From: an uncultured Chloroflexia bacterium
Lineage (GTDB): Bacteria > Chloroflexota > Limnocylindria > Limnocylindrales > CSP1-4
Assembly (NCBI GenBank): GCA_963752475.1
Contig: CAVVYR010000019.1
Span: 32,001 to 96,000 of the forward strand
Length of the DNA stretch: 64,000 nt
Reading direction: 5' to 3'
Below, in pieces: positions 1 through 64,000 of this stretch (the stretch's first letter is position 1; each line of letters starts with the position of its first letter). A program made the translations under genes and the position numbers. The notes below the pieces were generated by a model that saw only the letters and a list, made by a program, of their open reading frames with translations, was not told where the DNA came from and ran no database searches.

Positions 1-517
1 CAAGGTCCGCGGCGAAGACGAACCGTCCTCCGGGCGCGACCACGATGCAGTGCGTATGCGGCCCATCCTGTCGCTCGGCGTTCGGCCCCGATCCCGCGTG
101 TCGATGGGCGCTCGCGACCCGACCCAGGGAACCGTCTGCCCCGACCGGCATCAGCGCCACTCGGCCACGACCGTAGTCGGCCAGCAACAACACCCGGCCC
201 GCCGGGTCTGTCGTCAGGTAGCTGGCCCAGGCGCCACCCATGCCCTGGACGCCGAGCAGCTCCAGCGACCCATCGGCCGCCGAGACGGCGTAGGCGCCGA
301 TGATGCCCTCTGGCCGCTCCGGGACCTCGGACGCGGCGTAGAGGAAGCGTCCATCGGGCGAGAGGCACAGGAATGCGGGGCTGTCGATGCCCCGCACGAC
401 CTGCTCGAGCTTCAGCCGACCCGCGATCGGCTCGTAGTCGAAGACGTAGAGGCCCTCACCATTCGTCGATCCCAGGTAGGGCGCCGGCTGGGTGAAGGTC
501 CCGACGTAGAGCTTCGT
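1..517 (-). CDS. Lactonase family beta-propeller protein (6-phosphogluconolactonase/YkgB-like), runs off the window end; apparent ACG start
   Basis: Not in ORF track. Manual translation: KLYVGTFTQ...GEGLYVFDY...SPAFLCLSPDGRFLYAASE...HAGSGPNAERQDGPHTHCIVVAPGGRFVFAADL, typical of the lactonase family. Confidence 0.85.
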
Positions 518-519
518 GG

Positions 520-1707
520 CTACTCCTCGGGCAGGTCCAGCGGGTAGTTCCCGTACTCGCGCACGGTCTTGACGATCAGGTCGTAGGTGTGGCCGGAGAC
601 GTCACTCGAGACGGAGTGGTCGGACATGAAGATGTAGCCGCCGCCATAGGCTGCGCGCAGGCGGTGCAGGACCTCGCGGCGGACCTCGTCCGGGTCACCC
701 CGCTCCCACACGCGCATGTCGCTGTTGCCGCAGAACGTGAGGCGGTGGCCCAGGCGCTCGCGCAGCTCGACCACGTCGAGGCCGGCCTTGGCTTCGAGCG
801 GGTTGTAGCCATCGAGGCCGATCTCGATCATGTCCTCAAGGTAGCTGTTGGCGTTGCCGCAGCCATGGAACATGACCGGTAGATCGTGTGAGTGGCAGAG
901 CTCGATGATGCGCGCGATCGTCGGCTTGTAGTACTTGCGCCAGTAGGTGGGGCCCATGAAGAGGCCCTTCTTGTAGGCCGCGTCGCCCCAGATGACGAAG
1001 CCGTCGAGCAGGCCGTCCGCCGCTTCGATCTGCGCCTTGGCCACCTCGTAGCCGAACTCGCCGATGCGCAGCAGTTGCTCACCGAAGCGCTCGGGATACT
1101 CGCCGATCCAGGTCAGCGTGTTGAGCTGGCCCAGCAGGCGAGTGGTGATCTCCGAGGACTCGGTCACGCTGCCGTAGACGGGGAAGTCCGGGTGCAGGCT
1201 CCTGACCGTCTCGACCCACGGCGGGCTGTTGCGTTCGAAGCCATCCCCGACCCCGGCGATCTGATTGTCGCCGGCCTCGAAGTAGCGCCGTCGGTCCCAG
1301 GGGTCGTCGAACTCGAAGGCCTCCATCTTCTCGATGGTGTCGGTCTCCCAGCTGATCTGCTCCGGCATGGGCAGGTCGAAGCGCTTGCGGATCTGCGTCT
1401 CGAAGCCGGTCTTGAGCACGACCTCCTCGTCGTCCTCCTTGATGGTCTCGAAGTCGCGGATGTGCGGGTCCATGTTGGGGACCGTGACGATGAAGTCGAG
1501 GTCGTAGTAGCGATGGGGATCGGCATCGTCAGGCAGGCCCAGCTCCTGGCGCCAGCGCCTGGTGAAGGAGCCCCAGAAGAAGTCGCTGATGGGGACCCGG
1601 TCGGCCTCCTCATGCGCGAAGGTCTTGCGTAGGCGCTCGAGCTTGGCCAGCGTCTCGGGCTGGCGTTCGATGCCCTCGGACGCCTTGATGGTTCCGAAGA
1701 AGCTCAT
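520..1707 (-). CDS. Uroporphyrinogen decarboxylase superfamily protein (MtaA/CmuA-like methylcobamide methyltransferase)
   Basis: N-terminal ADRVPI; WGDAAYKKGLFMGP, FHGCGN and GGGYIFMSDHSV motifs; adjacent to a corrinoid protein. Confidence 0.85.
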   Translation of the reverse strand: MSFFGTIKASEGIERQPETLAKLERLRKTFAHEEADRVPISDFFWGSFTRRWRQELGLPDDADPHRYYDLDFIVTVPNMDPHIRDFETIKEDDEEVVLKTGFETQIRKRFDLPMPEQISWETDTIEKMEAFEFDDPWDRRRYFEAGDNQIAGVGDGFERNSPPWVETVRSLHPDFPVYGSVTESSEITTRLLGQLNTLTWIGEYPERFGEQLLRIGEFGYEVAKAQIEAADGLLDGFVIWGDAAYKKGLFMGPTYWRKYYKPTIARIIELCHSHDLPVMFHGCGNANSYLEDMIEIGLDGYNPLEAKAGLDVVELRERLGHRLTFCGNSDMRVWERGDPDEVRREVLHRLRAAYGGGYIFMSDHSVSSDVSGHTYDLIVKTVREYGNYPLDLPEE

Positions 1708-1724
1708 GTGTTCGGTCCCCCTTC

Positions 1725-2357
1725 CTATGCTGCGCCGACCAGCGTCTTGGCCACGTCAGCCGCGGCGCCCGCATCCTCGGCGAACCCGTCCGCGCCCACC
1801 TCCGCGGCAAACTCGGCGCTCACCGGGGCACCGCCGATGAGCACCTTGGTGTCGACGCCGCTGGCTTTGACCGCTTCCACCGCCTTGCGCATGTGCGGCA
1901 CGGTCGTGGTCAGCAGCGCGCTCATGCCCACGATATCCGGCTGGTACTCCACTGCTGCCTCGGCGAAGCTCGAAGGGGAAACGTTGACGCCGAGGTCGAT
2001 GACCTCGAAGTTGGCCCCGCGCCACATCATGCCCACGAGGTTCTTGCCGATGTCGTGCAAGTCGCCCTCGACGGTGCCGATGACCGCGGTGTGCGGGGCC
2101 TTCACGCCGGACTCGGCGATGAGCGGCTCCAGCAGGGTCATCGAGGCCTTCATGGCGTTGGCTGCGATGAGCATCTCGGGCACGAAGATCTCGTCGCACT
2201 GGAACTGCTCGCCGATGACGGACATGCCCGGCACCAGCCGCTCTTCGACGATGAAGCTCGCGGCTTCTCCCTCGTCGAGGCACCCCTGCGTCAGCTCGAC
2301 CGCCGCCGCCTTGTCCCCGTCGATGACGGCCTGGGTCAATGGATGCATCTCAGCCAT
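1725..2357 (-). CDS. Corrinoid (B12-binding) protein, MtbC/MttC-like
   Basis: Cap domain (EIFVPEMLIAA), base-off His-on motif GDLHDIGKNLV, MSALLTTT and IGGAP. Confidence 0.95.
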   Translation of the reverse strand: MAEMHPLTQAVIDGDKAAAVELTQGCLDEGEAASFIVEERLVPGMSVIGEQFQCDEIFVPEMLIAANAMKASMTLLEPLIAESGVKAPHTAVIGTVEGDLHDIGKNLVGMMWRGANFEVIDLGVNVSPSSFAEAAVEYQPDIVGMSALLTTTVPHMRKAVEAVKASGVDTKVLIGGAPVSAEFAAEVGADGFAEDAGAAADVAKTLVGAA

Positions 2358-2402
2358 GGTTCGGTTCCTCCCTCTCGCGCGCGTCTCCGCGTGGCCTTGG
2401 TC

Positions 2403-3494
2403 TCATTGGTCGTCGCCGCCGATGTTCACGACGCATCCGGCCTCACCGGACTCGTAGAGCGCGTGCACCAGCTTCAGCGTGCGTAGGTTGTCGCGAGCAC
2501 CCGACTCGGGCTCCCCGCCATCGGCGATCGCCTCCAGCAAGGAGCGCACCGGGCCCAGGAATGAGTCCGGCACCCAGCGACGGGTGACCGGATAGGGCAG
2601 CCAGCCGTCGGTCGGCAGGCTGCGGCTCCAGAGTTCGAGCGTGTCCGGCCGTCCATGCGGGTAGTCCAGCAGGAGACCCAGCGTGCCGCGGATGGAGCCC
2701 TCGGAGCCGTCGATGCGGAAGCGCGCCTCGTTGTCGCCAGCCACGTTCATGTGGTTCGTGTGCACGATCGCCCGCTGGTCGCGGGTGTAGTCGAGGATGC
2801 TCAGCGTGCGCGTCTCTCCCACCGCCTCCTGGCCCGGCAGCCGCCATTGGCGCCCGAAGACCGACACGGGATCGCCCAGGAGCGCCCGGCAGGTGTCCAG
2901 GTAGTGGATCGAGTGGTTGAGCAGGTCCAGGCGCGGCGCCTCCGTCAGCCAGCCCCAGCCGGAGAAGTCGGTCTCGAGGTTGACCTCGAAGGTGACGGTC
3001 GAGACGTCGCCGATCCAGCCGCGCTCGACCATCGCGCGAGCGGCGAGCATGCCCTCCTCATAGCGCATCTGTTGCTGGACCGCGACCTTGCGCCCCAGTT
3101 GCTCGGCTCGTTCGATGATGCGCTCGGCCTCGTCGATATCCCAGGCCAATGGCTTCTGGCACATGAGGTCCTTGCCGGCTTCGAGCGCGCGCAGGGCGAT
3201 CTCCGTCTGCGCCTGGGGCACGACCGCGATGTCGATGATGGCCACGTCCGGATCGGCCAACAGGTCGTCGAGCGTCTCGTGGACCCTGGGGATGCCGTGC
3301 CGTTCGGCGAAGGCCTCGGCCTTGTCGCGGGACCGTCCCCAGATGGCCGGCACCGGGATGCCGGCAGCCTTGTAGGCGGGCAGGTGCGCGGCTTCGAGGA
3401 TGGCTCCGCTGCCGACGATGCCGATCGGCAGGACCTGGTCCGGCTTCGGCATGAGGTCGCAGGCTTCGGCGATCTCGGCGAGGGGACCGATCAT
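2403..3494 (-). CDS. Gfo/Idh/MocA family oxidoreductase
   Basis: IGIVGSGAI Rossmann motif, CQKP motif, NHSIHYLD. Confidence 0.9.
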   Translation of the reverse strand: MIGPLAEIAEACDLMPKPDQVLPIGIVGSGAILEAAHLPAYKAAGIPVPAIWGRSRDKAEAFAERHGIPRVHETLDDLLADPDVAIIDIAVVPQAQTEIALRALEAGKDLMCQKPLAWDIDEAERIIERAEQLGRKVAVQQQMRYEEGMLAARAMVERGWIGDVSTVTFEVNLETDFSGWGWLTEAPRLDLLNHSIHYLDTCRALLGDPVSVFGRQWRLPGQEAVGETRTLSILDYTRDQRAIVHTNHMNVAGDNEARFRIDGSEGSIRGTLGLLLDYPHGRPDTLELWSRSLPTDGWLPYPVTRRWVPDSFLGPVRSLLEAIADGGEPESGARDNLRTLKLVHALYESGEAGCVVNIGGDDQ

Positions 3495-3502
3495 GGCGTG
3501 GA

Positions 3503-4348
3503 TTACTCCTCGATGCGATAGAAGGCGGCGGCGGTGCCACCGAGGATGGCGTCGCGCTCGGCATCCCCCACACCGAGCTCGTCGAGGGCGAGGTTGGTCT
3601 CATCCCAGACCTTCGCATAATCGCCCGCGAGGATGGCCACCGGCCAGTCGCTGCCGAACAGCAGGCGCTCGGCGCCGAAGACCTCGAGGCTGTGGCCGAT
3701 CGACTCGACGAGGTCTGCGCCGGTCCAGGTCTCCGGGTCGGCCGCGGTGTTGAGGCCGCTGATCTTGGCGTAGACGTTGGGGTGCTCGGCCGCAGCGGTC
3801 ATCTCCGTCTTCCAGACGTCGTACTCGCCCGAGGCGATGGGCGGCTTGGCCAGGTGATCGATGACCATCTTCAGGTCCGGGCACGCATCGGCCAGCGCGG
3901 GCACGTGCTTCAGGTGCAGCGGATGGACGGCGATGACGTCGAAGGTCAGCGCGCGTTCCTCGAGGATCTTGAGCCCATCGATGACCTCCGGCCGCACCAG
4001 CCAGTCGGGATCGGCCTCCTCGTGGTTGAGGTGGCGCACGCCCTTGAACCAGGGGTTCGCCTCCAGCTCGTCGAGCTTCCGCTCAGCCAGCCTATGCGCA
4101 TACAGCGGGACCCAACCCACGACCGCACCGATCCATTCGTGTTCAGCGGCCTGCGCGAGCATGGCCTCGGTGTCCTCGAAGTTGTCCGCCGACTGCACCA
4201 GCACCGTGCGGTCGACGCCCGTGGCGGCCAGCTGTGGCTCCAGCTCGGCCGGCTCGAACGTGCGGTAGATGGGCCCGTACGCGGGCAGGAGCCACGCGTA
4301 GTAGACCTGCTCCGGGTTCCAGAAGTGCTGGTGGCTGTCGACGATCAC
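3503..4348 (-). CDS. Amidohydrolase family protein, L-fuconolactonase-like
   Basis: MIVDSHQHFW, KGVRH, IDHLAKP, AKISGL and FGSDWPV motifs. Confidence 0.9.
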   Translation of the reverse strand: MIVDSHQHFWNPEQVYYAWLLPAYGPIYRTFEPAELEPQLAATGVDRTVLVQSADNFEDTEAMLAQAAEHEWIGAVVGWVPLYAHRLAERKLDELEANPWFKGVRHLNHEEADPDWLVRPEVIDGLKILEERALTFDVIAVHPLHLKHVPALADACPDLKMVIDHLAKPPIASGEYDVWKTEMTAAAEHPNVYAKISGLNTAADPETWTGADLVESIGHSLEVFGAERLLFGSDWPVAILAGDYAKVWDETNLALDELGVGDAERDAILGGTAAAFYRIEE

Positions 4349-4376
4349 GCTGGGCTGCTCTCCTCCCCGTGCGGCC

Positions 4377-5678
4377 TCACGTGGCGTAGTCCTGCACGAC
4401 CTCGGCCGCGATGTCGGCCCACTGCCACAGGCGCTGGGGCTCGTATCGGACGGTCGAGATGTCCTTCATGATCAGCTCGCGGTGGCAGCCCCTCGAGGCA
4501 TCGAGGAACTCGACCAGCTGGTCGCGCGCCATCTGTGGGTCGAACTGGTCGCGAGCGAAGACGTTGGGGTTGGGCTTTCGCGAGAGGACGTAGTCGGTGC
4601 CGACCTGCTCGACCATGGACTCGACGTTGGCCCACGGGGTCGTCGAGATCTTGCGCAGGTTGGGGATGCGCTTGATGACGTCGATGGACTGGTCCAGTGG
4701 CTCGCAGCAGCCGTAGTAGGTGAGCCCGAAGCGCTTCAGCCACTTGAGGTCGTGTTCGACCGCGAACTCCCAGCGCATCTGGGGTGAGACCTCGCTGAAG
4801 ATCTGGGCGTTGCTGCAGCCCCACATGTCGTGCGTCTTGACCCAGGCCGGATCGTAGTCGTCACCGGGCAGCTCGCTGGTGTGGCCATAGCCGCCGGAGC
4901 CGATGCGCGTGTTGTTGTTATCGAGTGAGAGCAGGTTCATGGACTCGAACTGGTCCATCTCCACCATCCAGGCTTGCACCGTGCGCTCGACGCCGGCGTG
5001 TACGAGGTCGGGGCGCATGACCAGGTCCATCATCGCTTCCTGCACGCCCCACCAGCGCACGAGGAAGTCCCAGGGCGTGTACCAGACGTGGGTCTGACCC
5101 TGCTTCTTCACGGGCATGATGCCGTCATAGACCTCGGACATGGCCGTGAAGCGGAACTCGGTCGCCTCCTCGTTGTGCGTGACCACCGGCATCTTGATCT
5201 TCTCGAGGTCGTCCCAGTCCTTGATCTGGATCTGGAACTCGCGCGAGACGATGTCGTTCTCGTCATCGGTCTTGGCGACCTTGACGTCTTCGATGATGCC
5301 GAAGTCCGTACTGTGGATGGCCAGTGGGCAGGCGAGGAAGTCGTTGATGATCATGTCGCCCTGGAGATGGCGCCACTGGTACAGCGTCCGGCGCAGGTCG
5401 CGCTCCTGGTCCTGGGCCCAGGGGTCCTCGGTCTGGAGGGTGAGCTCGCCATCGACGTCCATCTCGTGCCAGGGGATCTCGTTGATCCAGACCATCGGCC
5501 GCTCGGACTCGAGGTCGTTGAGCTTCTGCCACAGCCGGGCCCGTTCCGCGTTGACCGGGTCCGCGGCGGCTTCGGCCAGGTCCGAGGCCAGCGCGCGCAG
5601 GATGTCACGATCGTGCTCGGAGACCTCGATCTCGTGCGCGATGGGCGGCGGTTCGTAGTGGCTTGGGTCGTGCAGCAT
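4377..5678 (-). CDS. Divergent URO-D superfamily protein (putative methyltransferase)
   Basis: 433 aa; EVSPQMRWEF, YYGCCEP, RKISTTPWAN, SRKPNP and MKDISTV fit the C-terminal half of a URO-D-like TIM barrel. Confidence 0.65.
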   Translation of the reverse strand: MLHDPSHYEPPPIAHEIEVSEHDRDILRALASDLAEAAADPVNAERARLWQKLNDLESERPMVWINEIPWHEMDVDGELTLQTEDPWAQDQERDLRRTLYQWRHLQGDMIINDFLACPLAIHSTDFGIIEDVKVAKTDDENDIVSREFQIQIKDWDDLEKIKMPVVTHNEEATEFRFTAMSEVYDGIMPVKKQGQTHVWYTPWDFLVRWWGVQEAMMDLVMRPDLVHAGVERTVQAWMVEMDQFESMNLLSLDNNNTRIGSGGYGHTSELPGDDYDPAWVKTHDMWGCSNAQIFSEVSPQMRWEFAVEHDLKWLKRFGLTYYGCCEPLDQSIDVIKRIPNLRKISTTPWANVESMVEQVGTDYVLSRKPNPNVFARDQFDPQMARDQLVEFLDASRGCHRELIMKDISTVRYEPQRLWQWADIAAEVVQDYAT

Positions 5679-5731
5679 GGTCGTCCCTCCTGCTCAGTGG
5701 TCGTCGGTGCGTGTTCGGCGTCGTTGAAGCG

Positions 5732-6826
5732 TCATGACTCGCCCTCCGGTAGCCGAGCGCGAACCTGGCGACGGGGCGGAGGAGCGGTCGATCCACGTTC
5801 CATCAACACCGGCCCCGGATCGGTGATGGTGGTGTCAGCGCCAGGCTGGCCGGAGAGGCGGTCATGGAGCATGCGCATGGCCTCTCGGCCCATCTGCAAC
5901 TGCGGCAGGCGCACGGTCGTGAGCTTGGGCTGCGTGTAGTCGCTGATCCACCAGTCGTGGATGGCCACCATCGAGAGCTGCTCTGGTACCCGCAGGCCGA
6001 TCTCCCGAGCGCCTTCGAGTGCGCCGAGGGCCGCGTGGATGTTGACCGCAACAACGGCGGTGGGGCGGCGCTTGCGCGCCGTGCAGAGCTGACGCATGGC
6101 AAGCCGGCCCACTTCGGGCTTGTAGGGACCTCTCACGACCCACGCTGAACGGCGGCGCATACCGGCTCCGTGGATGGCCTCGAGGTAGCCCTTCTCGCGT
6201 TCACGTGCGGCGTAGTTGTGCTTGTCGCCACCGATCAGCGCGATGTCGCGATGGCCGAGGTCGAGCAGATGTCGTGTGGCCATGCGCCCGGCAGCGAGGT
6301 CGTCGTGGACCACCGATCCGCGCCGCGACCAGCGCGAGTTCATGAGCACGATGGGGCGTCCGCCCGATCCGGCGAGATGGGCGAATTCGCGCTGGTCGGT
6401 CTCGTCAAGACGCTGGATGAGGAAGCCGTCGACGCGGCCTTCCCCGGCCAGCTTGCGCAGGAAGTCGGCGCCAGGCTCGAGGTGCTCCGCTCGGCTCATG
6501 AGCACGTGATAGCCCAGCTCGTAGGCGGTCTCGTCGATGCCCCGGATGAGCTCGCTGAAGATGGGGTTGTTGAGGTCGGGCACCAACACGCCGATAGCGA
6601 AGGCCCGGTTCAGACGCAGGGAACGAGCGGCATGGCTGGGCGTGTAGCTGAGCTCCTTCACCGCTTGGTGGATGCGCTCTCGCGTCTCGGGGCGTGCGCG
6701 CAAGGCAGGGTCGCCATTGAGCTCGCGTGAGACGACGGAGATGGACACGCCGGCCCGCTTGGCCACGTCAGCCTGTGTCACGCGAGTGGTGTCGCTCGTC
6801 TTGTCCGGTGCGCGTCCACTACCCAT
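5732..6826 (-). CDS. LacI family transcriptional regulator
   Basis: TQADVAKRAGVSISVVSRELN HTH, AARSL hinge helix, PKLTTVRLP. Confidence 0.95.
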   Translation of the reverse strand: MGSGRAPDKTSDTTRVTQADVAKRAGVSISVVSRELNGDPALRARPETRERIHQAVKELSYTPSHAARSLRLNRAFAIGVLVPDLNNPIFSELIRGIDETAYELGYHVLMSRAEHLEPGADFLRKLAGEGRVDGFLIQRLDETDQREFAHLAGSGGRPIVLMNSRWSRRGSVVHDDLAAGRMATRHLLDLGHRDIALIGGDKHNYAAREREKGYLEAIHGAGMRRRSAWVVRGPYKPEVGRLAMRQLCTARKRRPTAVVAVNIHAALGALEGAREIGLRVPEQLSMVAIHDWWISDYTQPKLTTVRLPQLQMGREAMRMLHDRLSGQPGADTTITDPGPVLMERGSTAPPPRRQVRARLPEGES

Positions 6827-6865
6827 CGCCGGCGCCTCGTCAGCCCGCTTCCTGCGCCAAGCGTC

Positions 6866-7805
6866 CTAGCCCTTGACCGCGCCGACGACGGCACCGCGCA
6901 TGAGGTAGCGCTGGGCGGCGATGAAGAGGATGAACAGCGGGATGATGGTGAGCGTGGTAGCCAGGGCCAGCTGTGGCAGCCACATCTTCACGGCCAGGCC
7001 GGTGGAGGTCGAGGGGTCGAAGATGGGGCTCGCGCCGATGAGCTGCTGCAGGCCGACCGACAGCGGGCGCTGGTCCGACAGCGGCAGCATCACCAGCGGC
7101 AGGAAGTAGTTGGTCCAGTTGGCCACGAAGCTGAAGAACACCACCAGCGCCACGGCCTGCTTGGCCAGCGGCGCGGCGATCCTGACGAAGATCGAGACGT
7201 CCGACGAGGCCGTCGATGCGCGCGGCCTCGATGAGCTCGCGAGGCAGGGTCGTCAGGAAGTGGATGTAGGAGAGGTACACGCCGAAGGGATAGAAGGCCA
7301 TGATGACGATGACCGACCAGAGCTCGCCGATGCTGAACATGGGCAGCACCTTCCCGATGGCGCTGAACTCCAGGAAGATGGGGATGACCAGCACGGTGTT
7401 GGGCATGACCATCGTCAGCAGCGTCACGAAGCGCAGCACGGAGCGGCCGGGGAAGCGCAGCTTGGCGATGGCGTAGCCCGCGGGCACCGCGGACACGACC
7501 GCCAGCAGCGTGGCCGTCGTGGCGATGACGATGGAGTTGCCGAACCAGGTCGTGAAGATGCCGCTGTTGAAGGCGAGGACGGTCTCCCAGTTGCGGATGA
7601 CGTTGTCCAGCGACAGACCCGACAGCGAGTAGACGCTCTCCACGACCCGGCCGTTGTCCGCCTCCTGGCGGAACGACAGCAGCATGAAGGTCACGATAGG
7701 CACGGCGAAGACCAGCGCCATCAGCGCGAGCGTGCCCACGCGCACGAGCCGTCCGGAGGTCCAGGCCTGGCCGGCGTGACGCGCGGAGTCGTTGTCGGTG
7801 CTCAT
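6866..7805 (-). CDS. Carbohydrate ABC transporter permease (frameshift near 7205)
   Basis: ELIEAARIDG loop in one frame; continues SDVSIFVRIAAPLAKQ...NWTNYFLPLV...GAVKG in another frame after one extra base. Confidence 0.85.
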
Positions 7806-7817
7806 CGGGGTCGCATC

Positions 7818-8738
7818 TCAGGCGTGCTCCGTGTCCGCGAACAGCCCGCTGCGCTCGATGACGATGAGGCCGATGGCGAGGGAGATGCCCAGCAGCAAGA
7901 CGGCCATGGCCGCCGCCGCGGGCGTGTCCAGGATCTGGAAGGCGTACGTGTAGCTGAGCTGGTTGGGGCTCCATTGCGGTGATATCTGGCCGGCCGTGAC
8001 TGCCGAGAGGACCTGCACTTCGATGAAGAGCTGGAAGCCATAGGCCACGTTGAGCAGCGCCATGTAGCCGATCCAGGGCCGGATGATGGGCAGCTGGATG
8101 CGCCAGGCGATGGCGACCTTGCCGGCACCATCCACGGTGGCCGCTTCCATGACTTCCTCGTTGATGCCGTTGAGGCCGCCATTGACGATGACCAGCCAGG
8201 TGCCCGCACCCTGCAGGAACAGGATCCCGGTGAGGATCACGGGCATGTGCTGCGGCTGCGCCACCTGGTTGATGTTGGTGTAGCCCAGGAAGTCCCAGAG
8301 CGGGTCGATCGGGCTCTGCCCGGGATTCATGATGAAGAGCCAGAGCACGATGTTGGCGATGCCCGCGAGTGCACCCGGCATGTAGTAGAGGAAGCGCATG
8401 CTCGAGCCGTAGCGGCCCGGGCTGTTGTAGACGAGCAGCGCCAGACTCACGACGCCGATCATCATCACCGGGATCCACACCGCCAGCGTGGTCAGGATGT
8501 GGATGAAGGTGTCGGCGAAGCGGAAGTCGCTGATGATGCGCTCGTAGGCCGAGAAGCCGAAGCCTCCGCCCCGCTCCTGCAGGCTGATGTAGATGCCGTA
8601 GAGCATCGGGATGATGCCTGCGATCAACAGCAGGAAGCTGAACGGCGCGATGAGGATGAAGGCGGCACGGACCTCGGCCCACAGAGGGGACCGCGGGCGC
8701 AGGCTTCGCCTTCGGTTGGTCGCGGTGGAGACGCTCAT
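7818..8738 (-). CDS. Carbohydrate ABC transporter permease
   Basis: Multiple TM segments; EEVMEAATVDGAG motif. Confidence 0.9.
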   Translation of the reverse strand: MSVSTATNRRRSLRPRSPLWAEVRAAFILIAPFSFLLLIAGIIPMLYGIYISLQERGGGFGFSAYERIISDFRFADTFIHILTTLAVWIPVMMIGVVSLALLVYNSPGRYGSSMRFLYYMPGALAGIANIVLWLFIMNPGQSPIDPLWDFLGYTNINQVAQPQHMPVILTGILFLQGAGTWLVIVNGGLNGINEEVMEAATVDGAGKVAIAWRIQLPIIRPWIGYMALLNVAYGFQLFIEVQVLSAVTAGQISPQWSPNQLSYTYAFQILDTPAAAAMAVLLLGISLAIGLIVIERSGLFADTEHA

Positions 8739-8762
8739 GCTCGCTCGTGATGCGCCGATGAA

Positions 8763-8879
8763 CGGATGGTGAGGCCGCGCAGAACGGCGAACCCCATCCG
8801 GTGTCGGTGAGGATGGGCGTCAGGGACGCCCGGATCGACGCTGGGGTGTGGCGACGCCATGCCGGGGCACGGCGTCGCC
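8763..8879 (-). other. Three stem-loops between substrate-binding and permease genes (mRNA stabilisation or attenuation)
   Basis: GGCGACGCCATGCC/GGCACGGCGTCGCC (8850-8879), GGGCGTC/GACGCCC (8815-8831), CGGATGG/CCATCCG (8763-8800). Confidence 0.55.
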
Positions 8880-8885
8880 GATCAC

Positions 8886-10229
8886 CTACTCGTCCTCGTC
8901 GACGACCTCGTAGCCGAAGGTCTTGGCCTCGTTGATGAGCTGGTTGCTGAACGCATCCCACGCCTCACCAAGGGTGCCTTCGCCGGTCAGGACCGGGGTC
9001 ACGGTCTGCTGCCAGATGCCACCGGTGTTGTAGAGCATGTAGGCGAAGTCGCCGCGGACACGCTCGCCCGCGTCGATGAAGGCCTCTGCCAGTCCGTCGA
9101 AGTCGGCGAAGTAGCCGTCGGCTTCGGCCTTCTCCAGCCACTCAGCCTGGACCGGACCGTAGGCGGGCATGCCGGTGGAGAGCTCCACCTGCCAGCGCGG
9201 GTCGCCGGTCACGAACTTGAGGAACTCGAGGGTGTTCTCGAGCTGCTCGCCGGTGATGTGGGTCGAGACCGACCACAGACCGCCGCCCTCGTTGCCAGTG
9301 AAGCCGGGGTCCTCGTCGGCCCAGCGCAGGGCCTTGGCTGCGGTCATCTCGCCGGCCGGGATCTGCCACGTGTCGCGGAACAGGAAGTTGCCCCACCACA
9401 GGGCACCCGGGCTCATGACCAGGTCGGGACCGACCTCCGGCGCCTCGGGGCCGAAGATGCCCGCGGGCGTCATCGCGCCACCGTCGATCATCTCGTCGAC
9501 CAGCTCGACGACGCGCGTGCAGCGCTCGTCGGTCGGGTCGATGTGGACCTTGGTCTCTGAGATGCGGTCGTTGGTCGGGCAACCGGAAGCCCACAGATAG
9601 CGGGACGGGGCGTAGACGTCACCGAGGAAGCCCGAGATCCTGCCCGGGTGCTCTTCCGCGATCTGGATGCCGAGGTCGCGGTACTCCTCCCACGTCTCGG
9701 GCGCGGCGTAGCCGTTCTCGTCGAAGAAGGCCTTGTTGTACCAGAGCACATCGGGAGCCTGGTCGTTGCGCGCGCAGCGCACGCCGCCATCGATGTTGCA
9801 GATGCCGTTGGCGCCCTCGGAGTAGCCCTCGAGGTACTCGGGGATGTCCTGGGACAGGTCACGTGCGTAGTCGATCTGCGAGCTGGTGGCCCAGGCGATG
9901 TCGTCGTTGGAGGGGAAGAAGATGGCGTCCGGCCAGCCTTCTCCCGCCTGGTTGAAGAGCGCGAACTGCTGCTGCAGCGTGGCGTCCGTGCCGATCTGCG
10001 CGATCTGGTTGATCTCGATCTCGATCTCCGGATAGAGCTCCTTGAAGAGCTCTGCCGCGGGCACGCGGGGCGGGTCTACCCAGACCATGATGGGGCCACC
10101 GGAGTCGGTAGCGTCGGGGCTTTCCTGGCCGCCCTGCGCCAGGGTCGCACTCGCGCTGGTCGCTGCCAGCAGCAACGCCAGGGAGCCTCCCGTCACGAGG
10201 CGCAGTGAGCTCTTGTGGAACGAACCCAT
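8886..10229 (-). CDS. Carbohydrate ABC transporter substrate-binding protein
   Basis: Signal peptide (ASATLA-Q), LWYNKAFFDENG, PETWEE; SD GGGAGG before the ATG at 10229. Confidence 0.9.
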   Translation of the reverse strand: MGSFHKSSLRLVTGGSLALLLAATSASATLAQGGQESPDATDSGGPIMVWVDPPRVPAAELFKELYPEIEIEINQIAQIGTDATLQQQFALFNQAGEGWPDAIFFPSNDDIAWATSSQIDYARDLSQDIPEYLEGYSEGANGICNIDGGVRCARNDQAPDVLWYNKAFFDENGYAAPETWEEYRDLGIQIAEEHPGRISGFLGDVYAPSRYLWASGCPTNDRISETKVHIDPTDERCTRVVELVDEMIDGGAMTPAGIFGPEAPEVGPDLVMSPGALWWGNFLFRDTWQIPAGEMTAAKALRWADEDPGFTGNEGGGLWSVSTHITGEQLENTLEFLKFVTGDPRWQVELSTGMPAYGPVQAEWLEKAEADGYFADFDGLAEAFIDAGERVRGDFAYMLYNTGGIWQQTVTPVLTGEGTLGEAWDAFSNQLINEAKTFGYEVVDEDE

Positions 10230-10330
10230 AGAACTTCCTCCCAAGGTCGTGGCCTGCCGGCCACCTGTCGGTCCCGACGTCTTCTCCTCCGCACCGGGAC
10301 GGCCGCAGGTTAGACCTCATCAGGGGCGGC

Positions 10331-10354
10331 TTGTCAACGTTGATAACGATATCT
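10331..10354. promoter_or_regulatory. Overlapping LacI-type operators in the divergent promoter region
   Basis: TTGTCAACGTTGATAA (16-bp palindrome, one mismatch, central CG) overlapping GATAACGATATC; AT-rich patch; LacI gene in the operon. Confidence 0.65.
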
Positions 10355-10461
10355 AGGGCCTCAAGTGGCGGATAAATACATACCGCGGCACCGTCCTTTC
10401 AGCCGACTGAACAAGCTCGGACCTCTATCCACGCTTGAAACGGCTCGCTATACTCCCGCCC

Positions 10462-11151
10462 ATGGCTGAACAAACGAATGTTCACGACCCGGAGCTGCGC
10501 TTCGAGGACGTGCCGGGGAAGATCGGTGAGCGACTGACCAGCGCCATGGTCTCGGATTCGCTCGATGCGTCGGGGGTCCGTGGCCAGGTCATGGACGCAC
10601 GCATCGGCCCTGTGACGTCCGGTTCGCGGGCGGTCGGGCGGGCTCGAACCGTCTGCTTCGAGCCGAATGACCGGGACAGCGACGATCCCTACGGCGCAGC
10701 CATGGACTTCATCGACTCGCTCGGCCCCGGCACGGTCGCGGTCATCGCCACCGGCGGGGATGAGCGAACGGCCTACTGGGGCGAGCTCTTCAGCGCCTCG
10801 GCCAAGGGCCACGGGGCCGTGGGCACGGTCTGTGACGGACCCGTGCGCGACGTGGCCAAGGTGCGCCAGGTCGGCTACGACCTCTTCGCGCCGTCGTTCC
10901 GGCCGCTCGACTATCGTGCCCGGATGTACGTCACGAGCATGGCCCAGCCGGTCGAGTGCGGCGGCGTTCCCGTCGCGCCCGATGACCTCGTCTTCGCTGA
11001 CGAGGACGGCGTGGTGGTCGTGCCTCAAGCCGCGGAGGCAGAGGTGCTGGCACGCGCCATCGACCGAGCGACAGCGGAGAGCAACGTGCTCGAGGAGCTG
11101 CTCGGCGGTGCCAGCCTGCGTGAGGTCTGGGAGCGTTGGCACGTCCTGTGA
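10462..11151 (+). CDS. RraA family protein / HMG-CHA aldolase-like
   Basis: SDSLD, AYWGELFS, DGPVRDV, DLVFADEDGVVVVP; TATACT (10449-10454) 7 nt before the ATG (leaderless). Confidence 0.88.
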   Translation: MAEQTNVHDPELRFEDVPGKIGERLTSAMVSDSLDASGVRGQVMDARIGPVTSGSRAVGRARTVCFEPNDRDSDDPYGAAMDFIDSLGPGTVAVIATGGDERTAYWGELFSASAKGHGAVGTVCDGPVRDVAKVRQVGYDLFAPSFRPLDYRARMYVTSMAQPVECGGVPVAPDDLVFADEDGVVVVPQAAEAEVLARAIDRATAESNVLEELLGGASLREVWERWHVL

Positions 11152-11447
11152 ACGGAGCGACGGATCCTCGTCTGCTGCTGCTTGCCGACGGTGACAACGT
11201 GCTCATCACCACGACCTCCATCCGGGCCGGTGAGACGCTAAGCGTGGATGGTCAGCCCGTGGACCTGGCGGTCGACGTGGCCCTCGGCTTCAAGGTGGCC
11301 GCTGCCGACCTCGCCGAGGGCACCACGGTCGTGCGCCTGGGCATGCCCATCGGCCGGACCACGGCTGGCGTGGCACGTGGCGAGGTCATCCACACCCACA
11401 ACCTCGAGAGCCTGTACATGCGTACCCACGCGCGAGGAGAGCAGTGA
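11148..11447 (+). CDS. SAF-domain small subunit of a UxaA/GarD-type dehydratase
   Basis: DNV...GFKVA...GEVIHTHNLES; GTGA overlap with upstream gene. Confidence 0.88.
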   Translation: MNGATDPRLLLLADGDNVLITTTSIRAGETLSVDGQPVDLAVDVALGFKVAAADLAEGTTVVRLGMPIGRTTAGVARGEVIHTHNLESLYMRTHARGEQ

Positions 11448-12668
11448 TGGAGCTCACCGGCTACCTGCGCTCCGATGGGCGCAAGGGCATCCGCAACGTC
11501 GTCGCAGTGGCCTATCTCGTGGAGTGCGCGCATCACGTCGCGGGCCGCATCGGCGCGGGTATGGAGGACGACGTCCACGTCATCGGCTTCGGTGGCTGCT
11601 ACCCCAACGACTACGCCGCCATGATGCTCGAGCGATTGACCACACATCCGAACGTGGGCGCGGTCTTGCTCGTGTCGCTCGGCTGTGAGGGTTTCGACCG
11701 CGCCGAGTTGGCTCGGGCCATCGCGGCCTCTGGCCGACCCGTGGAGACACTGGTCATCCAGCAGGTCGGCGGCACGCGGGCGACGATCGAGGCCGGCCGC
11801 TCCTGGGTCAAGCAGGCGCGCGCAGCAGCTGGCCCGCCAGGAACGCGTGCCCATGGGCCTGGACGAGCTCGTCGTGGGCACCATCTGCGGTGGCTCCGAC
11901 AGCACCAGCGGCATCACTGCCAATCCGTCGGTGGGCCGGGCCTTCGAGAGTCTCGTGGATGCGGGCGCGGTGGCCATCTTCGAGGAGACCGGCGAGCTCA
12001 TCGGCTGTGAACACGCCATGGCCGAGCGCGCCATCACGCCCGAGCTGGGCCAGGAGCTCATCGACGCCGTGGAGAAGGCGGAGCGCTACTACACCACGCT
12101 GGGCCACGGCAGCTTCGCGGCCGGCAATGCCGAGGGTGGTCTCACCACCATCGAGGAGAAGTCACTCGGTGCCTACGCCAAGAGTGGCAGCGGGCCGATC
12201 CACGGGGTCATCAAGCCCGGCGACATCCCGCAGCACGGCGGCCTCTATCTGCTCGATGTCATCCCCGATGGCGAGGTCCGCTTCGGCTTCCCCAACATCA
12301 ACGACAACGCCGAGGCTGCCGAGCTCATGGCTTGCGGCGCCCACATGATCCTGTTCACCACCGGGCGTGGGTCGGTCGTGGGCAGTGCCATCAGCCCCAT
12401 CATCAAGGTCTGCGCCAACCCCGAGACGTACGCACGCATGTCCGAGGACATGGACGTCAACGCCGGCCGGATCCTCCATCGTGAGGCCAGCATCGACCAG
12501 GTCGGCGAGGAGATCTTCCAGCTCGCCCAGCGTGTCGCTGCCGGCGAGCCCAGCGCCAGCGAGGCCATGGGCCACCAGGAGTTCGTGCTGACGTACAAGA
12601 CGTTCGAGCCGGTCGGACCGGCCTGCCTGCCGTTGGTAGCGGCACCACCACCACCTGCGTCGGCCTAG
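11444..12668 (+). CDS. UxaA/GarD family sugar-acid dehydratase large subunit (frameshift near 11821)
   Basis: [28 protein letters not shown], then shifted frame [37 protein letters not shown]. Confidence 0.88.
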
Positions 12669-12678
12669 AGGAGGGGAG

Positions 12679-13137
12679 ATGCGAACGGTCGAGGAGTTCT
12701 TCGAGGACTACGAGATCGGCTTCGCCCGGGAGACCACCGGGCGCACGATGACCGAGGCCGACATCGTCTTGCATGCAGGGCAGACCGGCGACTTCTTTCC
12801 GCACCACATGGATGCCGAGTGGTGCGCCACGCAGCCGTTCGAGCGGCGCGTGGCACACGGCACGCTGGTGATGTCGATGGCCGTGGGCATGACTGCGGGT
12901 GACATCAATCCGCGGGCCATGAGCTACGGCTACGACCGCGTGCGCTTCGTAAGGCCGGTCCACATCGGCGACACACTCAAGGTGCGCGCGGAGATCACCT
13001 CCAAGTACGACCATAGGAAGCGCCCGGAGCAGCTGGGCATGGTCGAGGAAACGGTCACGGTCACCAACCAGGAGGCACAGGTCGTGCTCGTGCTGGTCCA
13101 CCTCTACGTGGTGGAGAAGCGCGGCGCGGCGGCCTGA
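12679..13137 (+). CDS. MaoC/PaaZ-like hot-dog dehydratase
   Basis: [37 protein letters not shown]. Confidence 0.9.
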
Positions 13138-13151
13138 CAGCGGAGGGGAAG

Positions 13152-13475
13152 ATGCAACGACACGGACAGCTCATCGGGCTCGATCCCGAGCGGTACGACG
13201 AGTACGCCAAGGCCCACGCCGATGTGTGGCCGGGCGTGCTGGCGATGATCAAGGAGTGCAATATCCAGAACTACTCCATCTACCACCACGGCGGCATGCT
13301 CTTCGCCTACTTCGAGTACGTCGGTGACGACTTCGAGGCGGACATGGCCAAGATGGCGGCCGACCCCGAGACCCAGCGCTGGTGGGACTGGATGATGCCC
13401 ATGCAGCGGCCCCGCGAGGACCGGGCCGAAGGCGAATGGTGGCTCGAGATGAAGGAGGTCTTCCACCTCGACTGA
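13152..13475 (+). CDS. L-rhamnose mutarotase family protein
   Basis: YAKAHADVWP, NIQNYSIY, LFAYFEY, WWDWM, EVFHLD. Confidence 0.9.
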   Translation: MQRHGQLIGLDPERYDEYAKAHADVWPGVLAMIKECNIQNYSIYHHGGMLFAYFEYVGDDFEADMAKMAADPETQRWWDWMMPMQRPREDRAEGEWWLEMKEVFHLD

Positions 13476-13481
13476 GCGTGT

Positions 13482-13523
13482 GATGTCGCCCGAAGGTCGG
13501 GTTCGTCGATGAGCGGGCACATC
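13482..13523. repeat. Intergenic inverted repeat (REP-like or terminator between convergent genes)
   Basis: GATGTCGCCCG-N21-CGGGCACATC. Confidence 0.45.
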
Positions 13524-13548
13524 TGGCGCTTGCCGCCACGCGCCACGG

Positions 13549-14310
13549 TCAGTCGCCCCTGTACGACTCCGCAGGGACGGCCTTGACCACGTCATCGTCG
13601 TAACTCAAGGTGACAGCCTCGCCGGGCTTGATGACGAGGAAGTCCTCGTTCCACTCGCCGTCGAGCATCCGCTCGACGAGGCCCATGTCGCTGAGCACGG
13701 ACTCGAAGCGCCAGCCCCGGTCCTCCGTTTCTGTCTGTGCGCGTTCCTTGGCCACATCGTCGGGCGCCATACCGGTCTCGAGGAAGGCTCCGCGTGAGTA
13801 ATGCTGCTGCCAGTCGCCGAGCGCCTCCATGAGGTAGTCGGCGTTCTCCTGACCGTACTTCTCGACGTACTCATCGTACGTCGCCTTCACGCTGTTCGAT
13901 CGCTCCGAGCTGCCCAGGAGCGCGCCCATGAAGGCGTTGCCGCGCTTGACGTTGTCCTCGGTGAACCAGTACGTGCCCGGCGTCGACTCCTGCTCCTGCA
14001 TGTAGCGCTCGCGTGAGCCCAGGAAGATGGTCACGCAGTCGTGCGCCCGGGGCAGCACCAGCGGTACGCGCTTCGACTTGAGACCGCCGGTAGCGCCACC
14101 GCAGTACCCGTAGCCCAGGAGGATGGCGTCGACGTCGGGATCTTCGGCCTCGATGCGGTCGACGTGCTCCTGGATGAGGTCGCGCAGCGGCAGCGGCTCG
14201 TTGTGCAACGAGGCCGAGAGGTCGCTGATGACGATGTCGTGCGGCGACTCGGCTGCGAGCGTCTGCGCCGGCAGCATGAGCATGTCGCAGAGGAGGAGTT
14301 GGAGCCGCAT
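13549..14310 (-). CDS. DUF1638 domain protein (associated with corrinoid methyltransferase systems)
   Basis: LLCDML, SLHNEP, ILLGYGYCGG, PRAHDCVTIFLGSRERY, PGTYWFT. Confidence 0.85.
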   Translation of the reverse strand: MRLQLLLCDMLMLPAQTLAAESPHDIVISDLSASLHNEPLPLRDLIQEHVDRIEAEDPDVDAILLGYGYCGGATGGLKSKRVPLVLPRAHDCVTIFLGSRERYMQEQESTPGTYWFTEDNVKRGNAFMGALLGSSERSNSVKATYDEYVEKYGQENADYLMEALGDWQQHYSRGAFLETGMAPDDVAKERAQTETEDRGWRFESVLSDMGLVERMLDGEWNEDFLVIKPGEAVTLSYDDDVVKAVPAESYRGD

Positions 14311-14320
14311 GCGTCGATCG

Positions 14321-15013
14321 CTACGCGGACGCGGAAAGCGTCTCGGGGTTGATGACGCCGTCAGCTTCGCGCTCGCCGCGGGCGGCCTCTACCACGGCCG
14401 TGGCCACGTGGACCGCGCTCGCGGCATCGGGCGCCCAGCCGTCGGCACCGATCTCCCTGGCGAACTCGAGCGTGACCGGGGCGCCACCGACGATGACGCT
14501 TACGTGCTTGAGGTCGTCGGCAGCGGCCACGGCCTCGGTGACCTGGCGCATGTTTCCCATCGTCGTGGTCAGCAGCGCGCTGCAGCCGATGATGTCGGCG
14601 TTGTGCTCACGAGCCGCAGCGAGGTACTCGTCGGCACTGGTGCTCGTGCCCAGGTCGATGACCTCGAAGTTGGCGCCCTTGAGCATCATGGCCACGAGGT
14701 TCTTGCCGATGTCGTGGAGGTCGCCCTTGATGGTGCCCAGCACGGCCACCTTGTCCGGCTTGTGACCGGAGCCGATGAGCAGCGGCTCGAGCAGCGCCAC
14801 CGCGCCCTTCATGGCACGCGCGCTGATGAGCATCTCGGGGACGAAGATCTCCTGCCGGCTGAAGCGCTCTCCGACCACGCCCATGGCCTCGGTCATGGGA
14901 TCGAGGATCGCGTGCGGATCGAGGCCTTCCTCGATCGCGCCTTGGGTGATCTCGACCGCGGTCTCGCGGTCACCGGCCTCGACGGCCGCCTGGAGTCGCT
15001 CGAAGTCTGCCAT
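14321..15013 (-). CDS. Corrinoid (B12-binding) protein
   Basis: EIFVPEMLISARAM, GDLHDIGKNLV, SALLTTT, VGGAP. Confidence 0.95.
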   Translation of the reverse strand: MADFERLQAAVEAGDRETAVEITQGAIEEGLDPHAILDPMTEAMGVVGERFSRQEIFVPEMLISARAMKGAVALLEPLLIGSGHKPDKVAVLGTIKGDLHDIGKNLVAMMLKGANFEVIDLGTSTSADEYLAAAREHNADIIGCSALLTTTMGNMRQVTEAVAAADDLKHVSVIVGGAPVTLEFAREIGADGWAPDAASAVHVATAVVEAARGEREADGVINPETLSASA

Positions 15014-15069
15014 GTCCTCCCTCGGGGGCTGCGCTTCGCTAGCGCATCGGGGTTCGTGTGAGCGTCACT

Positions 15070-15939
15070 CTAGCGAACGGGCGGCCCCGGCGTGCGTGCA
15101 CGGCCACGGGTCGGCTGGGGCGTATCGAGGCCAAGGTGCCTGGCTGCCTCGCCGCCCATGCGGCCGGACTCGATGACCCGCTGCAGGAACTCGCGCGTGC
15201 GCTTTTCGTGCGGGTCGCCGAAGACTTGCGACGGGGGGCCGTCCTCGAGGATCCGGCCCTTTTCGAGGAAGCAGATGCGATCGGCGATGTCGCCCGCGAA
15301 GCCCATCTCGTGGGTGGCGATGATCATGGTCATGCCCGATTCGGCCAGTTCTCGGATGACGTCCAGCACCTCCGCCACCAGCTCGGGGTCGAGCGCCGAG
15401 GTGATCTCGTCGAGCAGCAGCAGGTCCGGCTTCATGGCCAGCGCGCGCACGATGGCGACACGCTGCTGCTGGCCGCCGGAGAGTCGATCTGGGTATTGTT
15501 CGGCCTTCTCCTCCAGCCCGAACCGCTGCAGCAGCGCCATGGCCTCGCTGCGGGCCGTCTCCTTGTCCTTCTTGAGCGCCTTCCGTGGCGCCAGCGTGAC
15601 GTTGTCGACGACACTCATATGCGGGAAGAGGTTGAAGGCCTGGAAGACGATGCCGATGCGCCGACGGATGAGATCGAGGTCCACCCCGCGCGCCGTGATC
15701 TCCTCGCCCTCCACCACGACGCGTCCAGCGTGGATCGACTCGAGGAGGTTCACGCACCGAAGCAGCGTGGACTTGCCCGAGCCCGAGGCACCGATGAGGC
15801 AAACGACCTCGTGCTCGGCGACGACGAGATCGATGCCCTTGAGCACCTCGAGGTCGCCGAAGGACTTGTGCAACCCCTCGATGCGCAGCGCCTCCTTGCC
15901 CAGGGATCGTCCACTGGCGCCGACGGTTCGTGCGCTCAT
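15070..15939 (-). CDS. Polar amino-acid ABC transporter ATP-binding protein
   Basis: Walker A GASGSGKST, LSGGQQQR, LLLDEITSALDPE. Confidence 0.95.
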   Translation of the reverse strand: MSARTVGASGRSLGKEALRIEGLHKSFGDLEVLKGIDLVVAEHEVVCLIGASGSGKSTLLRCVNLLESIHAGRVVVEGEEITARGVDLDLIRRRIGIVFQAFNLFPHMSVVDNVTLAPRKALKKDKETARSEAMALLQRFGLEEKAEQYPDRLSGGQQQRVAIVRALAMKPDLLLLDEITSALDPELVAEVLDVIRELAESGMTMIIATHEMGFAGDIADRICFLEKGRILEDGPPSQVFGDPHEKRTREFLQRVIESGRMGGEAARHLGLDTPQPTRGRARTPGPPVR

Positions 15940-16796
15940 CGAGCACCCGCCATCTGTCGCTTGCGGTCACGAGCCACCAGCCAGTCGACGAACCTGGACA
16001 TCGGGATGGTGAGCACCAGGAAGACCACAGCCACGACCAGATACGGCGTGTAGTTGAACTCCGCGGCCTGGATGATCTGTGCTTTGCGGAAGGCCTCGAC
16101 GATGCCCAGGAAGGCCACCAGCGCAGTGTCCTTCAGGAGGCCGATCGAATCGTTGAGCAGCGGCGGGATCACCCGTCGGACGGCTTGCGGCAGGATGACG
16201 TAGCGCATCGATTGCCCGGCGCTCAGCCCCAGGGAACGCGCAGCGGCGTTCTGGCTGGGATGGACCGACTCGATGCCGGCGCGGTAGACCTCCGCCACAT
16301 AGGCGCTCCAGATGAGCGTCAGTGCGATGACGGCAAAGAAGAACGGGCTGGACTCCAGGCCCGGGAGGCGCAGGGCCGGGATACCGAAGCCGAGCACGAA
16401 GATGACCAGGATGCTGGGCAGGCCCCGGAAGATGTCGATGTAGATGACCGCGGCAGCGCGGATGGGGAAGAAGACAGGCCCCGGAAGGCTGCGCATCACC
16501 GCTACGATCAGCCCACCGACGAGGACCAGCCCCTGCGCGGTCAGGAACAGTTGGATGTTGACTCGGAAGGCGTGGAGGATGTCGTCGAAGCGCTCGACGA
16601 AGACGTCGAAGTCGAGGAAGACGGCTTGGGCTCGTTCCCAGCCGGGCGAGTTGACCACGATGAACGCCACGACGACCAGCAACACGAGGGTGCTGGTCGT
16701 CGCGATCGCGACTGCTTTGGCGCCCGGCGGTGGATGCCGGAGCGCTTCGGCGAAGCGTTGGGACCGCGGGGGGCGTGTCGGTGTCGAGTCGCTCAC
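15936..16796 (-). CDS. Polar amino-acid ABC transporter permease
   Basis: YIDIFRGLP, SAYVAEVYRAGI, ILPQAVRRVIPPLLN, LLKDTAL. Confidence 0.95.
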   Translation of the reverse strand: MSDSTPTRPPRSQRFAEALRHPPPGAKAVAIATTSTLVLLVVVAFIVVNSPGWERAQAVFLDFDVFVERFDDILHAFRVNIQLFLTAQGLVLVGGLIVAVMRSLPGPVFFPIRAAAVIYIDIFRGLPSILVIFVLGFGIPALRLPGLESSPFFFAVIALTLIWSAYVAEVYRAGIESVHPSQNAAARSLGLSAGQSMRYVILPQAVRRVIPPLLNDSIGLLKDTALVAFLGIVEAFRKAQIIQAAEFNYTPYLVVAVVFLVLTIPMSRFVDWLVARDRKRQMAGAR

Positions 16797-16818
16797 GCTC
16801 CGCCCGCGGACGTTCGGG

Positions 16819-17730
16819 TCATTCGATGACGGGCACGCCCTGCGCCGCCGTGATCGTGGCGTCGTAGATGGCCTGCAGCTCGCCGCTGGCCTCGAGGGCC
16901 GCGATGGCCTCGTTGATGCAAGCGGTCAGCGGGCTGTCGAGGTCGAGGACAGCGCCGATCTGTTCCTCCTGCGCCGACGTCGGGAACTGACCCACGATGG
17001 TGCCGTCGGTCAGCTGCACCGCGACCGAGAAGAAGGCGCTGCCCAGGTCGAGCACCATGCCGTCGATCTGGCCGTTGTCCAGCGCCGTCACGAGGTCGGC
17101 GTTGTTGTTGAAGACTTGCGGCTCGTTGTCAGGCTGGATCTGCTCCTCGATGAACTGAAGGCTGGTGGTGCCAACAGCCGCGCCGAGGTTGTAGCCCTTC
17201 AGGTCGGCGATGCTGGAGACTGCGGTGATGTCGGTGCCGGCGTTCGCGACGAGCGATTGGTTGGCATCGAAGTAGGGATCGGTGAAGTCGACGTTCTCAG
17301 CACGCGCGGGTCGGATCGAGATCTGCGCCATGTGGAAGTCGAAGGGCTTGGGGCCGGGCTGGAAGGCAAGGCTGAACTCCGTGTTCTGCAGCCAATCCAC
17401 CTGCTCGTCGCTGAAGCCCAGGGCGTGCGCGATGGCGTAGGCGACGCCACCTTCGAGTCCTTCACCGCTCGGCGGGTAGCTGAACTCCCAGCCGCTGTCC
17501 GGGTCGACCGAAGGGTCACCACCCCACCACGGGCCGTAGGCCGGGTTGTCGGTGCTGAGCGTCAGGCGCCCGGGGTTCTTGAGCATGTCGTCAAGGTTGG
17601 CTGCTTGGCAGGCCTCGCTGACCATGGCTCCTTCGTGGTTGTCAGCCAGTGCCGCAAGCGGACTCGCGACAAGGGCAATGGTCGCTGCTCCTGCGGCGAG
17701 CACGCTTGCTCGTCGGCGGATCTCGGTCAT
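16819..17730 (-). CDS. Polar amino-acid ABC transporter substrate-binding protein
   Basis: Signal peptide, TDNPAYGPW, QISIRPARAENVDFTDPY; SD GAGGAGG upstream of 17730. Confidence 0.9.
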   Translation of the reverse strand: MTEIRRRASVLAAGAATIALVASPLAALADNHEGAMVSEACQAANLDDMLKNPGRLTLSTDNPAYGPWWGGDPSVDPDSGWEFSYPPSGEGLEGGVAYAIAHALGFSDEQVDWLQNTEFSLAFQPGPKPFDFHMAQISIRPARAENVDFTDPYFDANQSLVANAGTDITAVSSIADLKGYNLGAAVGTTSLQFIEEQIQPDNEPQVFNNNADLVTALDNGQIDGMVLDLGSAFFSVAVQLTDGTIVGQFPTSAQEEQIGAVLDLDSPLTACINEAIAALEASGELQAIYDATITAAQGVPVIE

Positions 17731-17821
17731 CTGGGCACCCTCCTCGTAGGTGTCTTGTGGGAAGCGCAATGGTCCCACAGCGCAGCAAGGAATGCCGTCC
17801 CGTGCCAGCATGCGCAACGTG

Positions 17822-18514
17822 ATGGACCCGAGCGCGCCACTGGGCTATCGAGGAGCGCAGTCTCCGCCACCCCAGCAACCGCCGCAGGGTGGACCCGGTG
17901 TACCTGTGGGCTCGCCGCCGGGACGGACCGGAGCACCCCCGGCCTACGCGCCGCCGCCCCCTGGCTACCAGCAGCGACCCTCGGGGCCGCCGCCGATGTA
18001 TGCACCACCGCAGCAGCCGCCCAAGCGCAAGAAGCGCACGCCGGCCAGCGACCCCGGCGGCCTCGTGGCCGGACTCGTCATCGCCGGCATCGGGCTCTTC
18101 TTCCTGGCTGGCCAGCTGGAGCCGGACATCGGCCGTTTCGTGACCGTCTTCATCGGTCTCGCGCTGCTGGCGGTGTTCGTGGTCACGCGCGAGTACGGCT
18201 TCCTCGTGCCGGGCTCGATCCTCACCGGTGTGGGCATCGGGATCGTGCTCGATTCGGCTGCCAGCGGGCAGGCCGAGAGCGGCGTGATGATGCTGGCGCT
18301 CGCCGGCGGCTTCCTCGGCATCTGGGTCATCGGCTCGATCTACCGCTTGTCTGAGAACCATTGGTGGCCGCTGATCCCCGGCGGCATCCTCACGCTCATC
18401 GGCATGGTCCAGCTGACTCGCACGGACGTGGCCGGCGCCCTGCGTCTGTGGCCGGTCGTACTCATCGTGCTGGGCGCGTTCCTGCTCGCCAAGGCCATCA
18501 CCCGCCGCGACTGA
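17822..18514 (+). CDS. Membrane protein with Pro-rich N-terminus (LiaF/DUF5668-like TM region)
   Basis: Pro/Gln-rich N-terminus, about 7 hydrophobic segments, WWPLIPG, LWPVVLIVLG; start uncertain (17792-17822). Confidence 0.75.
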   Translation: MDPSAPLGYRGAQSPPPQQPPQGGPGVPVGSPPGRTGAPPAYAPPPPGYQQRPSGPPPMYAPPQQPPKRKKRTPASDPGGLVAGLVIAGIGLFFLAGQLEPDIGRFVTVFIGLALLAVFVVTREYGFLVPGSILTGVGIGIVLDSAASGQAESGVMMLALAGGFLGIWVIGSIYRLSENHWWPLIPGGILTLIGMVQLTRTDVAGALRLWPVVLIVLGAFLLAKAITRRD

Positions 18515-18522
18515 CGTCCCCG

Positions 18523-18663
18523 GCAGCTCGCGCCCACCGGCCCGCACCCACCGGCCCGCACCCAGCAGCTCGCCCATCGGCCCGCACCCAGCAGCTCGCG
18601 CGCGGGTCGCCCACCGGCCCGCACCCAGCAGCTCGCCCATCGGCCCGCGCGCGGGTCGCCCAT
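18523..18663. repeat. Irregular tandem repeat, 26-bp unit CCCAYCGGCCCGCACCCAGCAGCTCG
   Basis: Three full copies plus partial copies, with a GCGCGGGTCG insert twice. Confidence 0.85.
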
Positions 18664-18715
18664 ATGGCATTCGGGTCGAATGTCGGCTCAGGCGGCCTTA
18701 GGCCCGAATCTGGCG

Positions 18716-18853
18716 ATGACCGCCTCGGCCCAGAACGTGCTCTATGCCCTGATCGACTGGTTCATGCCCACGCTGGCGAGGAACGAGGTCTACTGGCATG
18801 AGGTAGTGGGCCTACGGCCGCCGGAGGCACCATTCGACCAGGAAGCCTGGTGA
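18716..18853 (+). CDS. Small ORF (45 aa) or gene remnant
   Basis: MTASAQNVLYALIDWFMPTLARNEVYWHEVVGLRPPEAPFDQEAW; GC3-rich codons. Confidence 0.35.
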   Translation: MTASAQNVLYALIDWFMPTLARNEVYWHEVVGLRPPEAPFDQEAW

Positions 18854-18931
18854 CGGCGAGGCTGCTCCCGCGTCAGCGCTCTGAGATCGTCTGCGACGCC
18901 GAGGTCGGGTCTGCGCCCACGGCTTCGTATT

Positions 18932-19101
18932 GCCGCGAGATCCACAGCGGCCTCATGCGTGGCGCCGCGGCGAGCAAAGACCCGCCACGAGATCGGCAGC
19001 GGCCCCATGCGTGGCACCGCGGCGCGCAAAGACCCGCCACGAGATCGGCAGGGGCCCCATGCGTGGCACCGCGGCGCGCGACGACCGGCTACGAGATCGG
19101 C
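18932..19101. repeat. 52-bp tandem repeat (about 3.3 copies) overlapping the ligD stop
   Basis: Units begin at 18932, 18984, 19036 and 19088: GCCACGAGATCGGCAGCGGCCCCATGCGTGGCACCGCGGCGCGCAAAGACCC. Confidence 0.9.
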
Positions 19102-21815
19102 GGCAGCTCCTGGGGGTCCTCGAGGACGCCGGCGAAGAGATCGCCCCGCTGGGCCACGCGATCGAGGATGGTGCGCATGTCCCAACGGCCGGCGAAGAGC
19201 TCCCGATCGTCTAGCTCTTCCCACGTGATCGGCGCCGAGACCGAGCCCGCCGCCACCGGCCGCACCGCGTACGGCGCCACCAGCGTCTTGATGAACGAGT
19301 TCTGGGTGTAGTCGAGTCGCGCCCGGCCGCCACGATCCTTCTTGGTCCACTCCCAGGACACGAGATCCGGCACCACGGCGCCCACCCCGCGTGACAGCTC
19401 ACCGACCCAGTCACGCGTCTCGTCGAAGGTGTACTTCGGGGCCACGTGGATCCAGATCTGGACGCCGCGCTTGCCGCTGACCTTGGGGTAGGCCTGCACG
19501 CGCAGATGCCCCAGCGCCGTCCGATAGAGCGTGGCCAGCGTGATCAGCTCCGCCCACGTCGTGTCGGTGCCGGGGTCGATGTCGATGTAGGCATAGGTCG
19601 GACGTCGATAGTGGGGCAGTCGGCTGGTCCAGGGGTGGAGGTCGATGCAGGCCTGGTTGGCCAGCCAGGCCATGGTCGCGACGCGGTCGGCCACGACGTA
19701 CGTGTGCGACTGAGTGCGGCCGGCCTCGGGATAGTCCCAGCGGGCCACCCAGTCGGGCGCGTGGTCGGGGATCTGCTTCTGCCAGAACTGCGTCCTGCCG
19801 GCGACGCCGTCGGGCCAGCGATGCACGTTCAGCGGCCGTTCGCGTAGGTAGGGCAGGATCACCGGCGCGATCGTGGCGTAGTAGCGCACCAGGTCGCGCT
19901 TGGTGAAGCCGGCATCGGGGAACAGCACCTTGTCGAGGTTCGTCAGCTCGACCTCGTGACCCCCCACCGACCATCGACCGCCACCATCGATCTCGTCGAG
20001 CGCTGCCAACTCCTGGGCCGTGGCTCGATCCGTCGCGTCTCCAGCCGACGACGCGCCAGATACATCCGTGGCGTCTCCAGCCGACGACGCGCCAGATACA
20101 TCCGTGGCGTCTCCAGCCGACGACGTGCCAGGCACCACCGCGTCCGACGAGGCGACAGGTACGACCGTGTCCGGCTCCAAGCTCGCGGCCACCGCGGCCA
20201 CCGCCACGGCCTTCTCTCGGGTCACGCTCGATGGATTTCGCTCGGGCTCGAAGCCCTTCAGTACCGCCTGACGAAGCAGTCCATCGGTCGTCCACTCGGC
20301 GAACTCGGCGCGGATGACGTGACGCGGTTCGCAGTAGCGGGCGCTAGCCGAAGGCGGGGTCAACGACGCCGGCGACGACTCGAGCGGCGCCTCCTCCACG
20401 AACGCCCGTAGCGTCTTTCGATCGCGCTCGTCGATACCGCTCCCGACGTGGCCCGCGAACCGCCACCCGTCTTCCTCGTGCGTCGCCACCAGCACCGAAC
20501 CGAGATACTTCGCCCGGCCTTGCCCGGGCTCGTACCCGATCACCACCAGCTCCTGCTCGCGGCGGGCCTTGACCTTGAGCCACTCGCGTGAGCGCACTCC
20601 CGGCCGGTAGCGGCTGCGGCGGTGCTTCGCGATCGAGCCCTCCAGTCCCTCTGCCGCGATGGCAGCCTGGAACTCCGTGCCGTGCTCGTCGATGTGGGTC
20701 ACATACCGGACGGCCGGATGCTCGCGCAGGAGCAGTCGCAAGAGCCGCTTGCGTTCGTCGAGTGCCAGGTCCGTGAGGTCGAGGCCATCGAGGCGCAGGA
20801 GGTCGAACGCGTGATAGACGAGCGTGCCATCGCGAGCCACCTCGTCGGGCGCCATCGACCGCCGCTCGCGGCGTTTCGCACCCAGGCCGCGCATGCCGGT
20901 GAGCTCCTGCAGCAGCCCGAAGTCCGGTCGGCCCTCCGCGTCGAGCGCGACCATCTCGCCGTCGACGATGGCGTCATCGGCTGCGATCCAGTCGGGTGGT
21001 GCGGCCGCGAAGTCGGGGAAGTACGTAGCCGCATCGACCCGCTTTCGTGTCCACAGCTTGACCGTCCCGCCACGCACGACCGCCTGCGTGCGGTAGCCAT
21101 CCAGCTTGAGCTCGAAGAGCCAGGCGGGATCGTTGAACGGTCCGTCGACCGCGGTCGCCAGCATCGGCTTGACGAAGGTGGCGCGCCCGCCCGGCCGAGC
21201 GTCAGCCAGGTCGATGTCGGCCAGCGTTCGCGCCGGGGCCATCGCGCCCGACACCCCAGCGGCCACCTCTTCGTTGGTCCGGCCGCTGAGCACCGAGGTG
21301 GGGTACTCGTCGATGTCCCAGCCCGCGATGGCACCTTCGCGTTTGCGGATGAGTAGCCAGTCCTCCTTGCCTTGCTCGACGCCCGTGCGCACGATGACGA
21401 AGCGACCACGCAACCGCTTGCCGTGGAGGATGAGCTTCAGCTCGCCGTTCGCCACCGACTCGGCCGGGTCCTCCTCGAGCTCCGGGTCCCAGGAGCCATG
21501 GTCCCAGACGATGGCATCGCCTCCGCCGTATTCGCCCTTGGGGATCACGCCCTCGAAGTCGAGGTACTCGATGGGGTGGTCTTCGGTGCGTGCCGCCCGC
21601 CGTTTGGCCAGCGGCTCCATCGACGGCCCCCGCGGCAGCGCCCAGCTCACCAGCACACCGTCGATCTCCAGGCGGAAGTCGTAGTGCAGGCGCGTGGCCC
21701 GATGCCGACCGACCACGAATCGGCGCAACGACGCCGGCAGCACGGGGCCATCCGTACCACGTGGCTCGGGCGTGCGGTCGAACGCGCGTTTGCGCCAGTA
21801 CTCCTCGAGCGGCAT
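19089..21815 (-). CDS. ligD: NHEJ DNA ligase D (phosphoesterase-ligase-polymerase)
   Basis: PE domain HRATRLHYDFRLE, ligase ELKLDGYR and WLKVK, polymerase LTNLDKVLFP, IDIDP and KVSGKRG; leaderless TACGCT. Confidence 0.95.
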   Translation of the reverse strand: MPLEEYWRKRAFDRTPEPRGTDGPVLPASLRRFVVGRHRATRLHYDFRLEIDGVLVSWALPRGPSMEPLAKRRAARTEDHPIEYLDFEGVIPKGEYGGGDAIVWDHGSWDPELEEDPAESVANGELKLILHGKRLRGRFVIVRTGVEQGKEDWLLIRKREGAIAGWDIDEYPTSVLSGRTNEEVAAGVSGAMAPARTLADIDLADARPGGRATFVKPMLATAVDGPFNDPAWLFELKLDGYRTQAVVRGGTVKLWTRKRVDAATYFPDFAAAPPDWIAADDAIVDGEMVALDAEGRPDFGLLQELTGMRGLGAKRRERRSMAPDEVARDGTLVYHAFDLLRLDGLDLTDLALDERKRLLRLLLREHPAVRYVTHIDEHGTEFQAAIAAEGLEGSIAKHRRSRYRPGVRSREWLKVKARREQELVVIGYEPGQGRAKYLGSVLVATHEEDGWRFAGHVGSGIDERDRKTLRAFVEEAPLESSPASLTPPSASARYCEPRHVIRAEFAEWTTDGLLRQAVLKGFEPERNPSSVTREKAVAVAAVAASLEPDTVVPVASSDAVVPGTSSAGDATDVSGASSAGDATDVSGASSAGDATDRATAQELAALDEIDGGGRWSVGGHEVELTNLDKVLFPDAGFTKRDLVRYYATIAPVILPYLRERPLNVHRWPDGVAGRTQFWQKQIPDHAPDWVARWDYPEAGRTQSHTYVVADRVATMAWLANQACIDLHPWTSRLPHYRRPTYAYIDIDPGTDTTWAELITLATLYRTALGHLRVQAYPKVSGKRGVQIWIHVAPKYTFDETRDWVGELSRGVGAVVPDLVSWEWTKKDRGGRARLDYTQNSFIKTLVAPYAVRPVAAGSVSAPITWEELDDRELFAGRWDMRTILDRVAQRGDLFAGVLEDPQELPPIS
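20029..20131. repeat. 36-bp in-frame tandem repeat in the LigD interdomain linker
   Basis: About three copies of TCCGTGGCGTCTCCAGCCGACGACGCGCCAGATACA, encoding SSAGDATDVSGA. Confidence 0.9.
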
Positions 21816-21918
21816 GCGGGGAGCGTAGCGTCTGTGCGGGCCGAGGCCGCCGTCGGGCCTAGTGCCGCGTCGTCTCCTGTGGCGAGCCTGGAACGTGGTG
21901 TCCCTACCGGTGGCGAGC

Positions 21919-23022
21919 CTAGAGCGGCGTCATCTCCGGCAGCGGCACCTCGTAGCGCCCGGCCAGGTCGACGAGGCTTTCGAGATGGCCGGAGTCGAGG
22001 TTCACGCCGTGCTCTTCGGCCCGTCGTTCGGCTGCGGCTTCCGGCTCCCCCGGGATCAGCACCCGGCCCGGGGCACCGGCGATCGTCCGTGCCCCCACGA
22101 GGAGCTCGATCTCGTGCTCCATGCGCTTCTCGAAGGCGCCGGGCTCGTCGAGCACGTCGGGGTCGATGGCCATGAAGGTCTGGCTCAGGTCCACGGCTCC
22201 GTGTTCCTCGGAGAAGAGCGGTGCGATGAGTGGTCCCGGCGTCGAGCCGCCGAGCACGCCAGTGAGGATGTCCACCAGCAGCGTCAGGCCGTAGCCCTTG
22301 TAGCCACCGGTCTCCTCGCAACCGCCGAGCGGCAGCAGCGCGCCGGCCAGCGCAGCGTCCGGCGTGTACGCCGGCCGGCCATCGGCATCGATGGCCCAGC
22401 TCGGCTGCAGCAGCTCACCACGTCGGGCCGCGACCTCGATGCGACCACGCGGGATCGTCGACGTGGCCATGTCGAGGCAGAAGTGGTCGTATTGGCCCGC
22501 CGGCGCCGCGACCGCGATGGGATTGCTGCCGAGCATGGCGTCGACCGCACGCGTAGGTGCCACGAGGGGAGAGGAGTTGGTCAGGCTGATGCCGATGAGT
22601 CCTGCGTCGGCCATGCGCAGCGCGTACCAACCGGCGATGCCGTAGTGGTTGGAGTTGCGCACCACGGCCGTGAACGAACCGGCCGCCCTGGCTCCCGCGA
22701 TGGCTGTATCCACGGCCACACGTCCCGCGTGCTGCCCCCATCCGTTGTGGGCATCGAAGAACGCCAGCGCCGAGCGTGACCGGATCACCTCCGGTCGTGC
22801 CTCCGGATCCATCGTGCCTCGCTCGATATGGGCCACGTAGCGCGCCAGACGTGCGGTGCCATGGGAGGCGATGCCTCGGCGGTCGCTGGCCACGAGCACC
22901 GTCGCGACGTCGGCCGCGATGTCCGAAGGCGTGCCCAGTCGCTCGACGAGCGACGTGGTCCAGGACTCGAGCTCGGACGCGCTTGCGGCAGCGCCACCCA
23001 CGGGGTCGGCATAGACGGGCAT
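21919..23022 (-). CDS. Ldh_2 family (malate/L-lactate/ureidoglycolate) oxidoreductase
   Basis: GIASHG, NSNHYGIAG, GSNPIAVAAP, LDMATS, GYKGYGL. Confidence 0.92.
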   Translation of the reverse strand: MPVYADPVGGAAASASELESWTTSLVERLGTPSDIAADVATVLVASDRRGIASHGTARLARYVAHIERGTMDPEARPEVIRSRSALAFFDAHNGWGQHAGRVAVDTAIAGARAAGSFTAVVRNSNHYGIAGWYALRMADAGLIGISLTNSSPLVAPTRAVDAMLGSNPIAVAAPAGQYDHFCLDMATSTIPRGRIEVAARRGELLQPSWAIDADGRPAYTPDAALAGALLPLGGCEETGGYKGYGLTLLVDILTGVLGGSTPGPLIAPLFSEEHGAVDLSQTFMAIDPDVLDEPGAFEKRMEHEIELLVGARTIAGAPGRVLIPGEPEAAAERRAEEHGVNLDSGHLESLVDLAGRYEVPLPEMTPL

Positions 23023-23094
23023 GCCTTGACCCTATCGGTGCCACGCGTGTTCTTGGAGTGACCTACGGCTCAGCGTAGGGAGGCCGCTGGGAAC

Positions 23095-25854
23095 CTAGCC
23101 GGGGATGACGCAACCCTTGGGCTTGTCTGTGAAGCCTGGCTGACAGGTCGGCGAGGCGCCACCGCCGCCACCACTGCCACCACCACCAGAGCTGCTGCTG
23201 CCGCCACCTCCCGAGTCGGAGCTGGAACTGCCCGAGGGCGTGGAGGGTGCTGCGCTCGAGTAGCCGCAACTGCCGGTCTTGATCGTGCCCCACTGGCTGG
23301 ACGACCCGACGCCTCGCGCCGCCCAGGAGTTGATGGCCGAGGAGGGCCACCATGCGCCAGGCACCTCCAGGGCCGTGATGCTGCCGCACGAGAAGGCCGG
23401 GTCCACCTGCTTGTTGCCGCCGGGCTGGGTGCCGCGCACGAAGAGTTCCGTGCGGGTGCCGTCCGGCGTGCGCACCGCTGCGCTGACGACGCCGGTCTTG
23501 GGCGGCTTGAAGGTGGGTGCGGCCTTGCCGGCCATGTAGCGGCTGACGAACGCATGCCAGGACTCGCCGGCGTTGCTCATGGAGTAGATGGGCGGGCTGG
23601 TGATGTTGGGCGCCCGGCTGTTGCTGTTGCCGTACCAGACACCGACGGCCAGCGCGGGCTGCTTGTCGTTGTTGGGCTTGGGCAGGTAGCCGTACGTGGA
23701 GTAGTCCTTGAGGTTGTTGGTGGTGCCGGTCTTGACGGCCAGCTCGCGTCGAGCGCCGTTCTTGGTGTTGTACATGGCGAAGGTGTCTGCCCAGACCGGG
23801 TTCTCTCGCGGATCCGCGTTGCCCTTGAGGATGTCGGTGACGATGTAGGCCGTCTGTGGGCTCCACACCTGTGTGGTCACGGGCTTGCCGGCGTCGTAGA
23901 TGGTGTTGCCGTTGGGGTCCTTGATCTCCAGGACGTAGCGCGGGCGCGTGACCTTGCCGTTGTTACCGAAGGCACCGAAGGCCTTGACGTGATCGAGCGG
24001 CCGGACCTCGACCGTGCCGATGGCGCCGGCCAGGCCTGCGACGTCGAGCGCCTTGTTGCCGAAGCCGACGGGCTCGGGGATGAACTCATAGCCAGCCTTG
24101 ACCGCGTACTTGCGCACGGTCTTGACGCCCGTCTGAGCGAGGGCGCGGATAGCCGGCACGTTGAGCGACTTCTGCAGTGCGTCACGCACGGCGATGGGGC
24201 CGCTGTCCGTCTTCTCCGCGTTCTTGGGCACCCACGTCTGACCTTCGTCATTGCGGCCGCCGAAGGGCGTGGTGATGTCGAGGATGACCGATGCCGCCGT
24301 CAGTGCACCGGTGTCGATGCCGGTGGCATAGACGATGGGCTTCCACGACGAACCCGGCTGTCGCTTGCCCAGGCCGATGTGGTCGTACTGGTAGTCGACG
24401 CGCTGGTTCTTGTTCTTCTTGTAGTAGCCCGGAGGCGCCGCGACGTAGGCGAGGACGTCGCCGGTGCGGTAGTCCATGGCCACGAGCGCGCCGCTGTAGA
24501 CGCCGAGCGCGCGGAGCCGCGTGACCCAGCCCGACTCGGACTGCAGCCCGCGCTTGCGAAGGCCGGCGTACATCTCCGTCGCCGGCAGGTGGGGAGCGAC
24601 AGCGCCGGCCCAGACGATGTCCTCACCGAGCTTCTGCGCCTTGTAGTCGAGCGTGGTCTTGATGCGGTAGCCACCGTCCTTGACCGGGTCGTAGTCGTTG
24701 CCCAGGATCTGCTCGACTTCCTTGAGCGCGGCATTGACGAACTGCGGCGCCTTGTAGCGCACGCCCTGCTCCTTCTTGACGAAGATGCGCTCGTTCTTGG
24801 CTGCTTCGATCTGCGCCTCGGTGGGCTTGACCCAACGACCCTTGCCATCGGCCAGTCGATCGAGGATGAAGTGCTGGCGCTGGACGACCTCCGTCTCGAC
24901 GCACTTGGGCTTGTTGTCCGGGCACTGCCTGATGACGTACTTGATCTTCTTGTTCTTGCCGGAGCCCTTCTTGATCTTGGTCAGGTTGGCGTAGCCGCCC
25001 TTGGCATTCTTGGCGTAGGGGTAGAACACCGCCGGCGTCTGCGGGATGGCCGCCAGCAGGGCGGTCTCCGCCAGCGTCAGCTCTTCGAGGTCCTTGCCGA
25101 GGTAGACGTCAGCGGCGGCCCGGATGCCGTGGACGGCACCGCCGTAGGGGATCTGGTTGAGGTAGGCGGTGATGATCTCCTGCTTGCCATCCTCACCGGG
25201 GAACGCTTGCGTCAGGCGATAGGCCTGGATGATCTCCTTGGCCTTGCGCGTGTACAACGCCTCGTCGCTCTCGAACTGGCTCTGGAGCACGTCTTCCGGC
25301 AGCAGCACCGCACGCACGAGCTGCTGGGTGATGGTGGACGCACCACGGGCGTCGCCGCCTCCGGCAACCGTGAAGAGCTGACCTACGGTGGCCTCGAGGT
25401 CCACGCCTGGATTGGTCCAGAAGGTGTCGTCCTCTGTCGCCGTGGTGGCGTCGAGCACGACCTTGGGGATCTCCTGGAAGCGATCGATGACGTCGCGGCG
25501 GTCGTTCCAGAACTCGGCCAGCTTGACGCCGTCGCGCGAGTACATGAGCGATTGCTCCTTGAAGTCGAGATCCTTGAAGGAGCGGGGATCGGGGAGGCCT
25601 TCCTCGAGCTGGGTGAGCGTGACGGCGGCCGCGCCGCCAGCGGTGATGACGGCGGCAGAGGCGACGGTCACGCCGGAGACCATGAGGATCAGGAACAGGG
25701 CCAGGATCGCGGACGGACCCGAGGATCCCTGCTTGCGATGTCGTTGGCTGCGCTTGACTGCGATACGCGCAGCGAAAGAACCCCGATGATGGGGCCCAGT
25801 CCCGGTCCGCTTGCCGGTCCGGGAAGCACGGCGCTTCTGTGGGCGATACGGCAT
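23095..25854 (-). CDS. Class A penicillin-binding protein (transglycosylase/transpeptidase)
   Basis: TEDDTFW, GASTITQQL, RKAKE, YLNQIPYG, QPGSSWKP, SLN and KTGT motifs; N-terminal TM segment. Confidence 0.95.
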   Translation of the reverse strand: MPYRPQKRRASRTGKRTGTGPHHRGSFAARIAVKRSQRHRKQGSSGPSAILALFLILMVSGVTVASAAVITAGGAAAVTLTQLEEGLPDPRSFKDLDFKEQSLMYSRDGVKLAEFWNDRRDVIDRFQEIPKVVLDATTATEDDTFWTNPGVDLEATVGQLFTVAGGGDARGASTITQQLVRAVLLPEDVLQSQFESDEALYTRKAKEIIQAYRLTQAFPGEDGKQEIITAYLNQIPYGGAVHGIRAAADVYLGKDLEELTLAETALLAAIPQTPAVFYPYAKNAKGGYANLTKIKKGSGKNKKIKYVIRQCPDNKPKCVETEVVQRQHFILDRLADGKGRWVKPTEAQIEAAKNERIFVKKEQGVRYKAPQFVNAALKEVEQILGNDYDPVKDGGYRIKTTLDYKAQKLGEDIVWAGAVAPHLPATEMYAGLRKRGLQSESGWVTRLRALGVYSGALVAMDYRTGDVLAYVAAPPGYYKKNKNQRVDYQYDHIGLGKRQPGSSWKPIVYATGIDTGALTAASVILDITTPFGGRNDEGQTWVPKNAEKTDSGPIAVRDALQKSLNVPAIRALAQTGVKTVRKYAVKAGYEFIPEPVGFGNKALDVAGLAGAIGTVEVRPLDHVKAFGAFGNNGKVTRPRYVLEIKDPNGNTIYDAGKPVTTQVWSPQTAYIVTDILKGNADPRENPVWADTFAMYNTKNGARRELAVKTGTTNNLKDYSTYGYLPKPNNDKQPALAVGVWYGNSNSRAPNITSPPIYSMSNAGESWHAFVSRYMAGKAAPTFKPPKTGVVSAAVRTPDGTRTELFVRGTQPGGNKQVDPAFSCGSITALEVPGAWWPSSAINSWAARGVGSSSQWGTIKTGSCGYSSAAPSTPSGSSSSDSGGGGSSSSGGGGSGGGGGASPTCQPGFTDKPKGCVIPG

Positions 25855-25891
25855 TCGAGGACATTGTGCACGACCTTCGGCGAAAGCGGGT

Positions 25892-26803
25892 ATGTCGGAG
25901 ATGAAGGTTTCGACACTTTCCAGCCCTCAGGGCGCGCTCGGTGGCTCCCGACTGCGCCGCTTCCAGACCGCGCTGCTCGAGTGGTACGTCCCCCGTGCGC
26001 GGCCACTGCGCATCCGCACGACGCGCGATGCGTGGGCCATCCTCGTCTCGGAGGTCATGGCCCAGCAGACGCAGATCGCCCGGGTCGATGAAGCCTGGGT
26101 CGCGTTCATCGAGCGCTATCCGACCCCCGACTCTCTCGCGAAGGCCACCACTGCCGAGGTGTTGCGCGCCTGGGCCGGGCTTGGCTACAACCGACGAGCG
26201 CTCAACCTGCAGCGCGCGGCGCAGGCCATCGAGGACCGACACGGTGGTGCGGTGCCCTCGTCGATCGATGAGCTCGAGGCCTTGCCGGGGGTGGGGCCCT
26301 ACACCGCCCGAGCGGTCGCGGCCATCGCCTTCGGGCAGCCGGCCGCGGCCGTCGATACCAACGTACGCCGAGTGGTCACGCGCGTGCTGGGCTACGAGCT
26401 TGGACCCGTGCCGCTCCAGGCAGTCGCCGACACGCTCGTCGAGACCTCGGACCCCGCGACCTGGACGCATGCCTCGATGGAACTGGGCGCCATCGTCTGC
26501 ACCGCACGGGCGCCTCGGTGCGAGGCCTGCCCGGTCTCGAAGTGGTGTGCCAGCGCTGGCTCGGTGGAGGTGCCGGCGCGACGAGGCCCGACGACGACGC
26601 CGGCCTTCGAGCTCACGACCCGCTGGCTCAGAGGACGCATCATCGAGCGCCTGCGTGACCTCGACGACGGCACCTGGGAAGCCCTGCCTCAGACCATCGG
26701 CGACCACGACGCAGGGGCCATCGAGGCCGCGGTCAGCGCGCTCCAGCGCGAGGGCTTGCTCGAGCGACGCCCGGATGGAGCGGTGCGCCTACCATCGGGG
26801 TGA
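25892..26803 (+). CDS. mutY: A/G-specific adenine glycosylase (short C-terminus type)
   Basis: SEVMAQQTQ, WAGLGYNRRA, LPGVGPYTA, VDTNVRRV, FeS motif CTARAPRCEACPVSKWC; start 25892 or 25901. Confidence 0.92.
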   Translation: MSEMKVSTLSSPQGALGGSRLRRFQTALLEWYVPRARPLRIRTTRDAWAILVSEVMAQQTQIARVDEAWVAFIERYPTPDSLAKATTAEVLRAWAGLGYNRRALNLQRAAQAIEDRHGGAVPSSIDELEALPGVGPYTARAVAAIAFGQPAAAVDTNVRRVVTRVLGYELGPVPLQAVADTLVETSDPATWTHASMELGAIVCTARAPRCEACPVSKWCASAGSVEVPARRGPTTTPAFELTTRWLRGRIIERLRDLDDGTWEALPQTIGDHDAGAIEAAVSALQREGLLERRPDGAVRLPSG

Positions 26804-26804
26804 C

Positions 26805-27611
26805 ATGACCACGACGCTCGATCCCACGACCCTCATCCCGCTGCCCACCGCCGACCCGACCATCTTCGCGGCCGACACCGACATCGAGGCGCTCACGGTC
26901 CGCTGGCGCGAACAGTCCCAGCTCGAGCCCATGACTGCGGCCGAGATGCGCGGGACCGACGTGCGAGCGCAGCGGCTCGGGATCGCGGGCGAGCGGCTGA
27001 TGGAGGAGGCGGGCACGGCCGTGGCCGCGGCCGTGAAGGCGTTGATGGTCTCGACCGACCGCTCGCGGAGCTCGTTGGTGCTGATCCTTTGCGGCCCCGG
27101 CAACAACGGAGGCGACGGCCTCGTCGCGGCCCGGTACCTCGCCGAGCAGGGCATCGGTTGCGAGGTGGTGCTGCTCTCGAGCAACGGCGTGCCCTCCACG
27201 CCGGACGCGCGCCTGAACTGGGACCGGCTCGAGGGGCTGGAGCGTGTGAACCGGGTCTCCACCGCACGCGACTCCGACGTCGCGCTCTACCTCAACGGTA
27301 TCGAGCGGGCCGGCCTCGTCGTCGACTCGCTCCTGGGGACCGGCGTCAGCGGCGACCTGCGCGAGCCGGTCCGCACGGCCGTCGATGTCGTCGTGCGGGC
27401 CCGTCAGGGCCGCGTGCCGGTGCTCGCGGTCGATACCCCCACGGCCGTCGACCTCACCAGCGGCCGACCCTCCAACCCCGTCGTTCGTGCCGACGTCACG
27501 GTCACCTTCCATCGGCCGAAGGATGGCCTGCGCGCCAGGATCGGCAAGCTGCTCGCGGGCCGTGTGCTGGTCGCGCCCATCGGCATCCCCGTCCAAGCGG
27601 ATCGTGGCTGA
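26805..27611 (+). CDS. nnrE: NAD(P)H-hydrate epimerase (stand-alone YjeF_N)
   Basis: LMEEAG, CGPGNNGGDG, DSLLGTG, AVDTPT. Confidence 0.9.
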   Translation: MTTTLDPTTLIPLPTADPTIFAADTDIEALTVRWREQSQLEPMTAAEMRGTDVRAQRLGIAGERLMEEAGTAVAAAVKALMVSTDRSRSSLVLILCGPGNNGGDGLVAARYLAEQGIGCEVVLLSSNGVPSTPDARLNWDRLEGLERVNRVSTARDSDVALYLNGIERAGLVVDSLLGTGVSGDLREPVRTAVDVVVRARQGRVPVLAVDTPTAVDLTSGRPSNPVVRADVTVTFHRPKDGLRARIGKLLAGRVLVAPIGIPVQADRG

Positions 27612-27819
27612 AGTGGGCCGTCCCGAGGGTGCCCCGCGTGACCGCCGCGTCTTCCTCATCGTCGGCGCGCTCGTGGTCGGGTTGCTGGTGTTCAGCGTCG
27701 TGAGCGCGCTGCTGCCGGGCATCGACGCCACACTCGCGGCCGTCCCGGTGGTCGTGGTCGTGCTCGTGGTCGGGACCGTGCTCGTGCTCGCCCGGTCACT
27801 ACGCGGAGCTCGCCGCTAG
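27604..27819 (+). CDS. Small membrane protein (71 aa, two TM segments)
   Basis: GTG start overlapping the nnrE end; two hydrophobic helices. Confidence 0.65.
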   Translation: MAEVGRPEGAPRDRRVFLIVGALVVGLLVFSVVSALLPGIDATLAAVPVVVVVLVVGTVLVLARSLRGARR

Positions 27820-27840
27820 ACACCCTCGGCCCGCAAGCGT

Positions 27841-28524
27841 CTATTCGGACTCGGTCGTCTCGTCCTCGGTCGCGGCCGCCACGTGGGAGTCGGGAGGTGG
27901 GGTCGGCTGTCGGTCGCCCGATCGGAACCTTCGCTCCTCGCCGGCGAGGAGCCGCTCGATGTTGTCCTTGTGCGCGACCCAGATGATGATCTCGCCGGGG
28001 ACGACATACCAGAGCCAGGCGGGGTCGATCCAGCCCACGACCATGAACAGGATCACGATGAGCGCGCCCGTCAGCGTGCCCAGGATCGAGGCCAGCGAGA
28101 CGTAGCGGGTGGTCCAGATGATGGCGATGAAGGCCGGCAGCGCGAAAGGCACGATCCAGGGTGCGATCGCGAGCATGCCGCCGACGCCGGTCGCCACGCC
28201 GCGTCCGCCGTGGAAGCCGAGGAAGACCGACTTCCAGCTACCGAGGACGGCGGCCACGCCGGTGAGGGCGCGTACCTCGATGGGTGCGTCCAGCCAGCCG
28301 GCGATGAGGATGGGCAGGGCGCCCTTGCCCAGGTCGAGGCCCGCGACAGCGATGGCGCGAGGCCAACCACCCGCACGCAGCATGTTGGTGCCGCCGGTGC
28401 GACCGGAGCCGACCGACCGCGGATCGGTGCCTCCTGTCAGGCGCGCGACGATGACGCCCATCGGCAACGAGCCCATCAGGTAGCCCATCGCGAGAAGTAC
28501 GAGCAGCAGCAGGAGGTCGTTCAC
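27841..28524 (-). CDS. plsY: Glycerol-3-phosphate 1-O-acyltransferase
   Basis: YLMGSLP, GSGRTGGTNMLR, FHGGRGVAT, TRYVSLASI, HKDNIERL. Confidence 0.93.
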   Translation of the reverse strand: MNDLLLLLVLLAMGYLMGSLPMGVIVARLTGGTDPRSVGSGRTGGTNMLRAGGWPRAIAVAGLDLGKGALPILIAGWLDAPIEVRALTGVAAVLGSWKSVFLGFHGGRGVATGVGGMLAIAPWIVPFALPAFIAIIWTTRYVSLASILGTLTGALIVILFMVVGWIDPAWLWYVVPGEIIIWVAHKDNIERLLAGEERRFRSGDRQPTPPPDSHVAAATEDETTESE

Positions 28525-28603
28525 GAACGCCGAGTATAGGTGGGCGTGCCGGCCGCTTTGCTACCATCGGACATGTCCGAATCACGCTCCTCCGAGGTCC
28601 ACC

Positions 28604-30040
28604 GTGCCCAACGAAACCCAGTCCTACGACGTCGTCGTCCTTGGCGGCGGCACCGGCGGCTACGGCGCCGCGTTCCGTGCCGGCCAGCTCGGCCTCAAGG
28701 TCGCCCTGGTCGATGACAACCCAGCAGGTCTCGGCGGCACGTGCCTCCATATCGGCTGCATCCCGACCAAGGCCATGCTGGCCTCGGCCGACCTGCTCGA
28801 CCATATGAAGCACTCCTCGGACTTCGGCATCACGGTCGACGGGGCGACGGCCGATCATGCGGCCATCGCAGCGCGCCGCGACAAGATCGTCGAGCGGCTG
28901 GTGAAGGGCGTGACCAGCCTGGCCAAGAAGAACAAGGTCGAGTACATCGTGGGCCGTGGCAAGCTCGAGGGCCCACAGCAGATCCGCGTCCAGACGAAGG
29001 ATGCCGAGGGCAAGTCCAGCGGCGAGGTCATCCTCAAGGCCAAGGACGTCGTGCTCGCGACCGGTTCACGCGTGAAGTCGCTGCCGGGGCTGGAGCCCGA
29101 TGGGAAGCGCATCGTGACCTCGGACGACGTACTGCGATCGTCCGAGGTGCCTGGCTCGATCATCGTCGTCGGTGCCGGCGCGGTGGGCGTGGAGTTCGCC
29201 TCCTACTATCAAGACATGGGTGCCGAGGTGACCGTCCTCGAGTACTTCCCGGCGGTCGTGCCGCTGGAGGATGCCGAGGTCTCCAAGGAGATGGAGCGGG
29301 CCTTCAAGAAGCGCGGTATCAAGGTCATCACCTCCGCGCGCTTCGACCCGTCGGCGGTCAAGGTCGACGACTCGGGCGTGTCCGTGATGGTCGGCCCCGA
29401 GGGCGGCGAGGCTTCCGAGGTCCGTGCCGAGCAGATGCTGGTGGCCACCGGTCGCGCTGCCAACGTCGAGGGCGTGGGCCTGGAGACGACGCGGGCCGTG
29501 GTCACCGACCGCGGGGTCGTCGAGACCGATGAGCAGATGCGCACGGCCGACCCGCACCTCTACGCCGTGGGTGACGTCGCCGGGGGCTTGTGGCTGGCGC
29601 ACGTGGCCACGCACGAGGGCATCATCGCCGCGCACGCCATCGCCGACGAGGAGACCGAGGCGATCGACTACGTGAAGATGCCGCGGGCCACGTACTCGCG
29701 GCCGCAGGTGGCTTCGATCGGCCTGACCACGCAGCAGTGCGAGGAGCGGGGCATCAAGACCAAGGTCGGCAAGATGCCCATGATGGCCGTGGGCAAGGCC
29801 ATCATCGATGGCGACACGACCGGCTTCGTCAAGGTCATCGCCGATGCTGAGACCGACGAGGTCCTGGGCGTGCACATGATCGGCCACCACGTGACCGAGC
29901 TCATCGCCGAGTCCTCGACCGCGATGCTCCTCGAGGCCACGGCCTGGGAGATCGGCGGTGCCGTCCATCCGCATCCGACGCTCTCGGAGGCCATGGGCGA
30001 GGCGGCCATGCTCGTCGACGGCAAGTCCATCAACTTCTAG
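28604..30040 (+). CDS. lpdA: Dihydrolipoyl dehydrogenase (E3)
   Basis: GGGTGGY, GGTCLHIGCIPTK, GAGAVGVE, HPHPTLSE. Confidence 0.97.
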   Translation: MPNETQSYDVVVLGGGTGGYGAAFRAGQLGLKVALVDDNPAGLGGTCLHIGCIPTKAMLASADLLDHMKHSSDFGITVDGATADHAAIAARRDKIVERLVKGVTSLAKKNKVEYIVGRGKLEGPQQIRVQTKDAEGKSSGEVILKAKDVVLATGSRVKSLPGLEPDGKRIVTSDDVLRSSEVPGSIIVVGAGAVGVEFASYYQDMGAEVTVLEYFPAVVPLEDAEVSKEMERAFKKRGIKVITSARFDPSAVKVDDSGVSVMVGPEGGEASEVRAEQMLVATGRAANVEGVGLETTRAVVTDRGVVETDEQMRTADPHLYAVGDVAGGLWLAHVATHEGIIAAHAIADEETEAIDYVKMPRATYSRPQVASIGLTTQQCEERGIKTKVGKMPMMAVGKAIIDGDTTGFVKVIADAETDEVLGVHMIGHHVTELIAESSTAMLLEATAWEIGGAVHPHPTLSEAMGEAAMLVDGKSINF

Positions 30041-30188
30041 GGAAACCGGGCACCGCTGAGGCACCTGCACCAGCTGCGCACGTGGTGCCTGACGTCGGGT
30101 GCCGGCTCTGTGCCCGAGCTGCCCAGCCGCCCTGGCGTCTGGCCCCTGGTGCCTGACACCGGCGCTGCCTCACACCGGGCGCTGCCAC

Positions 30189-30305
30189 GATACCCAGGTT
30201 GGTGGCCAGAAGTGGTCGTCTGTTACCTGGGGTCGCCGTAGGCCCGAAAGGAGGCCGTTCAGCCGCCACGGACGCGTCGGCCTATGCCCCCTGGGTGCCT
30301 GAACG
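30189..30305. repeat. Two inverted repeats downstream of the HTH-nuclease gene
   Basis: CCCAGGT-N25-ACCTGGG (30193-30231) and CGTTCAG...CTGAACG (30256-30305). Confidence 0.5.
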
Positions 30306-30313
30306 AACGTGTG

Positions 30314-31045
30314 CTACCGAGGTTCCACGGCTCGGCGGACGCGCCTGACAGACCCTGTTGTGGGCCGAAGGCCGCCTGAGGTGACATTCGACCAGAAAGA
30401 CAGCGCCGACACGGTACCGTGCGGAGCCCGGAGCCAGCCGCGCATCTTTCGGCCATCGTGAGGGAACGCGCGGCGCAGGATCCGTTCATGTAGATACAGC
30501 CGGCGGCGCTCTGCCCGACTCTTGCGAACGACGACCCAGGAGTTGATGGTGGCCGGATCCCAGCCCTGCTCATGGGCGATCACGCTGCCGAGTCGAGCGC
30601 GCCGATGCATCACGGCGACGAGCCCCTGCGGGTCCACCAACTCCGTCTTCAACTCGATGATGAGCAGGCTCCGGGTCTCGGGATGCCACGCGAGGATATC
30701 GATGACGCCGCGCTCTCCATACTGAGAGAACGTCACCTCTGGCAGCCAGATCCAGCCGTCGAGCCCATCTAGGAATGTCCCGAGCTCGCGATGCAGGTCG
30801 GCGTGGGCAGCGTTGACGATGCGGTCGAGCTCGGCACCTCGATAGCGGAGGTTCATGTCGATCCGGGCGCCGAGGGCGTTCGAGATGGATCGGACCGTAT
30901 CGAGTGGGTAGCGACCGGCCGCCCCGGCCTCGACTCGACCGATCAGCTGGCGTGAAACGCCGGCGCGGCGGGCGACGTCGGATTGGCGAAGGTGCTTGCG
31001 GATGCGCAGCACGCGGAGCGTGTTGCCGAGGCGGATGTCGTCCAT
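30314..31045 (-). CDS. XRE-family HTH fused to a PD-(D/E)XK-like nuclease domain
   Basis: LRQSDVARRAGVSRQLIGRVEAG HTH; PEVTF...IDILAW...LIIELKTE; CACGCT 6 nt before the ATG at 31045. Confidence 0.75.
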   Translation of the reverse strand: MDDIRLGNTLRVLRIRKHLRQSDVARRAGVSRQLIGRVEAGAAGRYPLDTVRSISNALGARIDMNLRYRGAELDRIVNAAHADLHRELGTFLDGLDGWIWLPEVTFSQYGERGVIDILAWHPETRSLLIIELKTELVDPQGLVAVMHRRARLGSVIAHEQGWDPATINSWVVVRKSRAERRRLYLHERILRRAFPHDGRKMRGWLRAPHGTVSALSFWSNVTSGGLRPTTGSVRRVRRAVEPR

Positions 31046-31165
31046 GACCTGAGCGTGACCGGGGTCACTTCGCTGGGACTGCGTGGACGCTTCGCTAGAA
31101 TGGTCGTCCCAAGCCTTGATGTGCCCCAACGTGACCCAACGAACCTACGTGCCAGGAGTCGACTC

Positions 31166-32709
31166 ATGCCTCAGGTGACCATGCCCCAGCTCGGAGAAGG
31201 AGTAGAGGAGGGCACGATCGGCAAGTGGCTCAAGGCTGTCGGTGATGCCGTCCGGGTCGGTGATCCGCTCGTGGAGGTCGTGACCGACAAGGTCAACGCC
31301 GAGGTCCCCTCGCCGTTCGAGGGCACGCTCACCAAGATCCTCGTGCAGGAGGGCGACACCGTCGGCAACGACGTGCCCATCGCCGAAGTCGACGAGGCCG
31401 GCGCTGCCGCTGTGGCCGACGCACCGGCACCTGCGGCCGAAGCCGACGCTCCGGCACCTGCCGCCCAAGCCGCGCCCGAGCCGGCACCGGCACCAGCACC
31501 GGCGCCAGCAGCACCGGCGGCAGAAGCAGCACCGGCGGCAGCAGCACCAGCGGCAGAAGCAACACCGGCGCCCGCAGCACCAGCGGCAGAAGCAGCACCG
31601 GCGGCAGAAGCAGCACCGGCGCCCGCAGCACGCGGCAGAAGCACCCGGCGCCCGCAGCACCAGCGGCAGAAGCAGCACCGGCGCCAGCAGCAACAGCGCA
31701 GGCCACACCGGCTCCAGCGCCCGCTCCTGCCACTCCGCCCGCACCGACACCCGCCATCCCCAGCAACGTGCGCATGACCCCGTCTGTCCGACGCCTGGCC
31801 CGCGATCTGGGCGTCGACGTCAGCGCCATCTCCGGCTCCGGCATCGGCGGCCGCATCACCCGGGCTGACATCCAGGGAGCCGCAGCCGGTGCCACCAACG
31901 GCTCGGCCCCCGCAGCCCCCGCCGCTCCGGGTACCCCGCCCACGCTGGCTGACACCACTCCGGCGGCCCCCACCGTGAACGCCCTCGTCGACTCCCCGGT
32001 CAAGGACGGCGACTCGCTCAAGCAGCTCTCGCCCATGCGCAAGGCCATCGCCACGCACATGGAGCGCTTCCTCGACGTCCCCGCCGCCTATATCACCATC
32101 GAGGTCGACATGACCCCGGTCGTGCAGACGCGCAACGCCGTCAACGCCGACTACAAGTCGCGTGAAGGCATGAACCTCAGCTACGTGGCCTACATGACCA
32201 AGGCCTGCGTCGAAGCCCTGCGCAGGTTCCCTGACTTCAACGCCCACTGGACCGATGAGGGCCACTGGCGCCGCAAGGCTGTCAACGTCGGCATCGCCGT
32301 AGCGGTCGATGACGGCCTCGTGGTCCCCGTCATCCACAACGCTGAGAGCCTCAGCCTCCACGGCCTCAACGCCGCCATCAACGACCTCGCCTCGCGCGCT
32401 CGGGCCAGCAAGCTCACCCCGCAGGACATCCAGGGCGGCACCTTCACCGTCGACAACACCGGCTGGACCGGCAGCATCCTGACGCTGCCGATCATCAACG
32501 TGCCCGAAGTGGCCATCATCACGATGGAGAAGATCGTGAAGCGGCCGGTCGTGCTCGAGGACCAGGGTGACGCCATCGCCGTGCGTTCGATGATGAACAT
32601 GTGCATCGCCATCGACCACCGCGCCAACGACGGCGCCCAGGCCGGCGCCTTCCTCCAGGAAGTCCAGGGCTGGCTCGAGTCGGTCACCCCCGAAACCCCC
32701 ATCTGGTAG
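31166..32709 (+). CDS. 2-oxoacid dehydrogenase E2 dihydrolipoamide acyltransferase (frameshift in the linker near 31631-31645)
   Basis: Lipoyl domain EVVTDKVNAEVPSP, Ala/Pro linker, E3-binding TPSVRRLA...GSGIGGRITRADI, catalytic DHRANDG. Confidence 0.92.
31415..31750 (+). repeat. Low-complexity Ala/Pro/Glu linker repeats
   Basis: Repeated GCACCGGCGGCAGAAGCA-type units encoding APAAEA. Confidence 0.8.
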
Positions 32710-32712
32710 GAC

Positions 32713-33783
32713 ATGGCCAAGCAACTCCCCATGCTCGACGCCACCGCCGCAGCCGGCGGTGGCTGTCACTCACACGGTTCGCCCGAGCTCTCTCAGCCGC
32801 TGAGCATCGCCATGGGCGGATCGATCGATGCCACCGCCGCTCGCACCGGTCCCGACCGCCAGCGACATCCCGATTGGATCAAGGCCAAGCTGCCCACCGG
32901 CGCCAACTACACCGAGCTCAAGAGCCTCGTGAAGGGCCAGACCCTCAACACCGTCTGTGAGGAGGCCATGTGCCCCAACATCGGTGAGTGCTGGGAGGAG
33001 CGCACGGCCACGGTCATGATCCTCGGCGACACCTGCACCCGCGCCTGCGGCTTCTGCGCCGTCAAGACCGGCCGACCCGAGTGGTTCGATGACGACGAGC
33101 CGCGCCGCGTGGCAGAAGCCGTGGCGGTCATGGGCCTCGAGCACTGCGTCGTCACCAGTGTCTGCCGCGACGATCTGCCCGACGGCGGCGCCAGCGTCTT
33201 CGCCGACACCATCCGCGAGATGCGCATCCACGCTCCCGGCATGGGCGTCGAGGTCCTCATCCCCGACTACCTCGACAGCGACTTGCGCACGGTCATGGAA
33301 GCTGCGCCGGACATCCTCAACCACAACGTGGAGACCGTTGAGCGACTCCAGAAACCGGTCCGCAAGCGTGCCAAGTACGACCGCTCGCTGCAGGTCCTGG
33401 CCGATGCGAAGGCCATGGCTCGCGACATCGCCGCACGCCCCGGGACCGTGCACACCAAGTCGAGCATCATGGTCGGCCTGGGTGAGACACGCGAGGAGCT
33501 GAGCCAGACGTTCCGCGACCTGCGCGACGTCGACTGCGACATCCTCACGCTGGGCCAGTACCTGCGACCGTCGGCCAAGCACCTGCCGGTGGAGCGCTAC
33601 GTCCACCCTGACGAGTTCGAGGAGATGAAGCGGGAGGGCCTCGAGCTCGGCTTCAAGCACGTCGAGTCAGGCCCGCTGGTCCGCTCCAGCTACCACGCTC
33701 GCGACCAGGTGCCCGAGGCGGCCAAGCGGGCCCGAACCTCCCGCGCCGCCGCTCTCGTCGCCAACGGCCTGACCGCCAACTAG
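32713..33783 (+). CDS. lipA: Lipoyl synthase
   Basis: [35 protein letters not shown]. Confidence 0.97.
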
Positions 33784-33795
33784 CCGGCAAGCCCG

Positions 33796-34314
33796 ATGCG
33801 CGAGACGGCCGAGGACCTGGCCCGACTGCAGGCGCTCCTCGATCGCAGCTATGAGGCAGCCGGCCCTCATCTGCGCGAGGTCATCACGCCCGAGCGACGC
33901 CTGACGGCCGAGCAGCTGGTGGGGCGCCTCGACGGCATGTGCCTGCTCGCGCTGGCCACGGTCACGTCCGACGGCCGGCCCATCAACGGCCCCGTCGACG
34001 GCTTCTTCTACCGCGGCACGTGGTACTTCGGCAGCAGCCACGAGTCGCTGCGCTTCCGGCACATCCGACAGCGGCCGCAGGTCAGCGCGACCTACCTGCC
34101 GGGCGAGGAGATCAGCGTCACCACCCACGGCCGCGCCATCGAGATCGAGGCGCGCACGCACGATGACGGTGGCTTCGCCGAGGTCGTCGTCGGCTACTAC
34201 GGCGCGCGTTTCGACGGGGCCGAGGCCATGCTCGAGAGCGCAGCCTATGCCCGCATCGAAGCCGAGCGCATGTTCACCTTCCACCTGGACCCAGCCGAGG
34301 CAGCCGAGATCTAG
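33796..34314 (+). CDS. Pyridoxamine 5'-phosphate oxidase-like (split barrel) protein
   Basis: LATVTSDGRP, RFRHIRQRPQVS. Confidence 0.8.
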   Translation: MRETAEDLARLQALLDRSYEAAGPHLREVITPERRLTAEQLVGRLDGMCLLALATVTSDGRPINGPVDGFFYRGTWYFGSSHESLRFRHIRQRPQVSATYLPGEEISVTTHGRAIEIEARTHDDGGFAEVVVGYYGARFDGAEAMLESAAYARIEAERMFTFHLDPAEAAEI

Positions 34315-34427
34315 GCCCTGCGCTTCCGGCCGACAGGCAGCTCCTGCGACCCATGAGGCGGCTGCGGAAGGTCAAGTTTCCCGAGCGTTCGTGACACCCA
34401 GCCACGCGTCGTCTAAGGTCCCGGGTC

Positions 34428-35267
34428 ATGCGTACCGAACGACCGGCGGCGCTCAGCGCCTCGAGCGCCCCCGATGATCGCTTGTGGCTTCGTGCCGTCG
34501 TGGCCGCGGTGGTCCTGCTCCTCGCTGTGTCGGCGGGCCCGGCAGCCGGCGCCTCGCGCGAGGACGACTCCATGCTCGGTGACGGCTCGAGGCCGCACGG
34601 TCGACAGGCGGCCAAGCCTTTCAAGATCAACCTGTTCCAGAAGGGTCACTTCGTAAGCCAGAAGACGACGTTCTGGTGCATCCCGGCCTCCACGCAGATG
34701 ATGATGAACATGATGGACGGCGGTCGACCCGACCGGACACGAGCCCTGCAGGCGCGCCTCTACCGCATCGGTGACCGACTCGAGGAGGACGGCACGGTCA
34801 GCCCTGACCCCGAGCCGGACCGCTGGCGTGGGATGGGCATCTCCGAATGGGCGGGGTTGCTCAACCGACACGACTACGGGCCCTACGAGCTCGTCGGCGC
34901 CAAGTCCTACCAGAAGGCGCTCAAGAAGGCCGCACGCATGATGCGCAAGACCGGCAAGCCGGTTGGCCTGGTGGTGTGGCGTGGTGCCCACGCGTGGGTG
35001 ATGTCCGGCTTCGCTGCTACCGCCGACCCCGCGCTCACGAACGACTTCAACGTCACCGAGGTCTGGGTGCAGGACCCCTGGTACCCGCGCACCAGCTCTG
35101 TCTGGGGCCGATCGCGCGGGCCCAACGCGAAGCTCACCCCGAAGGTCCTGCGCCAGGACTTCAAGCGCTATGGCCGGCCGGGCCGCCGGAACCCCGAGCG
35201 TGACGGCCGCTTCATGCTCGTCCTGCCCAGGCCGGACCGAGCATCGGACGCCGCGGCCCAGCTGTAG
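34428..35267 (+). CDS. Secreted C39-like (papain-fold) peptidase
   Basis: Signal/TM segment; Q-KTTFW-C, GAHAWVMSG and VQDPW give a candidate Cys-His-Asp triad. Confidence 0.65.
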   Translation: MRTERPAALSASSAPDDRLWLRAVVAAVVLLLAVSAGPAAGASREDDSMLGDGSRPHGRQAAKPFKINLFQKGHFVSQKTTFWCIPASTQMMMNMMDGGRPDRTRALQARLYRIGDRLEEDGTVSPDPEPDRWRGMGISEWAGLLNRHDYGPYELVGAKSYQKALKKAARMMRKTGKPVGLVVWRGAHAWVMSGFAATADPALTNDFNVTEVWVQDPWYPRTSSVWGRSRGPNAKLTPKVLRQDFKRYGRPGRRNPERDGRFMLVLPRPDRASDAAAQL

Positions 35268-35277
35268 CTCACCGAGC

Positions 35278-36255
35278 TCAGCTCTGTCTCTGCCTCCCGA
35301 TCCCCAGCTCTTTGAGCGCAGTCCCTGACGCCGGCTCTCCTCGATGCCACCGGATCGCGAGCGCCGTGGCGCCGGCTTCGCCACTCGCCGCCTCGGCGAA
35401 CCTCGTCGCCGGCCAGTGAGCCTTCAGTCGTGAGCGCACACGGTCATCGATGGACGGCGCGTTGAGGAGCACCGAACCACCGAGCACCACCACCGGCGGT
35501 GGCGTGGGACCCGCCGCGGCGATCGCCGTCCCGACGAGATGGCCAGCCGCGGCCTCGACCACCGCACGTGCGACCGCATCGCCCGATTCTGCGCAGCCGA
35601 CGACCAGTGGTGCCAGTCGGCCCAGCGCAGCGGGAGCACCTCCGTAGACCGCGTCGGTCACGGCCGTGGCGACGTCCAGCGTCTCGGCCCCGTCGATGCC
35701 CAGCGCACGGGGAACCTCGTCGAGCAGGGTCGTCGCGGGACCACGCGCATCGATGGCGAGTAGTGCCGCGCGTACGCCCTCGATCCCCAGCCACACGGCC
35801 GAGCCCTCGTCGCCCACGAGCCAGCCTCGCCCACCCGCTCGTCGGACCAGCTCGCCGTCATCCACCAGGGCTGCCACCGCGCCCGTGCCGGCAGCCAGGA
35901 CGAGGCCACACGGTGCGGCCGTGCCCGCCGCGTAGGCTGCGACCACGTCGAGGATGATCCGCGGCTCGACCGGGATCCCGAGATCGTGCCACGCTCGGAT
36001 CACGGCGGCTGCCTGCTCGGGCACGCTCGACACGCCCCCCGCGACGGCGATGACGGCTCCGGCTACCGACGCCGGGTCGCGCGAGCCCAGCGCTTCTGCA
36101 GCAGCCGACGAGATGGCCTGCGCCGGAGACGTCCCGCTCGACCAGACATTGGCGCCGGCGGCCTGACCCCGACCAACGACCTCGCCCGAGGCCGTGGCCA
36201 GGAGTGCACGCGTTCTCGTCCCGCCCGCGTCCAGGCCCATGAAAACCGTTGACAT
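35278..36255 (-). CDS. BadF/BadG/BcrA/BcrD-type N-acetylhexosamine (GlcNAc/MurNAc) kinase
   Basis: GLDAGGTRT, AAGTGA, GWLVGDEGS, LGGSV. Confidence 0.88.
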   Translation of the reverse strand: MSTVFMGLDAGGTRTRALLATASGEVVGRGQAAGANVWSSGTSPAQAISSAAAEALGSRDPASVAGAVIAVAGGVSSVPEQAAAVIRAWHDLGIPVEPRIILDVVAAYAAGTAAPCGLVLAAGTGAVAALVDDGELVRRAGGRGWLVGDEGSAVWLGIEGVRAALLAIDARGPATTLLDEVPRALGIDGAETLDVATAVTDAVYGGAPAALGRLAPLVVGCAESGDAVARAVVEAAAGHLVGTAIAAAGPTPPPVVVLGGSVLLNAPSIDDRVRSRLKAHWPATRFAEAASGEAGATALAIRWHRGEPASGTALKELGIGRQRQS

Positions 36256-36368
36256 CTTGGAAGCCAAGCCTGTAAGTTCCTTTCGTCGATGCCTGATCGT
36301 AGCAGCGGGCTCGCTACCGGGACCGCGAACGTACACGCTGCCGATACACCGCGACGAGGGGACTTGCG

Positions 36369-37280
36369 GTGACGGCGACCCCGCGCCCCGCCGAGCATAT
36401 CGAGCTAGGCGCCAACCCGATGACTGCGCTGCGCTCGATCCTGCCCTCGCTGCCGCCGGCCGAGAAGCGCGTGGCGGAGGGCATCCTGGCCCAGCCTGAG
36501 GACATCGTCTTCCTCAGCATCGGCGACCTGGCCGTGCGCGCCTCCACCTCCGAGGCCACGGTCGTGCGTCTGTGCCAGCGCGCGGGTTTCGCGGGCTATC
36601 CGGAGCTGCGCCTGGCACTGGCCACGCAGGTCGGCCGCAGCGCCGCCACCCGTCCGGCGCGCATCGTGGGCACGGATATCGCTGCCGATGACCCGCTCGC
36701 CGACATCGTGGCCAAGGTCGGCGTGGCCGACGGTGCGGCTATCCATGACACCGTCGAGCAGCTCGACGTCGATGTGCTGGCCCGGGTCACGCAGGGTATC
36801 GCCGATGCCCGTCGGATCGAGATCTTCGGCATCGGCGCCTCCGGCCTCGTGGCCCTCGACCTCGAGCACAAGCTGCGCCGCATCGGGCTGCCGGCAGCGG
36901 CCTCGGTCGACGGTCACCTTGCCCTGACCACCGCGGCCGTGCTCACCGCCGATGACCTCGCCATCGGTATCAGCCACAGCGGCAAGACGCTCGACGTGAT
37001 CGACCCGATCAGCGTGGCTCGTGCGCGCGGTGCCACCACGGTGGCCATCACCAACTTCGCCCGCTCGTCGTTGGCCAGGGCCGCCGACCTGCTGCTCACG
37101 ACCGCGGCTCACGAGTCGCTCTTCCGCGCTGGCGCCATGGCCAGTCGCACCGCCCAGCTGACGGTCATCGACTGCATCTACCTGGCCGTCGCCCAGCGCG
37201 ACTACGAGGAGACCGTACTCGCGCTCGACCGTACCTCCTCGGCCCTGCAGAGCCGCCGCTCCGGGGGAGCCGCTCGATGA
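36369..37280 (+). CDS. murR: MurR/RpiR family regulator
   Basis: SEATVVRLCQRAGFAGYPELR HTH; SIS domain GIGAS and ISHSG; adjacent to murQ. Confidence 0.9.
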   Translation: MTATPRPAEHIELGANPMTALRSILPSLPPAEKRVAEGILAQPEDIVFLSIGDLAVRASTSEATVVRLCQRAGFAGYPELRLALATQVGRSAATRPARIVGTDIAADDPLADIVAKVGVADGAAIHDTVEQLDVDVLARVTQGIADARRIEIFGIGASGLVALDLEHKLRRIGLPAAASVDGHLALTTAAVLTADDLAIGISHSGKTLDVIDPISVARARGATTVAITNFARSSLARAADLLLTTAAHESLFRAGAMASRTAQLTVIDCIYLAVAQRDYEETVLALDRTSSALQSRRSGGAAR

Positions 37281-38239
37281 CGCGAGCCCGGGACGCAGTC
37301 CGCGTCATCAGCCCCACGGAGGGCCGCAACCCCCGCACGCTGGAGATCGACACGCTACCGACCCTCGAGGTCCTGCGGCTGCTCAACGGCGAGGACGCCC
37401 GCGTGGCACCGGCCGTGCGTAAGGCCCTGCCGCAGCTGGCGGTCGCGATCGACGCTGCCGTGGAGCGATACCGGGCCGGCGGCACGATCCACTACTTCGG
37501 TGCTGGGACGTCCGGCCGGCTGGCCACGCTCGATGTCTCCGAGCTGCCACCCACCTTCTCGGCCGATCGGGACCGCACCGTGGCCCACCAGGCCGGTGGC
37601 CCGTATGCGCTGCGGTACTCGGTGGAGGGTGTCGAGGACGACTTCGATGCCGGGAAGCAGGAGGCTGCCGTGGTGACCGCGGCGGACGTGGCCGTGGGTG
37701 TGGCCGCCAGCGGGCGCACGCCGTGGGTGCTGGGAGCCCTGAGCGCGGCGCACGACGCCGGTGCCTACACCATGATGATCAGCTCGGCGCCACGGGGTCC
37801 TGTCACGGACTTCGTCGACGCATACATCCACGTCGACACCGGCCCGGAGGCCATCGCCGGCTCCACGCGCATGAAGGCCGGCACGGCCCAGAAGCTCGTG
37901 CTCAACGGTCTCTCGACGGCCCTGATGATCCGCCTCGGCAAGACCTACTCGAACCTCATGGTCGACGTGGCGCCCAGCAACGCCAAGCTCCGCGGCCGCG
38001 TGTTGGTGATCCTCGAGGAGGCCACCGGCGCCAGCGAGGCGGAGTGCCAGCGAGCGCTCGACGCGGCCGCCGGTGAGACCAAGACCGCCATGGTGTCCCT
38101 TCTCGCGGACACCGACCCATCCACGGCCCGGGCCGCGCTCGGGGCTTCAAACCACCGGGTGCGAGAGGCTCTCGCCGCCCTCGGTGGTTCACCCGACGTA
38201 TCCGTCGCCCCGATCGATGAGGTGCCTATGGAGGGTTGA
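37277..38239 (+). CDS. murQ: N-acetylmuramic acid 6-phosphate etherase
   Basis: TEGRNP, GAGTSGRL, ELPPTF, GPEAIAGSTRMKAGTAQK, NLMVDV...NAKL. Confidence 0.95.
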   Translation: MTRARDAVRVISPTEGRNPRTLEIDTLPTLEVLRLLNGEDARVAPAVRKALPQLAVAIDAAVERYRAGGTIHYFGAGTSGRLATLDVSELPPTFSADRDRTVAHQAGGPYALRYSVEGVEDDFDAGKQEAAVVTAADVAVGVAASGRTPWVLGALSAAHDAGAYTMMISSAPRGPVTDFVDAYIHVDTGPEAIAGSTRMKAGTAQKLVLNGLSTALMIRLGKTYSNLMVDVAPSNAKLRGRVLVILEEATGASEAECQRALDAAAGETKTAMVSLLADTDPSTARAALGASNHRVREALAALGGSPDVSVAPIDEVPMEG

Positions 38240-38310
38240 CCGGCACGATCTGCTAGAGCCTGGGACACCAGCACCCACAAGCCCGACCCCCCAAGTATCC
38301 GAGGAGGAAC

Positions 38311-39588
38311 ATGAGCAAGCTCCCGAAGCGAACGATCGCCTCACTGCTGGCCACGATGCTGGCCGTGCCGATGGTGGCGCCCGTTGCGATCGCGCAGGAC
38401 GAGACGACCGCTGACGACGTCACGTTGACCCTGTGGTCCTGGCGCCCAGAGGACGAAGACGCCTACAACACCATCTTCGACGTCTACGAAGAGGCCAACC
38501 CGGGCGTCACGGTCGAGTTCGTGCCGTTCGTCAATACCGACTACAACAACATCCTCAGTACCGGCCTGACCGGCGACGGCGGTCCCGATGTCGCTCAGCT
38601 CCGTGCCTACGGCGGCCTCCAGCCATTGGTGGAGGCCGGCCAGCTGCTGCCGCTCGACGGCGAGGTCGACCTCAGCAACTTCACCGACAACGCGCTCAAG
38701 GCCGCGACCGGCCTCTCCGACGGTCAGGTCTATGGCGTGCCCTTCGCCTACCAGGCCTTCACTGCCTTCTACAACAAGGGCATCTTCGATGAGCTCGGCC
38801 TGTCCGAGCCCGAGACGTGGGACGAGTTCGTGACCGTGCTTGACACGCTCAAGGAGAACGAGATCATCCCCATCTCCACGCCCGGCAAGGACAACTGGAT
38901 GATGGCCATCGTGATGGACGCCATCGGTGCCCCGCGCTACGGCGGCCAGGAGTTCGAGGCCGAGATCCTTAGCGGTGCTACCGACTTCAACGACCCGGAC
39001 TACGTCGCGGCCATCGAGCTGATGCAGTGGCTCCAGGACTACATCCCCGAGGACGTCATCGGCGTCAGCTACGACGATTCCAGGACGCTCTTCCTGACCG
39101 AGCTCGCAGGTGTCTTCATCGGCGGCTCGTTCGAGATCGGCTTCTGGCGTGACAACGGCCCCGACCTCGACCTCGGTGTCTTCCAGGTCCCGGCTCCGCC
39201 CGACTCGCTCGCTCCGGCCAGCGTCGTCGGCTGGATGGACGGCTCCTACGGCGTCAACGCCAACTCGGACAACCCCGAAGAGGCCAAGGCGCTCGTGGAG
39301 TGGATGGGCACGCAGGAGTTCGGCCAGCTCTTCACCGAGAACATCAAGCAGCTCTCGCCGATTCCGGGCACCACACCCGACGACGAGCTGCTGGCCGAGT
39401 TCGGCGAGCTCTTCGCGGCGTCGCCCGTCTCGTACCTGCACCTCGTGAACTTCCGCTACGAGCAGCCTAACGGCGACGCCTTGCTGCGTGACGGCATCGC
39501 CGCCATGTGGCTGGGAGAGATGGAGCCGGCCGAGGTCGCTGCCGACGTGCAGATGGGCCTCGAGCAGTGGTTCACTCCGGGGGAATAG
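38311..39588 (+). CDS. Carbohydrate ABC transporter substrate-binding protein
   Basis: Signal peptide, WSWRPED, FYNKGIFDELG, PETWDEF; SD GAGGAGG. Confidence 0.92.
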   Translation: MSKLPKRTIASLLATMLAVPMVAPVAIAQDETTADDVTLTLWSWRPEDEDAYNTIFDVYEEANPGVTVEFVPFVNTDYNNILSTGLTGDGGPDVAQLRAYGGLQPLVEAGQLLPLDGEVDLSNFTDNALKAATGLSDGQVYGVPFAYQAFTAFYNKGIFDELGLSEPETWDEFVTVLDTLKENEIIPISTPGKDNWMMAIVMDAIGAPRYGGQEFEAEILSGATDFNDPDYVAAIELMQWLQDYIPEDVIGVSYDDSRTLFLTELAGVFIGGSFEIGFWRDNGPDLDLGVFQVPAPPDSLAPASVVGWMDGSYGVNANSDNPEEAKALVEWMGTQEFGQLFTENIKQLSPIPGTTPDDELLAEFGELFAASPVSYLHLVNFRYEQPNGDALLRDGIAAMWLGEMEPAEVAADVQMGLEQWFTPGE

Positions 39589-39595
39589 CGAGTAG

Positions 39596-40564
39596 ATGAC
39601 CGCGGGCTCATCTCCCAGGTCCGCCAGGCGCACTCGCCCCACGTCGAACAACGGCGTGGGGCGGGCGGCGCCCCCGTGGCGGACCCGTCTGGTCTTCCTG
39701 GCGCCCGCGTTCCTGCTCTACACCGTCTTCCTCATCTGGCCGCTGATCCAGGCGCTCTTCTTCAGCTTCTTCGAGTGGAAGGGCACGGCCCGCGGCGGCT
39801 TCGCCGGCTTCGACAACTTCGTCGAGCTCTTCACTCGCTTCCCGCTCAACGAGCAGCTTCCGCGGGCCTTCCTGCACAACATCGTCTTCTACGTCGCGAC
39901 GATGGCCATCACCGTCGCCGTGGCGCTGCTCTTCGCGGTCCTGCTCCAGAAGGCGCGTCGGGGGCGGGGGTTCCTGCGCGTGATCTACGTGCTGCCCTAC
40001 ATGATCAGCCCGCTCGTAGTGGGCTACATCTGGTCGCTCATCCTCAACCCCACCTTCGGGCCCGTGAACTCGGTGCTCAAGGATCTGGGGCTCGACGACC
40101 TGGCGCTGCCCTGGCTGGGTGATCCGGCCACCGCCTTCCCCGTGGTCATCATGGTCAACGCCTGGTACTACCTGGGCTTCCCGATGTTGCTGTTCGCGGC
40201 CGGCCTCGCGGCCATCCCCGACGACTACGCCGAGGCGGCCGAGGTCGACGGGGCCAGCTCGTGGCAGACCTTCCGTCACGTCACCTTTCCGCTGCTGACG
40301 CCGGTCTTCGGGACCGTGGCCGTGCTCGTCTTCATCTACTCCTTCAACGTCTTCGGCCTGGTCTGGGCCATGGGCGGCGTGAGTGGCGGTCCCATCGGCT
40401 CGACCGACGTCCTGGGACTGCTCTTCTATCGCACCGCCTTCGACGGAGGCGTCAACGCCTTCGGTACGGCGTCCGCGCTGGCGGTGGTGATGTTCATCGC
40501 CATCTTCGGCGTGTCCATGACCGCGCGCTGGTGGTTCGGCCGGCTCGAGGAGGGACTGGCGTGA
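39596..40564 (+). CDS. Carbohydrate ABC transporter permease
   Basis: YAEAAEVDGAS...HVTFPLL. Confidence 0.92.
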   Translation: MTAGSSPRSARRTRPTSNNGVGRAAPPWRTRLVFLAPAFLLYTVFLIWPLIQALFFSFFEWKGTARGGFAGFDNFVELFTRFPLNEQLPRAFLHNIVFYVATMAITVAVALLFAVLLQKARRGRGFLRVIYVLPYMISPLVVGYIWSLILNPTFGPVNSVLKDLGLDDLALPWLGDPATAFPVVIMVNAWYYLGFPMLLFAAGLAAIPDDYAEAAEVDGASSWQTFRHVTFPLLTPVFGTVAVLVFIYSFNVFGLVWAMGGVSGGPIGSTDVLGLLFYRTAFDGGVNAFGTASALAVVMFIAIFGVSMTARWWFGRLEEGLA

Positions 40565-41436
40565 CGAGCGCGACCCGGGCCGGCGGTTCGGGTGGCGGCG
40601 GGCCCCGGCGGCGGCGCGTCAACCCCACGGGCGCAGCCATCTCCATCCTGTTGTGGGGCTACGTCTTCATCGTGCTGGCGCCGATGCTGCTCATCCTGCT
40701 CAACTCGATGCGGCCCACGCGGCAGATCTTCCGCGAGCCCATCGGGTTGCCGGAGTCGATCAACCTCGACAGCTACGTGCGGGCCTGGGGCGAGGCCAAC
40801 TTCAGCGAGTACTTCGTCAACTCGGTCGTCATCGTGGTGGCCTCGGTCACGCTCGCCACCGCGGTCTCCGCGCTCGCGGCCTACATCCTGGGCCGCCATA
40901 GCTTCCGCGGCAGCACGGTGCTGGCCATCTTCTTCCTCTCGGGCCTGCTGCTGCCGTTCCGGCTTGCGATCATGCCGCTGTTCCTTCTGCTGCAGGACCT
41001 GGGTCTCGTCGACACGCGCCTGGGCCTGATCCTCGTCTACGCCGCCACCGGCATCCCCTTCAGCGTCTTCATCCTCAGTGCCTACTTCCGGCAGCTGCCC
41101 GTCGACCTGGCCGAGGCGGCCAAGATGGACGGGGCAGGGGAGTACACGATCTTCGGGCGCATCATGCTGCCGCTGGTGCGACCGGCATTGGCGACCGTGG
41201 CGGTGTTCCAGTTCGTTCCGCTGTGGAACGACTTCTTCTTTCCGCTGGTGCTGCTGCGCTCGTCGGAGAAGTGGACGCTGCCGGTGGGCATGACGCGCTT
41301 CTTTGGCGAGTTCCAGACCGACTGGTCGACGCTCTTCGCGGGCATCACCATCACGACGCTGCCCTTGATCGTCGTCTTCCTTCTGGCCACGCGCCAGATC
41401 ATCGCCGGCCTCACCGCCGGCATCGGCAAGCTCTAG
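40561..41436 (+). CDS. Carbohydrate ABC transporter permease
   Basis: GTGA overlap; [23 protein letters not shown]. Confidence 0.92.
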
Positions 41437-42014
41437 CTCGAGCCGCCCTCCGCGGCCGGGTTCTCGATGGGCGCGCCGATGATCGAGCCCCACTCGGTCC
41501 AGGACCCGTCGTAGTTGCGCACCCGCTCGTAGCCCAGGAGCTCGTGCAGTACGAACCAGCTGTGGCTGGAGCGCTCGCCGATACGGCAGTAGGCCACGAC
41601 GTCCTTCTCGGCCGTGGCGCCCTTGGCCTCGTATTGCGCCCGCAGCTCGTGGGCCAGCCAGTAGGCCCGTCCGCCGTTGATGAGGCTGACCCTGGTGAGT
41701 CCGTGCAGGCCCAGCTGCCAGTAGGCTCAGGCCGCGAACCAGTTGCTGTTGTCGCCGTAGAGCACGATGTGCGTGTCCGGCCCGATGCCCGAGGTGGACA
41801 GCAGCACCGACAGCTCCTCGCGGCTGACGATGTCTCGGCGGATGCCGTCCGATAGCTGCGTTTCCCAGTTCCAGCCGACCGCTCCGGGGATGTGGCCTTG
41901 CGAGTAGGCCTCGGTGTCGACGTCGACCTCCACGAAGCGCACGCCCCGATCGTCGAGGTGCTCCCGCGCCGACTCGGCGCCGACGAGGGCGTTGGGATTG
42001 GCGTAGTCGGACAT
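41433..42014 (-). pseudogene. Sulfurtransferase (CysA/SseA rhodanese) pseudogene
   Basis: GHIPGA...NWFAA*AYW (TGA at 41727-41729); in-frame loss of the linker and first half of domain 2; retains YCRIGERS and YDGSWTEW. Confidence 0.88.
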
Positions 42015-42019
42015 GACTG

Positions 42020-42795
42020 GCTCCTGGGAGAGAGGTTGGTCGGGGCCCGAGCGTAGATCCGAAGCTCGCTGCCGAGACGGTCCCGCACGGCTCGGACCGA
42101 CGTGTTCGAGCCGGTGTCGAGCGTCTGCAGCTTCGACACCCTCGCCATCACGTCCAGCAGATGATCGCTCTTGCCGCAGGAATGCAGCCGTATCGGTCCG
42201 AGCTCCTCGGCCAGCCTGTTCACGAAGGGCACGACGAACCGCTCGTACTCTCGTCGTACATCTTGAGGAACATCTCCTCGCTGTAGAGCTTCATCGAGGT
42301 CGTGACGAAGCCGTGGATGCTGGCGCGACCCGAGCTGTCCCAGAAGAACGGAGGGATGACGGTCAGGTCGGGGTGGGTGCGCCGCGATTCCTCGATCTGC
42401 TCATCGAACGTGCGCACGAAGGGATGGTCCAGCAGCGTGTCGGGATGGGGCAACTCGCTGGGGGAGTCGATGCCTGCCAGCGGCGCCACGTCCGCGAGGT
42501 CGATGTCCTGCGAGTCGTACCACGCCATCTGCGCGCCCAGCGCCACTCCCAGGATGAGATTGGGCTGGATGCCACCGACGAGGACCTGGTCCGGACGCCA
42601 GTGGGCGAGCTGTGCCAGGTTCGACTCGAGGTTGTAGAGCGCGTGCCGCGGGAAGCGCTGGCGCAGGAAGTCGTCGATGGCCATGTCCTGCTCTCGCCGG
42701 AACAGCGGATCCATGTAGTAGCGCTCGGGGAAGGTGAACCCGGCTTCCTCGTTGAGCCAGCCCTTGGAGACGCTAGTGACGATGGCGACAGTCAT
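42020..42795 (-). pseudogene. URO-D superfamily pseudogene (internal deletion with frameshift, C-terminal truncation)
   Basis: ...FLKMYD joined out of frame near 42251 to EYERFVVPFVNRL...RLHSCG...LDTGSNT; ends without the final barrel strands. Confidence 0.7.
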
Positions 42796-42811
42796 GGCGC
42801 GGACTCCTCTT

Positions 42812-43861
42812 CTAGCGCTTCAACAGGATTCGACGAGCGTTGTCGGCGTACACGCGTCGCAGCACTTCGTCCGGCAGCCCGACGCCGTGGATCTGCCATC
42901 GACCCTGGAGCGGGTAGTCGCCGAGGTCGTAGTCGAAGGACTCATCGAACGTCTCGAGGAAGCGGTAGAAGATGCGGTACATCTCCGGGTCGTAGCCGAA
43001 ATCGGTGCCGAACAGGATGCGGTCGCTGTACTTCAGGAAGAACTCACGCGCGGTGTACGGCTGGCGACCGAGCTCGCTGATGCGGGCGGAGATGTCGACG
43101 TAGAGGTTGGGATTGCGGTCGAGCATGCCGGAGACCAGCGCCAGGTCCTCCGAGGCACAGCCGACGTGCGCTCCGATGAAGGTCGTATCGGGGTGGCGGG
43201 CGACCACGCGCTCGAAAGCCGCGATGATCTCGTCGAACATCGGGAAGCCTGCCTCGTCGGCCTCCGAACGAGGCGGCCAGAAGTGCCAGTCCGGATGAGC
43301 GTTCAACTCTTCCCAGCGCTCGTTGTACTCGTCGAGGCGATCGAAGAAGGCGATCGGATCTGCGACGTGCACGATGACCACCGCGCCGGTTCGGGCAGCG
43401 ACGGCCCACACCGGATCGAGGCGAGGGTCGTCGACCGGCACCAGTCGCCCCTGGGGGTCACGAGCGCGCAGCCCCAGCGGCTTCCAGGCCTTGATGCCCA
43501 CGGCTCCACGCTCGACGGAGTCCTCGAAGCGTTCGGCCTCCATCTGTCCGAAGTCGGGCCGCTCTGCCCACTCGTCGTAGGCCATCTGTGCCACGTGTGC
43601 GAAGCGTGACGGGTGGGCGCCAGCGTATTTGGCGTGGCGCTCGCTCAGCGCCTCACCCTGTCCACCATCGAGATCGACGATGGTCTCCACCGCCGCCTCA
43701 TCGAGAGCCGCAAGAAGCTCGGACACCGGCCGCCTGGACCAGCCGTAGCTGAAGACGTCGCCGAGGTGATTGTGGGCGTCGACGACGCCGAAGCGCGGCT
43801 TCTCGATACGGTGCTCGGGCAAGCGCAGCTTGTTCACGGGTCGGTAATCGTTCAGACGCAT
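42812..43861 (-). CDS. Amidohydrolase family protein
   Basis: VDAHNHLG, VHVADP, GAHVG, VDISAR, DRILFGTD. Confidence 0.9.
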   Translation of the reverse strand: MRLNDYRPVNKLRLPEHRIEKPRFGVVDAHNHLGDVFSYGWSRRPVSELLAALDEAAVETIVDLDGGQGEALSERHAKYAGAHPSRFAHVAQMAYDEWAERPDFGQMEAERFEDSVERGAVGIKAWKPLGLRARDPQGRLVPVDDPRLDPVWAVAARTGAVVIVHVADPIAFFDRLDEYNERWEELNAHPDWHFWPPRSEADEAGFPMFDEIIAAFERVVARHPDTTFIGAHVGCASEDLALVSGMLDRNPNLYVDISARISELGRQPYTAREFFLKYSDRILFGTDFGYDPEMYRIFYRFLETFDESFDYDLGDYPLQGRWQIHGVGLPDEVLRRVYADNARRILLKR

Positions 43862-43876
43862 GGTTCCCCCGCCGGG

Positions 43877-43995
43877 CTACTTGATGCTGCCGGCGGCGAG
43901 ACCGCCGACGAGCCATTACTCGATGATGATGAAGAGGATGACCACCGGCACGATGGCCACGAGCGACGAGGCACTGCCAGTCCCACCTGTGTCAA
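43877..43995 (-). pseudogene. C-terminal remnant of a carbohydrate ABC permease
   Basis: Manual translation: (HRWDWQ)...ASSLVAIVPVVILFIIIE*WLVGGLAAGSIK*, with an internal TAA and a frameshift. Confidence 0.75.
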
Positions 43996-44125
43996 CAGTG
44001 AGCGTTCAAGATCGCTGGGCTCGACAGCCCTGACGTGGCCGGGCGGTGCTCCCGACGGGTGGATACGTGCGGTGTGTTCTGCAACACTGAACCCACGTCA
44101 CCTACGGCAGTCGTAAGGAGCAGGC

Positions 44126-45313
44126 ATGAACGGACGCGAACGGATGGCTCTTGCGATGAGCGGCGGGGAGGCCGATCGCGTCCCGGTGATGTGCCAGTTG
44201 GCCATCGGCCACTACATGCTCAACACGGACATCGATCCCGTCGATATCTGGTTCACGAGCGATGGCTTCGCACGCGCCCTCGTGCAACTCCAGCGTCGCT
44301 ACCGCTTCGATGGCATCCTCGTGAACCTGCCCGGTCGGCCGGACGGGGTGCTCGACCGGGTCGTTTCTCGACGACGGACACCTGACGGCCAGGTCCTCGA
44401 GTTCGACACCGGCGAGCGGGTCGAGGTCCCTGATGATGACAACGCCCAGATGAAGCTCGGGTCATCCGGCCGGGAAGATCGCTTCGACTTCCTCAGCCAC
44501 ACTGTCGCCGACCTCGATGACCTGGACCAATTCGCCGGCTACCTGTGGGGTACCTACCACATCCCCTGGCTGCCCGAAAAGGCCGACCCCGGTCCGCTCA
44601 GCGAGGTGCCCGAGTACTTCTACCGCACGATCGACCAGGTCCGCGAGCTGACCGACGGCGAGGTCGCGGTCCACGGCGAGGTGTTCTCGCCCTTCACCCA
44701 CTTCATGGAGCTCGTGGGCTACGAGTCGGCCCTGACGAACCTCGTCATGGACCCCGACAAGGCGCACGCCATCCTCGAGCGGTTGACGGCCGCATCGATG
44801 GCCTGGGCGGCGGGACAGGCTCAGCGTGGCGTCGACGCCGTCCTCATCTCGTCCGCATTCGCCGGCGGCCCGCTGCTCTCGCCCGAGTACTACAGGGACT
44901 TCGTGATGCCCTACGAAGCCCGTGTCGTCGAGGCCACGAAGCGTGAGGGTGTCCCGGTCTATACGCACACCTGTGGTGCCATCGGGGACCGGCTCGATCT
45001 GATGGTGGCGACCGGGACAGAGGGCGTCGACACGCTCGATCCGCCGCCCCTTGGGAGCGTCGAACTGGCCGAGGCCAAGGCGCAGATCGGCGATCGGGTG
45101 TTCCTCAAGGGCAACATGAACTCGGTCGAGCTGCTCCGCATGCAGACGGCCGACGAGGTGCGGGCCCATGCCCGCGACCGCATCGTCAAGGGCTCACCCG
45201 GCGGTGGCTACATCCTGTCGACGGCCTGCTCCGTGGCACCCGGCGTGGAGCCCTGGAAGCTGGAGATGCTTGCGCCTCTCGCCGAAGAGATCGGTGCGTA
45301 CGCCAAGCCCTGA
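44126..45313 (+). CDS. URO-D superfamily protein (methylcobamide methyltransferase-like)
   Basis: MNGRERMALAMSGGEADRVPV, LLSPEYYRDFVMPY, YTHTCG, KGNMN, GGYILSTACSV; SD AAGGAG. Confidence 0.88.
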   Translation: MNGRERMALAMSGGEADRVPVMCQLAIGHYMLNTDIDPVDIWFTSDGFARALVQLQRRYRFDGILVNLPGRPDGVLDRVVSRRRTPDGQVLEFDTGERVEVPDDDNAQMKLGSSGREDRFDFLSHTVADLDDLDQFAGYLWGTYHIPWLPEKADPGPLSEVPEYFYRTIDQVRELTDGEVAVHGEVFSPFTHFMELVGYESALTNLVMDPDKAHAILERLTAASMAWAAGQAQRGVDAVLISSAFAGGPLLSPEYYRDFVMPYEARVVEATKREGVPVYTHTCGAIGDRLDLMVATGTEGVDTLDPPPLGSVELAEAKAQIGDRVFLKGNMNSVELLRMQTADEVRAHARDRIVKGSPGGGYILSTACSVAPGVEPWKLEMLAPLAEEIGAYAKP

Positions 45314-46141
45314 TCAGCCCTTGACGGCACCGGAGGTGAGGCCCCGGATGAACTGCTTCGACATGAGCAGGTAGAGCACGAGGATCGGCAGGGCGGATAG
45401 CGAAAGCGCGCTGAGGATGCGGTTCCAGTCGGTCTGGTACTGACCGAACAACGCCGTGACTCCAAGCATCACCGTGTTGTGCGAGTCGTTGCTGATGAGG
45501 ATCAGCGGGAACCAGATGTCGTTCCAGATGGGGATCAGGCTGAAGATGGCCACCGTCGCGAGCGCCGGCCGGATGAGCGGCAGGGTGATCTTGTAGTACA
45601 TCTGCCACTCCGACGCCCCGTCGACCCGGCCAGCCTCCCCCAGCTCATGGGGCAACCCCCTGATGAAGGCCGTCAACACGAAGATGCCGATGGGCAGGCT
45701 CATCGCGACGTAGATGGGGATCAGTCCGTACATCGTGTCGATGAGCCCGAGCGACTTCACGATCTGGATGAGGTTGATGGTGCCCAGGCGGATGGGCACC
45801 ATCATGCCCGCGATGAAGGCCAGGTAGACCAGCGTCGACGTCCGCGATCGCCAGTTGGCGAGGGCATAGGCAGCGAGGGAGCCGATGAACATCACGAGCA
45901 CGATGGCGGTGATGGTCACGAAGAGGCTGTTGCGGAAGTAGAGCGCGAAGTCCCCATCGGTCCAGGCCCGGATGTAGCCGTCGAAGGTGATCGTGTCCGG
46001 GATCCCGTAGGGGTTGCGGAAGATGTCGCGCTTGGGCTTGAGCGAGTTCGAGAGCATCGTCCACAGCGGGAACAGGACGATGAGCGCCCATGCGCCGAGG
46101 ATGAGGTGGGTGGCGAGCTTGGAGCTGCGGGACTGCTTCAT
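45314..46141 (-). CDS. Carbohydrate ABC transporter permease
   Basis: ELGEAGRVDGAS, WNDIWFPL, GLTSGAVKG. Confidence 0.93.
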   Translation of the reverse strand: MKQSRSSKLATHLILGAWALIVLFPLWTMLSNSLKPKRDIFRNPYGIPDTITFDGYIRAWTDGDFALYFRNSLFVTITAIVLVMFIGSLAAYALANWRSRTSTLVYLAFIAGMMVPIRLGTINLIQIVKSLGLIDTMYGLIPIYVAMSLPIGIFVLTAFIRGLPHELGEAGRVDGASEWQMYYKITLPLIRPALATVAIFSLIPIWNDIWFPLILISNDSHNTVMLGVTALFGQYQTDWNRILSALSLSALPILVLYLLMSKQFIRGLTSGAVKG

Positions 46142-46144
46142 CGA

Positions 46145-47116
46145 CTAGGCCCTGTCATCGCCACGACGGGAATAGACGAGCCACATCGAGACGCCGGCGA
46201 AGAGGATGAGGAAGGTGAGCGTAGCGACGGCCGCGCCGATGCCCATCTCGGGCCGCGCGACCGGGTGCTCGCCCGCGATCGCGGTGCGGTAGAAGAACGT
46301 GCCCAGCAAGTCCGCCTGGTAGTCGGGTTCACCTCTCACGCCGGCCATCGCGAAGACCACGTCGAAGGCGTTGAAGTTGCCCACGAAGGTGAGCACGGTG
46401 ACGATGCCGATGACGGGCTTGAGCAGCGGGAGCTGGATGCTCCGGAACGTACGCCACGCGCCGGCCCCGTCGATGGCGGCAGCTTCGAGCAGGTCGTCCG
46501 AGATGCTCAGGAGCCCAGCCAGGAAGAGCATGGTCGGGAGCCCGACCCACTGCCACGAGGAGACCAGCGAGATCGCCGGGAGCACAAGGTCCGGGTCGCC
46601 GAGCCAGGGCCGAGCCAGCGCTTCGAGGCCCACGTTCTCGAGCAATGCGTTGAGGGCGCCCCAGCGTGGATTGAGGATGAGCGTCCACAGGAAGCCGGTG
46701 ACCAGCACCGACAACGTCGCGGGCACGAAGATGATCGTGCGGTAGAAGTTCCGGCCCCTGAAGGGCTTCGAGAGCAGGAGCGCGAAGAGCAGGCCCAGCG
46801 TGTTCTGGACCAGGATGTGGATGAAGAAGAAGATGAAGGTGTTGCCGAGGGCGTTGAGGAACCGGTCTCGGTACCACGGGTTGCTGAAGAGTTCGACGTA
46901 GTTGTCGAGGCCCACGAACCGCTCGGGCGTGAGGCCCGTGCCCGTGTAGAGGCTGAGCCCCATGGAGTTGATGAGGGGCAGCGCCATGAACCCGACGTAG
47001 ATGACGACCGCCGGGATGAGGAAGATGATCCACCAACGGCGTCGGGTGCGTTCCAGGCTCCGGAGCGACGACCCGCCGGTAGTGTCGGCGACCTTCCGGC
47101 TCGTCCCTGCTGTCAT
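46145..47116 (-). CDS. Carbohydrate ABC transporter permease
   Basis: LLEAAAIDGAG...IQLPLL. Confidence 0.93.
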   Translation of the reverse strand: MTAGTSRKVADTTGGSSLRSLERTRRRWWIIFLIPAVVIYVGFMALPLINSMGLSLYTGTGLTPERFVGLDNYVELFSNPWYRDRFLNALGNTFIFFFIHILVQNTLGLLFALLLSKPFRGRNFYRTIIFVPATLSVLVTGFLWTLILNPRWGALNALLENVGLEALARPWLGDPDLVLPAISLVSSWQWVGLPTMLFLAGLLSISDDLLEAAAIDGAGAWRTFRSIQLPLLKPVIGIVTVLTFVGNFNAFDVVFAMAGVRGEPDYQADLLGTFFYRTAIAGEHPVARPEMGIGAAVATLTFLILFAGVSMWLVYSRRGDDRA

Positions 47117-47138
47117 CGCGAGTCCTCGGTCATGTCAG

Positions 47139-47175
47139 CGACGGAGGCGGAGCCTCTCGACCCCTACCTCCGTCG
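47139..47175 (-). other. Stem-loop between SBP and permease genes
   Basis: CGACGGAGG...CCTCCGTCG. Confidence 0.55.
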
Positions 47176-47217
47176 ATGGTCACTCGATGCTAGTGATCGC
47201 TACCGATCGGCAGTGCG

Positions 47218-48498
47218 CTACGCACCGCAGCCCTGCGCCGGCTCGTACCACTCGGCCAGCCCTGCCTGCAGGGCATCCGCAGCCTCCTGCGGCGTGGTCG
47301 TGCCGTTGGAGATGCCGACCGCACCCGCCTGCATCAGCGTGTAGCCGTCGGGGCTGCCGTCGAGCAGCACCGGCCAGGCCCAGCGGACGTCGAGCCCGGC
47401 TGCCGTCTCGTTGAAGCCGAGGAACGTCGCGGCGTGCTCGTTCTCGACCACCGGGATCTCCTCATGCGCCGGGAAGAAGCCCGGAAGCTCGGCTGCGAGC
47501 AGCTCGGCGAGCTGCGGGCCGGAGAGCCAGTCGAGGAAGACCTTGGCGGCTTCCTGGTTCTCTGACGCGGCGTTCAGGCCCATGCCGGCGTCGAGATGGA
47601 AGGTCACGTGCTGGTCCTTGCCCTCCGGCGCGGGGATCGGGAAGATGCTCCACTCGAAGTCGGGCGCCTCGGACTCGAAGAACGGGATGTCCCACGAGCC
47701 GCCGAACCACATCGCCGCCTCGCCCAGAAGGAACAGCTGCTGGCTGTCGTAGTACGCCAGTGCCTCGTGCCCCTCGGGCAGGTAGGGCGTGATGTCCGCG
47801 ACCGCCTGGAACGCGGAGACCGCGTTCTCATCGTTGAAGCAGCGCTCGCCGCTGAGGTACGCCTGGCGGCCCTCGACGCCACCGATGAACGTCGGTGCCA
47901 GGTTCATGAAGACGATCTCGGCCATGGTCCACTCGTCGCCGGCCGCGTTGGCGAACGCGTCGTAGCCTGCGTCCTGGACCGCTTGGGCGGTAGCGATGAG
48001 CTCGTCCCAAGAGGTCGGGACCGAGAGCCCGAGCTCGTCCAGGAGGTCGGCGTTGTAGTAGATGCCGTGCGAGACGGCCACGAACGGAATGCCGTAGGGC
48101 ACGCCGTCGTCGGTGGCCCATGGCGCGCGCGCGCCTTCGGTGAAGTTCTCCATCAGCTGCGGGACGTCACTCAGCTCCGAGAGGAAGCCCTCGTCGTAGA
48201 GCTGACGCGACGTGGAGAACGACCGCAGGTACATCAGGTCGGGACCGGTCCCGGCCTCGAGCTGCGAGCGCAGCGTGGCGTTGTAGTCCGGTGGGTTCGT
48301 GGGGTCGAAGCTCACCATGATGTCCGGATGCTCGGCGTGGAACGCGTCAAGGATGGTGTTCATCTGGTCGACGTCATCGACGCGCCAGGAACCCATCACG
48401 AGCTCCGTCTGGTCCTGCGCTGCGGTTGGCGCCGCACCCGCGACGGCGAGGACGCCTGCAGCTCCCATGGCCACGAGCCCGGTGAATCGCTTGGACAT
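47218..48498 (-). CDS. Carbohydrate ABC transporter substrate-binding protein
   Basis: Signal peptide (TAA-Q), GIYYNADLLDELG, PTSWDEL; SD GGAGG before 48498. Confidence 0.92.
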   Translation of the reverse strand: MSKRFTGLVAMGAAGVLAVAGAAPTAAQDQTELVMGSWRVDDVDQMNTILDAFHAEHPDIMVSFDPTNPPDYNATLRSQLEAGTGPDLMYLRSFSTSRQLYDEGFLSELSDVPQLMENFTEGARAPWATDDGVPYGIPFVAVSHGIYYNADLLDELGLSVPTSWDELIATAQAVQDAGYDAFANAAGDEWTMAEIVFMNLAPTFIGGVEGRQAYLSGERCFNDENAVSAFQAVADITPYLPEGHEALAYYDSQQLFLLGEAAMWFGGSWDIPFFESEAPDFEWSIFPIPAPEGKDQHVTFHLDAGMGLNAASENQEAAKVFLDWLSGPQLAELLAAELPGFFPAHEEIPVVENEHAATFLGFNETAAGLDVRWAWPVLLDGSPDGYTLMQAGAVGISNGTTTPQEAADALQAGLAEWYEPAQGCGA

Positions 48499-48602
48499 GT
48501 GTGTTCTGTCCCTCCTCCGTGCGTCTCGTCCGCCAGCGACGTGACCCTGCGACATCCGGTCAGCCAGGTCCCGCCGATGCCAAGCCGGGAGACACTCCAC
48601 GG

Positions 48603-48642
48603 CTTTGTAAACGGACTGGACAAAGTTGCCGTCTCAAGTCTA
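48603..48642 (-). promoter_or_regulatory. Promoter -10 (TAGACT) followed by a ROK/XylR-like operator
   Basis: CTTTGT-N11-ACAAAG (48603-48625) just downstream of the minus-strand TAGACT (48637-48642). Confidence 0.5.
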
Positions 48643-48696
48643 GCGCCGCCCGCAACAGGCGTCACGTCGACTGCGTCGAGCGACTAGCATCCGGCC

Positions 48697-49753
48697 ATGC
48701 CTTCCGTACTCTCCCGAAAGATCCCCCTCGCCGAGCTGCACTGCCATCTCGGCGGAGCGGTGAACCCAGCCATCATGTGGGGCATCGCCCACGCCCAGGG
48801 CATCCGCCTGCCGAGCAAGGACTTCTGGGAGTTCCGGGACATGATCACCGTGTCCAAGCGGCGTGGTCGGTCGTTCGACGGCTACCTCCAGCTCTTCCAC
48901 TGGACCGAACTCATCCAGTCCTCGCCGCTGGCCGTGGAGCGCTCGACCTACGAGGTCATCGGCGGCGCCTACCGCAAGAACCACGTGACCACCATGGAAC
49001 TCCGCTTCAACCCCATGAAGCGAAACCGGGGAGGGGAGCAGGACCTCGACCACATCATCAGCGCGGCCATCCGCGGCATGGATCGGGCCACGCTCGAGTA
49101 CCCCGTCAAGCCGGGCCTGATCCTGTGTCTCGACCGGGCCTTTCCACAGCATCTCAACGAGATCATCGTGGAGAAGGCCATCGCCTATCGCGCGGCGTGG
49201 CGTCGTTGGCATCGACATCGCCGGCCCCGAGTCCTCTACCTTCGACCCGGCCGACTACAAGGGCGCCTTCGAGCGCGCCCACAAGAAAGGGCTGGGCATC
49301 ACCGTCCACACCGGCGAGTCGGGTCCGGTCGAGGAGGTCGCGGAGGTCATCGAGCAACTGCAGCCCGACCGCCTCGGCCACGGCGTGAAGTCGGCCTACG
49401 ACGAGCGCACGATGGGCATGCTGCGCGAGCGCGGCATCACCCTCGAGCTCTGCCCCACCAGCAACCTCAACTCGCGGGTCGTGTCGGGCTGGGACGAGTT
49501 CGCCTGGATCTTCGACACGTTCCACAAGAACGGCGTCCGCTACACCATCAACACCGACGGTCCCGAGATGCTCAAGACCTACATCCGCGACGAGATGGCC
49601 TCGCTGGCGCGGAAGGGCATCCTCTCGGTCGAACAGCAGGAGCAGGCTGCTGCCTGGGCCCGCGAAGCGTCGTTCGTCGAGGGGGCCGATGACGTGTCCC
49701 TGCCCAAGCGCACCCCGGCCACGCGGCGCCAGATCGAGCGCGAGGAGGCGTAG
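48697..49753 (+). CDS. add: Adenosine deaminase family protein (frameshift near 49191)
   Basis: ELHCHLGG; shifted frame GVVGIDIAGPE, TVHTGE, RLGHG, ELCPTSN, INTD. Confidence 0.85.
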
Positions 49754-50117
49754 CGGCGTGTGAGCGGTCGCCCGATCTTGCCCATCTATCACTCCCGGTG
49801 GTCGTAGGTGCATGGATGACCCAAGCTGGCTGTGACCGGACACTGCCAGAGTGCGCGGCAAGCGTGGAAGTGGCCGAAGACGGCCACCAGTTGCCGGCGA
49901 TGCGATCCTGGCCTGCGCCTAGTACCACCCCGGTTGGCAGGTGACCCAGAGGCGGCACCATAGAGCCGCAAACGGTCCGACGTGAGTTCGTCAGGGCTCC
50001 TCGGACGCGAGCTCGAGACGGCCCTCATCGAGCCCTCTCACGAATGCCTCAGCGTGTCTCCTCCCCGCGTCGTCCTTGGCCAGGTCTTCCTCGATCACTT
50101 CGAGCCAGGCGATCTCC

Positions 50118-51083
50118 CTAGAGCAGCCCCTCGGCCTCCTCGAGCGTGGCCTGGCCGTCGACGCCACCGATGGCGCGCACCGACAGCGAGCCACAGGCCA
50201 CGCCCAGGGCCAGGCACTCGGCCAGTGGCCGACCCTCGATGAAGCCGTAGAGGAAGCCGGCGTTGAAGCCGTCGCCGGCACCGGTCGAATCGACGACCTC
50301 GACCCTGTCAGCCGGCACCCGCAGGGCCTCGTCGCCACGAACGGCGAGGGCCCCATCGGCTCCGAGCTTCACGACCACGGTCAGCGGTCCCGCTGCCGGG
50401 TCGCGACCCGCTTCGTCCGCTCGCGTCACCAGCGCCTGGGCCGCCTCGAGCGGATCCATGATCCCGCTGATGAGTGCGGCTTCGCGCTCGTTGGGCAGGA
50501 ACACGTCGGTCGCTGCGAGCATGGCGTCGATGCCCTCCCACTTGCGCTCGGGGTCCCAGTTGGTGTCGAAGGAGGAGGTCGCGCCGGCAGCGCGGGCCTC
50601 TCGATAGAGGGCCGGCAGGCCGGGCCGCAGCTTGGGCTGGATGCCGGTCGACCCCGCATGGATGTGGCGGACGTGCGGCAGGATCTCGCGCGGCACGTCC
50701 TCCGCCCGCAGGCGGTCGATGGTGCCGGTGGCCGTGAGCATGGCACGGTCCTCGCCCGTCCCCAGGTGCACGGTCGCGCCGGTCGGGATGGCGGGGTCCA
50801 CGGTCACGGTCGAGGTGTCGACCCCGCGCTCGCGCAGGCCCTCGAGGATGGCGTGGCCCAGGATGTCATCGCCCACGATGCCACCGTGCGCCACGCGCAG
50901 ACCGAGTCGTGCCAGTCCACAAGCGGTGATGGCCGAGGAGCCGCCGACGGTCAGGCGGATCGTGCCGACGTACTTCTCGACCTGTCCGAACTCGGGCACG
51001 ACATCGCTGCCGATGACGAGGATGTCGGGATTGACATCGCCGATGACGTAGACATCGGTCTCGGGCACCGGCGCGTCACTCAT
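50118..51083 (-). CDS. PfkB family carbohydrate kinase
   Basis: GGSSAITA, PNERE, VVKLGADG, DSTGAGDGFNAG; ATGA overlap with the aldolase gene. Confidence 0.93.
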   Translation of the reverse strand: MSDAPVPETDVYVIGDVNPDILVIGSDVVPEFGQVEKYVGTIRLTVGGSSAITACGLARLGLRVAHGGIVGDDILGHAILEGLRERGVDTSTVTVDPAIPTGATVHLGTGEDRAMLTATGTIDRLRAEDVPREILPHVRHIHAGSTGIQPKLRPGLPALYREARAAGATSSFDTNWDPERKWEGIDAMLAATDVFLPNEREAALISGIMDPLEAAQALVTRADEAGRDPAAGPLTVVVKLGADGALAVRGDEALRVPADRVEVVDSTGAGDGFNAGFLYGFIEGRPLAECLALGVACGSLSVRAIGGVDGQATLEEAEGLL

Positions 51084-52099
51084 CCTGGGTTGCCCGGGTA
51101 GCCGGCAGCCCAGCCCTCGGTGGGTTCGGGCCCCTTGGACAGCGGCGACCGCTCGCGCCAGGGCACGGCTTCGGCCTCCACGATGTCGACCAGCCGCTGC
51201 ATTCGGGCAGCGCCGGTCTCGGCCAGCCAGGTGTCGCGCTCGGGCAGCTCCATATGGGCAGCTTCCTTCCACACCGAGCGGCCCACGAGCACGCCGGAGG
51301 CACCGGCCCGACAGGCAGCCAGCGTCTGAGCCTCGAAGGTGGCATCGTCGACGCCGGCCGAGAGGATGACCCAGGGGATGGCGCTGGCTTCTTCCATCTC
51401 AGCACAGGCCTCGGCCCAGCGCGTCTGGTCGGTGACGCCGGCGTCGTATGGGAACTCGCACTTGTAGACGTCGCCGCCGAGCGCGGTCAGGCGTCGGGCC
51501 GAGCGGACGACCGCATCACGTCGGACCTCGTCGGTGAGCTTGGCGACGCCATCCTCGATGGGATAGGTGAGCACTTCGAGGAACAGTGGGATGTCGTTAT
51601 CGACGCAGCACTCGGCGACCTCGATGAGGAGCCGCTCCTGCTCCTCGGCATTGGCCGCGTCCGGGTGGTAGTAGATGAGCAGCTTCACCGCGTCCGCGCC
51701 CATGCGCTTGATCTGGCTCACGCTCCAGCCCTCGATCAGCCGGCTCGTACGCTCGGTCGGAGGGCCGTCGTAGCCGCTCTCCTCGACGGCCACCATGAGG
51801 CCGCAGCCCGAGGGCAGGGAGCCATCGTGCACGGCGGGGCCGGCGCCGAGCTCCGGGTCGAGGAGGATGCCGTCGGCGACCGGGGCCACGGCGCGCACGA
51901 TCGAGCGCTTGATAGCCACGAGCTGCTCGTAGCTGATGGAGCCGGGATCGTCGGGCGCAAGCGCACGGCGAAGGTTGTTTCGATGATCGAGGGCGAGGAC
52001 GGAGAAGGTGCCCTTGTCCGAGGCACAGGCGTCCAGGCCGCGTAGTGTGCCGAGCCTCACGCTGAGCATCCTCCCACTGCGACGAACGGCTCCCTCCAT
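51080..52099 (-). CDS. lacD: Tagatose-1,6-bisphosphate aldolase (LacD family)
   Basis: LALDHR, ILLDPE, ADAVKLLIYYHPD, KCEFP, LSAGV, GRSVW. Confidence 0.88.
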   Translation of the reverse strand: MEGAVRRSGRMLSVRLGTLRGLDACASDKGTFSVLALDHRNNLRRALAPDDPGSISYEQLVAIKRSIVRAVAPVADGILLDPELGAGPAVHDGSLPSGCGLMVAVEESGYDGPPTERTSRLIEGWSVSQIKRMGADAVKLLIYYHPDAANAEEQERLLIEVAECCVDNDIPLFLEVLTYPIEDGVAKLTDEVRRDAVVRSARRLTALGGDVYKCEFPYDAGVTDQTRWAEACAEMEEASAIPWVILSAGVDDATFEAQTLAACRAGASGVLVGRSVWKEAAHMELPERDTWLAETGAARMQRLVDIVEAEAVPWRERSPLSKGPEPTEGWAAGYPGNPG

Positions 52100-52145
52100 G
52101 GCGGGAGCCGCGTAGACCTGATGCTACCATCGCCTTCTTGTGACA

Positions 52146-52203
52146 TACGGACGTCCGTACCACTCTTGACACCGATGGCACGATGAGGACCGGACGTCCG
52201 TAC
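52146..52203. promoter_or_regulatory. Two palindromic operators, probably for the GntR regulator
   Basis: Perfect TACGGACGTCCGTA (52146-52159) and CGGACGTCCGTAC (52191-52203) flanking TTGACA. Confidence 0.7.
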
Positions 52204-52256
52204 ATCTCAAGTCGAGCATCTGACACGCCGACGCGTGCCGGCCAGGAGGAGCAAGC

Positions 52257-52985
52257 GTGACGGTCGAGGCAGGCGGCGCGCCCCTATATCGACAGATCCA
52301 GTCCGACCTTCGCGAGCGCGTCTCGAGCGGTGAGCTCGAGCCGGGCGCCCAGATCGAGACCGAGCAGGAGCTGATCGCCCGCTATGGCGTCAGCCGGGCG
52401 ACCGTTCGCCAGGCGCTCTCGGGCCTCGTCGCCGAAGGGCTTCTGGAGATCCGTCGCGGTCGCGGCACGTTCGTCCACGGCGCCGCTCTCGAGCACCGCC
52501 TGGGCGGCTTCTACACCTTCAGCCGTGAGATCGAGCGTCATGGCATGCGTCCTGGCACGCGCGTTCGAGGCATCGGCCTGGAGCCTGCCGGCGACGATGT
52601 GGCGGAGGGCCTGGGTCTGGCGTCTGGTACCTCGGTCGTGGCGCTGTCGCGCGTGCGGCTGGCGGACGATCAGCCCATCGTGAGCGAGACCAGCTACCTG
52701 CCCGCGGCCCGCTTCAAGGACCTCGAGGAGGTCGACTTCACCGATACCAGCCTGTACGAGACGCTTCACAACGCCTATGGCGTGCGCCCGATGCGGGCGC
52801 GGGAGACGTTCGTACCGGTGCTGATGAGTCCCGACGATGCGGAGGTCCTCGGTGGTGCTACCGGCGACCCCGTGTTGAGCGTCGAACGAACCACTTACGA
52901 CGCCGACGGCGTGATCATCGAGTACTGCCGATCCATCCTTCGCGCTGACCGCTACCGCTACTCGGTCGAGCTGCGCGACGTCTGA
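52257..52985 (+). CDS. GntR family regulator (HutC/UTRA)
   Basis: PLYRQI, YGVSRATVRQAL, GRGTFV; UTRA domain. Confidence 0.95.
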   Translation: MTVEAGGAPLYRQIQSDLRERVSSGELEPGAQIETEQELIARYGVSRATVRQALSGLVAEGLLEIRRGRGTFVHGAALEHRLGGFYTFSREIERHGMRPGTRVRGIGLEPAGDDVAEGLGLASGTSVVALSRVRLADDQPIVSETSYLPAARFKDLEEVDFTDTSLYETLHNAYGVRPMRARETFVPVLMSPDDAEVLGGATGDPVLSVERTTYDADGVIIEYCRSILRADRYRYSVELRDV

Positions 52986-53011
52986 CCCGCATCGACCGAA
53001 CAGGAGCCGAC

Positions 53012-54061
53012 ATGTCCACGCCCATGAACCCCGCCGAGATCCAGCAGCGGGTCGAGTCCTCACTGCCCTGGCGTGAGGCCAGTGCCGCCGCCGCCGCCAT
53101 CGAGGCCGCGCATGCGGTGGCCCGCAGCGCTTCGCAAGACGTGGTCGATCGGCTCGATGGCGCCACACGCATCGTCATCTCCGGTGCCGGCTCGTCGCTC
53201 TACATCGCGCAGGTCGCGGCCTTTGCCTGGCGCGAGGAGGCCAACCTGCCGGCCGAGGCTCAGCCGCTGTCGGAGGTGCTGCTGCGCCCCGGTCCCGTCT
53301 TCGCCGGCCAGCCCATCGCCGACCAGCCGCTGGTCGTCGTCTCGCGCTCTGGTACCACCACGGAGGCACTCGAGGTGCTGCGCGCGGCACATGAGCGAGG
53401 GCAGTACACGGTGGCGGTCACCTGTCGCCCGGATGCACCGATGGCCGAGCTGGCCGACGTGACCCTCGCCATCCCAGAAGGAGACGATGAGGCCATCGTC
53501 ATGACGCGCTCCTTCGTCTCACAGGCCAGCCTGCTCATGCGTCTTGGCGCGCGCCTCGCTGACTCGGACTTCGCGACCGACCTCGATGCCATGCCCGGAC
53601 GTTGGAGCGAGACCGCGCCGTTCGTGGAGCGGGCGTTCGAGCTCGCCGCTTCCGCTCCGTCTCGATTGGTCGTGCTGGGTGCGGGCGCCGCCTTCGGCAT
53701 CGCCAACGAAGCCGTGCTCAAGACCACCGAGACCGGCCAGGTGCCGGCCTCGGCCTTCCATCCGCTCGAGTTCCGGCACGGACCGATCTCGGTCTGCGAG
53801 CCGGGCATGATCGTGGCCGGCGTGCTCGGTGGCCCGACCGCGGCTGACGAACGGCGGGTGGTCGACGAAGCGGCCGCGCTGGGCGCCACGCCCTTCGTCC
53901 TCGGGCCGGACGGGCCTGGTGCCGACTTGCACCCCACGGCGCGACTGCCGTTGGCCATGTACGCGCTGCAGGCGCTGGCCTTCGGTGCGGCAGTCGGCCG
54001 CGGACTCGATCTCGAGGCGCCACGGCATCTCGAGCGGGTGGTGGTCATCGAGGAGCAGTAG
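53012..54061 (+). CDS. SIS-domain sugar-phosphate isomerase/deaminase (AgaS-like)
   Basis: GAGSS, VSRSGTTTE, IVMTRSF, LEFRHGP, PRHLERVV. Confidence 0.88.
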   Translation: MSTPMNPAEIQQRVESSLPWREASAAAAAIEAAHAVARSASQDVVDRLDGATRIVISGAGSSLYIAQVAAFAWREEANLPAEAQPLSEVLLRPGPVFAGQPIADQPLVVVSRSGTTTEALEVLRAAHERGQYTVAVTCRPDAPMAELADVTLAIPEGDDEAIVMTRSFVSQASLLMRLGARLADSDFATDLDAMPGRWSETAPFVERAFELAASAPSRLVVLGAGAAFGIANEAVLKTTETGQVPASAFHPLEFRHGPISVCEPGMIVAGVLGGPTAADERRVVDEAAALGATPFVLGPDGPGADLHPTARLPLAMYALQALAFGAAVGRGLDLEAPRHLERVVVIEEQ

Positions 54062-54071
54062 GCTCGGGCCC

Positions 54072-54476
54072 ATGCTTCGTTTCGACCTCTCGACGTCCCG
54101 GCGTACGCAGGCGGTGGACGTCACTGATCTCTTCACCTCGCGCGAGTGGCCCGACGGGCTGCTCCTCGTCAGCGTCGAGCACACGACCGCGGCCATCTTC
54201 CTGGGCGAGTCAGGCTCGGAGATGTTCGAGGACTACGAGCGCGTGGCGGCCGACCTCATCGAGGGGTACGGCCCCTGGCAGCACGAGCAGTGGAACCCGG
54301 GCAATGCCCAGTCCCACGTGCTCTCCAGCTTCATCGGTGGCCAGCTGCTGCTGCCCATCACGAACGGCCGGCTCGACGTGGGCACCTGGCAACGCGTCAT
54401 CTTCCTCGAGCTCGACGGCCCCCGCCAGCGCCGGATCGCCGTCGCCAGCCTCGCCACCCAGCCGCTCGATCGGTAG
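54072..54476 (+). CDS. yjbQ: YjbQ (UPF0047) family protein
   Basis: HTTAA, NAQSH, GTWQRVIFLELDGPRQR; leaderless TAGGCT. Confidence 0.9.
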   Translation: MLRFDLSTSRRTQAVDVTDLFTSREWPDGLLLVSVEHTTAAIFLGESGSEMFEDYERVAADLIEGYGPWQHEQWNPGNAQSHVLSSFIGGQLLLPITNGRLDVGTWQRVIFLELDGPRQRRIAVASLATQPLDR

Positions 54477-54485
54477 CGACCGGCG

Positions 54486-54929
54486 TCAGGCCCCGATGAG
54501 GTCGAGCCCGAGCAGGATCGAGAGCGTGACGATCACGGCGTAGGCCGAGACGCTGATGGTCGAGGCGATGAGGAACGGACGCGTCGACATGCCCAGGCCC
54601 TTGGCCGCGAGCGCCATCGTCCACACGCCCAGCAGGGGAGTGGCCACGAACACGGCGACGACACCCCAGCGGTCGAGGATGCGCTCGACCCGCGCGCGCC
54701 GGAGCTTCGAGAGGTAGCGATCGACGCGCTCGATCCGTCGTAGCCGCTCGTAGCCCAGATCGACGAGGTACAGCGGCACGATATTCCCGAACGCCGACCA
54801 GAACGTCGTCGACACCGGGTCGAGCCCCGCAGCCAGACCGACCGGGATGGCGACGTAGATCTCGAAGAGCGGCAGGAACCCGACGAGCCAGGCCAGCGCG
54901 GCCGCGGCGACGTATTCGGCTGCGCTCAA
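54486..54929 (-). CDS. Small multidrug-export family membrane protein
   Basis: LPLFEIYVAIPVG, GNIVP, PLLGVWT. Confidence 0.75.
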   Translation of the reverse strand: MSAAEYVAAAALAWLVGFLPLFEIYVAIPVGLAAGLDPVSTTFWSAFGNIVPLYLVDLGYERLRRIERVDRYLSKLRRARVERILDRWGVVAVFVATPLLGVWTMALAAKGLGMSTRPFLIASTISVSAYAVIVTLSILLGLDLIGA

Positions 54930-54954
54930 ACGCGCGGCTCATCGGGCAGGCGCA

Positions 54955-55305
54955 CTAGCGAGTGATGCCGCCGAGCTTGGTGAAATGCAGCAGGTTCATA
55001 CCGTCGAGCTCCGCGTAGAGCTCGTCGCTCTGGTCGCCGACCACGTCGATGCGCACGATGTCACCGGCCGCGAGCAGCGCCGGCACCAGCGGCGCGCAGT
55101 GCTGGTTGTGCGCCACGAAGCCGGCCGCGCCCTCGAAGACCTCGACGTTGATGTTGCGCGTCTCGTCGTCGGAGATGAAGTAGTCGTAGCGCAGCGTGGC
55201 CGGCTCGGACTGGGTTCGTTCGAACAGCGCCTGCGCGGCGGCCTTGAAGTCGTCCACCTTGCCGGGCTTGATGTTGATGTCGACGATCAGCATGGTCTCT
55301 GCCAT
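54955..55305 (-). CDS. ABM/quinol monooxygenase-like protein
   Basis: IKPGKVDDF...EPATLRYD, dimeric alpha-beta barrel pattern. Confidence 0.8.
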   Translation of the reverse strand: MAETMLIVDINIKPGKVDDFKAAAQALFERTQSEPATLRYDYFISDDETRNINVEVFEGAAGFVAHNQHCAPLVPALLAAGDIVRIDVVGDQSDELYAELDGMNLLHFTKLGGITR

Positions 55306-55326
55306 GGGTCTCCCTCCCAGTCGTTC

Positions 55327-56142
55327 CTACGCTTCGGCGGCACGGCGCTGACGGCGTGCCTCATAGAAGAGTACGGCGGCGCTGGCCGAGACATTGAGGC
55401 TGTCCGCGAGTCCCAGCATGGGGATGGCAACCGGCGTCACGCCCTGGCCCGACCAGGCCTCCGAGAGCCCGGCGGTCTCGGCGCCGACGACGAGCGCCAC
55501 CGGCCCGGTCATGTCGACCGCGGCGTAGTCGGTCGCGCCCTCGACGCGCGCGGCCAGGATCTCGACCTCGAGGTCGCGCAGGAAGGCCAGCGCTGAATGG
55601 GACGTGCAGGCGGCCACCGGCAGGCTGAAGATCGTGCCCAGGCTGGCGCGGATGGCGTTGGGATTCCAGATGTCGCTCACCGGGTCGGCAGCGATGACCG
55701 CATCCACGCCCGCGCCATCGGCCGAGCGCAGCAGCGCCCCCAGGTTGCCTGGCTTCTCGACCTGCTCCATGACCGCGATGAGCGGCCGTTCGGGGAGGGC
55801 GGTAGCCATCGTTTCGAGGTCCGCGGGAGGCGTCTCGAAGACGGCCACGACCCCCTCGTCTCGATCGCCGTAGGCCAGCCGCGAGAGCAGCTCGGGCGTG
55901 GTCTCGACGGTCGGTGCCGCGCTCGCGACACGCGGCACCAGGGCCCGAGCCTCGTCGGTACGCACGCGTTCGGTGGCCATCCACGTCTCCCGCAGCACGA
56001 CCCCGGCGTCGAGCGCGCGGCCGATCTCACGAGCGCCGTCGACGATGATCAGGCCTTGCTTGCGTCGCTCCTTCGCATCTCGTAGGGCGAGCGCGGCCTT
56101 GAAGCGCGGGTTCTGACGACTGCTGACGTCCGGCTCGCGCAC
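55327..56142 (-). CDS. TrmH (SpoU) family RNA methyltransferase
   Basis: SRQNPRFK, EKPGNLGALLRS, VGAE, IPMLGLADSLNVS; GTG overlapping the upstream stop. Confidence 0.93.
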   Translation of the reverse strand: MREPDVSSRQNPRFKAALALRDAKERRKQGLIIVDGAREIGRALDAGVVLRETWMATERVRTDEARALVPRVASAAPTVETTPELLSRLAYGDRDEGVVAVFETPPADLETMATALPERPLIAVMEQVEKPGNLGALLRSADGAGVDAVIAADPVSDIWNPNAIRASLGTIFSLPVAACTSHSALAFLRDLEVEILAARVEGATDYAAVDMTGPVALVVGAETAGLSEAWSGQGVTPVAIPMLGLADSLNVSASAAVLFYEARRQRRAAEA

Positions 56143-56609
56143 TAGGGGTGCTTGCCGGCCTCGGAGGCCTCTTCGAGCGCCTGCGTCAGCTCCTTCGCCA
56201 GCTCCTCGGACCAGTCGGACCCGAAGATGCGGTAGAGCGGGATGTCCATCCGCGTGATGACCGCATCCGGATGGTTCTCCTCGTAGATCGCCTGGCAGCC
56301 ATCGACCTCTTCGAGCGAGCGGTCCCACCACTTCTCGCGGTAGGTATGGACGAAGACGTCGCGGTACTCCTCATCGCCCGGCAGGCGCGCGGTGAAGTAG
56401 AGCGTGTTGCCCACGAGGTCGTCGTCGGCACAGGCGGTCTCGCCGGGGAACGGACCCTCGACCTCGATGCCGCGCAGCATCACGGTCTGGAGGATGTCGC
56501 GGCTGTCGCCGGGGTGGAACGAGGGCTCGGTCGTGCCGTAACAGCCGGCGAGCACGAAGCTGCCGGCGAGGGCCAGGGCCAGGAGTCGCCGCGAGGTCAT
56601 CTGCATCAC
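56142..56609 (-). CDS. Hypothetical lipoprotein
   Basis: Lipobox LAG-C after a hydrophobic leader. Confidence 0.75.
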   Translation of the reverse strand: MMQMTSRRLLALALAGSFVLAGCYGTTEPSFHPGDSRDILQTVMLRGIEVEGPFPGETACADDDLVGNTLYFTARLPGDEEYRDVFVHTYREKWWDRSLEEVDGCQAIYEENHPDAVITRMDIPLYRIFGSDWSEELAKELTQALEEASEAGKHP

Positions 56610-56694
56610 GACGCCAAGCGTAGCGCCGCTCGCGTCACTCGGCGCCCGATGGCCCGCGAGCGCCGGATTCGCTGTTGGTCGTTACCATTCGACC

Positions 56695-57999
56695 GTGCCC
56701 AACCTCCGACCCTTCCGTGCGCTGCGCTACGACGTGGGCGCCGCTGACCTCTCGGCGGTGCTTGCGCCGCCCTACGACATCATCAGCCCCGACGAGCGTC
56801 AGGAGCTGCTCGCGCGCGACCCCCACAACATCGTGCGCATCGAGCTGCCGGCCGATCTGGGTGCCGCCGGCCCCGACGACTACGCCGCCGCCGCCGCTGC
56901 CGCAGCCGAGTGGCGCGAGAGCGGGATCCTGGTCAAGGACGCCGAGCCGACCGTGACCGTGCACCAGATGCGTTGGGTCGACGGCGAGGGTCGCGAGGGT
57001 TCAGCGACGGGCCTGCTCTGCCGGCTGGGCCTCGAGGAGTACGGTCCGGGCGGCGGCGTGCTGCCGCACGAGAAGACCCATGGCGGCCCCAAGGCCGACC
57101 GCTACGCCCTGCTCGAAGCCACGCAGCTCAACACCAGTCCGCTGGTCTTCCTCGCCGGCTCCGAACCAGCGGCCACCTCTGCTGCGCTGCTGGCGCTGAC
57201 CGAGCGTGAGCCCGATGCCACCGGCGCTACCGCTGACGGGGTAAACCATCGCGTCTGGGTCGTCGATGCCACGGCCGCCGAGCCGGTCCTGGAGCTGATG
57301 CGCGCGCAGCCTGTCACCATCGCCGACGGCCACCATCGCTACGAGACCGCGCTGACCTATCGACGTGATCACGAGAGCGAGCGCCCGGCCGACGGTGAGC
57401 CTGCCTGGGACTACCTGCTGGCGCTGATCTACCCGCTGGACCAGTCCCCGCCGGCCCTGCCCACGCACCGCGTCGTCCGCGGTCAGCCGTGCGGCGAAGA
57501 TCTGCTGGAGCGCCTCGCTCCGTACGCCCGAGTCGAGCGACTGCCGGATCTCGGGACGCTGCTGGCGCGCATGGCCGAGCCTGCAAGCTTCGCTCCTGGC
57601 GTTACCGGCACCGGTCGCATCGGCGTCTACACCGGACGTGATCCGGTCGCAGCGATCCTGACCGTCGACCGAAGCGCCACGGACGCACTCCTCGACGCGA
57701 GCCTGTCGGAGGGCTCGAAGGGGCTGGATGTCAATGCGCTCAGCGTGATCATCGACAAGGCCTACGGCGCCGACGCCACCGAACTGGCCGCGAAAGGTCA
57801 GCTCTGGTATGTCAAGGACGCAGGTGCGGCCACAGCACAGGTCGACTCCGAGGAGGCATCCGCCGCCTTCCTGCTCGACGAGATGCCACCGTCGGCCATC
57901 TCGCTCGTGGCCGAGGCCGGCGAGGTCATGCCCCAGAAGTCGACCTACTTCAACCCCAAGGCGCCCACCGGCTTGCTGCTCAGCCCGCTGGAGTGGTAG
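56695..57999 (+). CDS. DUF1015 family protein
   Basis: PFRALRY, PPYDII, PHEKT, IADGHHRYETA, MPQKSTYFNPK. Confidence 0.93.
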   Translation: MPNLRPFRALRYDVGAADLSAVLAPPYDIISPDERQELLARDPHNIVRIELPADLGAAGPDDYAAAAAAAAEWRESGILVKDAEPTVTVHQMRWVDGEGREGSATGLLCRLGLEEYGPGGGVLPHEKTHGGPKADRYALLEATQLNTSPLVFLAGSEPAATSAALLALTEREPDATGATADGVNHRVWVVDATAAEPVLELMRAQPVTIADGHHRYETALTYRRDHESERPADGEPAWDYLLALIYPLDQSPPALPTHRVVRGQPCGEDLLERLAPYARVERLPDLGTLLARMAEPASFAPGVTGTGRIGVYTGRDPVAAILTVDRSATDALLDASLSEGSKGLDVNALSVIIDKAYGADATELAAKGQLWYVKDAGAATAQVDSEEASAAFLLDEMPPSAISLVAEAGEVMPQKSTYFNPKAPTGLLLSPLEW

Positions 58000-58037
58000 C
58001 CGGCAGGGGACGGGACGAGAGGAGAGACGGCAGAAGG

Positions 58038-58937
58038 ATGGATCCAGACCTCCCCAAGGGGGCCGCTGCGGTCGCCGGCAACGGGCGCAGCAGCAAGACG
58101 CGTGAACTGACGGGCCGCCCTGCCGGCAAGCCCGTACGCAAGGACGAGATCGTGCTCGAGGACCGCGGCCTGTACGTCGAGTCGTGGCTGCCGGAGCGGC
58201 GTTCGCGCCGCCGCCCGCTCTACTACCTGCACGGCGAGCTCGGCGGCTCGTGGCTGTGGGAGCGCTATCTGCGGTACTTCGCCCAGCGCGGCTGGGAAGG
58301 CCACGCGCTCAACCTGCGTGCGCACTTCTGGTCCCAGACGGCCGATATCGAGGAGCTCAGCTTCGATACCTATCTCGAGGACGCGATCGCCGGCTTCGAG
58401 GCACTCGAACGTCCCGCCGTGGTGGTCGGCCATGGCATGGGCGGCCTGTTGGCCATGAAGGTGGCCCAAGGCCGCGAGATCGACGCGCTCATCCTGGTCA
58501 GCCCCGCCATCCCCGCGCCGGTTCGCCCCGTGCCGCCCGCGCACGTCGTGCGCCTCGTGCCGGCCACCTACCAGGCGGAGCTCATCGACTGGGCCGGCAG
58601 CCATGAGCACGTCCAGCGCCAGAATCAGGACCTCTCGCTGGCCGACGTGCGTCGCATCCAGCACCTCCTGGGGGCCGAGAGCGGTGCCGCTCGTCGCCAG
58701 ATGCTCGCCGGCGTCTTCGTCGATCGCGACAAGCTGCCCGATGTGCCCATGCTCGTCATCGGTGCCGGCCTCGACCGTCAGTTCGCGGAGGCGGATAGCG
58801 CCCGTCTGGCCGAGTGGCTCGGTGCGGAGTACCAGCCATTCGGCGCGCACTCGCACTATGGCGCGGTCCTCAGCGAGCAGGCCTTCGACCAGGTCGCGGA
58901 TACCATCCGCTCATTCCTGGAGCACCACCGCCTGTAG
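58038..58937 (+). CDS. Alpha/beta hydrolase-fold protein lacking the catalytic Ser
   Basis: LHGELGG, NLRAH, GHGMGG (not GHSMGG), C-terminal HSHY. Confidence 0.8.
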   Translation: MDPDLPKGAAAVAGNGRSSKTRELTGRPAGKPVRKDEIVLEDRGLYVESWLPERRSRRRPLYYLHGELGGSWLWERYLRYFAQRGWEGHALNLRAHFWSQTADIEELSFDTYLEDAIAGFEALERPAVVVGHGMGGLLAMKVAQGREIDALILVSPAIPAPVRPVPPAHVVRLVPATYQAELIDWAGSHEHVQRQNQDLSLADVRRIQHLLGAESGAARRQMLAGVFVDRDKLPDVPMLVIGAGLDRQFAEADSARLAEWLGAEYQPFGAHSHYGAVLSEQAFDQVADTIRSFLEHHRL

Positions 58938-58978
58938 CAGGCATCGACACGAGTCCTCCTTGAGAGGAAGGGGCGGTC

Positions 58979-59008
58979 TGGACAACTTCGCGAAAGGATT
59001 GCTACCAT
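58979..59008 (+). promoter_or_regulatory. Sigma70-type promoter for tRNA-Glu
   Basis: TGGACA, 18-nt spacer, extended -10 TGcTACCAT. Confidence 0.55.
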
Positions 59009-59022
59009 CCTCTCTACAACCA

Positions 59023-59099
59023 GCCGCATTCGTCTAGAGGCCTAGGACACCGCCCTCTCAAGGCGGAGATCACCGGTTCGAATCCGGTATGCGGTACCA
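59023..59099 (+). tRNA. tRNA-Glu(CTC)
   Basis: Acceptor GCCGCAT/ATGCGGT, anticodon arm CCGCC-CTCTCAA-GGCGG, T-loop GGTTCGAATCC, encoded CCA. Confidence 0.97.
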
Positions 59100-59109
59100 G
59101 ATTTTCCCC

Positions 59110-59146
59110 ACGCCCCCGGACCGCGCCCCGGGGGCGTCTTTCTGTT
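59110..59146 (+). terminator. Intrinsic terminator after the tRNA
   Basis: ACGCCCCCGG/CCGGGGGCGT stem with CTTTCTGTT tail. Confidence 0.8.
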
Positions 59147-59170
59147 CCCGACGCCTGAAAGGACCGCCTC

Positions 59171-60247
59171 GTGGACTTCGAAAACCGCCGTCGCTACGTC
59201 ATCCTGGCCGAAGGCCAGTTCGGTGAGCCCGGCTCCAAGACCGCCATGGGCGTCATCCGGTACGGAGCGGATCCGGTCGTGGCGGTGCTCGACTCCACTC
59301 GCGCCGGGCGCGACGTCAGCGAATGGCTGGGCGAGGAGCACGCGGCCCCTGTGGTGGCCACCCTGGCGGAGGCCCTTCGACATGAGCCCACGGCGCTGCT
59401 CATCGGTACCGCTCCGCAGGGTGGCAAGATCCCGCCGGAGTGGCGCTCGATCATCAGCGACGCCATCGTCCACGGGCTCGATATCGTCAGCGGCCTCCAC
59501 GAGTTCGTCTCGGACGACCCGGACTTCGCCTCGCTCGCGGCGACCCATGGCGTCGAGCTCGTCGATCACCGTCGGCCGCCGGAGCGCCATGAGGTCGCCG
59601 TCGGCCGGCAGCACGCCCCGGGCAAGCACGTGATCCTGCTCGTCGGCACCGACTGCGCCATCGGCAAGATGACCGTGGCCCTGGAGTTGCGCCGCGCCGC
59701 ACACGAGGCCGGACTCTCGACCGCCTTCGTGCCCACCGGCCAGACGGGCATCATGATCGAGGGCTGGGGGGTCTCGGTCGACCGCGTCATCAGCGACTTC
59801 ATCAACGGCACCGCCGAATGGCTCGTGCAGCAGGCGGAGGAGATGGGCGACTGGATCTTCGTCGAGGGCCAGGGCTCGCTCGATCACCCGGCCTACTCGG
59901 CGGTCACGCTGGGGCTCGTCCACGGCACCACGCCGCACGCCATGGTGCTGGTGCACCAGCCCGGCCGCAGCGGCCACTTCGGCTGGGAGCAGGCCACCGG
60001 CAGCGACGCGCCGACGCTCTCGCTCGCTGACAACATCCGCCTCTACGAGCACGTGGCCAACGCCGTCGCGCCCAGCCGGGTGGCGGCCATCGCGCTCAAC
60101 ACCTCGCTGCTCTCCGAAGAGGAGGCACGGGCCGAGATCGAGCGCGTTGCGGCCGAGACCGGCTTGCCCACCGGCGATCCCTATCGCTTCGGGCCGACCG
60201 AGTTGTTCGCGGGCCTGCGCGCCAGCCTGGAAGGAGACGACCGATGA
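59171..60247 (+). CDS. DUF1611 domain protein (DgcN-like)
   Basis: SKTAMG, VSGLH, GTDCAIGKMT, TGQTG, VEGQGS. Confidence 0.9.
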   Translation: MDFENRRRYVILAEGQFGEPGSKTAMGVIRYGADPVVAVLDSTRAGRDVSEWLGEEHAAPVVATLAEALRHEPTALLIGTAPQGGKIPPEWRSIISDAIVHGLDIVSGLHEFVSDDPDFASLAATHGVELVDHRRPPERHEVAVGRQHAPGKHVILLVGTDCAIGKMTVALELRRAAHEAGLSTAFVPTGQTGIMIEGWGVSVDRVISDFINGTAEWLVQQAEEMGDWIFVEGQGSLDHPAYSAVTLGLVHGTTPHAMVLVHQPGRSGHFGWEQATGSDAPTLSLADNIRLYEHVANAVAPSRVAAIALNTSLLSEEEARAEIERVAAETGLPTGDPYRFGPTELFAGLRASLEGDDR

Positions 60248-61296
60248 CGTTCACGCTCGAGACCGAGGTCCTGCACCTCCCGTTCCGCGACCCCTTCAAG
60301 ATCGCTCGTACGGAGGACTCCGAAGCCAGCCAGACGGTGCTCACGTTCCTTGAGCGCGACGGAGGCCGGGGCTTGGGCGAGTGCTTCCCGGTGCCGTACT
60401 ACGGCGAGACCGTGGAGACGACCGAAGCCGTCCTGCCGCGCCTCGTCGGGGCGCTCGACGAGCTGGGCCCGCTGCCCTCCGATCGCGCTGAGGCCCTGGT
60501 CTGGCTGGAGCGATCCACGGCCCTGATGACCGACGCGCTGGGCAACCACGGCGGGGCCAAGATGGGCCTCGACACCGCCCTCCACGACATGGCTGCCAAG
60601 GCGCAGGGGGTGCCCATCTGGCAGCTCATCGGCACGTCCGACCAGCTGCCGCCGACCGACTACTCGCTGGGCATCGACGACCCTGCCACCGTGGCCGAGC
60701 GGGCCCGGCGCGTGGCCCACTTCCCGGCGCTCAAGATCAAGGTCGGTGGGCCCTCGGATATCGAGACGCTCGAGGCCGTGCGTGCGGTCTTCGGCGGCCC
60801 GCTTCGCGTCGATGCCAACACCGGCTGGCAGCCCGAGCAGGCTGCCGCCCTCATCCCAGAGCTCGATCGTCTCGGGGTGGAGTTGGTGGAACAGCCCTTC
60901 AAGGCGCGCATGCTGCCGGAGCTACGTTGGCTGCGTGAGCGCTCGAGCCTGCCCATCATGGCCGACGAATCGGCCGTCTTCGTAGAGGACCTGCCCATGC
61001 TCGAGGGTGTCGTCGACGGGGTCGTGGTCAAGTTGGCCAAGGTCGGGGGCATCGGTCCCGCACTGCGCCAGATCCGCCTCGCCCGCAAGCTGGGACTGAA
61101 GGTGATGCTCGGTTGCATGGTCGAATCGAGCGTCGGCGTGGCCGCTGCGGCCATGGTCGCGAGCGAGGTCGATTGGCTCGACCTCGACGGTAACCTGCTG
61201 CTCGCCGACGATCCGTTCGAGGGTCTGGTCCTGAGCGACGACTGCCGCTGGCAGCTGGCCGAAGAGCCTGGTCTGGGGGTCCGCCGCAAGGCCTGA
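60244..61296 (+). CDS. Enolase-superfamily dipeptide epimerase (L-Ala-D/L-Glu epimerase/DgcA-like)
   Basis: KIKVG, RVDAN, EQP, ADES, KLAKVGG, DLD motif. Confidence 0.9.
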   Translation: MTFTLETEVLHLPFRDPFKIARTEDSEASQTVLTFLERDGGRGLGECFPVPYYGETVETTEAVLPRLVGALDELGPLPSDRAEALVWLERSTALMTDALGNHGGAKMGLDTALHDMAAKAQGVPIWQLIGTSDQLPPTDYSLGIDDPATVAERARRVAHFPALKIKVGGPSDIETLEAVRAVFGGPLRVDANTGWQPEQAAALIPELDRLGVELVEQPFKARMLPELRWLRERSSLPIMADESAVFVEDLPMLEGVVDGVVVKLAKVGGIGPALRQIRLARKLGLKVMLGCMVESSVGVAAAAMVASEVDWLDLDGNLLLADDPFEGLVLSDDCRWQLAEEPGLGVRRKA

Positions 61297-61328
61297 AGGT
61301 CGCGATCCGGTTGCATGCAACGGGAACC

Positions 61329-61396
61329 TGTGGACAAGGTCGTGGACAACTTCGTGGATGAGCCGCTAGCGCCGCTCCGAGGCCCCGAAGTATCAT
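61329..61396 (+). promoter_or_regulatory. Three phased DnaA-box-like sites upstream of a TATCAT -10
   Basis: TGTGGACAA (61329), CGTGGACAA (61341), CGTGGATGA (61353); TATCAT at 61391-61396. Confidence 0.45.
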
Positions 61397-61627
61397 CACC
61401 CGAGTCGTCCGGAGAGTCTCCGGACGGCGCATGAGAGGGAACACTCAAGGGGTCGGCGGACACCCCTCACGAGTGAAGCGCGTCGTCGCGCGAAGGTCTC
61501 TGCGCAGCGGCGTGGATCTACAACTGTTTGATCGCGGGTTCCGTTTCGACGTGCCTGCAGAAAGTGGGAGAGGGTGTCGAGAGAGCGGCCGGGCAACGTG
61601 CTGTCCGAAACGATTGAAGAACGCCAG

Positions 61628-61927
61628 GTGAACGAAGGGACAGCCCCGACCGTGAGGGTCGAGACGCCGGGGGACGGAGCCGATCCCGACGCCGAAGCCG
61701 AGGCTTTCGTCCGTTTCTGCTACCGGCGCCGGGCGGTCCAGTGGCCCGAGCTCTACGACGAGATGTGTGCCGTCGCCGCGCGTGGTGATTACCGCGGCAT
61801 GGAGTACGAGGAGCTGTCGCGCCTGGGTATCGGCTTCGCCCTCTCGTCATTGCCACGCCTGGCCGAGTTGGCCGCTCGCGTCATCGCCCAGGAGCGCAGC
61901 CCGCAGCCCATCGCTGCCGTCGCCTGA
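61628..61927 (+). CDS. Hypothetical protein of unknown function (about 100 aa)
   Basis: FVRFCYRRRAVQWPELYDEMCAVAARG; good GC3 bias; start uncertain (61574, 61598 or 61628). Confidence 0.7.
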   Translation: MNEGTAPTVRVETPGDGADPDAEAEAFVRFCYRRRAVQWPELYDEMCAVAARGDYRGMEYEELSRLGIGFALSSLPRLAELAARVIAQERSPQPIAAVA

Positions 61928-62027
61928 GAGGCGCCCGGCACGAGTTGGAGGCGCCTGGCACGTGCTGGAGGCGCCCCGCGCCAGCTGGAGGTGCCCGGCG
62001 CGAGCTGGAGGCGCCTCGGCCACGTTG
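61928..62027. repeat. 20-bp tandem repeat, five degenerate copies
   Basis: GAGGCGCCYGGCRCGAGCTG-like units at 61928, 61948, 61968, 61988 and 62008. Confidence 0.85.
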
Positions 62028-62054
62028 CCAAGCCTGATGGCCACCCGTCGTCAC

Positions 62055-62267
62055 GGTCGACCGTAGTCATGCTCGTAGTCACTCGATCACGACTCTGCCT
62101 GACCGTTCGGTTGCGCTCCAGGCACGACCGGGCATATCCGCGATGTCGCGATATCCCTCGAAGCGGTCGGGCCCTGCGGTTGCGGGACTACGGTCGACCC
62201 CGGCGACGAGTGACTACAGCGAAACGCCGATCTGGCCCATAGCGTCGACACCGGCGACGAGTGACTA
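62055..62267. repeat. Interleaved inverted and direct repeats
   Basis: IR 62055-62068/62186-62199; IR 62075-62085/62207-62217; DR GTCGACnCCGGCGACGAGTGACTA at 62193 and 62244. Confidence 0.8.
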
Positions 62268-62396
62268 GGAGTCAGGGTTCCATGCCCGCAGCGCTCCCGG
62301 CCGTCGCCTGAGACGCATCCGTGTCCTGTGCTTGGCGGGGCTGATGTTCACTGAGAGGGCCACTCGTGCAGGGAACGGTTCGCCGTGCGTCGGATC

Positions 62397-62452
62397 GCTC
62401 GCTCAGCGGCCCATTCGCACCCTCCGGGCGTCATTCGAGCCGCTGAGCGAGC
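62397..62452. repeat. REP-like inverted repeat
   Basis: GCTCGCTCAGCGGC-N28-GCCGCTGAGCGAGC, perfect 14-bp arms with GATC just outside each arm. Confidence 0.8.
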
Positions 62453-62511
62453 AGATCGGTGATCGAGCTCGGCTCTGGGCGGGTGTCACTGCCCAAGTGG
62501 GCCGCTGAGTA

Positions 62512-62533
62512 GACAGCGCGGGGCCGCGCTGTC
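62512..62533. terminator. GC-rich hairpin between convergent genes
   Basis: GACAGCGCGG-GG-CCGCGCTGTC. Confidence 0.5.
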
Positions 62534-62563
62534 GTTCTATCGCAGAGATCGAGTCGGCTAGCT

Positions 62564-63205
62564 CTACCGACCAGGGGTCTCCGAGTCGGGCGCTGGTGGG
62601 ACCGGCTGTTCCATCGAGATCATCGCGCCGAAGCCCACCCAGCGCTCCTTGTAGCGGAACGACTGCACCTTCGTGACCCGGTATCCGAGGCGCTCGTAGA
62701 GGGCCTGTGCGCGTGGGTTTCGGTCGATGACATCGAGACGCACGAAGCGCTTGCCATTGGCACGGGCGATCTCGGTCGTCGCATCCAGCAGGCGGGTGCC
62801 GTTGCCCAGGCCGCGGAACGCCGGTGCGACGGCGATGCCGTCGACGTAGATCTCGTCGGCCTTCGGACGGTGGTCGGCCATGCGTGTACCCCACACGGCC
62901 CACATCGCGCCCACCCATCCGAGCACGTCGCGGTACGGACGGACATCCCACGACGAACCCATGAGGCCACCGGCGTGTGGCGCGCCCTTGCTGCTCAGCC
63001 CGGCCATGCCCAGGAGCTCGTCACCGCGACGAGCGATGAGGCAGTTCTGGGCGACGATCGAGCGGCGCATGAACTCCCTGCGCTTGTCCGCGTCACGCAC
63101 GACCGTGCGCATCTTCTCGCCGAACGCTTCTTCGAAGACCTCGACCGCCTGGCCGCGCAACTCATCGGGCAGCCCGTGCTCGATGGTCACGCCGGCATCG
63201 CTCAT
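62564..63205 (-). CDS. GNAT family N-acetyltransferase
   Basis: IAVAPAFRGLGNGTRLL, NPRAQALYERLGY; leaderless TACCCT. Confidence 0.9.
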   Translation of the reverse strand: MSDAGVTIEHGLPDELRGQAVEVFEEAFGEKMRTVVRDADKRREFMRRSIVAQNCLIARRGDELLGMAGLSSKGAPHAGGLMGSSWDVRPYRDVLGWVGAMWAVWGTRMADHRPKADEIYVDGIAVAPAFRGLGNGTRLLDATTEIARANGKRFVRLDVIDRNPRAQALYERLGYRVTKVQSFRYKERWVGFGAMISMEQPVPPAPDSETPGR

Positions 63206-63289
63206 GCGATGAGGGTAGCGGCGACTCAGTACCGGCGATGCGACGGATGGCACTGGCGGCGAACCGGAAGCTGGTGCCATCGTCAGCGC

Positions 63290-63886
63290 ATGAAGACCGC
63301 TCGTTCCACCCAGAAGCTTCCCGCGCCGCGCACCGAGAGCACGATGTCGCTCGAGGCCACGCTCGCCGCGCGCCACACGGTGCGCGAGTTCCAGCCGCAC
63401 GCGCTTACGATCGATGAGATCGGCCAGCTGCTGTGGGCCGCTCAGGGCGTGACCCATGCCGAGACCAAGCGCACCGCTCCGTCGGCCAGCGGGCTCAACG
63501 CACTCGAGACCTACGTCATCACCGCCGAGGGCATCTGGCGCTACGTGCCGGCCGAGCATGCGCTCGAACCCCTCCACGACGGCGACACCTTCGCCCGGTT
63601 GCAGGAGGCCACCGGTGGTCAGCCTTGCGTGGGTTCTGCCCCGCTGGTCATCGCCTTCTCCATCATCCCCGGGCGCATCTCCGGGCGGCACGGCGAAGAA
63701 CGCGCTATCCGCTACTCGGACTTCGAGGCCGGCCACGCCGGACAGAACCTTCTGCTGCAGGCGGTCGCGCTCGACCTCGGTGGCGTGCCCATCGGCTCGT
63801 TCGACGACAGCGCCGTATGCCGGCTGCTCGAGCTGCCCGAGGGTGAGAAGCCGCGCTACCTGTTCGCGCTTGGTCGTCCCGCCTGA
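63290..63886 (+). CDS. SagB/ThcOx family nitroreductase
   Basis: SLEATLAARHTVREF, RTAPSASG, EAGHAGQNLLLQAVAL. Confidence 0.9.
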   Translation: MKTARSTQKLPAPRTESTMSLEATLAARHTVREFQPHALTIDEIGQLLWAAQGVTHAETKRTAPSASGLNALETYVITAEGIWRYVPAEHALEPLHDGDTFARLQEATGGQPCVGSAPLVIAFSIIPGRISGRHGEERAIRYSDFEAGHAGQNLLLQAVALDLGGVPIGSFDDSAVCRLLELPEGEKPRYLFALGRPA

Positions 63887-64000
63887 TCCTCGGCTCGCGC
63901 CGCAGGGCGCTCCATGCTGTAGGCGGCGCCGAATCCGGTGATGTGGCGCAGCAGCCCGAGTCGCTCCTCGCGGATCACCCTGTAGCCCTCGCGCTCGTAG
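63856..64000 (-). CDS. GNAT family protein, 3' partial
   Basis: Manual translation YEREGYRVIREERLGLLRHITGFGAAYSMERP... resembles the C-terminus of the 62564-63205 GNAT. Confidence 0.65.
   Translation of the reverse strand, partial: YEREGYRVIREERLGLLRHITGFGAAYSMERPAARAEDQAGRPSANR

What the first reader, a model, noticed from the sequence alone, without database searches (positions are those of the whole stretch)
1..15013. Candidate B12-dependent O-demethylation plus non-phosphorylative catabolism of a methylated sugar
Seen: one LacI/sugar-ABC locus co-encodes a URO-D/MtaA-like protein, a second divergent URO-D protein, a corrinoid protein, a Gfo dehydrogenase and two lactonases. Divergently it encodes an RraA-type aldolase, UxaA/SAF, MaoC and a rhamnose mutarotase. 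A second corrinoid protein and DUF1638 converge on it. Established: corrinoid plus MtaA/URO-D methyltransferases demethylate methanol, methylamines and aryl ethers, and mutarotase-dehydrogenase-lactonase-dehydratase-aldolase is the non-phosphorylative fucose/rhamnose route. Inference: the locus imports an O-methylated (deoxy)sugar such as methyl-fucose or methyl-rhamnose, removes the methyl group onto cobalamin and degrades the sugar. I know of no characterised pathway of this design. No folate-binding MT2 or RACo activator is visible in the window.
Basis: partly seen in the sequence, partly recalled or inferred. Interest (0 to 1): 0.8.

Follow-up and report, generated by a model that had tools for sequence, protein, structure and literature searches.

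The report
Candidate B12-dependent methyl-sugar demethylation locus
A soil and freshwater Chloroflexota bacterium has put a vitamin-B12 methyl-carrier protein and a methyltransferase-like enzyme inside a sugar-uptake and sugar-breakdown operon, which most likely lets it strip methyl groups off methylated fucose- or rhamnose-like sugars without oxygen, a reaction no paper I found describes.

Summary

The central inference is the best explanation but is untested.
- The corrinoid gene sits directly upstream of the URO-D gene in 16 of 18 Chloroflexota relatives.
- A predicted complex of the two proteins scores 0.87, against 0.00 for the best control.
- The URO-D protein keeps an MtaA-type His-x-Cys...Cys motif.
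- Its orthologues (62-73% identical in at least six other phyla) sit beside a RhaM-type mutarotase in 46 of 80 loci, and also beside RhaT transporters, fucosidases and sulfatases.

The "missing" parts exist outside the window. An MTHFR/pterin-binding fusion with FolD, formate-THF ligase and a corrinoid protein lies about 20 kb upstream on the same contig, and a RACo activase lies on another contig.

Main weakness: outside Chloroflexota only 4 of 62 orthologue loci have a corrinoid gene nearby.

This scan has flagged the same idea on other genomes at least six times. Nine literature searches found no published description. Verdict: a new variant of corrinoid methyltransferase systems. Confidence 0.6, interest 0.72.

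The parts
2..397 (-). N-terminal part of a 7-bladed beta-propeller lactonase. The C-terminal part lies left of the window in another frame.
   Evidence: Pfam PF10282, E 6.6e-30, profile positions 35-162. C-terminal piece L001:19446-20000, profile positions 203-344. The two frames differ.
520..1707 (-). URO-D superfamily protein, candidate methyl-sugar:corrinoid methyltransferase (MT1).
   Evidence: PF01208, E 2.1e-20, over residues 167-385. Best solved relative MtaA 4AY7, E 1.6e-6, with 'yhgCGNV' aligned on MtaA 'lhICGNV'. H281, C283 and N285 invariant and C326 near-invariant in 21 sequences. Fold TM 0.64-0.69 to UroD and MtaA. Predicted complex with the corrinoid protein passes.
1725..2357 (-). 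Corrinoid (B12-carrier) protein 1, 17 nt upstream of the URO-D gene.
   Evidence: PF02310, E 1.7e-27, plus PF02607, E 1.2e-20. The motifs GDLHDIGKN, SALLTTT and GGAP are conserved in 18 sequences.
2403..3494 (-). GFO/IDH/MocA NAD(P) sugar dehydrogenase.
   Evidence: PF01408, E 8.7e-21. Lies directly upstream of the corrinoid/URO-D pair in 9 of 18 Chloroflexota loci; a tenth locus has a partial copy.
3503..4348 (-). Amidohydro_2 sugar lactonase, L-fucono-1,5-lactonase-like.
   Evidence: PF04909, E 1.1e-46. NCBIfam FuconLaconase 184.6 bits, below the cut-off of 400.
4377..5678 (-). Divergent URO-D-fold protein with no Pfam family. Candidate second methyltransferase.
   Evidence: No Pfam or NCBIfam hit. 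AF2 model pLDDT 80.7; the listed Foldseek hits at E<=1e-3 are all UroD or MtaA. The family has 3259 cluster representatives at E<=1e-3. Two paralogues in the same genome both lie by URO-D genes.
5732..6826 (-). LacI-family repressor.
   Evidence: PF00356, PF13377 and PF00532.
6840..8738 (-). Two CUT1-type ABC permease genes (6840-7805 and 7818-8738).
   Evidence: PF00528 in both.
8886..10244 (-). Probable carbohydrate-binding protein of the ABC importer.
   Evidence: Only weak NCBIfam hits: TIGR03850 at 26 bits and TIGR03851 at 24.4 bits. Syntenic in L005 (74% identity) and L018 (66%).
10332..10345 (.). LacI-type palindromic operator candidate, TGTCAACGTTGATA, in the divergent intergenic region.
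   Evidence: One mismatch from a perfect 14-nt palindrome; 0 of 100 shuffles of the window give 2 or more matches. The only site in the genome at one mismatch or fewer. Kept in the same intergenic region of L005.
10435..11151 (+). RraA-like protein of the class II pyruvate aldolase family.
   Evidence: PF03737, E 3.9e-33. NCBIfam hits to HMG/CHA aldolase models, all below their cut-offs.
11136..12668 (+). Split UxaA/GarD-type sugar-acid dehydratase: SAF subunit 11136-11447 and large subunit 11685-12668.
   Evidence: PF08666, E 8.9e-6. PF20629, E 6.7e-83.
12679..13137 (+). MaoC-like hot-dog protein, role unexplained.
   Evidence: PF01575, E 1.2e-22. Homologues of 61-83% identity lie near the URO-D orthologue in 4 of 80 loci.
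13152..13475 (+). RhaM-family mutarotase.
   Evidence: PF05336, E 7.2e-34. A homologue lies near the URO-D orthologue in 46 of 80 loci.
13549..14310 (-). DUF1638 protein, the only copy in the genome. Probable helper of corrinoid reactivation.
   Evidence: PF07796, E 3.2e-36. Single copy. In relatives it lies by MTHFR/pterin, corrinoid and RACo genes.
14321..15013 (-). Corrinoid protein 2.
   Evidence: PF02310, E 1.7e-27, plus PF02607, E 2.2e-19.
15070..17817 (-). Amino-acid-type ABC importer (ATPase, permease, SBP_bac_3) directly upstream of corrinoid protein 2 on the same strand. Its link to the finding is uncertain.
   Evidence: PF00005 and PF00528. PF00497.

Best explanation
The locus is a LacI-controlled regulon for a methylated free sugar, most likely an O-methyl 6-deoxyhexose of the fucose or rhamnose type.

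Proposed steps (all inferred):
1. A CUT1 ABC system imports the sugar.
2. A RhaM-type mutarotase supplies the right anomer.
3. The URO-D-family enzyme (520-1707) passes the O-methyl group to Co(I) of the adjacent corrinoid protein (1725-2357). It would use an MtaA-like zinc site to bind or activate the ether oxygen.
4. The freed sugar is oxidised by the GFO dehydrogenase to a lactone.
5. The lactone is opened by the Amidohydro_2 and/or propeller lactonase.
6. The aldonate is dehydrated by the split UxaA-type dehydratase.
7. The product is cleaved by the RraA-like aldolase.
8. The methyl group goes from methyl-Co(III) to tetrahydrofolate through the MTHFR/pterin-binding fusion encoded 20 kb upstream, and is oxidised to formate by FolD and formate-THF ligase.
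9. RACo (contig C10) and DUF1638 (window) restore oxidised cobalt.

Shown: gene identities, operon structure, conservation of the gene pairs, and a passing predicted contact between the URO-D and corrinoid proteins.
Inferred: the substrate, the direction of methyl transfer, the order of steps, and the roles of the second URO-D-like protein (4377-5678) and of MaoC.
For: 1. One tight operon joins sugar uptake, LacI, sugar oxidation, a corrinoid protein and URO-D. Gaps are 8-53 nt.

2. A single LacI-type palindrome lies between the two divergent operons and is kept in L005.

3. The corrinoid protein has intact B12-binding motifs.

4. The URO-D protein has the UroD/MtaA fold and an invariant H-G-C-G-N plus a later Cys, aligned on the MtaA motif.

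5. The corrinoid gene lies directly upstream of URO-D in 16 of 18 Chloroflexota loci and in 4 of 62 loci of other phyla: L047, L061, L071, L078.

6. The predicted URO-D/corrinoid complex scores ipSAE 0.87 against 0.00 for the best of 3 controls.
   - The mark was reached by 58 of 80 solved complexes and 2 of 110 mismatched pairs.
   - The runs agree in at least 98% of contacts, and the partner's pLDDT is at least 86.
   - My own alignments were used, so the calibration counts hold only roughly.
   - The interface includes the corrinoid protein's DxHxxG, SALLTTT and GGAP loops.

7. URO-D orthologues are 62-73% identical in Verrucomicrobiota, Planctomycetota, Bacteroidota, Acidobacteriota, Lentisphaerota and Kiritimatiellia.
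   - A RhaM homologue lies nearby in 46 of 80 loci, and directly downstream in 17.
   - In 44 longer loci of other phyla, neighbours include RhaT (11), GH29 fucosidase (9), sulfatase (8) and GH95 (4).

8. The C1 module lies on the same contig. FolD and FTHFS lie 1.2-4 kb downstream of the URO-D gene in 5 of 18 relatives, and L012 also has the MTHFR/pterin fusion.

9. In the cultured Carboxylicivirga sediminis JR1, one strand carries RhaT, URO-D, RhaM, a corrinoid protein, a full-length URO-D, CobW and a MetH-activation-like protein, beside AraC and GH29 genes.

10. About 20 URO-D paralogues of this genome lie in sugar loci. Three of them lie next to P450 genes, the only published sugar demethylase type (PMC6292453 passages).

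11. Weak: contigs from an RNA library with 0-4 mismatches lie on URO-D, GFO, the permeases, the dehydratase, MaoC and DUF1638. DNA carry-over is not excluded.
Against: - No biochemical or genetic data exist for any member.
- Outside Chloroflexota, 58 of 62 orthologue loci have no corrinoid gene within the stretch held. Corrinoid dependence of the clade therefore rests on stand-alone corrinoid genes elsewhere in those genomes (5 of 5 genomes checked), which is permissive evidence only.
- The URO-D protein fails every NCBIfam methyltransferase cut-off, for example TIGR01463 at 32.7 bits against 235.4.
- An aliphatic alkoxide is a much poorer leaving group than the phenolates of known O-demethylase substrates (established chemistry). 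The reaction would need strong Lewis-acid help.
- The dehydratase and aldolase are not the families used in the characterised fucose and rhamnose routes. They are near the URO-D orthologue in only 2 and 3 of 80 loci (flanks limited to 10 kb).
- The propeller lactonase is frame-broken.
- The predicted complex may pass because it resembles solved methyltransferase-corrinoid complexes.
- The orthologue is rare in the class sample: 2 of 151 genomes.
Confidence: 0.6

Rival explanations
1. The URO-D clade acts on a fucose- or rhamnose-like sugar without a corrinoid protein. It could be a MetE-like zinc enzyme that passes the methyl group straight to a thiol or folate, or it could catalyse a different reaction altogether. 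The corrinoid gene in front of it in Limnocylindria would then be a lineage-specific addition with another role.
For: 58 of 62 orthologue loci outside Chloroflexota have no corrinoid gene nearby, while the RhaM pairing is general. MetE structures appear among the weaker fold matches. The Pfam match covers only the C-terminal half of the protein.
Against: - The corrinoid-then-URO-D adjacency holds in 16 of 18 Chloroflexota loci and recurs independently in four loci of other phyla.
- The predicted complex scores 0.87 against controls of 0.00.
- All 5 genomes checked carry stand-alone corrinoid genes 40-57% identical to those of this genome. In 4 of the 6 loci looked at, these lie by other URO-D paralogues.
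Confidence: 0.17
2. The corrinoid/URO-D pair handles a non-sugar methyl donor such as methanol, a methoxylated aromatic or a methylamine. On this reading it only shares a transcript with sugar genes, for example to feed C1 units or methionine synthesis during growth on sugars.
For: - Known URO-D-type corrinoid methyltransferases act on thiols, aryl ethers and halides (PMC10418091 passages).
- The corrinoid proteins score best, though below cut-off, against glycine-betaine MtgC models.
- The genome has one MttB-family gene.
- In one other genome a corrinoid gene lies by MtaB (L114).
Against: - Across phyla the orthologue's neighbours are sugar-specific: RhaM, RhaT, fucosidases and sulfatases.
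- About 20 paralogues in this genome lie in sugar loci.
- No aromatic-degradation or amine genes lie in the operon.
- No MtaB was found in this genome, which is 88.8% complete.
Confidence: 0.1
3. DUF1638, corrinoid protein 2 and the amino-acid-type ABC importer upstream of them form a separate unit with no tie to the sugar locus. It could be a split methionine synthase core or a demethylation system for an imported N-methyl compound. This rival concerns that sub-part only.
For: - The five genes are on one strand and closely spaced.
- DUF1638 and a B12-binding protein form an operon of the split methionine synthase of Phaeobacter (PMC5764234 passages).
- DUF1638 was more abundant during growth on N-osmolytes, alongside the MtgBCD system, in Ruegeria (PMC12478193 passages).
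- DUF1638 is not within 10 kb of the URO-D orthologue in 0 of 18 Chloroflexota loci.
Against: - In family relatives DUF1638 lies by MTHFR/pterin homologues (8 of 11 loci), corrinoid genes (5 of 11) and the same RACo type (9 of 10 genomes, within 1-9 kb). That makes it part of the shared C1 module that the sugar methyltransferases would also need.
- In L071 and L078 the URO-D orthologue, a corrinoid gene and DUF1638 lie within 6 kb of each other.
- It is the only DUF1638 gene in the genome.
Confidence: 0.3
4. The system runs the other way and methylates a sugar or sugar acid, as a biosynthetic or modifying step.
For: Corrinoid methyl transfers are reversible in vitro. The MtaA-type zinc site is typical of enzymes that accept a methyl group from methyl-cobalamin (recalled).
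Against: The context is catabolic throughout: importer, LacI repressor, dehydrogenase, lactonases, dehydratase, aldolase, and in other phyla glycoside hydrolases and sulfatases. FolD and formate-THF ligase lie next to the pair in relatives.
Confidence: 0.03

Closest known systems
Corrinoid-dependent aryl methyl ether O-demethylases of anaerobes (Acetobacterium dehalogenans Odm/Vdm, the Desulfitobacterium hafniense system, Mto of Methermicoccus)
   Same: A substrate-specific methyltransferase of the UroD superfamily (as stated in PMC10418091, passages). A small corrinoid protein with cap and Rossmann domains. Methyl delivery to a folate-type carrier. An ATP-dependent reductive activase (abstracts; PMC3727330 abstract).
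   Different: The predicted substrate is an aliphatic sugar ether, not a phenyl ether. The genes sit in a LacI/ABC sugar operon. MT2, activase and DUF1638 are scattered over the genome. MT2 is fused to MTHFR. The hosts are not acetogens or organohalide respirers.
MtaABC methanol:coenzyme M methyltransferase system of Methanosarcina (MtaA structure 4AY7)
   Same: MtaA is the best solved sequence relative (E 1.6e-6), with the H-x-C motif aligned. Zinc-assisted cleavage of an aliphatic C-O bond by Co(I) has a precedent in the MtaB/MtaC pair (recalled).
   Different: NCBIfam MtaA, MtbA and CmuA models score far below their cut-offs. There is no CoM context. MtaA takes the methyl group from the corrinoid, whereas this protein is proposed to load it. 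No MtaB was found in this genome.
MtgBCD glycine-betaine demethylase and split methionine synthase of aerobic Alphaproteobacteria, with RamA-like and DUF1638 proteins
   Same: A stand-alone corrinoid protein, a RamA/RACo-type activase and DUF1638 working in non-anaerobes, with the methyl group going to tetrahydrofolate (PMC12478193 and PMC5764234, passages).
   Different: The substrate methyltransferase there is of the MttB family, not URO-D. There is no sugar context.
Cytochrome P450 6-O-methyl-D-galactose demethylase of marine Bacteroidota
   Same: The same predicted biological job: removing a methyl ether that blocks sugar catabolism. It is also encoded within sugar-degradation loci (PMC6292453, abstract and passages).
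   Different: That chemistry is oxidative, needs O2 and releases formaldehyde. This locus has no P450. Three other URO-D loci of this genome do carry a P450 next to URO-D.
Non-phosphorylative L-fucose/L-rhamnose (and pentose) pathways
   Same: The same logic of mutarotase, 1-dehydrogenase, lactonase, dehydratase and aldolase. It is used by other Chloroflexota (SAR202; PMC10444878 passages). A UxaA/GarD-type sugar-acid dehydratase has a precedent (PMC6336799 passages).
   Different: The dehydrogenase is GFO-type. The dehydratase is a split UxaA-type enzyme; that paper names only sulfolactate sulfo-lyase as heteromeric. The aldolase is RraA-like. A MaoC protein has no place in the known routes.
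Type 1 mlp gene clusters (Kountz and Balskus preprint)
   Same: MtaA-like proteins with a corrinoid protein in non-methanogens, known from genome mining.
   Different: The authors propose a role in methyl-sulfur or methyl-selenide metabolism. The words sugar, carbohydrate and DUF1638 do not occur in the main text.

Membership tests
Multi-component corrinoid-dependent methyltransferase (O-demethylase-type) system | A substrate methyltransferase with the UroD-superfamily TIM-barrel fold | tested here: met
   PF01208, E 2.1e-20. The model matches UroD and MtaA at TM 0.64-0.69.
Multi-component corrinoid-dependent methyltransferase (O-demethylase-type) system | A cognate corrinoid protein with cap and Rossmann domains and the DxHxxG, SxL and GG motifs | tested here: met
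   PF02607 plus PF02310. The motifs are conserved in 18 sequences (motif names recalled).
Multi-component corrinoid-dependent methyltransferase (O-demethylase-type) system | Contact between the methyltransferase and the corrinoid protein | tested here: met
   Prediction only. ipSAE 0.87, best of 3 controls 0.00; the mark was reached by 58 of 80 solved complexes and 2 of 110 mismatched pairs. It may reflect likeness to solved complexes.
Multi-component corrinoid-dependent methyltransferase (O-demethylase-type) system | A pterin-binding methyl-corrinoid:tetrahydrofolate methyltransferase (MT2) | tested here: met
   Not in the window. Present at C19:10105-12627 as an MTHFR plus Pterin_bind fusion beside FolD, FTHFS and a corrinoid gene. 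Adjacent to the URO-D pair in L012.
Multi-component corrinoid-dependent methyltransferase (O-demethylase-type) system | A reductive activase (RACo/RamA type) | tested here: met
   One copy in the genome, on contig C10 next to an FGGY sugar kinase gene. None in the window.
Multi-component corrinoid-dependent methyltransferase (O-demethylase-type) system | Methyl transfer from an ether substrate to Co(I) | not testable with these tools
   Needs an anoxic enzyme assay.
MtaA/MtbA/CmuA methylcobamide methyltransferases (TIGR01463 and equivalogs) | A score above the curated family cut-off | tested here: not met
   TIGR01463 at 32.7 bits against 235.4. MtaA_Meth at 34.1 against 400. PRK06252 at 46.8 against 244.
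MtaA/MtbA/CmuA methylcobamide methyltransferases (TIGR01463 and equivalogs) | A His-x-Cys...Cys zinc motif | tested here: met
   H281 and C283 are invariant and C326 is near-invariant. H-x-C is aligned on the MtaA motif. That these residues are zinc ligands is recalled, not measured.
Uroporphyrinogen decarboxylase (HemE) | A full-length match to the family and a haem-synthesis role | tested here: not met
   The Pfam match covers profile positions 128-346 only. No HemE model is among the NCBIfam hits. The neighbours are sugar genes.
Non-phosphorylative L-fucose/L-rhamnose pathway | A mutarotase | tested here: met
   PF05336, E 7.2e-34. The NCBIfam YiiL model scores 57 bits, below the cut-off of 99.6.
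Non-phosphorylative L-fucose/L-rhamnose pathway | An L-fucono/rhamnono-lactonase | tested here: inconclusive
   FuconLaconase model at 184.6 bits against a cut-off of 400.
Non-phosphorylative L-fucose/L-rhamnose pathway | An enolase-superfamily aldonate dehydratase and a known keto-deoxy-aldonate aldolase or dehydrogenase | tested here: not met
   This locus has a UxaA-type dehydratase and an RraA-like protein instead. An enolase-type dehydratase, an SDR, an AKR and an ALDH lie in the neighbouring locus left of the window.
Cytochrome P450 sugar demethylase | A P450 with its ferredoxin partners in the locus | tested here: not met
   None among the genes of 1-19000.
MtgBCD / split methionine synthase core | An MttB-family or homocysteine methyltransferase next to the corrinoid protein and DUF1638 | tested here: not met
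   The only MttB-family match is on contig C6. The neighbours of DUF1638 and corrinoid protein 2 are an amino-acid-type ABC importer and the sugar operon. The homocysteine methyltransferase family was not searched.

The most novel reading that the evidence does not exclude
One clade of URO-D enzymes, spread by gene transfer through at least seven phyla as a URO-D/RhaM(/RhaT) cassette, is the missing oxygen-independent demethylase for methylated fucose and rhamnose.

It would work as one of many sugar-specific loading enzymes feeding a shared B12 carrier, activase (RACo or a MetH-type activation domain), DUF1638 and folate module. On this reading, bacteria not known as strict anaerobes turn the methyl ethers that make algal, plant and microbial glycans recalcitrant into folate-bound C1 units.

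A further speculation: the GFO dehydrogenase that always precedes the pair in Limnocylindria first oxidises a neighbouring hydroxyl. The ether would then leave as an enolate-like group, which would solve the leaving-group problem.
Probability: 0.45. Interest if true: 0.88.

Novelty: new variant of a known kind. Interest (0 to 1): 0.72.

Why it matters
Methyl ethers on sugars (methyl-fucose, methyl-rhamnose, methyl-galactose, methyl-glucuronate) are common in plant, algal and microbial polysaccharides. They are reported to resist gut degradation and to accumulate in sea water (PMC6292453, passages). The only sugar demethylase in the papers I could search is an O2-dependent P450 specific for 6-O-methyl-galactose.

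A B12-dependent route would have several consequences:
- It would explain how such sugars are used where oxygen is scarce.
- It would give a function to part of the very large set of unexplained 'uroporphyrinogen decarboxylase' paralogues in Chloroflexota, Verrucomicrobiota, Planctomycetota and Bacteroidota.
- It would add a new demand for cobalamin in carbohydrate turnover.
- It would link glycan breakdown to folate C1 metabolism.

A cultured carrier, Carboxylicivirga sediminis JR1, makes the idea directly testable.

Tried and rejected
- **Profile comparison.** Comparing the 433-aa protein with the URO-D alignment by profiles gave probability 1.3%, E 0.041. I did not use this as evidence; the fold search settled the question.
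- **Solved structures.** A sequence search of solved structures with the 433-aa family gave only a chance-level hit.
- **Spurious ORF.** The ORF at 11248-11688, which I first took for the SAF subunit, has no hit and is probably spurious.
- **Faulty lactonase query.** My first tblastn query for the propeller lactonase spanned the frame break and carried a stop. Its zero hits say nothing about relatives.
- **RNA families.** An Rfam scan of the whole window found only a tRNA and no cobalamin riboswitch.
- **Inverted repeats.** The inverted-repeat tool found nothing in the divergent intergenic region. I found the palindrome by eye and then tested it.
- **Sequencing runs.** Runs other than the best holder carry 0.34 or less of the stretch's words. 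I draw no habitat conclusion from them.
- **RNA cover.** Parts of the locus without RNA-contig cover are not evidence of silence.
- **HemE reading.** I rejected the reading of the URO-D gene as HemE, for the reasons in the membership test.
- **Literature.** Searches found no paper describing corrinoid-dependent demethylation of a sugar. Subscription journals and bioRxiv supplements are outside what I could see.

Full report
**What is there**

The window is G+C-rich, 65-72%, and is positions 32001-96000 of contig C19 of a 4.25-Mb, 38-contig genome estimated 88.8% complete. I chose ORFs by codon-position G+C and scanned them against Pfam and NCBIfam.

The minus strand carries one tightly packed operon:
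- a probable sugar-binding protein, 8886-10244 (only two weak NCBIfam hits)
- two CUT1-type permeases
- LacI
- a 433-aa protein with no family hit, 4377-5678
- an Amidohydro_2 lactonase (fuconolactonase model 184.6 bits, cut-off 400)
- a GFO/IDH/MocA dehydrogenase
- a corrinoid protein, 1725-2357
- a URO-D protein, 520-1707
- a 7-bladed propeller lactonase that runs off the window

Gaps between these genes are 8-53 nt, apart from 147 nt after the binding-protein gene and 122 nt before the lactonase.

The divergent plus-strand operon encodes an RraA-like protein, a split UxaA/GarD-type dehydratase (SAF 11136-11447 and large subunit 11685-12668), a MaoC-like protein and a RhaM-family mutarotase.

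Converging on it are DUF1638 and a second corrinoid protein. These follow an amino-acid-type ABC importer on the same strand.

- the position of the SAF piece
- the 'second URO-D' is invisible to sequence profiles
- the propeller lactonase is in two frames
- there is no ABC ATPase gene in the sugar operon

**The two URO-D-like proteins and the carrier**

The URO-D protein matches Pfam URO-D only over its C-terminal 220 residues, and it fails all NCBIfam MtaA, MtbA and CmuA cut-offs. Its best solved sequence relative is the methylcobalamin:CoM methyltransferase MtaA (4AY7, E 1.6e-6), with 'yhgCGNV' aligned on MtaA's 'lhICGNV'.

In an alignment of 21 orthologues, H281, C283 and N285 are invariant and C326 is nearly so. 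This is the His-x-Cys...Cys pattern that I recall as the zinc site of MtaA. An AlphaFold model (pLDDT 78.7) matches UroD and MtaA structures at TM 0.64-0.69 normalised by target.

The 433-aa protein gave a model of pLDDT 80.7. Its listed Foldseek hits at E<=1e-3 are all UroD or MtaA, with TM 0.45-0.60. So it is a very divergent member of the same superfamily. Its family has 3259 cluster representatives at E<=1e-3. Its two paralogues in this genome both lie beside URO-D genes.

Both corrinoid proteins, and 16 relatives, keep the GDLHDIGKN, SALLTTT and GGAP motifs.

A predicted complex of the URO-D and corrinoid-1 families scored ipSAE 0.87, against 0.00 for the best of three controls.
- That mark was reached by 58 of 80 solved complexes and 2 of 110 mismatched pairs.
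- The runs agree in at least 98% of contacts, and the partner's pLDDT is at least 86.
- My own alignments were used, so the calibration counts hold only roughly.
- The B12-binding loops of the carrier lie in the interface.

This supports binding but does not show it, and it may owe something to solved methyltransferase-corrinoid complexes.

**Relatives of the URO-D protein**

The URO-D protein belongs to a strongly conserved orthologue group. A protein search gave 5466 hits at E<=1e-3 among 8000 scored, with the top 120 at 66-91% identity.

- Eighteen are Chloroflexota, at 80-92% identity. Their record titles read 'Candidatus Limnocylindrales' or 'uncultured Chloroflexia'.
- The other 62, at 62-73% identity, are Verrucomicrobiota, Planctomycetota, Bacteroidota, Acidobacteriota, Victivallales, Kiritimatiellia and a few others. 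They include the cultured Carboxylicivirga sediminis JR1.

I compared the window's proteins with all 80 loci by tblastn, requiring at least 50% query cover and E<=1e-8.

| Neighbour of the URO-D orthologue | Chloroflexota (of 18) | Other phyla (of 62) |
|---|---|---|
| Corrinoid protein | 16 | 4 |
| GFO dehydrogenase | 14 | 4 |
| Amidohydro_2 lactonase | 10 | 1 |
| RhaM homologue | 10 | 36 |
| 433-aa protein | 7 | 7 |
| MaoC | 2 | 2 |
| RraA-like | 3 | 0 |
| UxaA large subunit | 2 | 0 |
| DUF1638 | 0 | 2 |

In Chloroflexota the corrinoid gene, where present, always lies directly upstream of URO-D. Flanks were at most 10 kb, so genes further away, such as the window's own dehydratase, escape these counts.

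The RhaM gene lies within 300 nt downstream on the same strand in 17 loci. It is present in 28 of the 40 non-Chloroflexota loci that have at least 2.5 kb on both sides.

I clustered the neighbours within 4.5 kb in 44 longer non-Chloroflexota loci and scanned one representative per cluster. The clusters were RhaT-type sugar symporters (11 loci), GH29 fucosidases (9), sulfatases (8), ribose-type ABC ATPases (7), AraC regulators (6 and 3), GH38 (5), GH95 (4) and corrinoid proteins (3).

The one constant partner of this enzyme across phyla is thus the uptake and mutarotation of a fucose- or rhamnose-like free sugar, often among fucosidases and sulfatases. The corrinoid gene is a constant partner only in Limnocylindria.

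**Where the rest of the methyl-transfer machinery is**

On the same contig, however, C19:6808-12627 encodes on one strand an 840-aa MTHFR plus Pterin_bind fusion, FolD, formate-THF ligase and a corrinoid protein. That is a complete path from methyl-corrinoid to formate.

Between that module and the window lie two more URO-D paralogues inside sugar loci. Those loci carry LacI, GntR, a ribose-type ABC system, SDRs, an Amidohydro_2, an aldehyde dehydrogenase, an enolase-type dehydratase and an aldo-keto reductase.

In 5 of 18 Chloroflexota relatives, FolD and FTHFS follow the URO-D gene within 1.2-4 kb.
- In L008 the gene between is another URO-D paralogue.
- L012 carries the whole MTHFR/pterin-FolD-FTHFS-corrinoid set next to the pair.

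The genome has 24 URO-D matches, about 20 genes. It also has six small corrinoid frames plus MetH, one RACo next to an FGGY sugar kinase, one DUF1638 and one MttB-family gene. No MtaB was found.

**DUF1638 and corrinoid protein 2**

In a sample of 151 genomes of the class, DUF1638 occurs in 11 counting this genome: 10 of the 44 other genomes of its own family and none of the 106 in other families.
- In 8 of the 11 non-self loci it lies beside a homologue of the MTHFR/pterin fusion, and in 5 beside a corrinoid gene.
- RACo occurs in 33 of the 151. In 9 of the 10 other DUF1638 genomes, a RACo of the same score class as this genome's lies 1-9 kb from DUF1638.

This fits two papers.
- In Phaeobacter, DUF1638 and a RamA-like protein are needed for a split methionine synthase and share a phylogenetic profile (PMC5764234, passages read).
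- In Ruegeria, both are more abundant during growth on N-osmolytes, the condition under which the MtgBCD system operates (PMC12478193, passages read).

I therefore read DUF1638 and corrinoid protein 2 as a dispersed piece of a shared C1/reactivation module. Whether its place next to the sugar locus is functional or accidental stays open, and its co-transcription with an amino-acid-type ABC importer is unexplained.

**Is the clade corrinoid-dependent outside Chloroflexota?**

This is the weakest point. I checked five genomes of other phyla whose orthologue has no corrinoid neighbour. All five hold at least one stand-alone frame of 210-230 aa with a B12-binding_2 match elsewhere. I looked at six such loci.

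- **Carboxylicivirga sediminis, first locus.** One strand carries RhaT, a URO-D protein (57% identical to this genome's C19:13821-15080 paralogue), RhaM, a corrinoid protein, a full-length URO-D with a thioredoxin-like tail, CobW and a protein matching the MetH activation domain. An AraC gene and a GH29 fucosidase lie beside them.
- **Carboxylicivirga sediminis, second locus.** It carries a GalK-like kinase, URO-D, a corrinoid protein, a full-length URO-D, CobW and the activation-domain protein, near KDPG aldolase, PfkB and RhaT genes.
- **A Verrucomicrobiae genome.** It has URO-D (59% to the same paralogue), a RACo-like stretch (tblastn only, 27%), DUF1638 and a corrinoid protein.
- **One Phycisphaerales genome.** It has URO-D, a corrinoid protein and MtaB (E 1.5e-165).
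- **Two loci.** They show nothing related nearby.

So sugar-linked URO-D/corrinoid operons recur in distant phyla, and a shared carrier encoded elsewhere is plausible. But this is permissive evidence, not proof.

**Other support**

In this genome the remaining URO-D paralogues lie among sugar ABC systems, LacI or GntR regulators, FGGY and PfkB kinases, GFO dehydrogenases, KDPG aldolases, an RraA-like gene and a second rhaM. Three of them are next to cytochrome P450 genes. P450 is the only enzyme type published as a sugar O-demethylase, and it acts on 6-O-methyl-D-galactose only (PMC6292453, abstract and passages).

A near-perfect LacI-type palindrome, TGTCAACGTTGATA, lies at 10332-10345 between the divergent operons.
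- None of 100 shuffles of the window gave two or more matches.
- It is the only site in the genome at one mismatch or fewer.
- It is kept in the same intergenic region of L005.

This argues that the transporter/methyltransferase operon and the dehydratase/aldolase/mutarotase operon form one regulon.

Contigs of a metatranscriptome library with 0-4 mismatches over 151-289 nt lie on eight places in both operons and on DUF1638. DNA carry-over cannot be excluded, so this is only a weak sign of expression.

**Mechanism proposed**

The steps, all inferred, are:
1. Import of the sugar.
2. Mutarotation.
3. Zinc-assisted transfer of the sugar's O-methyl group to Co(I) of corrinoid protein 1 by the URO-D enzyme.
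4. Oxidation of the freed sugar at C1 by the GFO enzyme.
5. Lactone hydrolysis.
6. Dehydration by the UxaA-type enzyme.
7. Aldol cleavage by the RraA-like protein.
8. Transfer of the methyl group to tetrahydrofolate by the pterin-binding fusion, then oxidation to formate.
9. Repair of Co(II) by RACo with DUF1638.

The chemistry is harder than for aryl ethers, because an alkoxide leaves poorly. Methanol activation by MtaB/MtaC is the precedent I recall for Co(I) attack on an aliphatic C-O bond.

In 9 Limnocylindria loci the GFO gene directly precedes the pair. An oxidation before demethylation is therefore possible, but this is speculation. The roles of the 433-aa protein and of MaoC are unknown.

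**Comparison with what is known, and novelty**

The system works like the three- or four-component corrinoid O-demethylases of anaerobes. It meets their structural criteria, but with the parts dispersed. It is not a member of the MtaA/MtbA equivalog families or of HemE.

The catabolic half works like the non-phosphorylative fucose/rhamnose routes that other Chloroflexota use (PMC10444878, passages). The enzyme families differ, though: a UxaA/GarD-type dehydratase has a precedent for D-arabinonate, and sulfolactate sulfo-lyase is the only heteromeric member named there (PMC6336799, passages).

Nine full-text searches found no paper describing corrinoid-dependent demethylation of a sugar. The preprint on MtaA-like gene clusters proposes methyl-sulfur or methyl-selenide metabolism, and its main text does not contain the words sugar, carbohydrate or DUF1638. 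Subscription journals and preprint supplements were not visible to me.

The idea is not new to this scan. At least six earlier notes on other genomes reached the same reading. They are unchecked and I do not count them as support.

I class the finding as a new variant of a known kind of system. Confidence in the main explanation is 0.6 and interest is 0.72.

Noticed in passing
window 2-397 and L001:19446-20000 (C19:31446-32397): [quoted passage not shown] The break lies roughly between C19:31880 and 32002. It is either a real frameshift or an assembly indel.
   Followed up: partly
L002 (C19:1-13000) and contig C27:116-13122: The 13-kb stretch holding the MTHFR/pterin fusion, FolD, FTHFS, the corrinoid gene and a 526-aa protein without family is present twice in the assembly at 98.2% identity. 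This is either a real duplication or a second strain binned together; estimated contamination is 5.8%.
   Followed up: partly
window 42812-48600: A further URO-D paralogue (44126-45313, plus strand) lies beside a CUT1 ABC importer and an Amidohydro_2 gene. No corrinoid gene is nearby.
   Followed up: no
L091:4611-7159, L095:3313-5789, L097:4983-9539: Three URO-D paralogues of this genome lie next to cytochrome P450 genes inside sugar loci, with rhaM, KDPG aldolase, PfkB and a xylose-isomerase-like protein. This may pair an oxygen-dependent and a B12-dependent demethylase.
   Followed up: no
L098:3450-6605 (C10): The genome's only RACo gene lies 22 nt from an FGGY sugar kinase gene on the same strand, near an SDR and an SMP-30 lactonase. 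This echoes an earlier scan note on a kinase/URO-D/RACo operon elsewhere.
   Followed up: no
L116:3516-9985 and L115:3556-9515 (Carboxylicivirga sediminis JR1): Two operons join a sugar transporter or kinase, a C-terminal-type URO-D, a corrinoid protein, a full-length URO-D, CobW and a stand-alone MetH-activation-domain protein. This is a cultured organism in which the hypothesis can be tested.
   Followed up: partly
L114:5458-9921: A Phycisphaerales genome has MtaB (E 1.5e-165) next to a corrinoid gene, a URO-D gene and an AraC regulator. This is a methanol-type system in a Planctomycete.
   Followed up: no
L093:2089-8755 (C6): A 556-aa URO-D protein is followed by NuoE/NuoF/NuoG-like and NiFe-hydrogenase-like genes. 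Three more URO-D genes and a paralogue of the 433-aa protein lie 8 kb further on.
   Followed up: no
L002:4923-6503: A 526-aa protein with no Pfam hit lies between a DeoR regulator and the corrinoid gene of the C1 module. Weak paralogues lie on C7 and C11. It might be another substrate methyltransferase.
   Followed up: no
window 12679-13137: A MaoC-like hot-dog protein travels with the URO-D orthologue in four loci of two phyla at 61-83% identity. It has no place in any sugar pathway I know.
   Followed up: no
window 15070-17817: An amino-acid-type ABC importer (SBP_bac_3) appears to be co-transcribed with corrinoid protein 2 and DUF1638. This hints at a second, non-sugar methylated substrate.
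   Followed up: no
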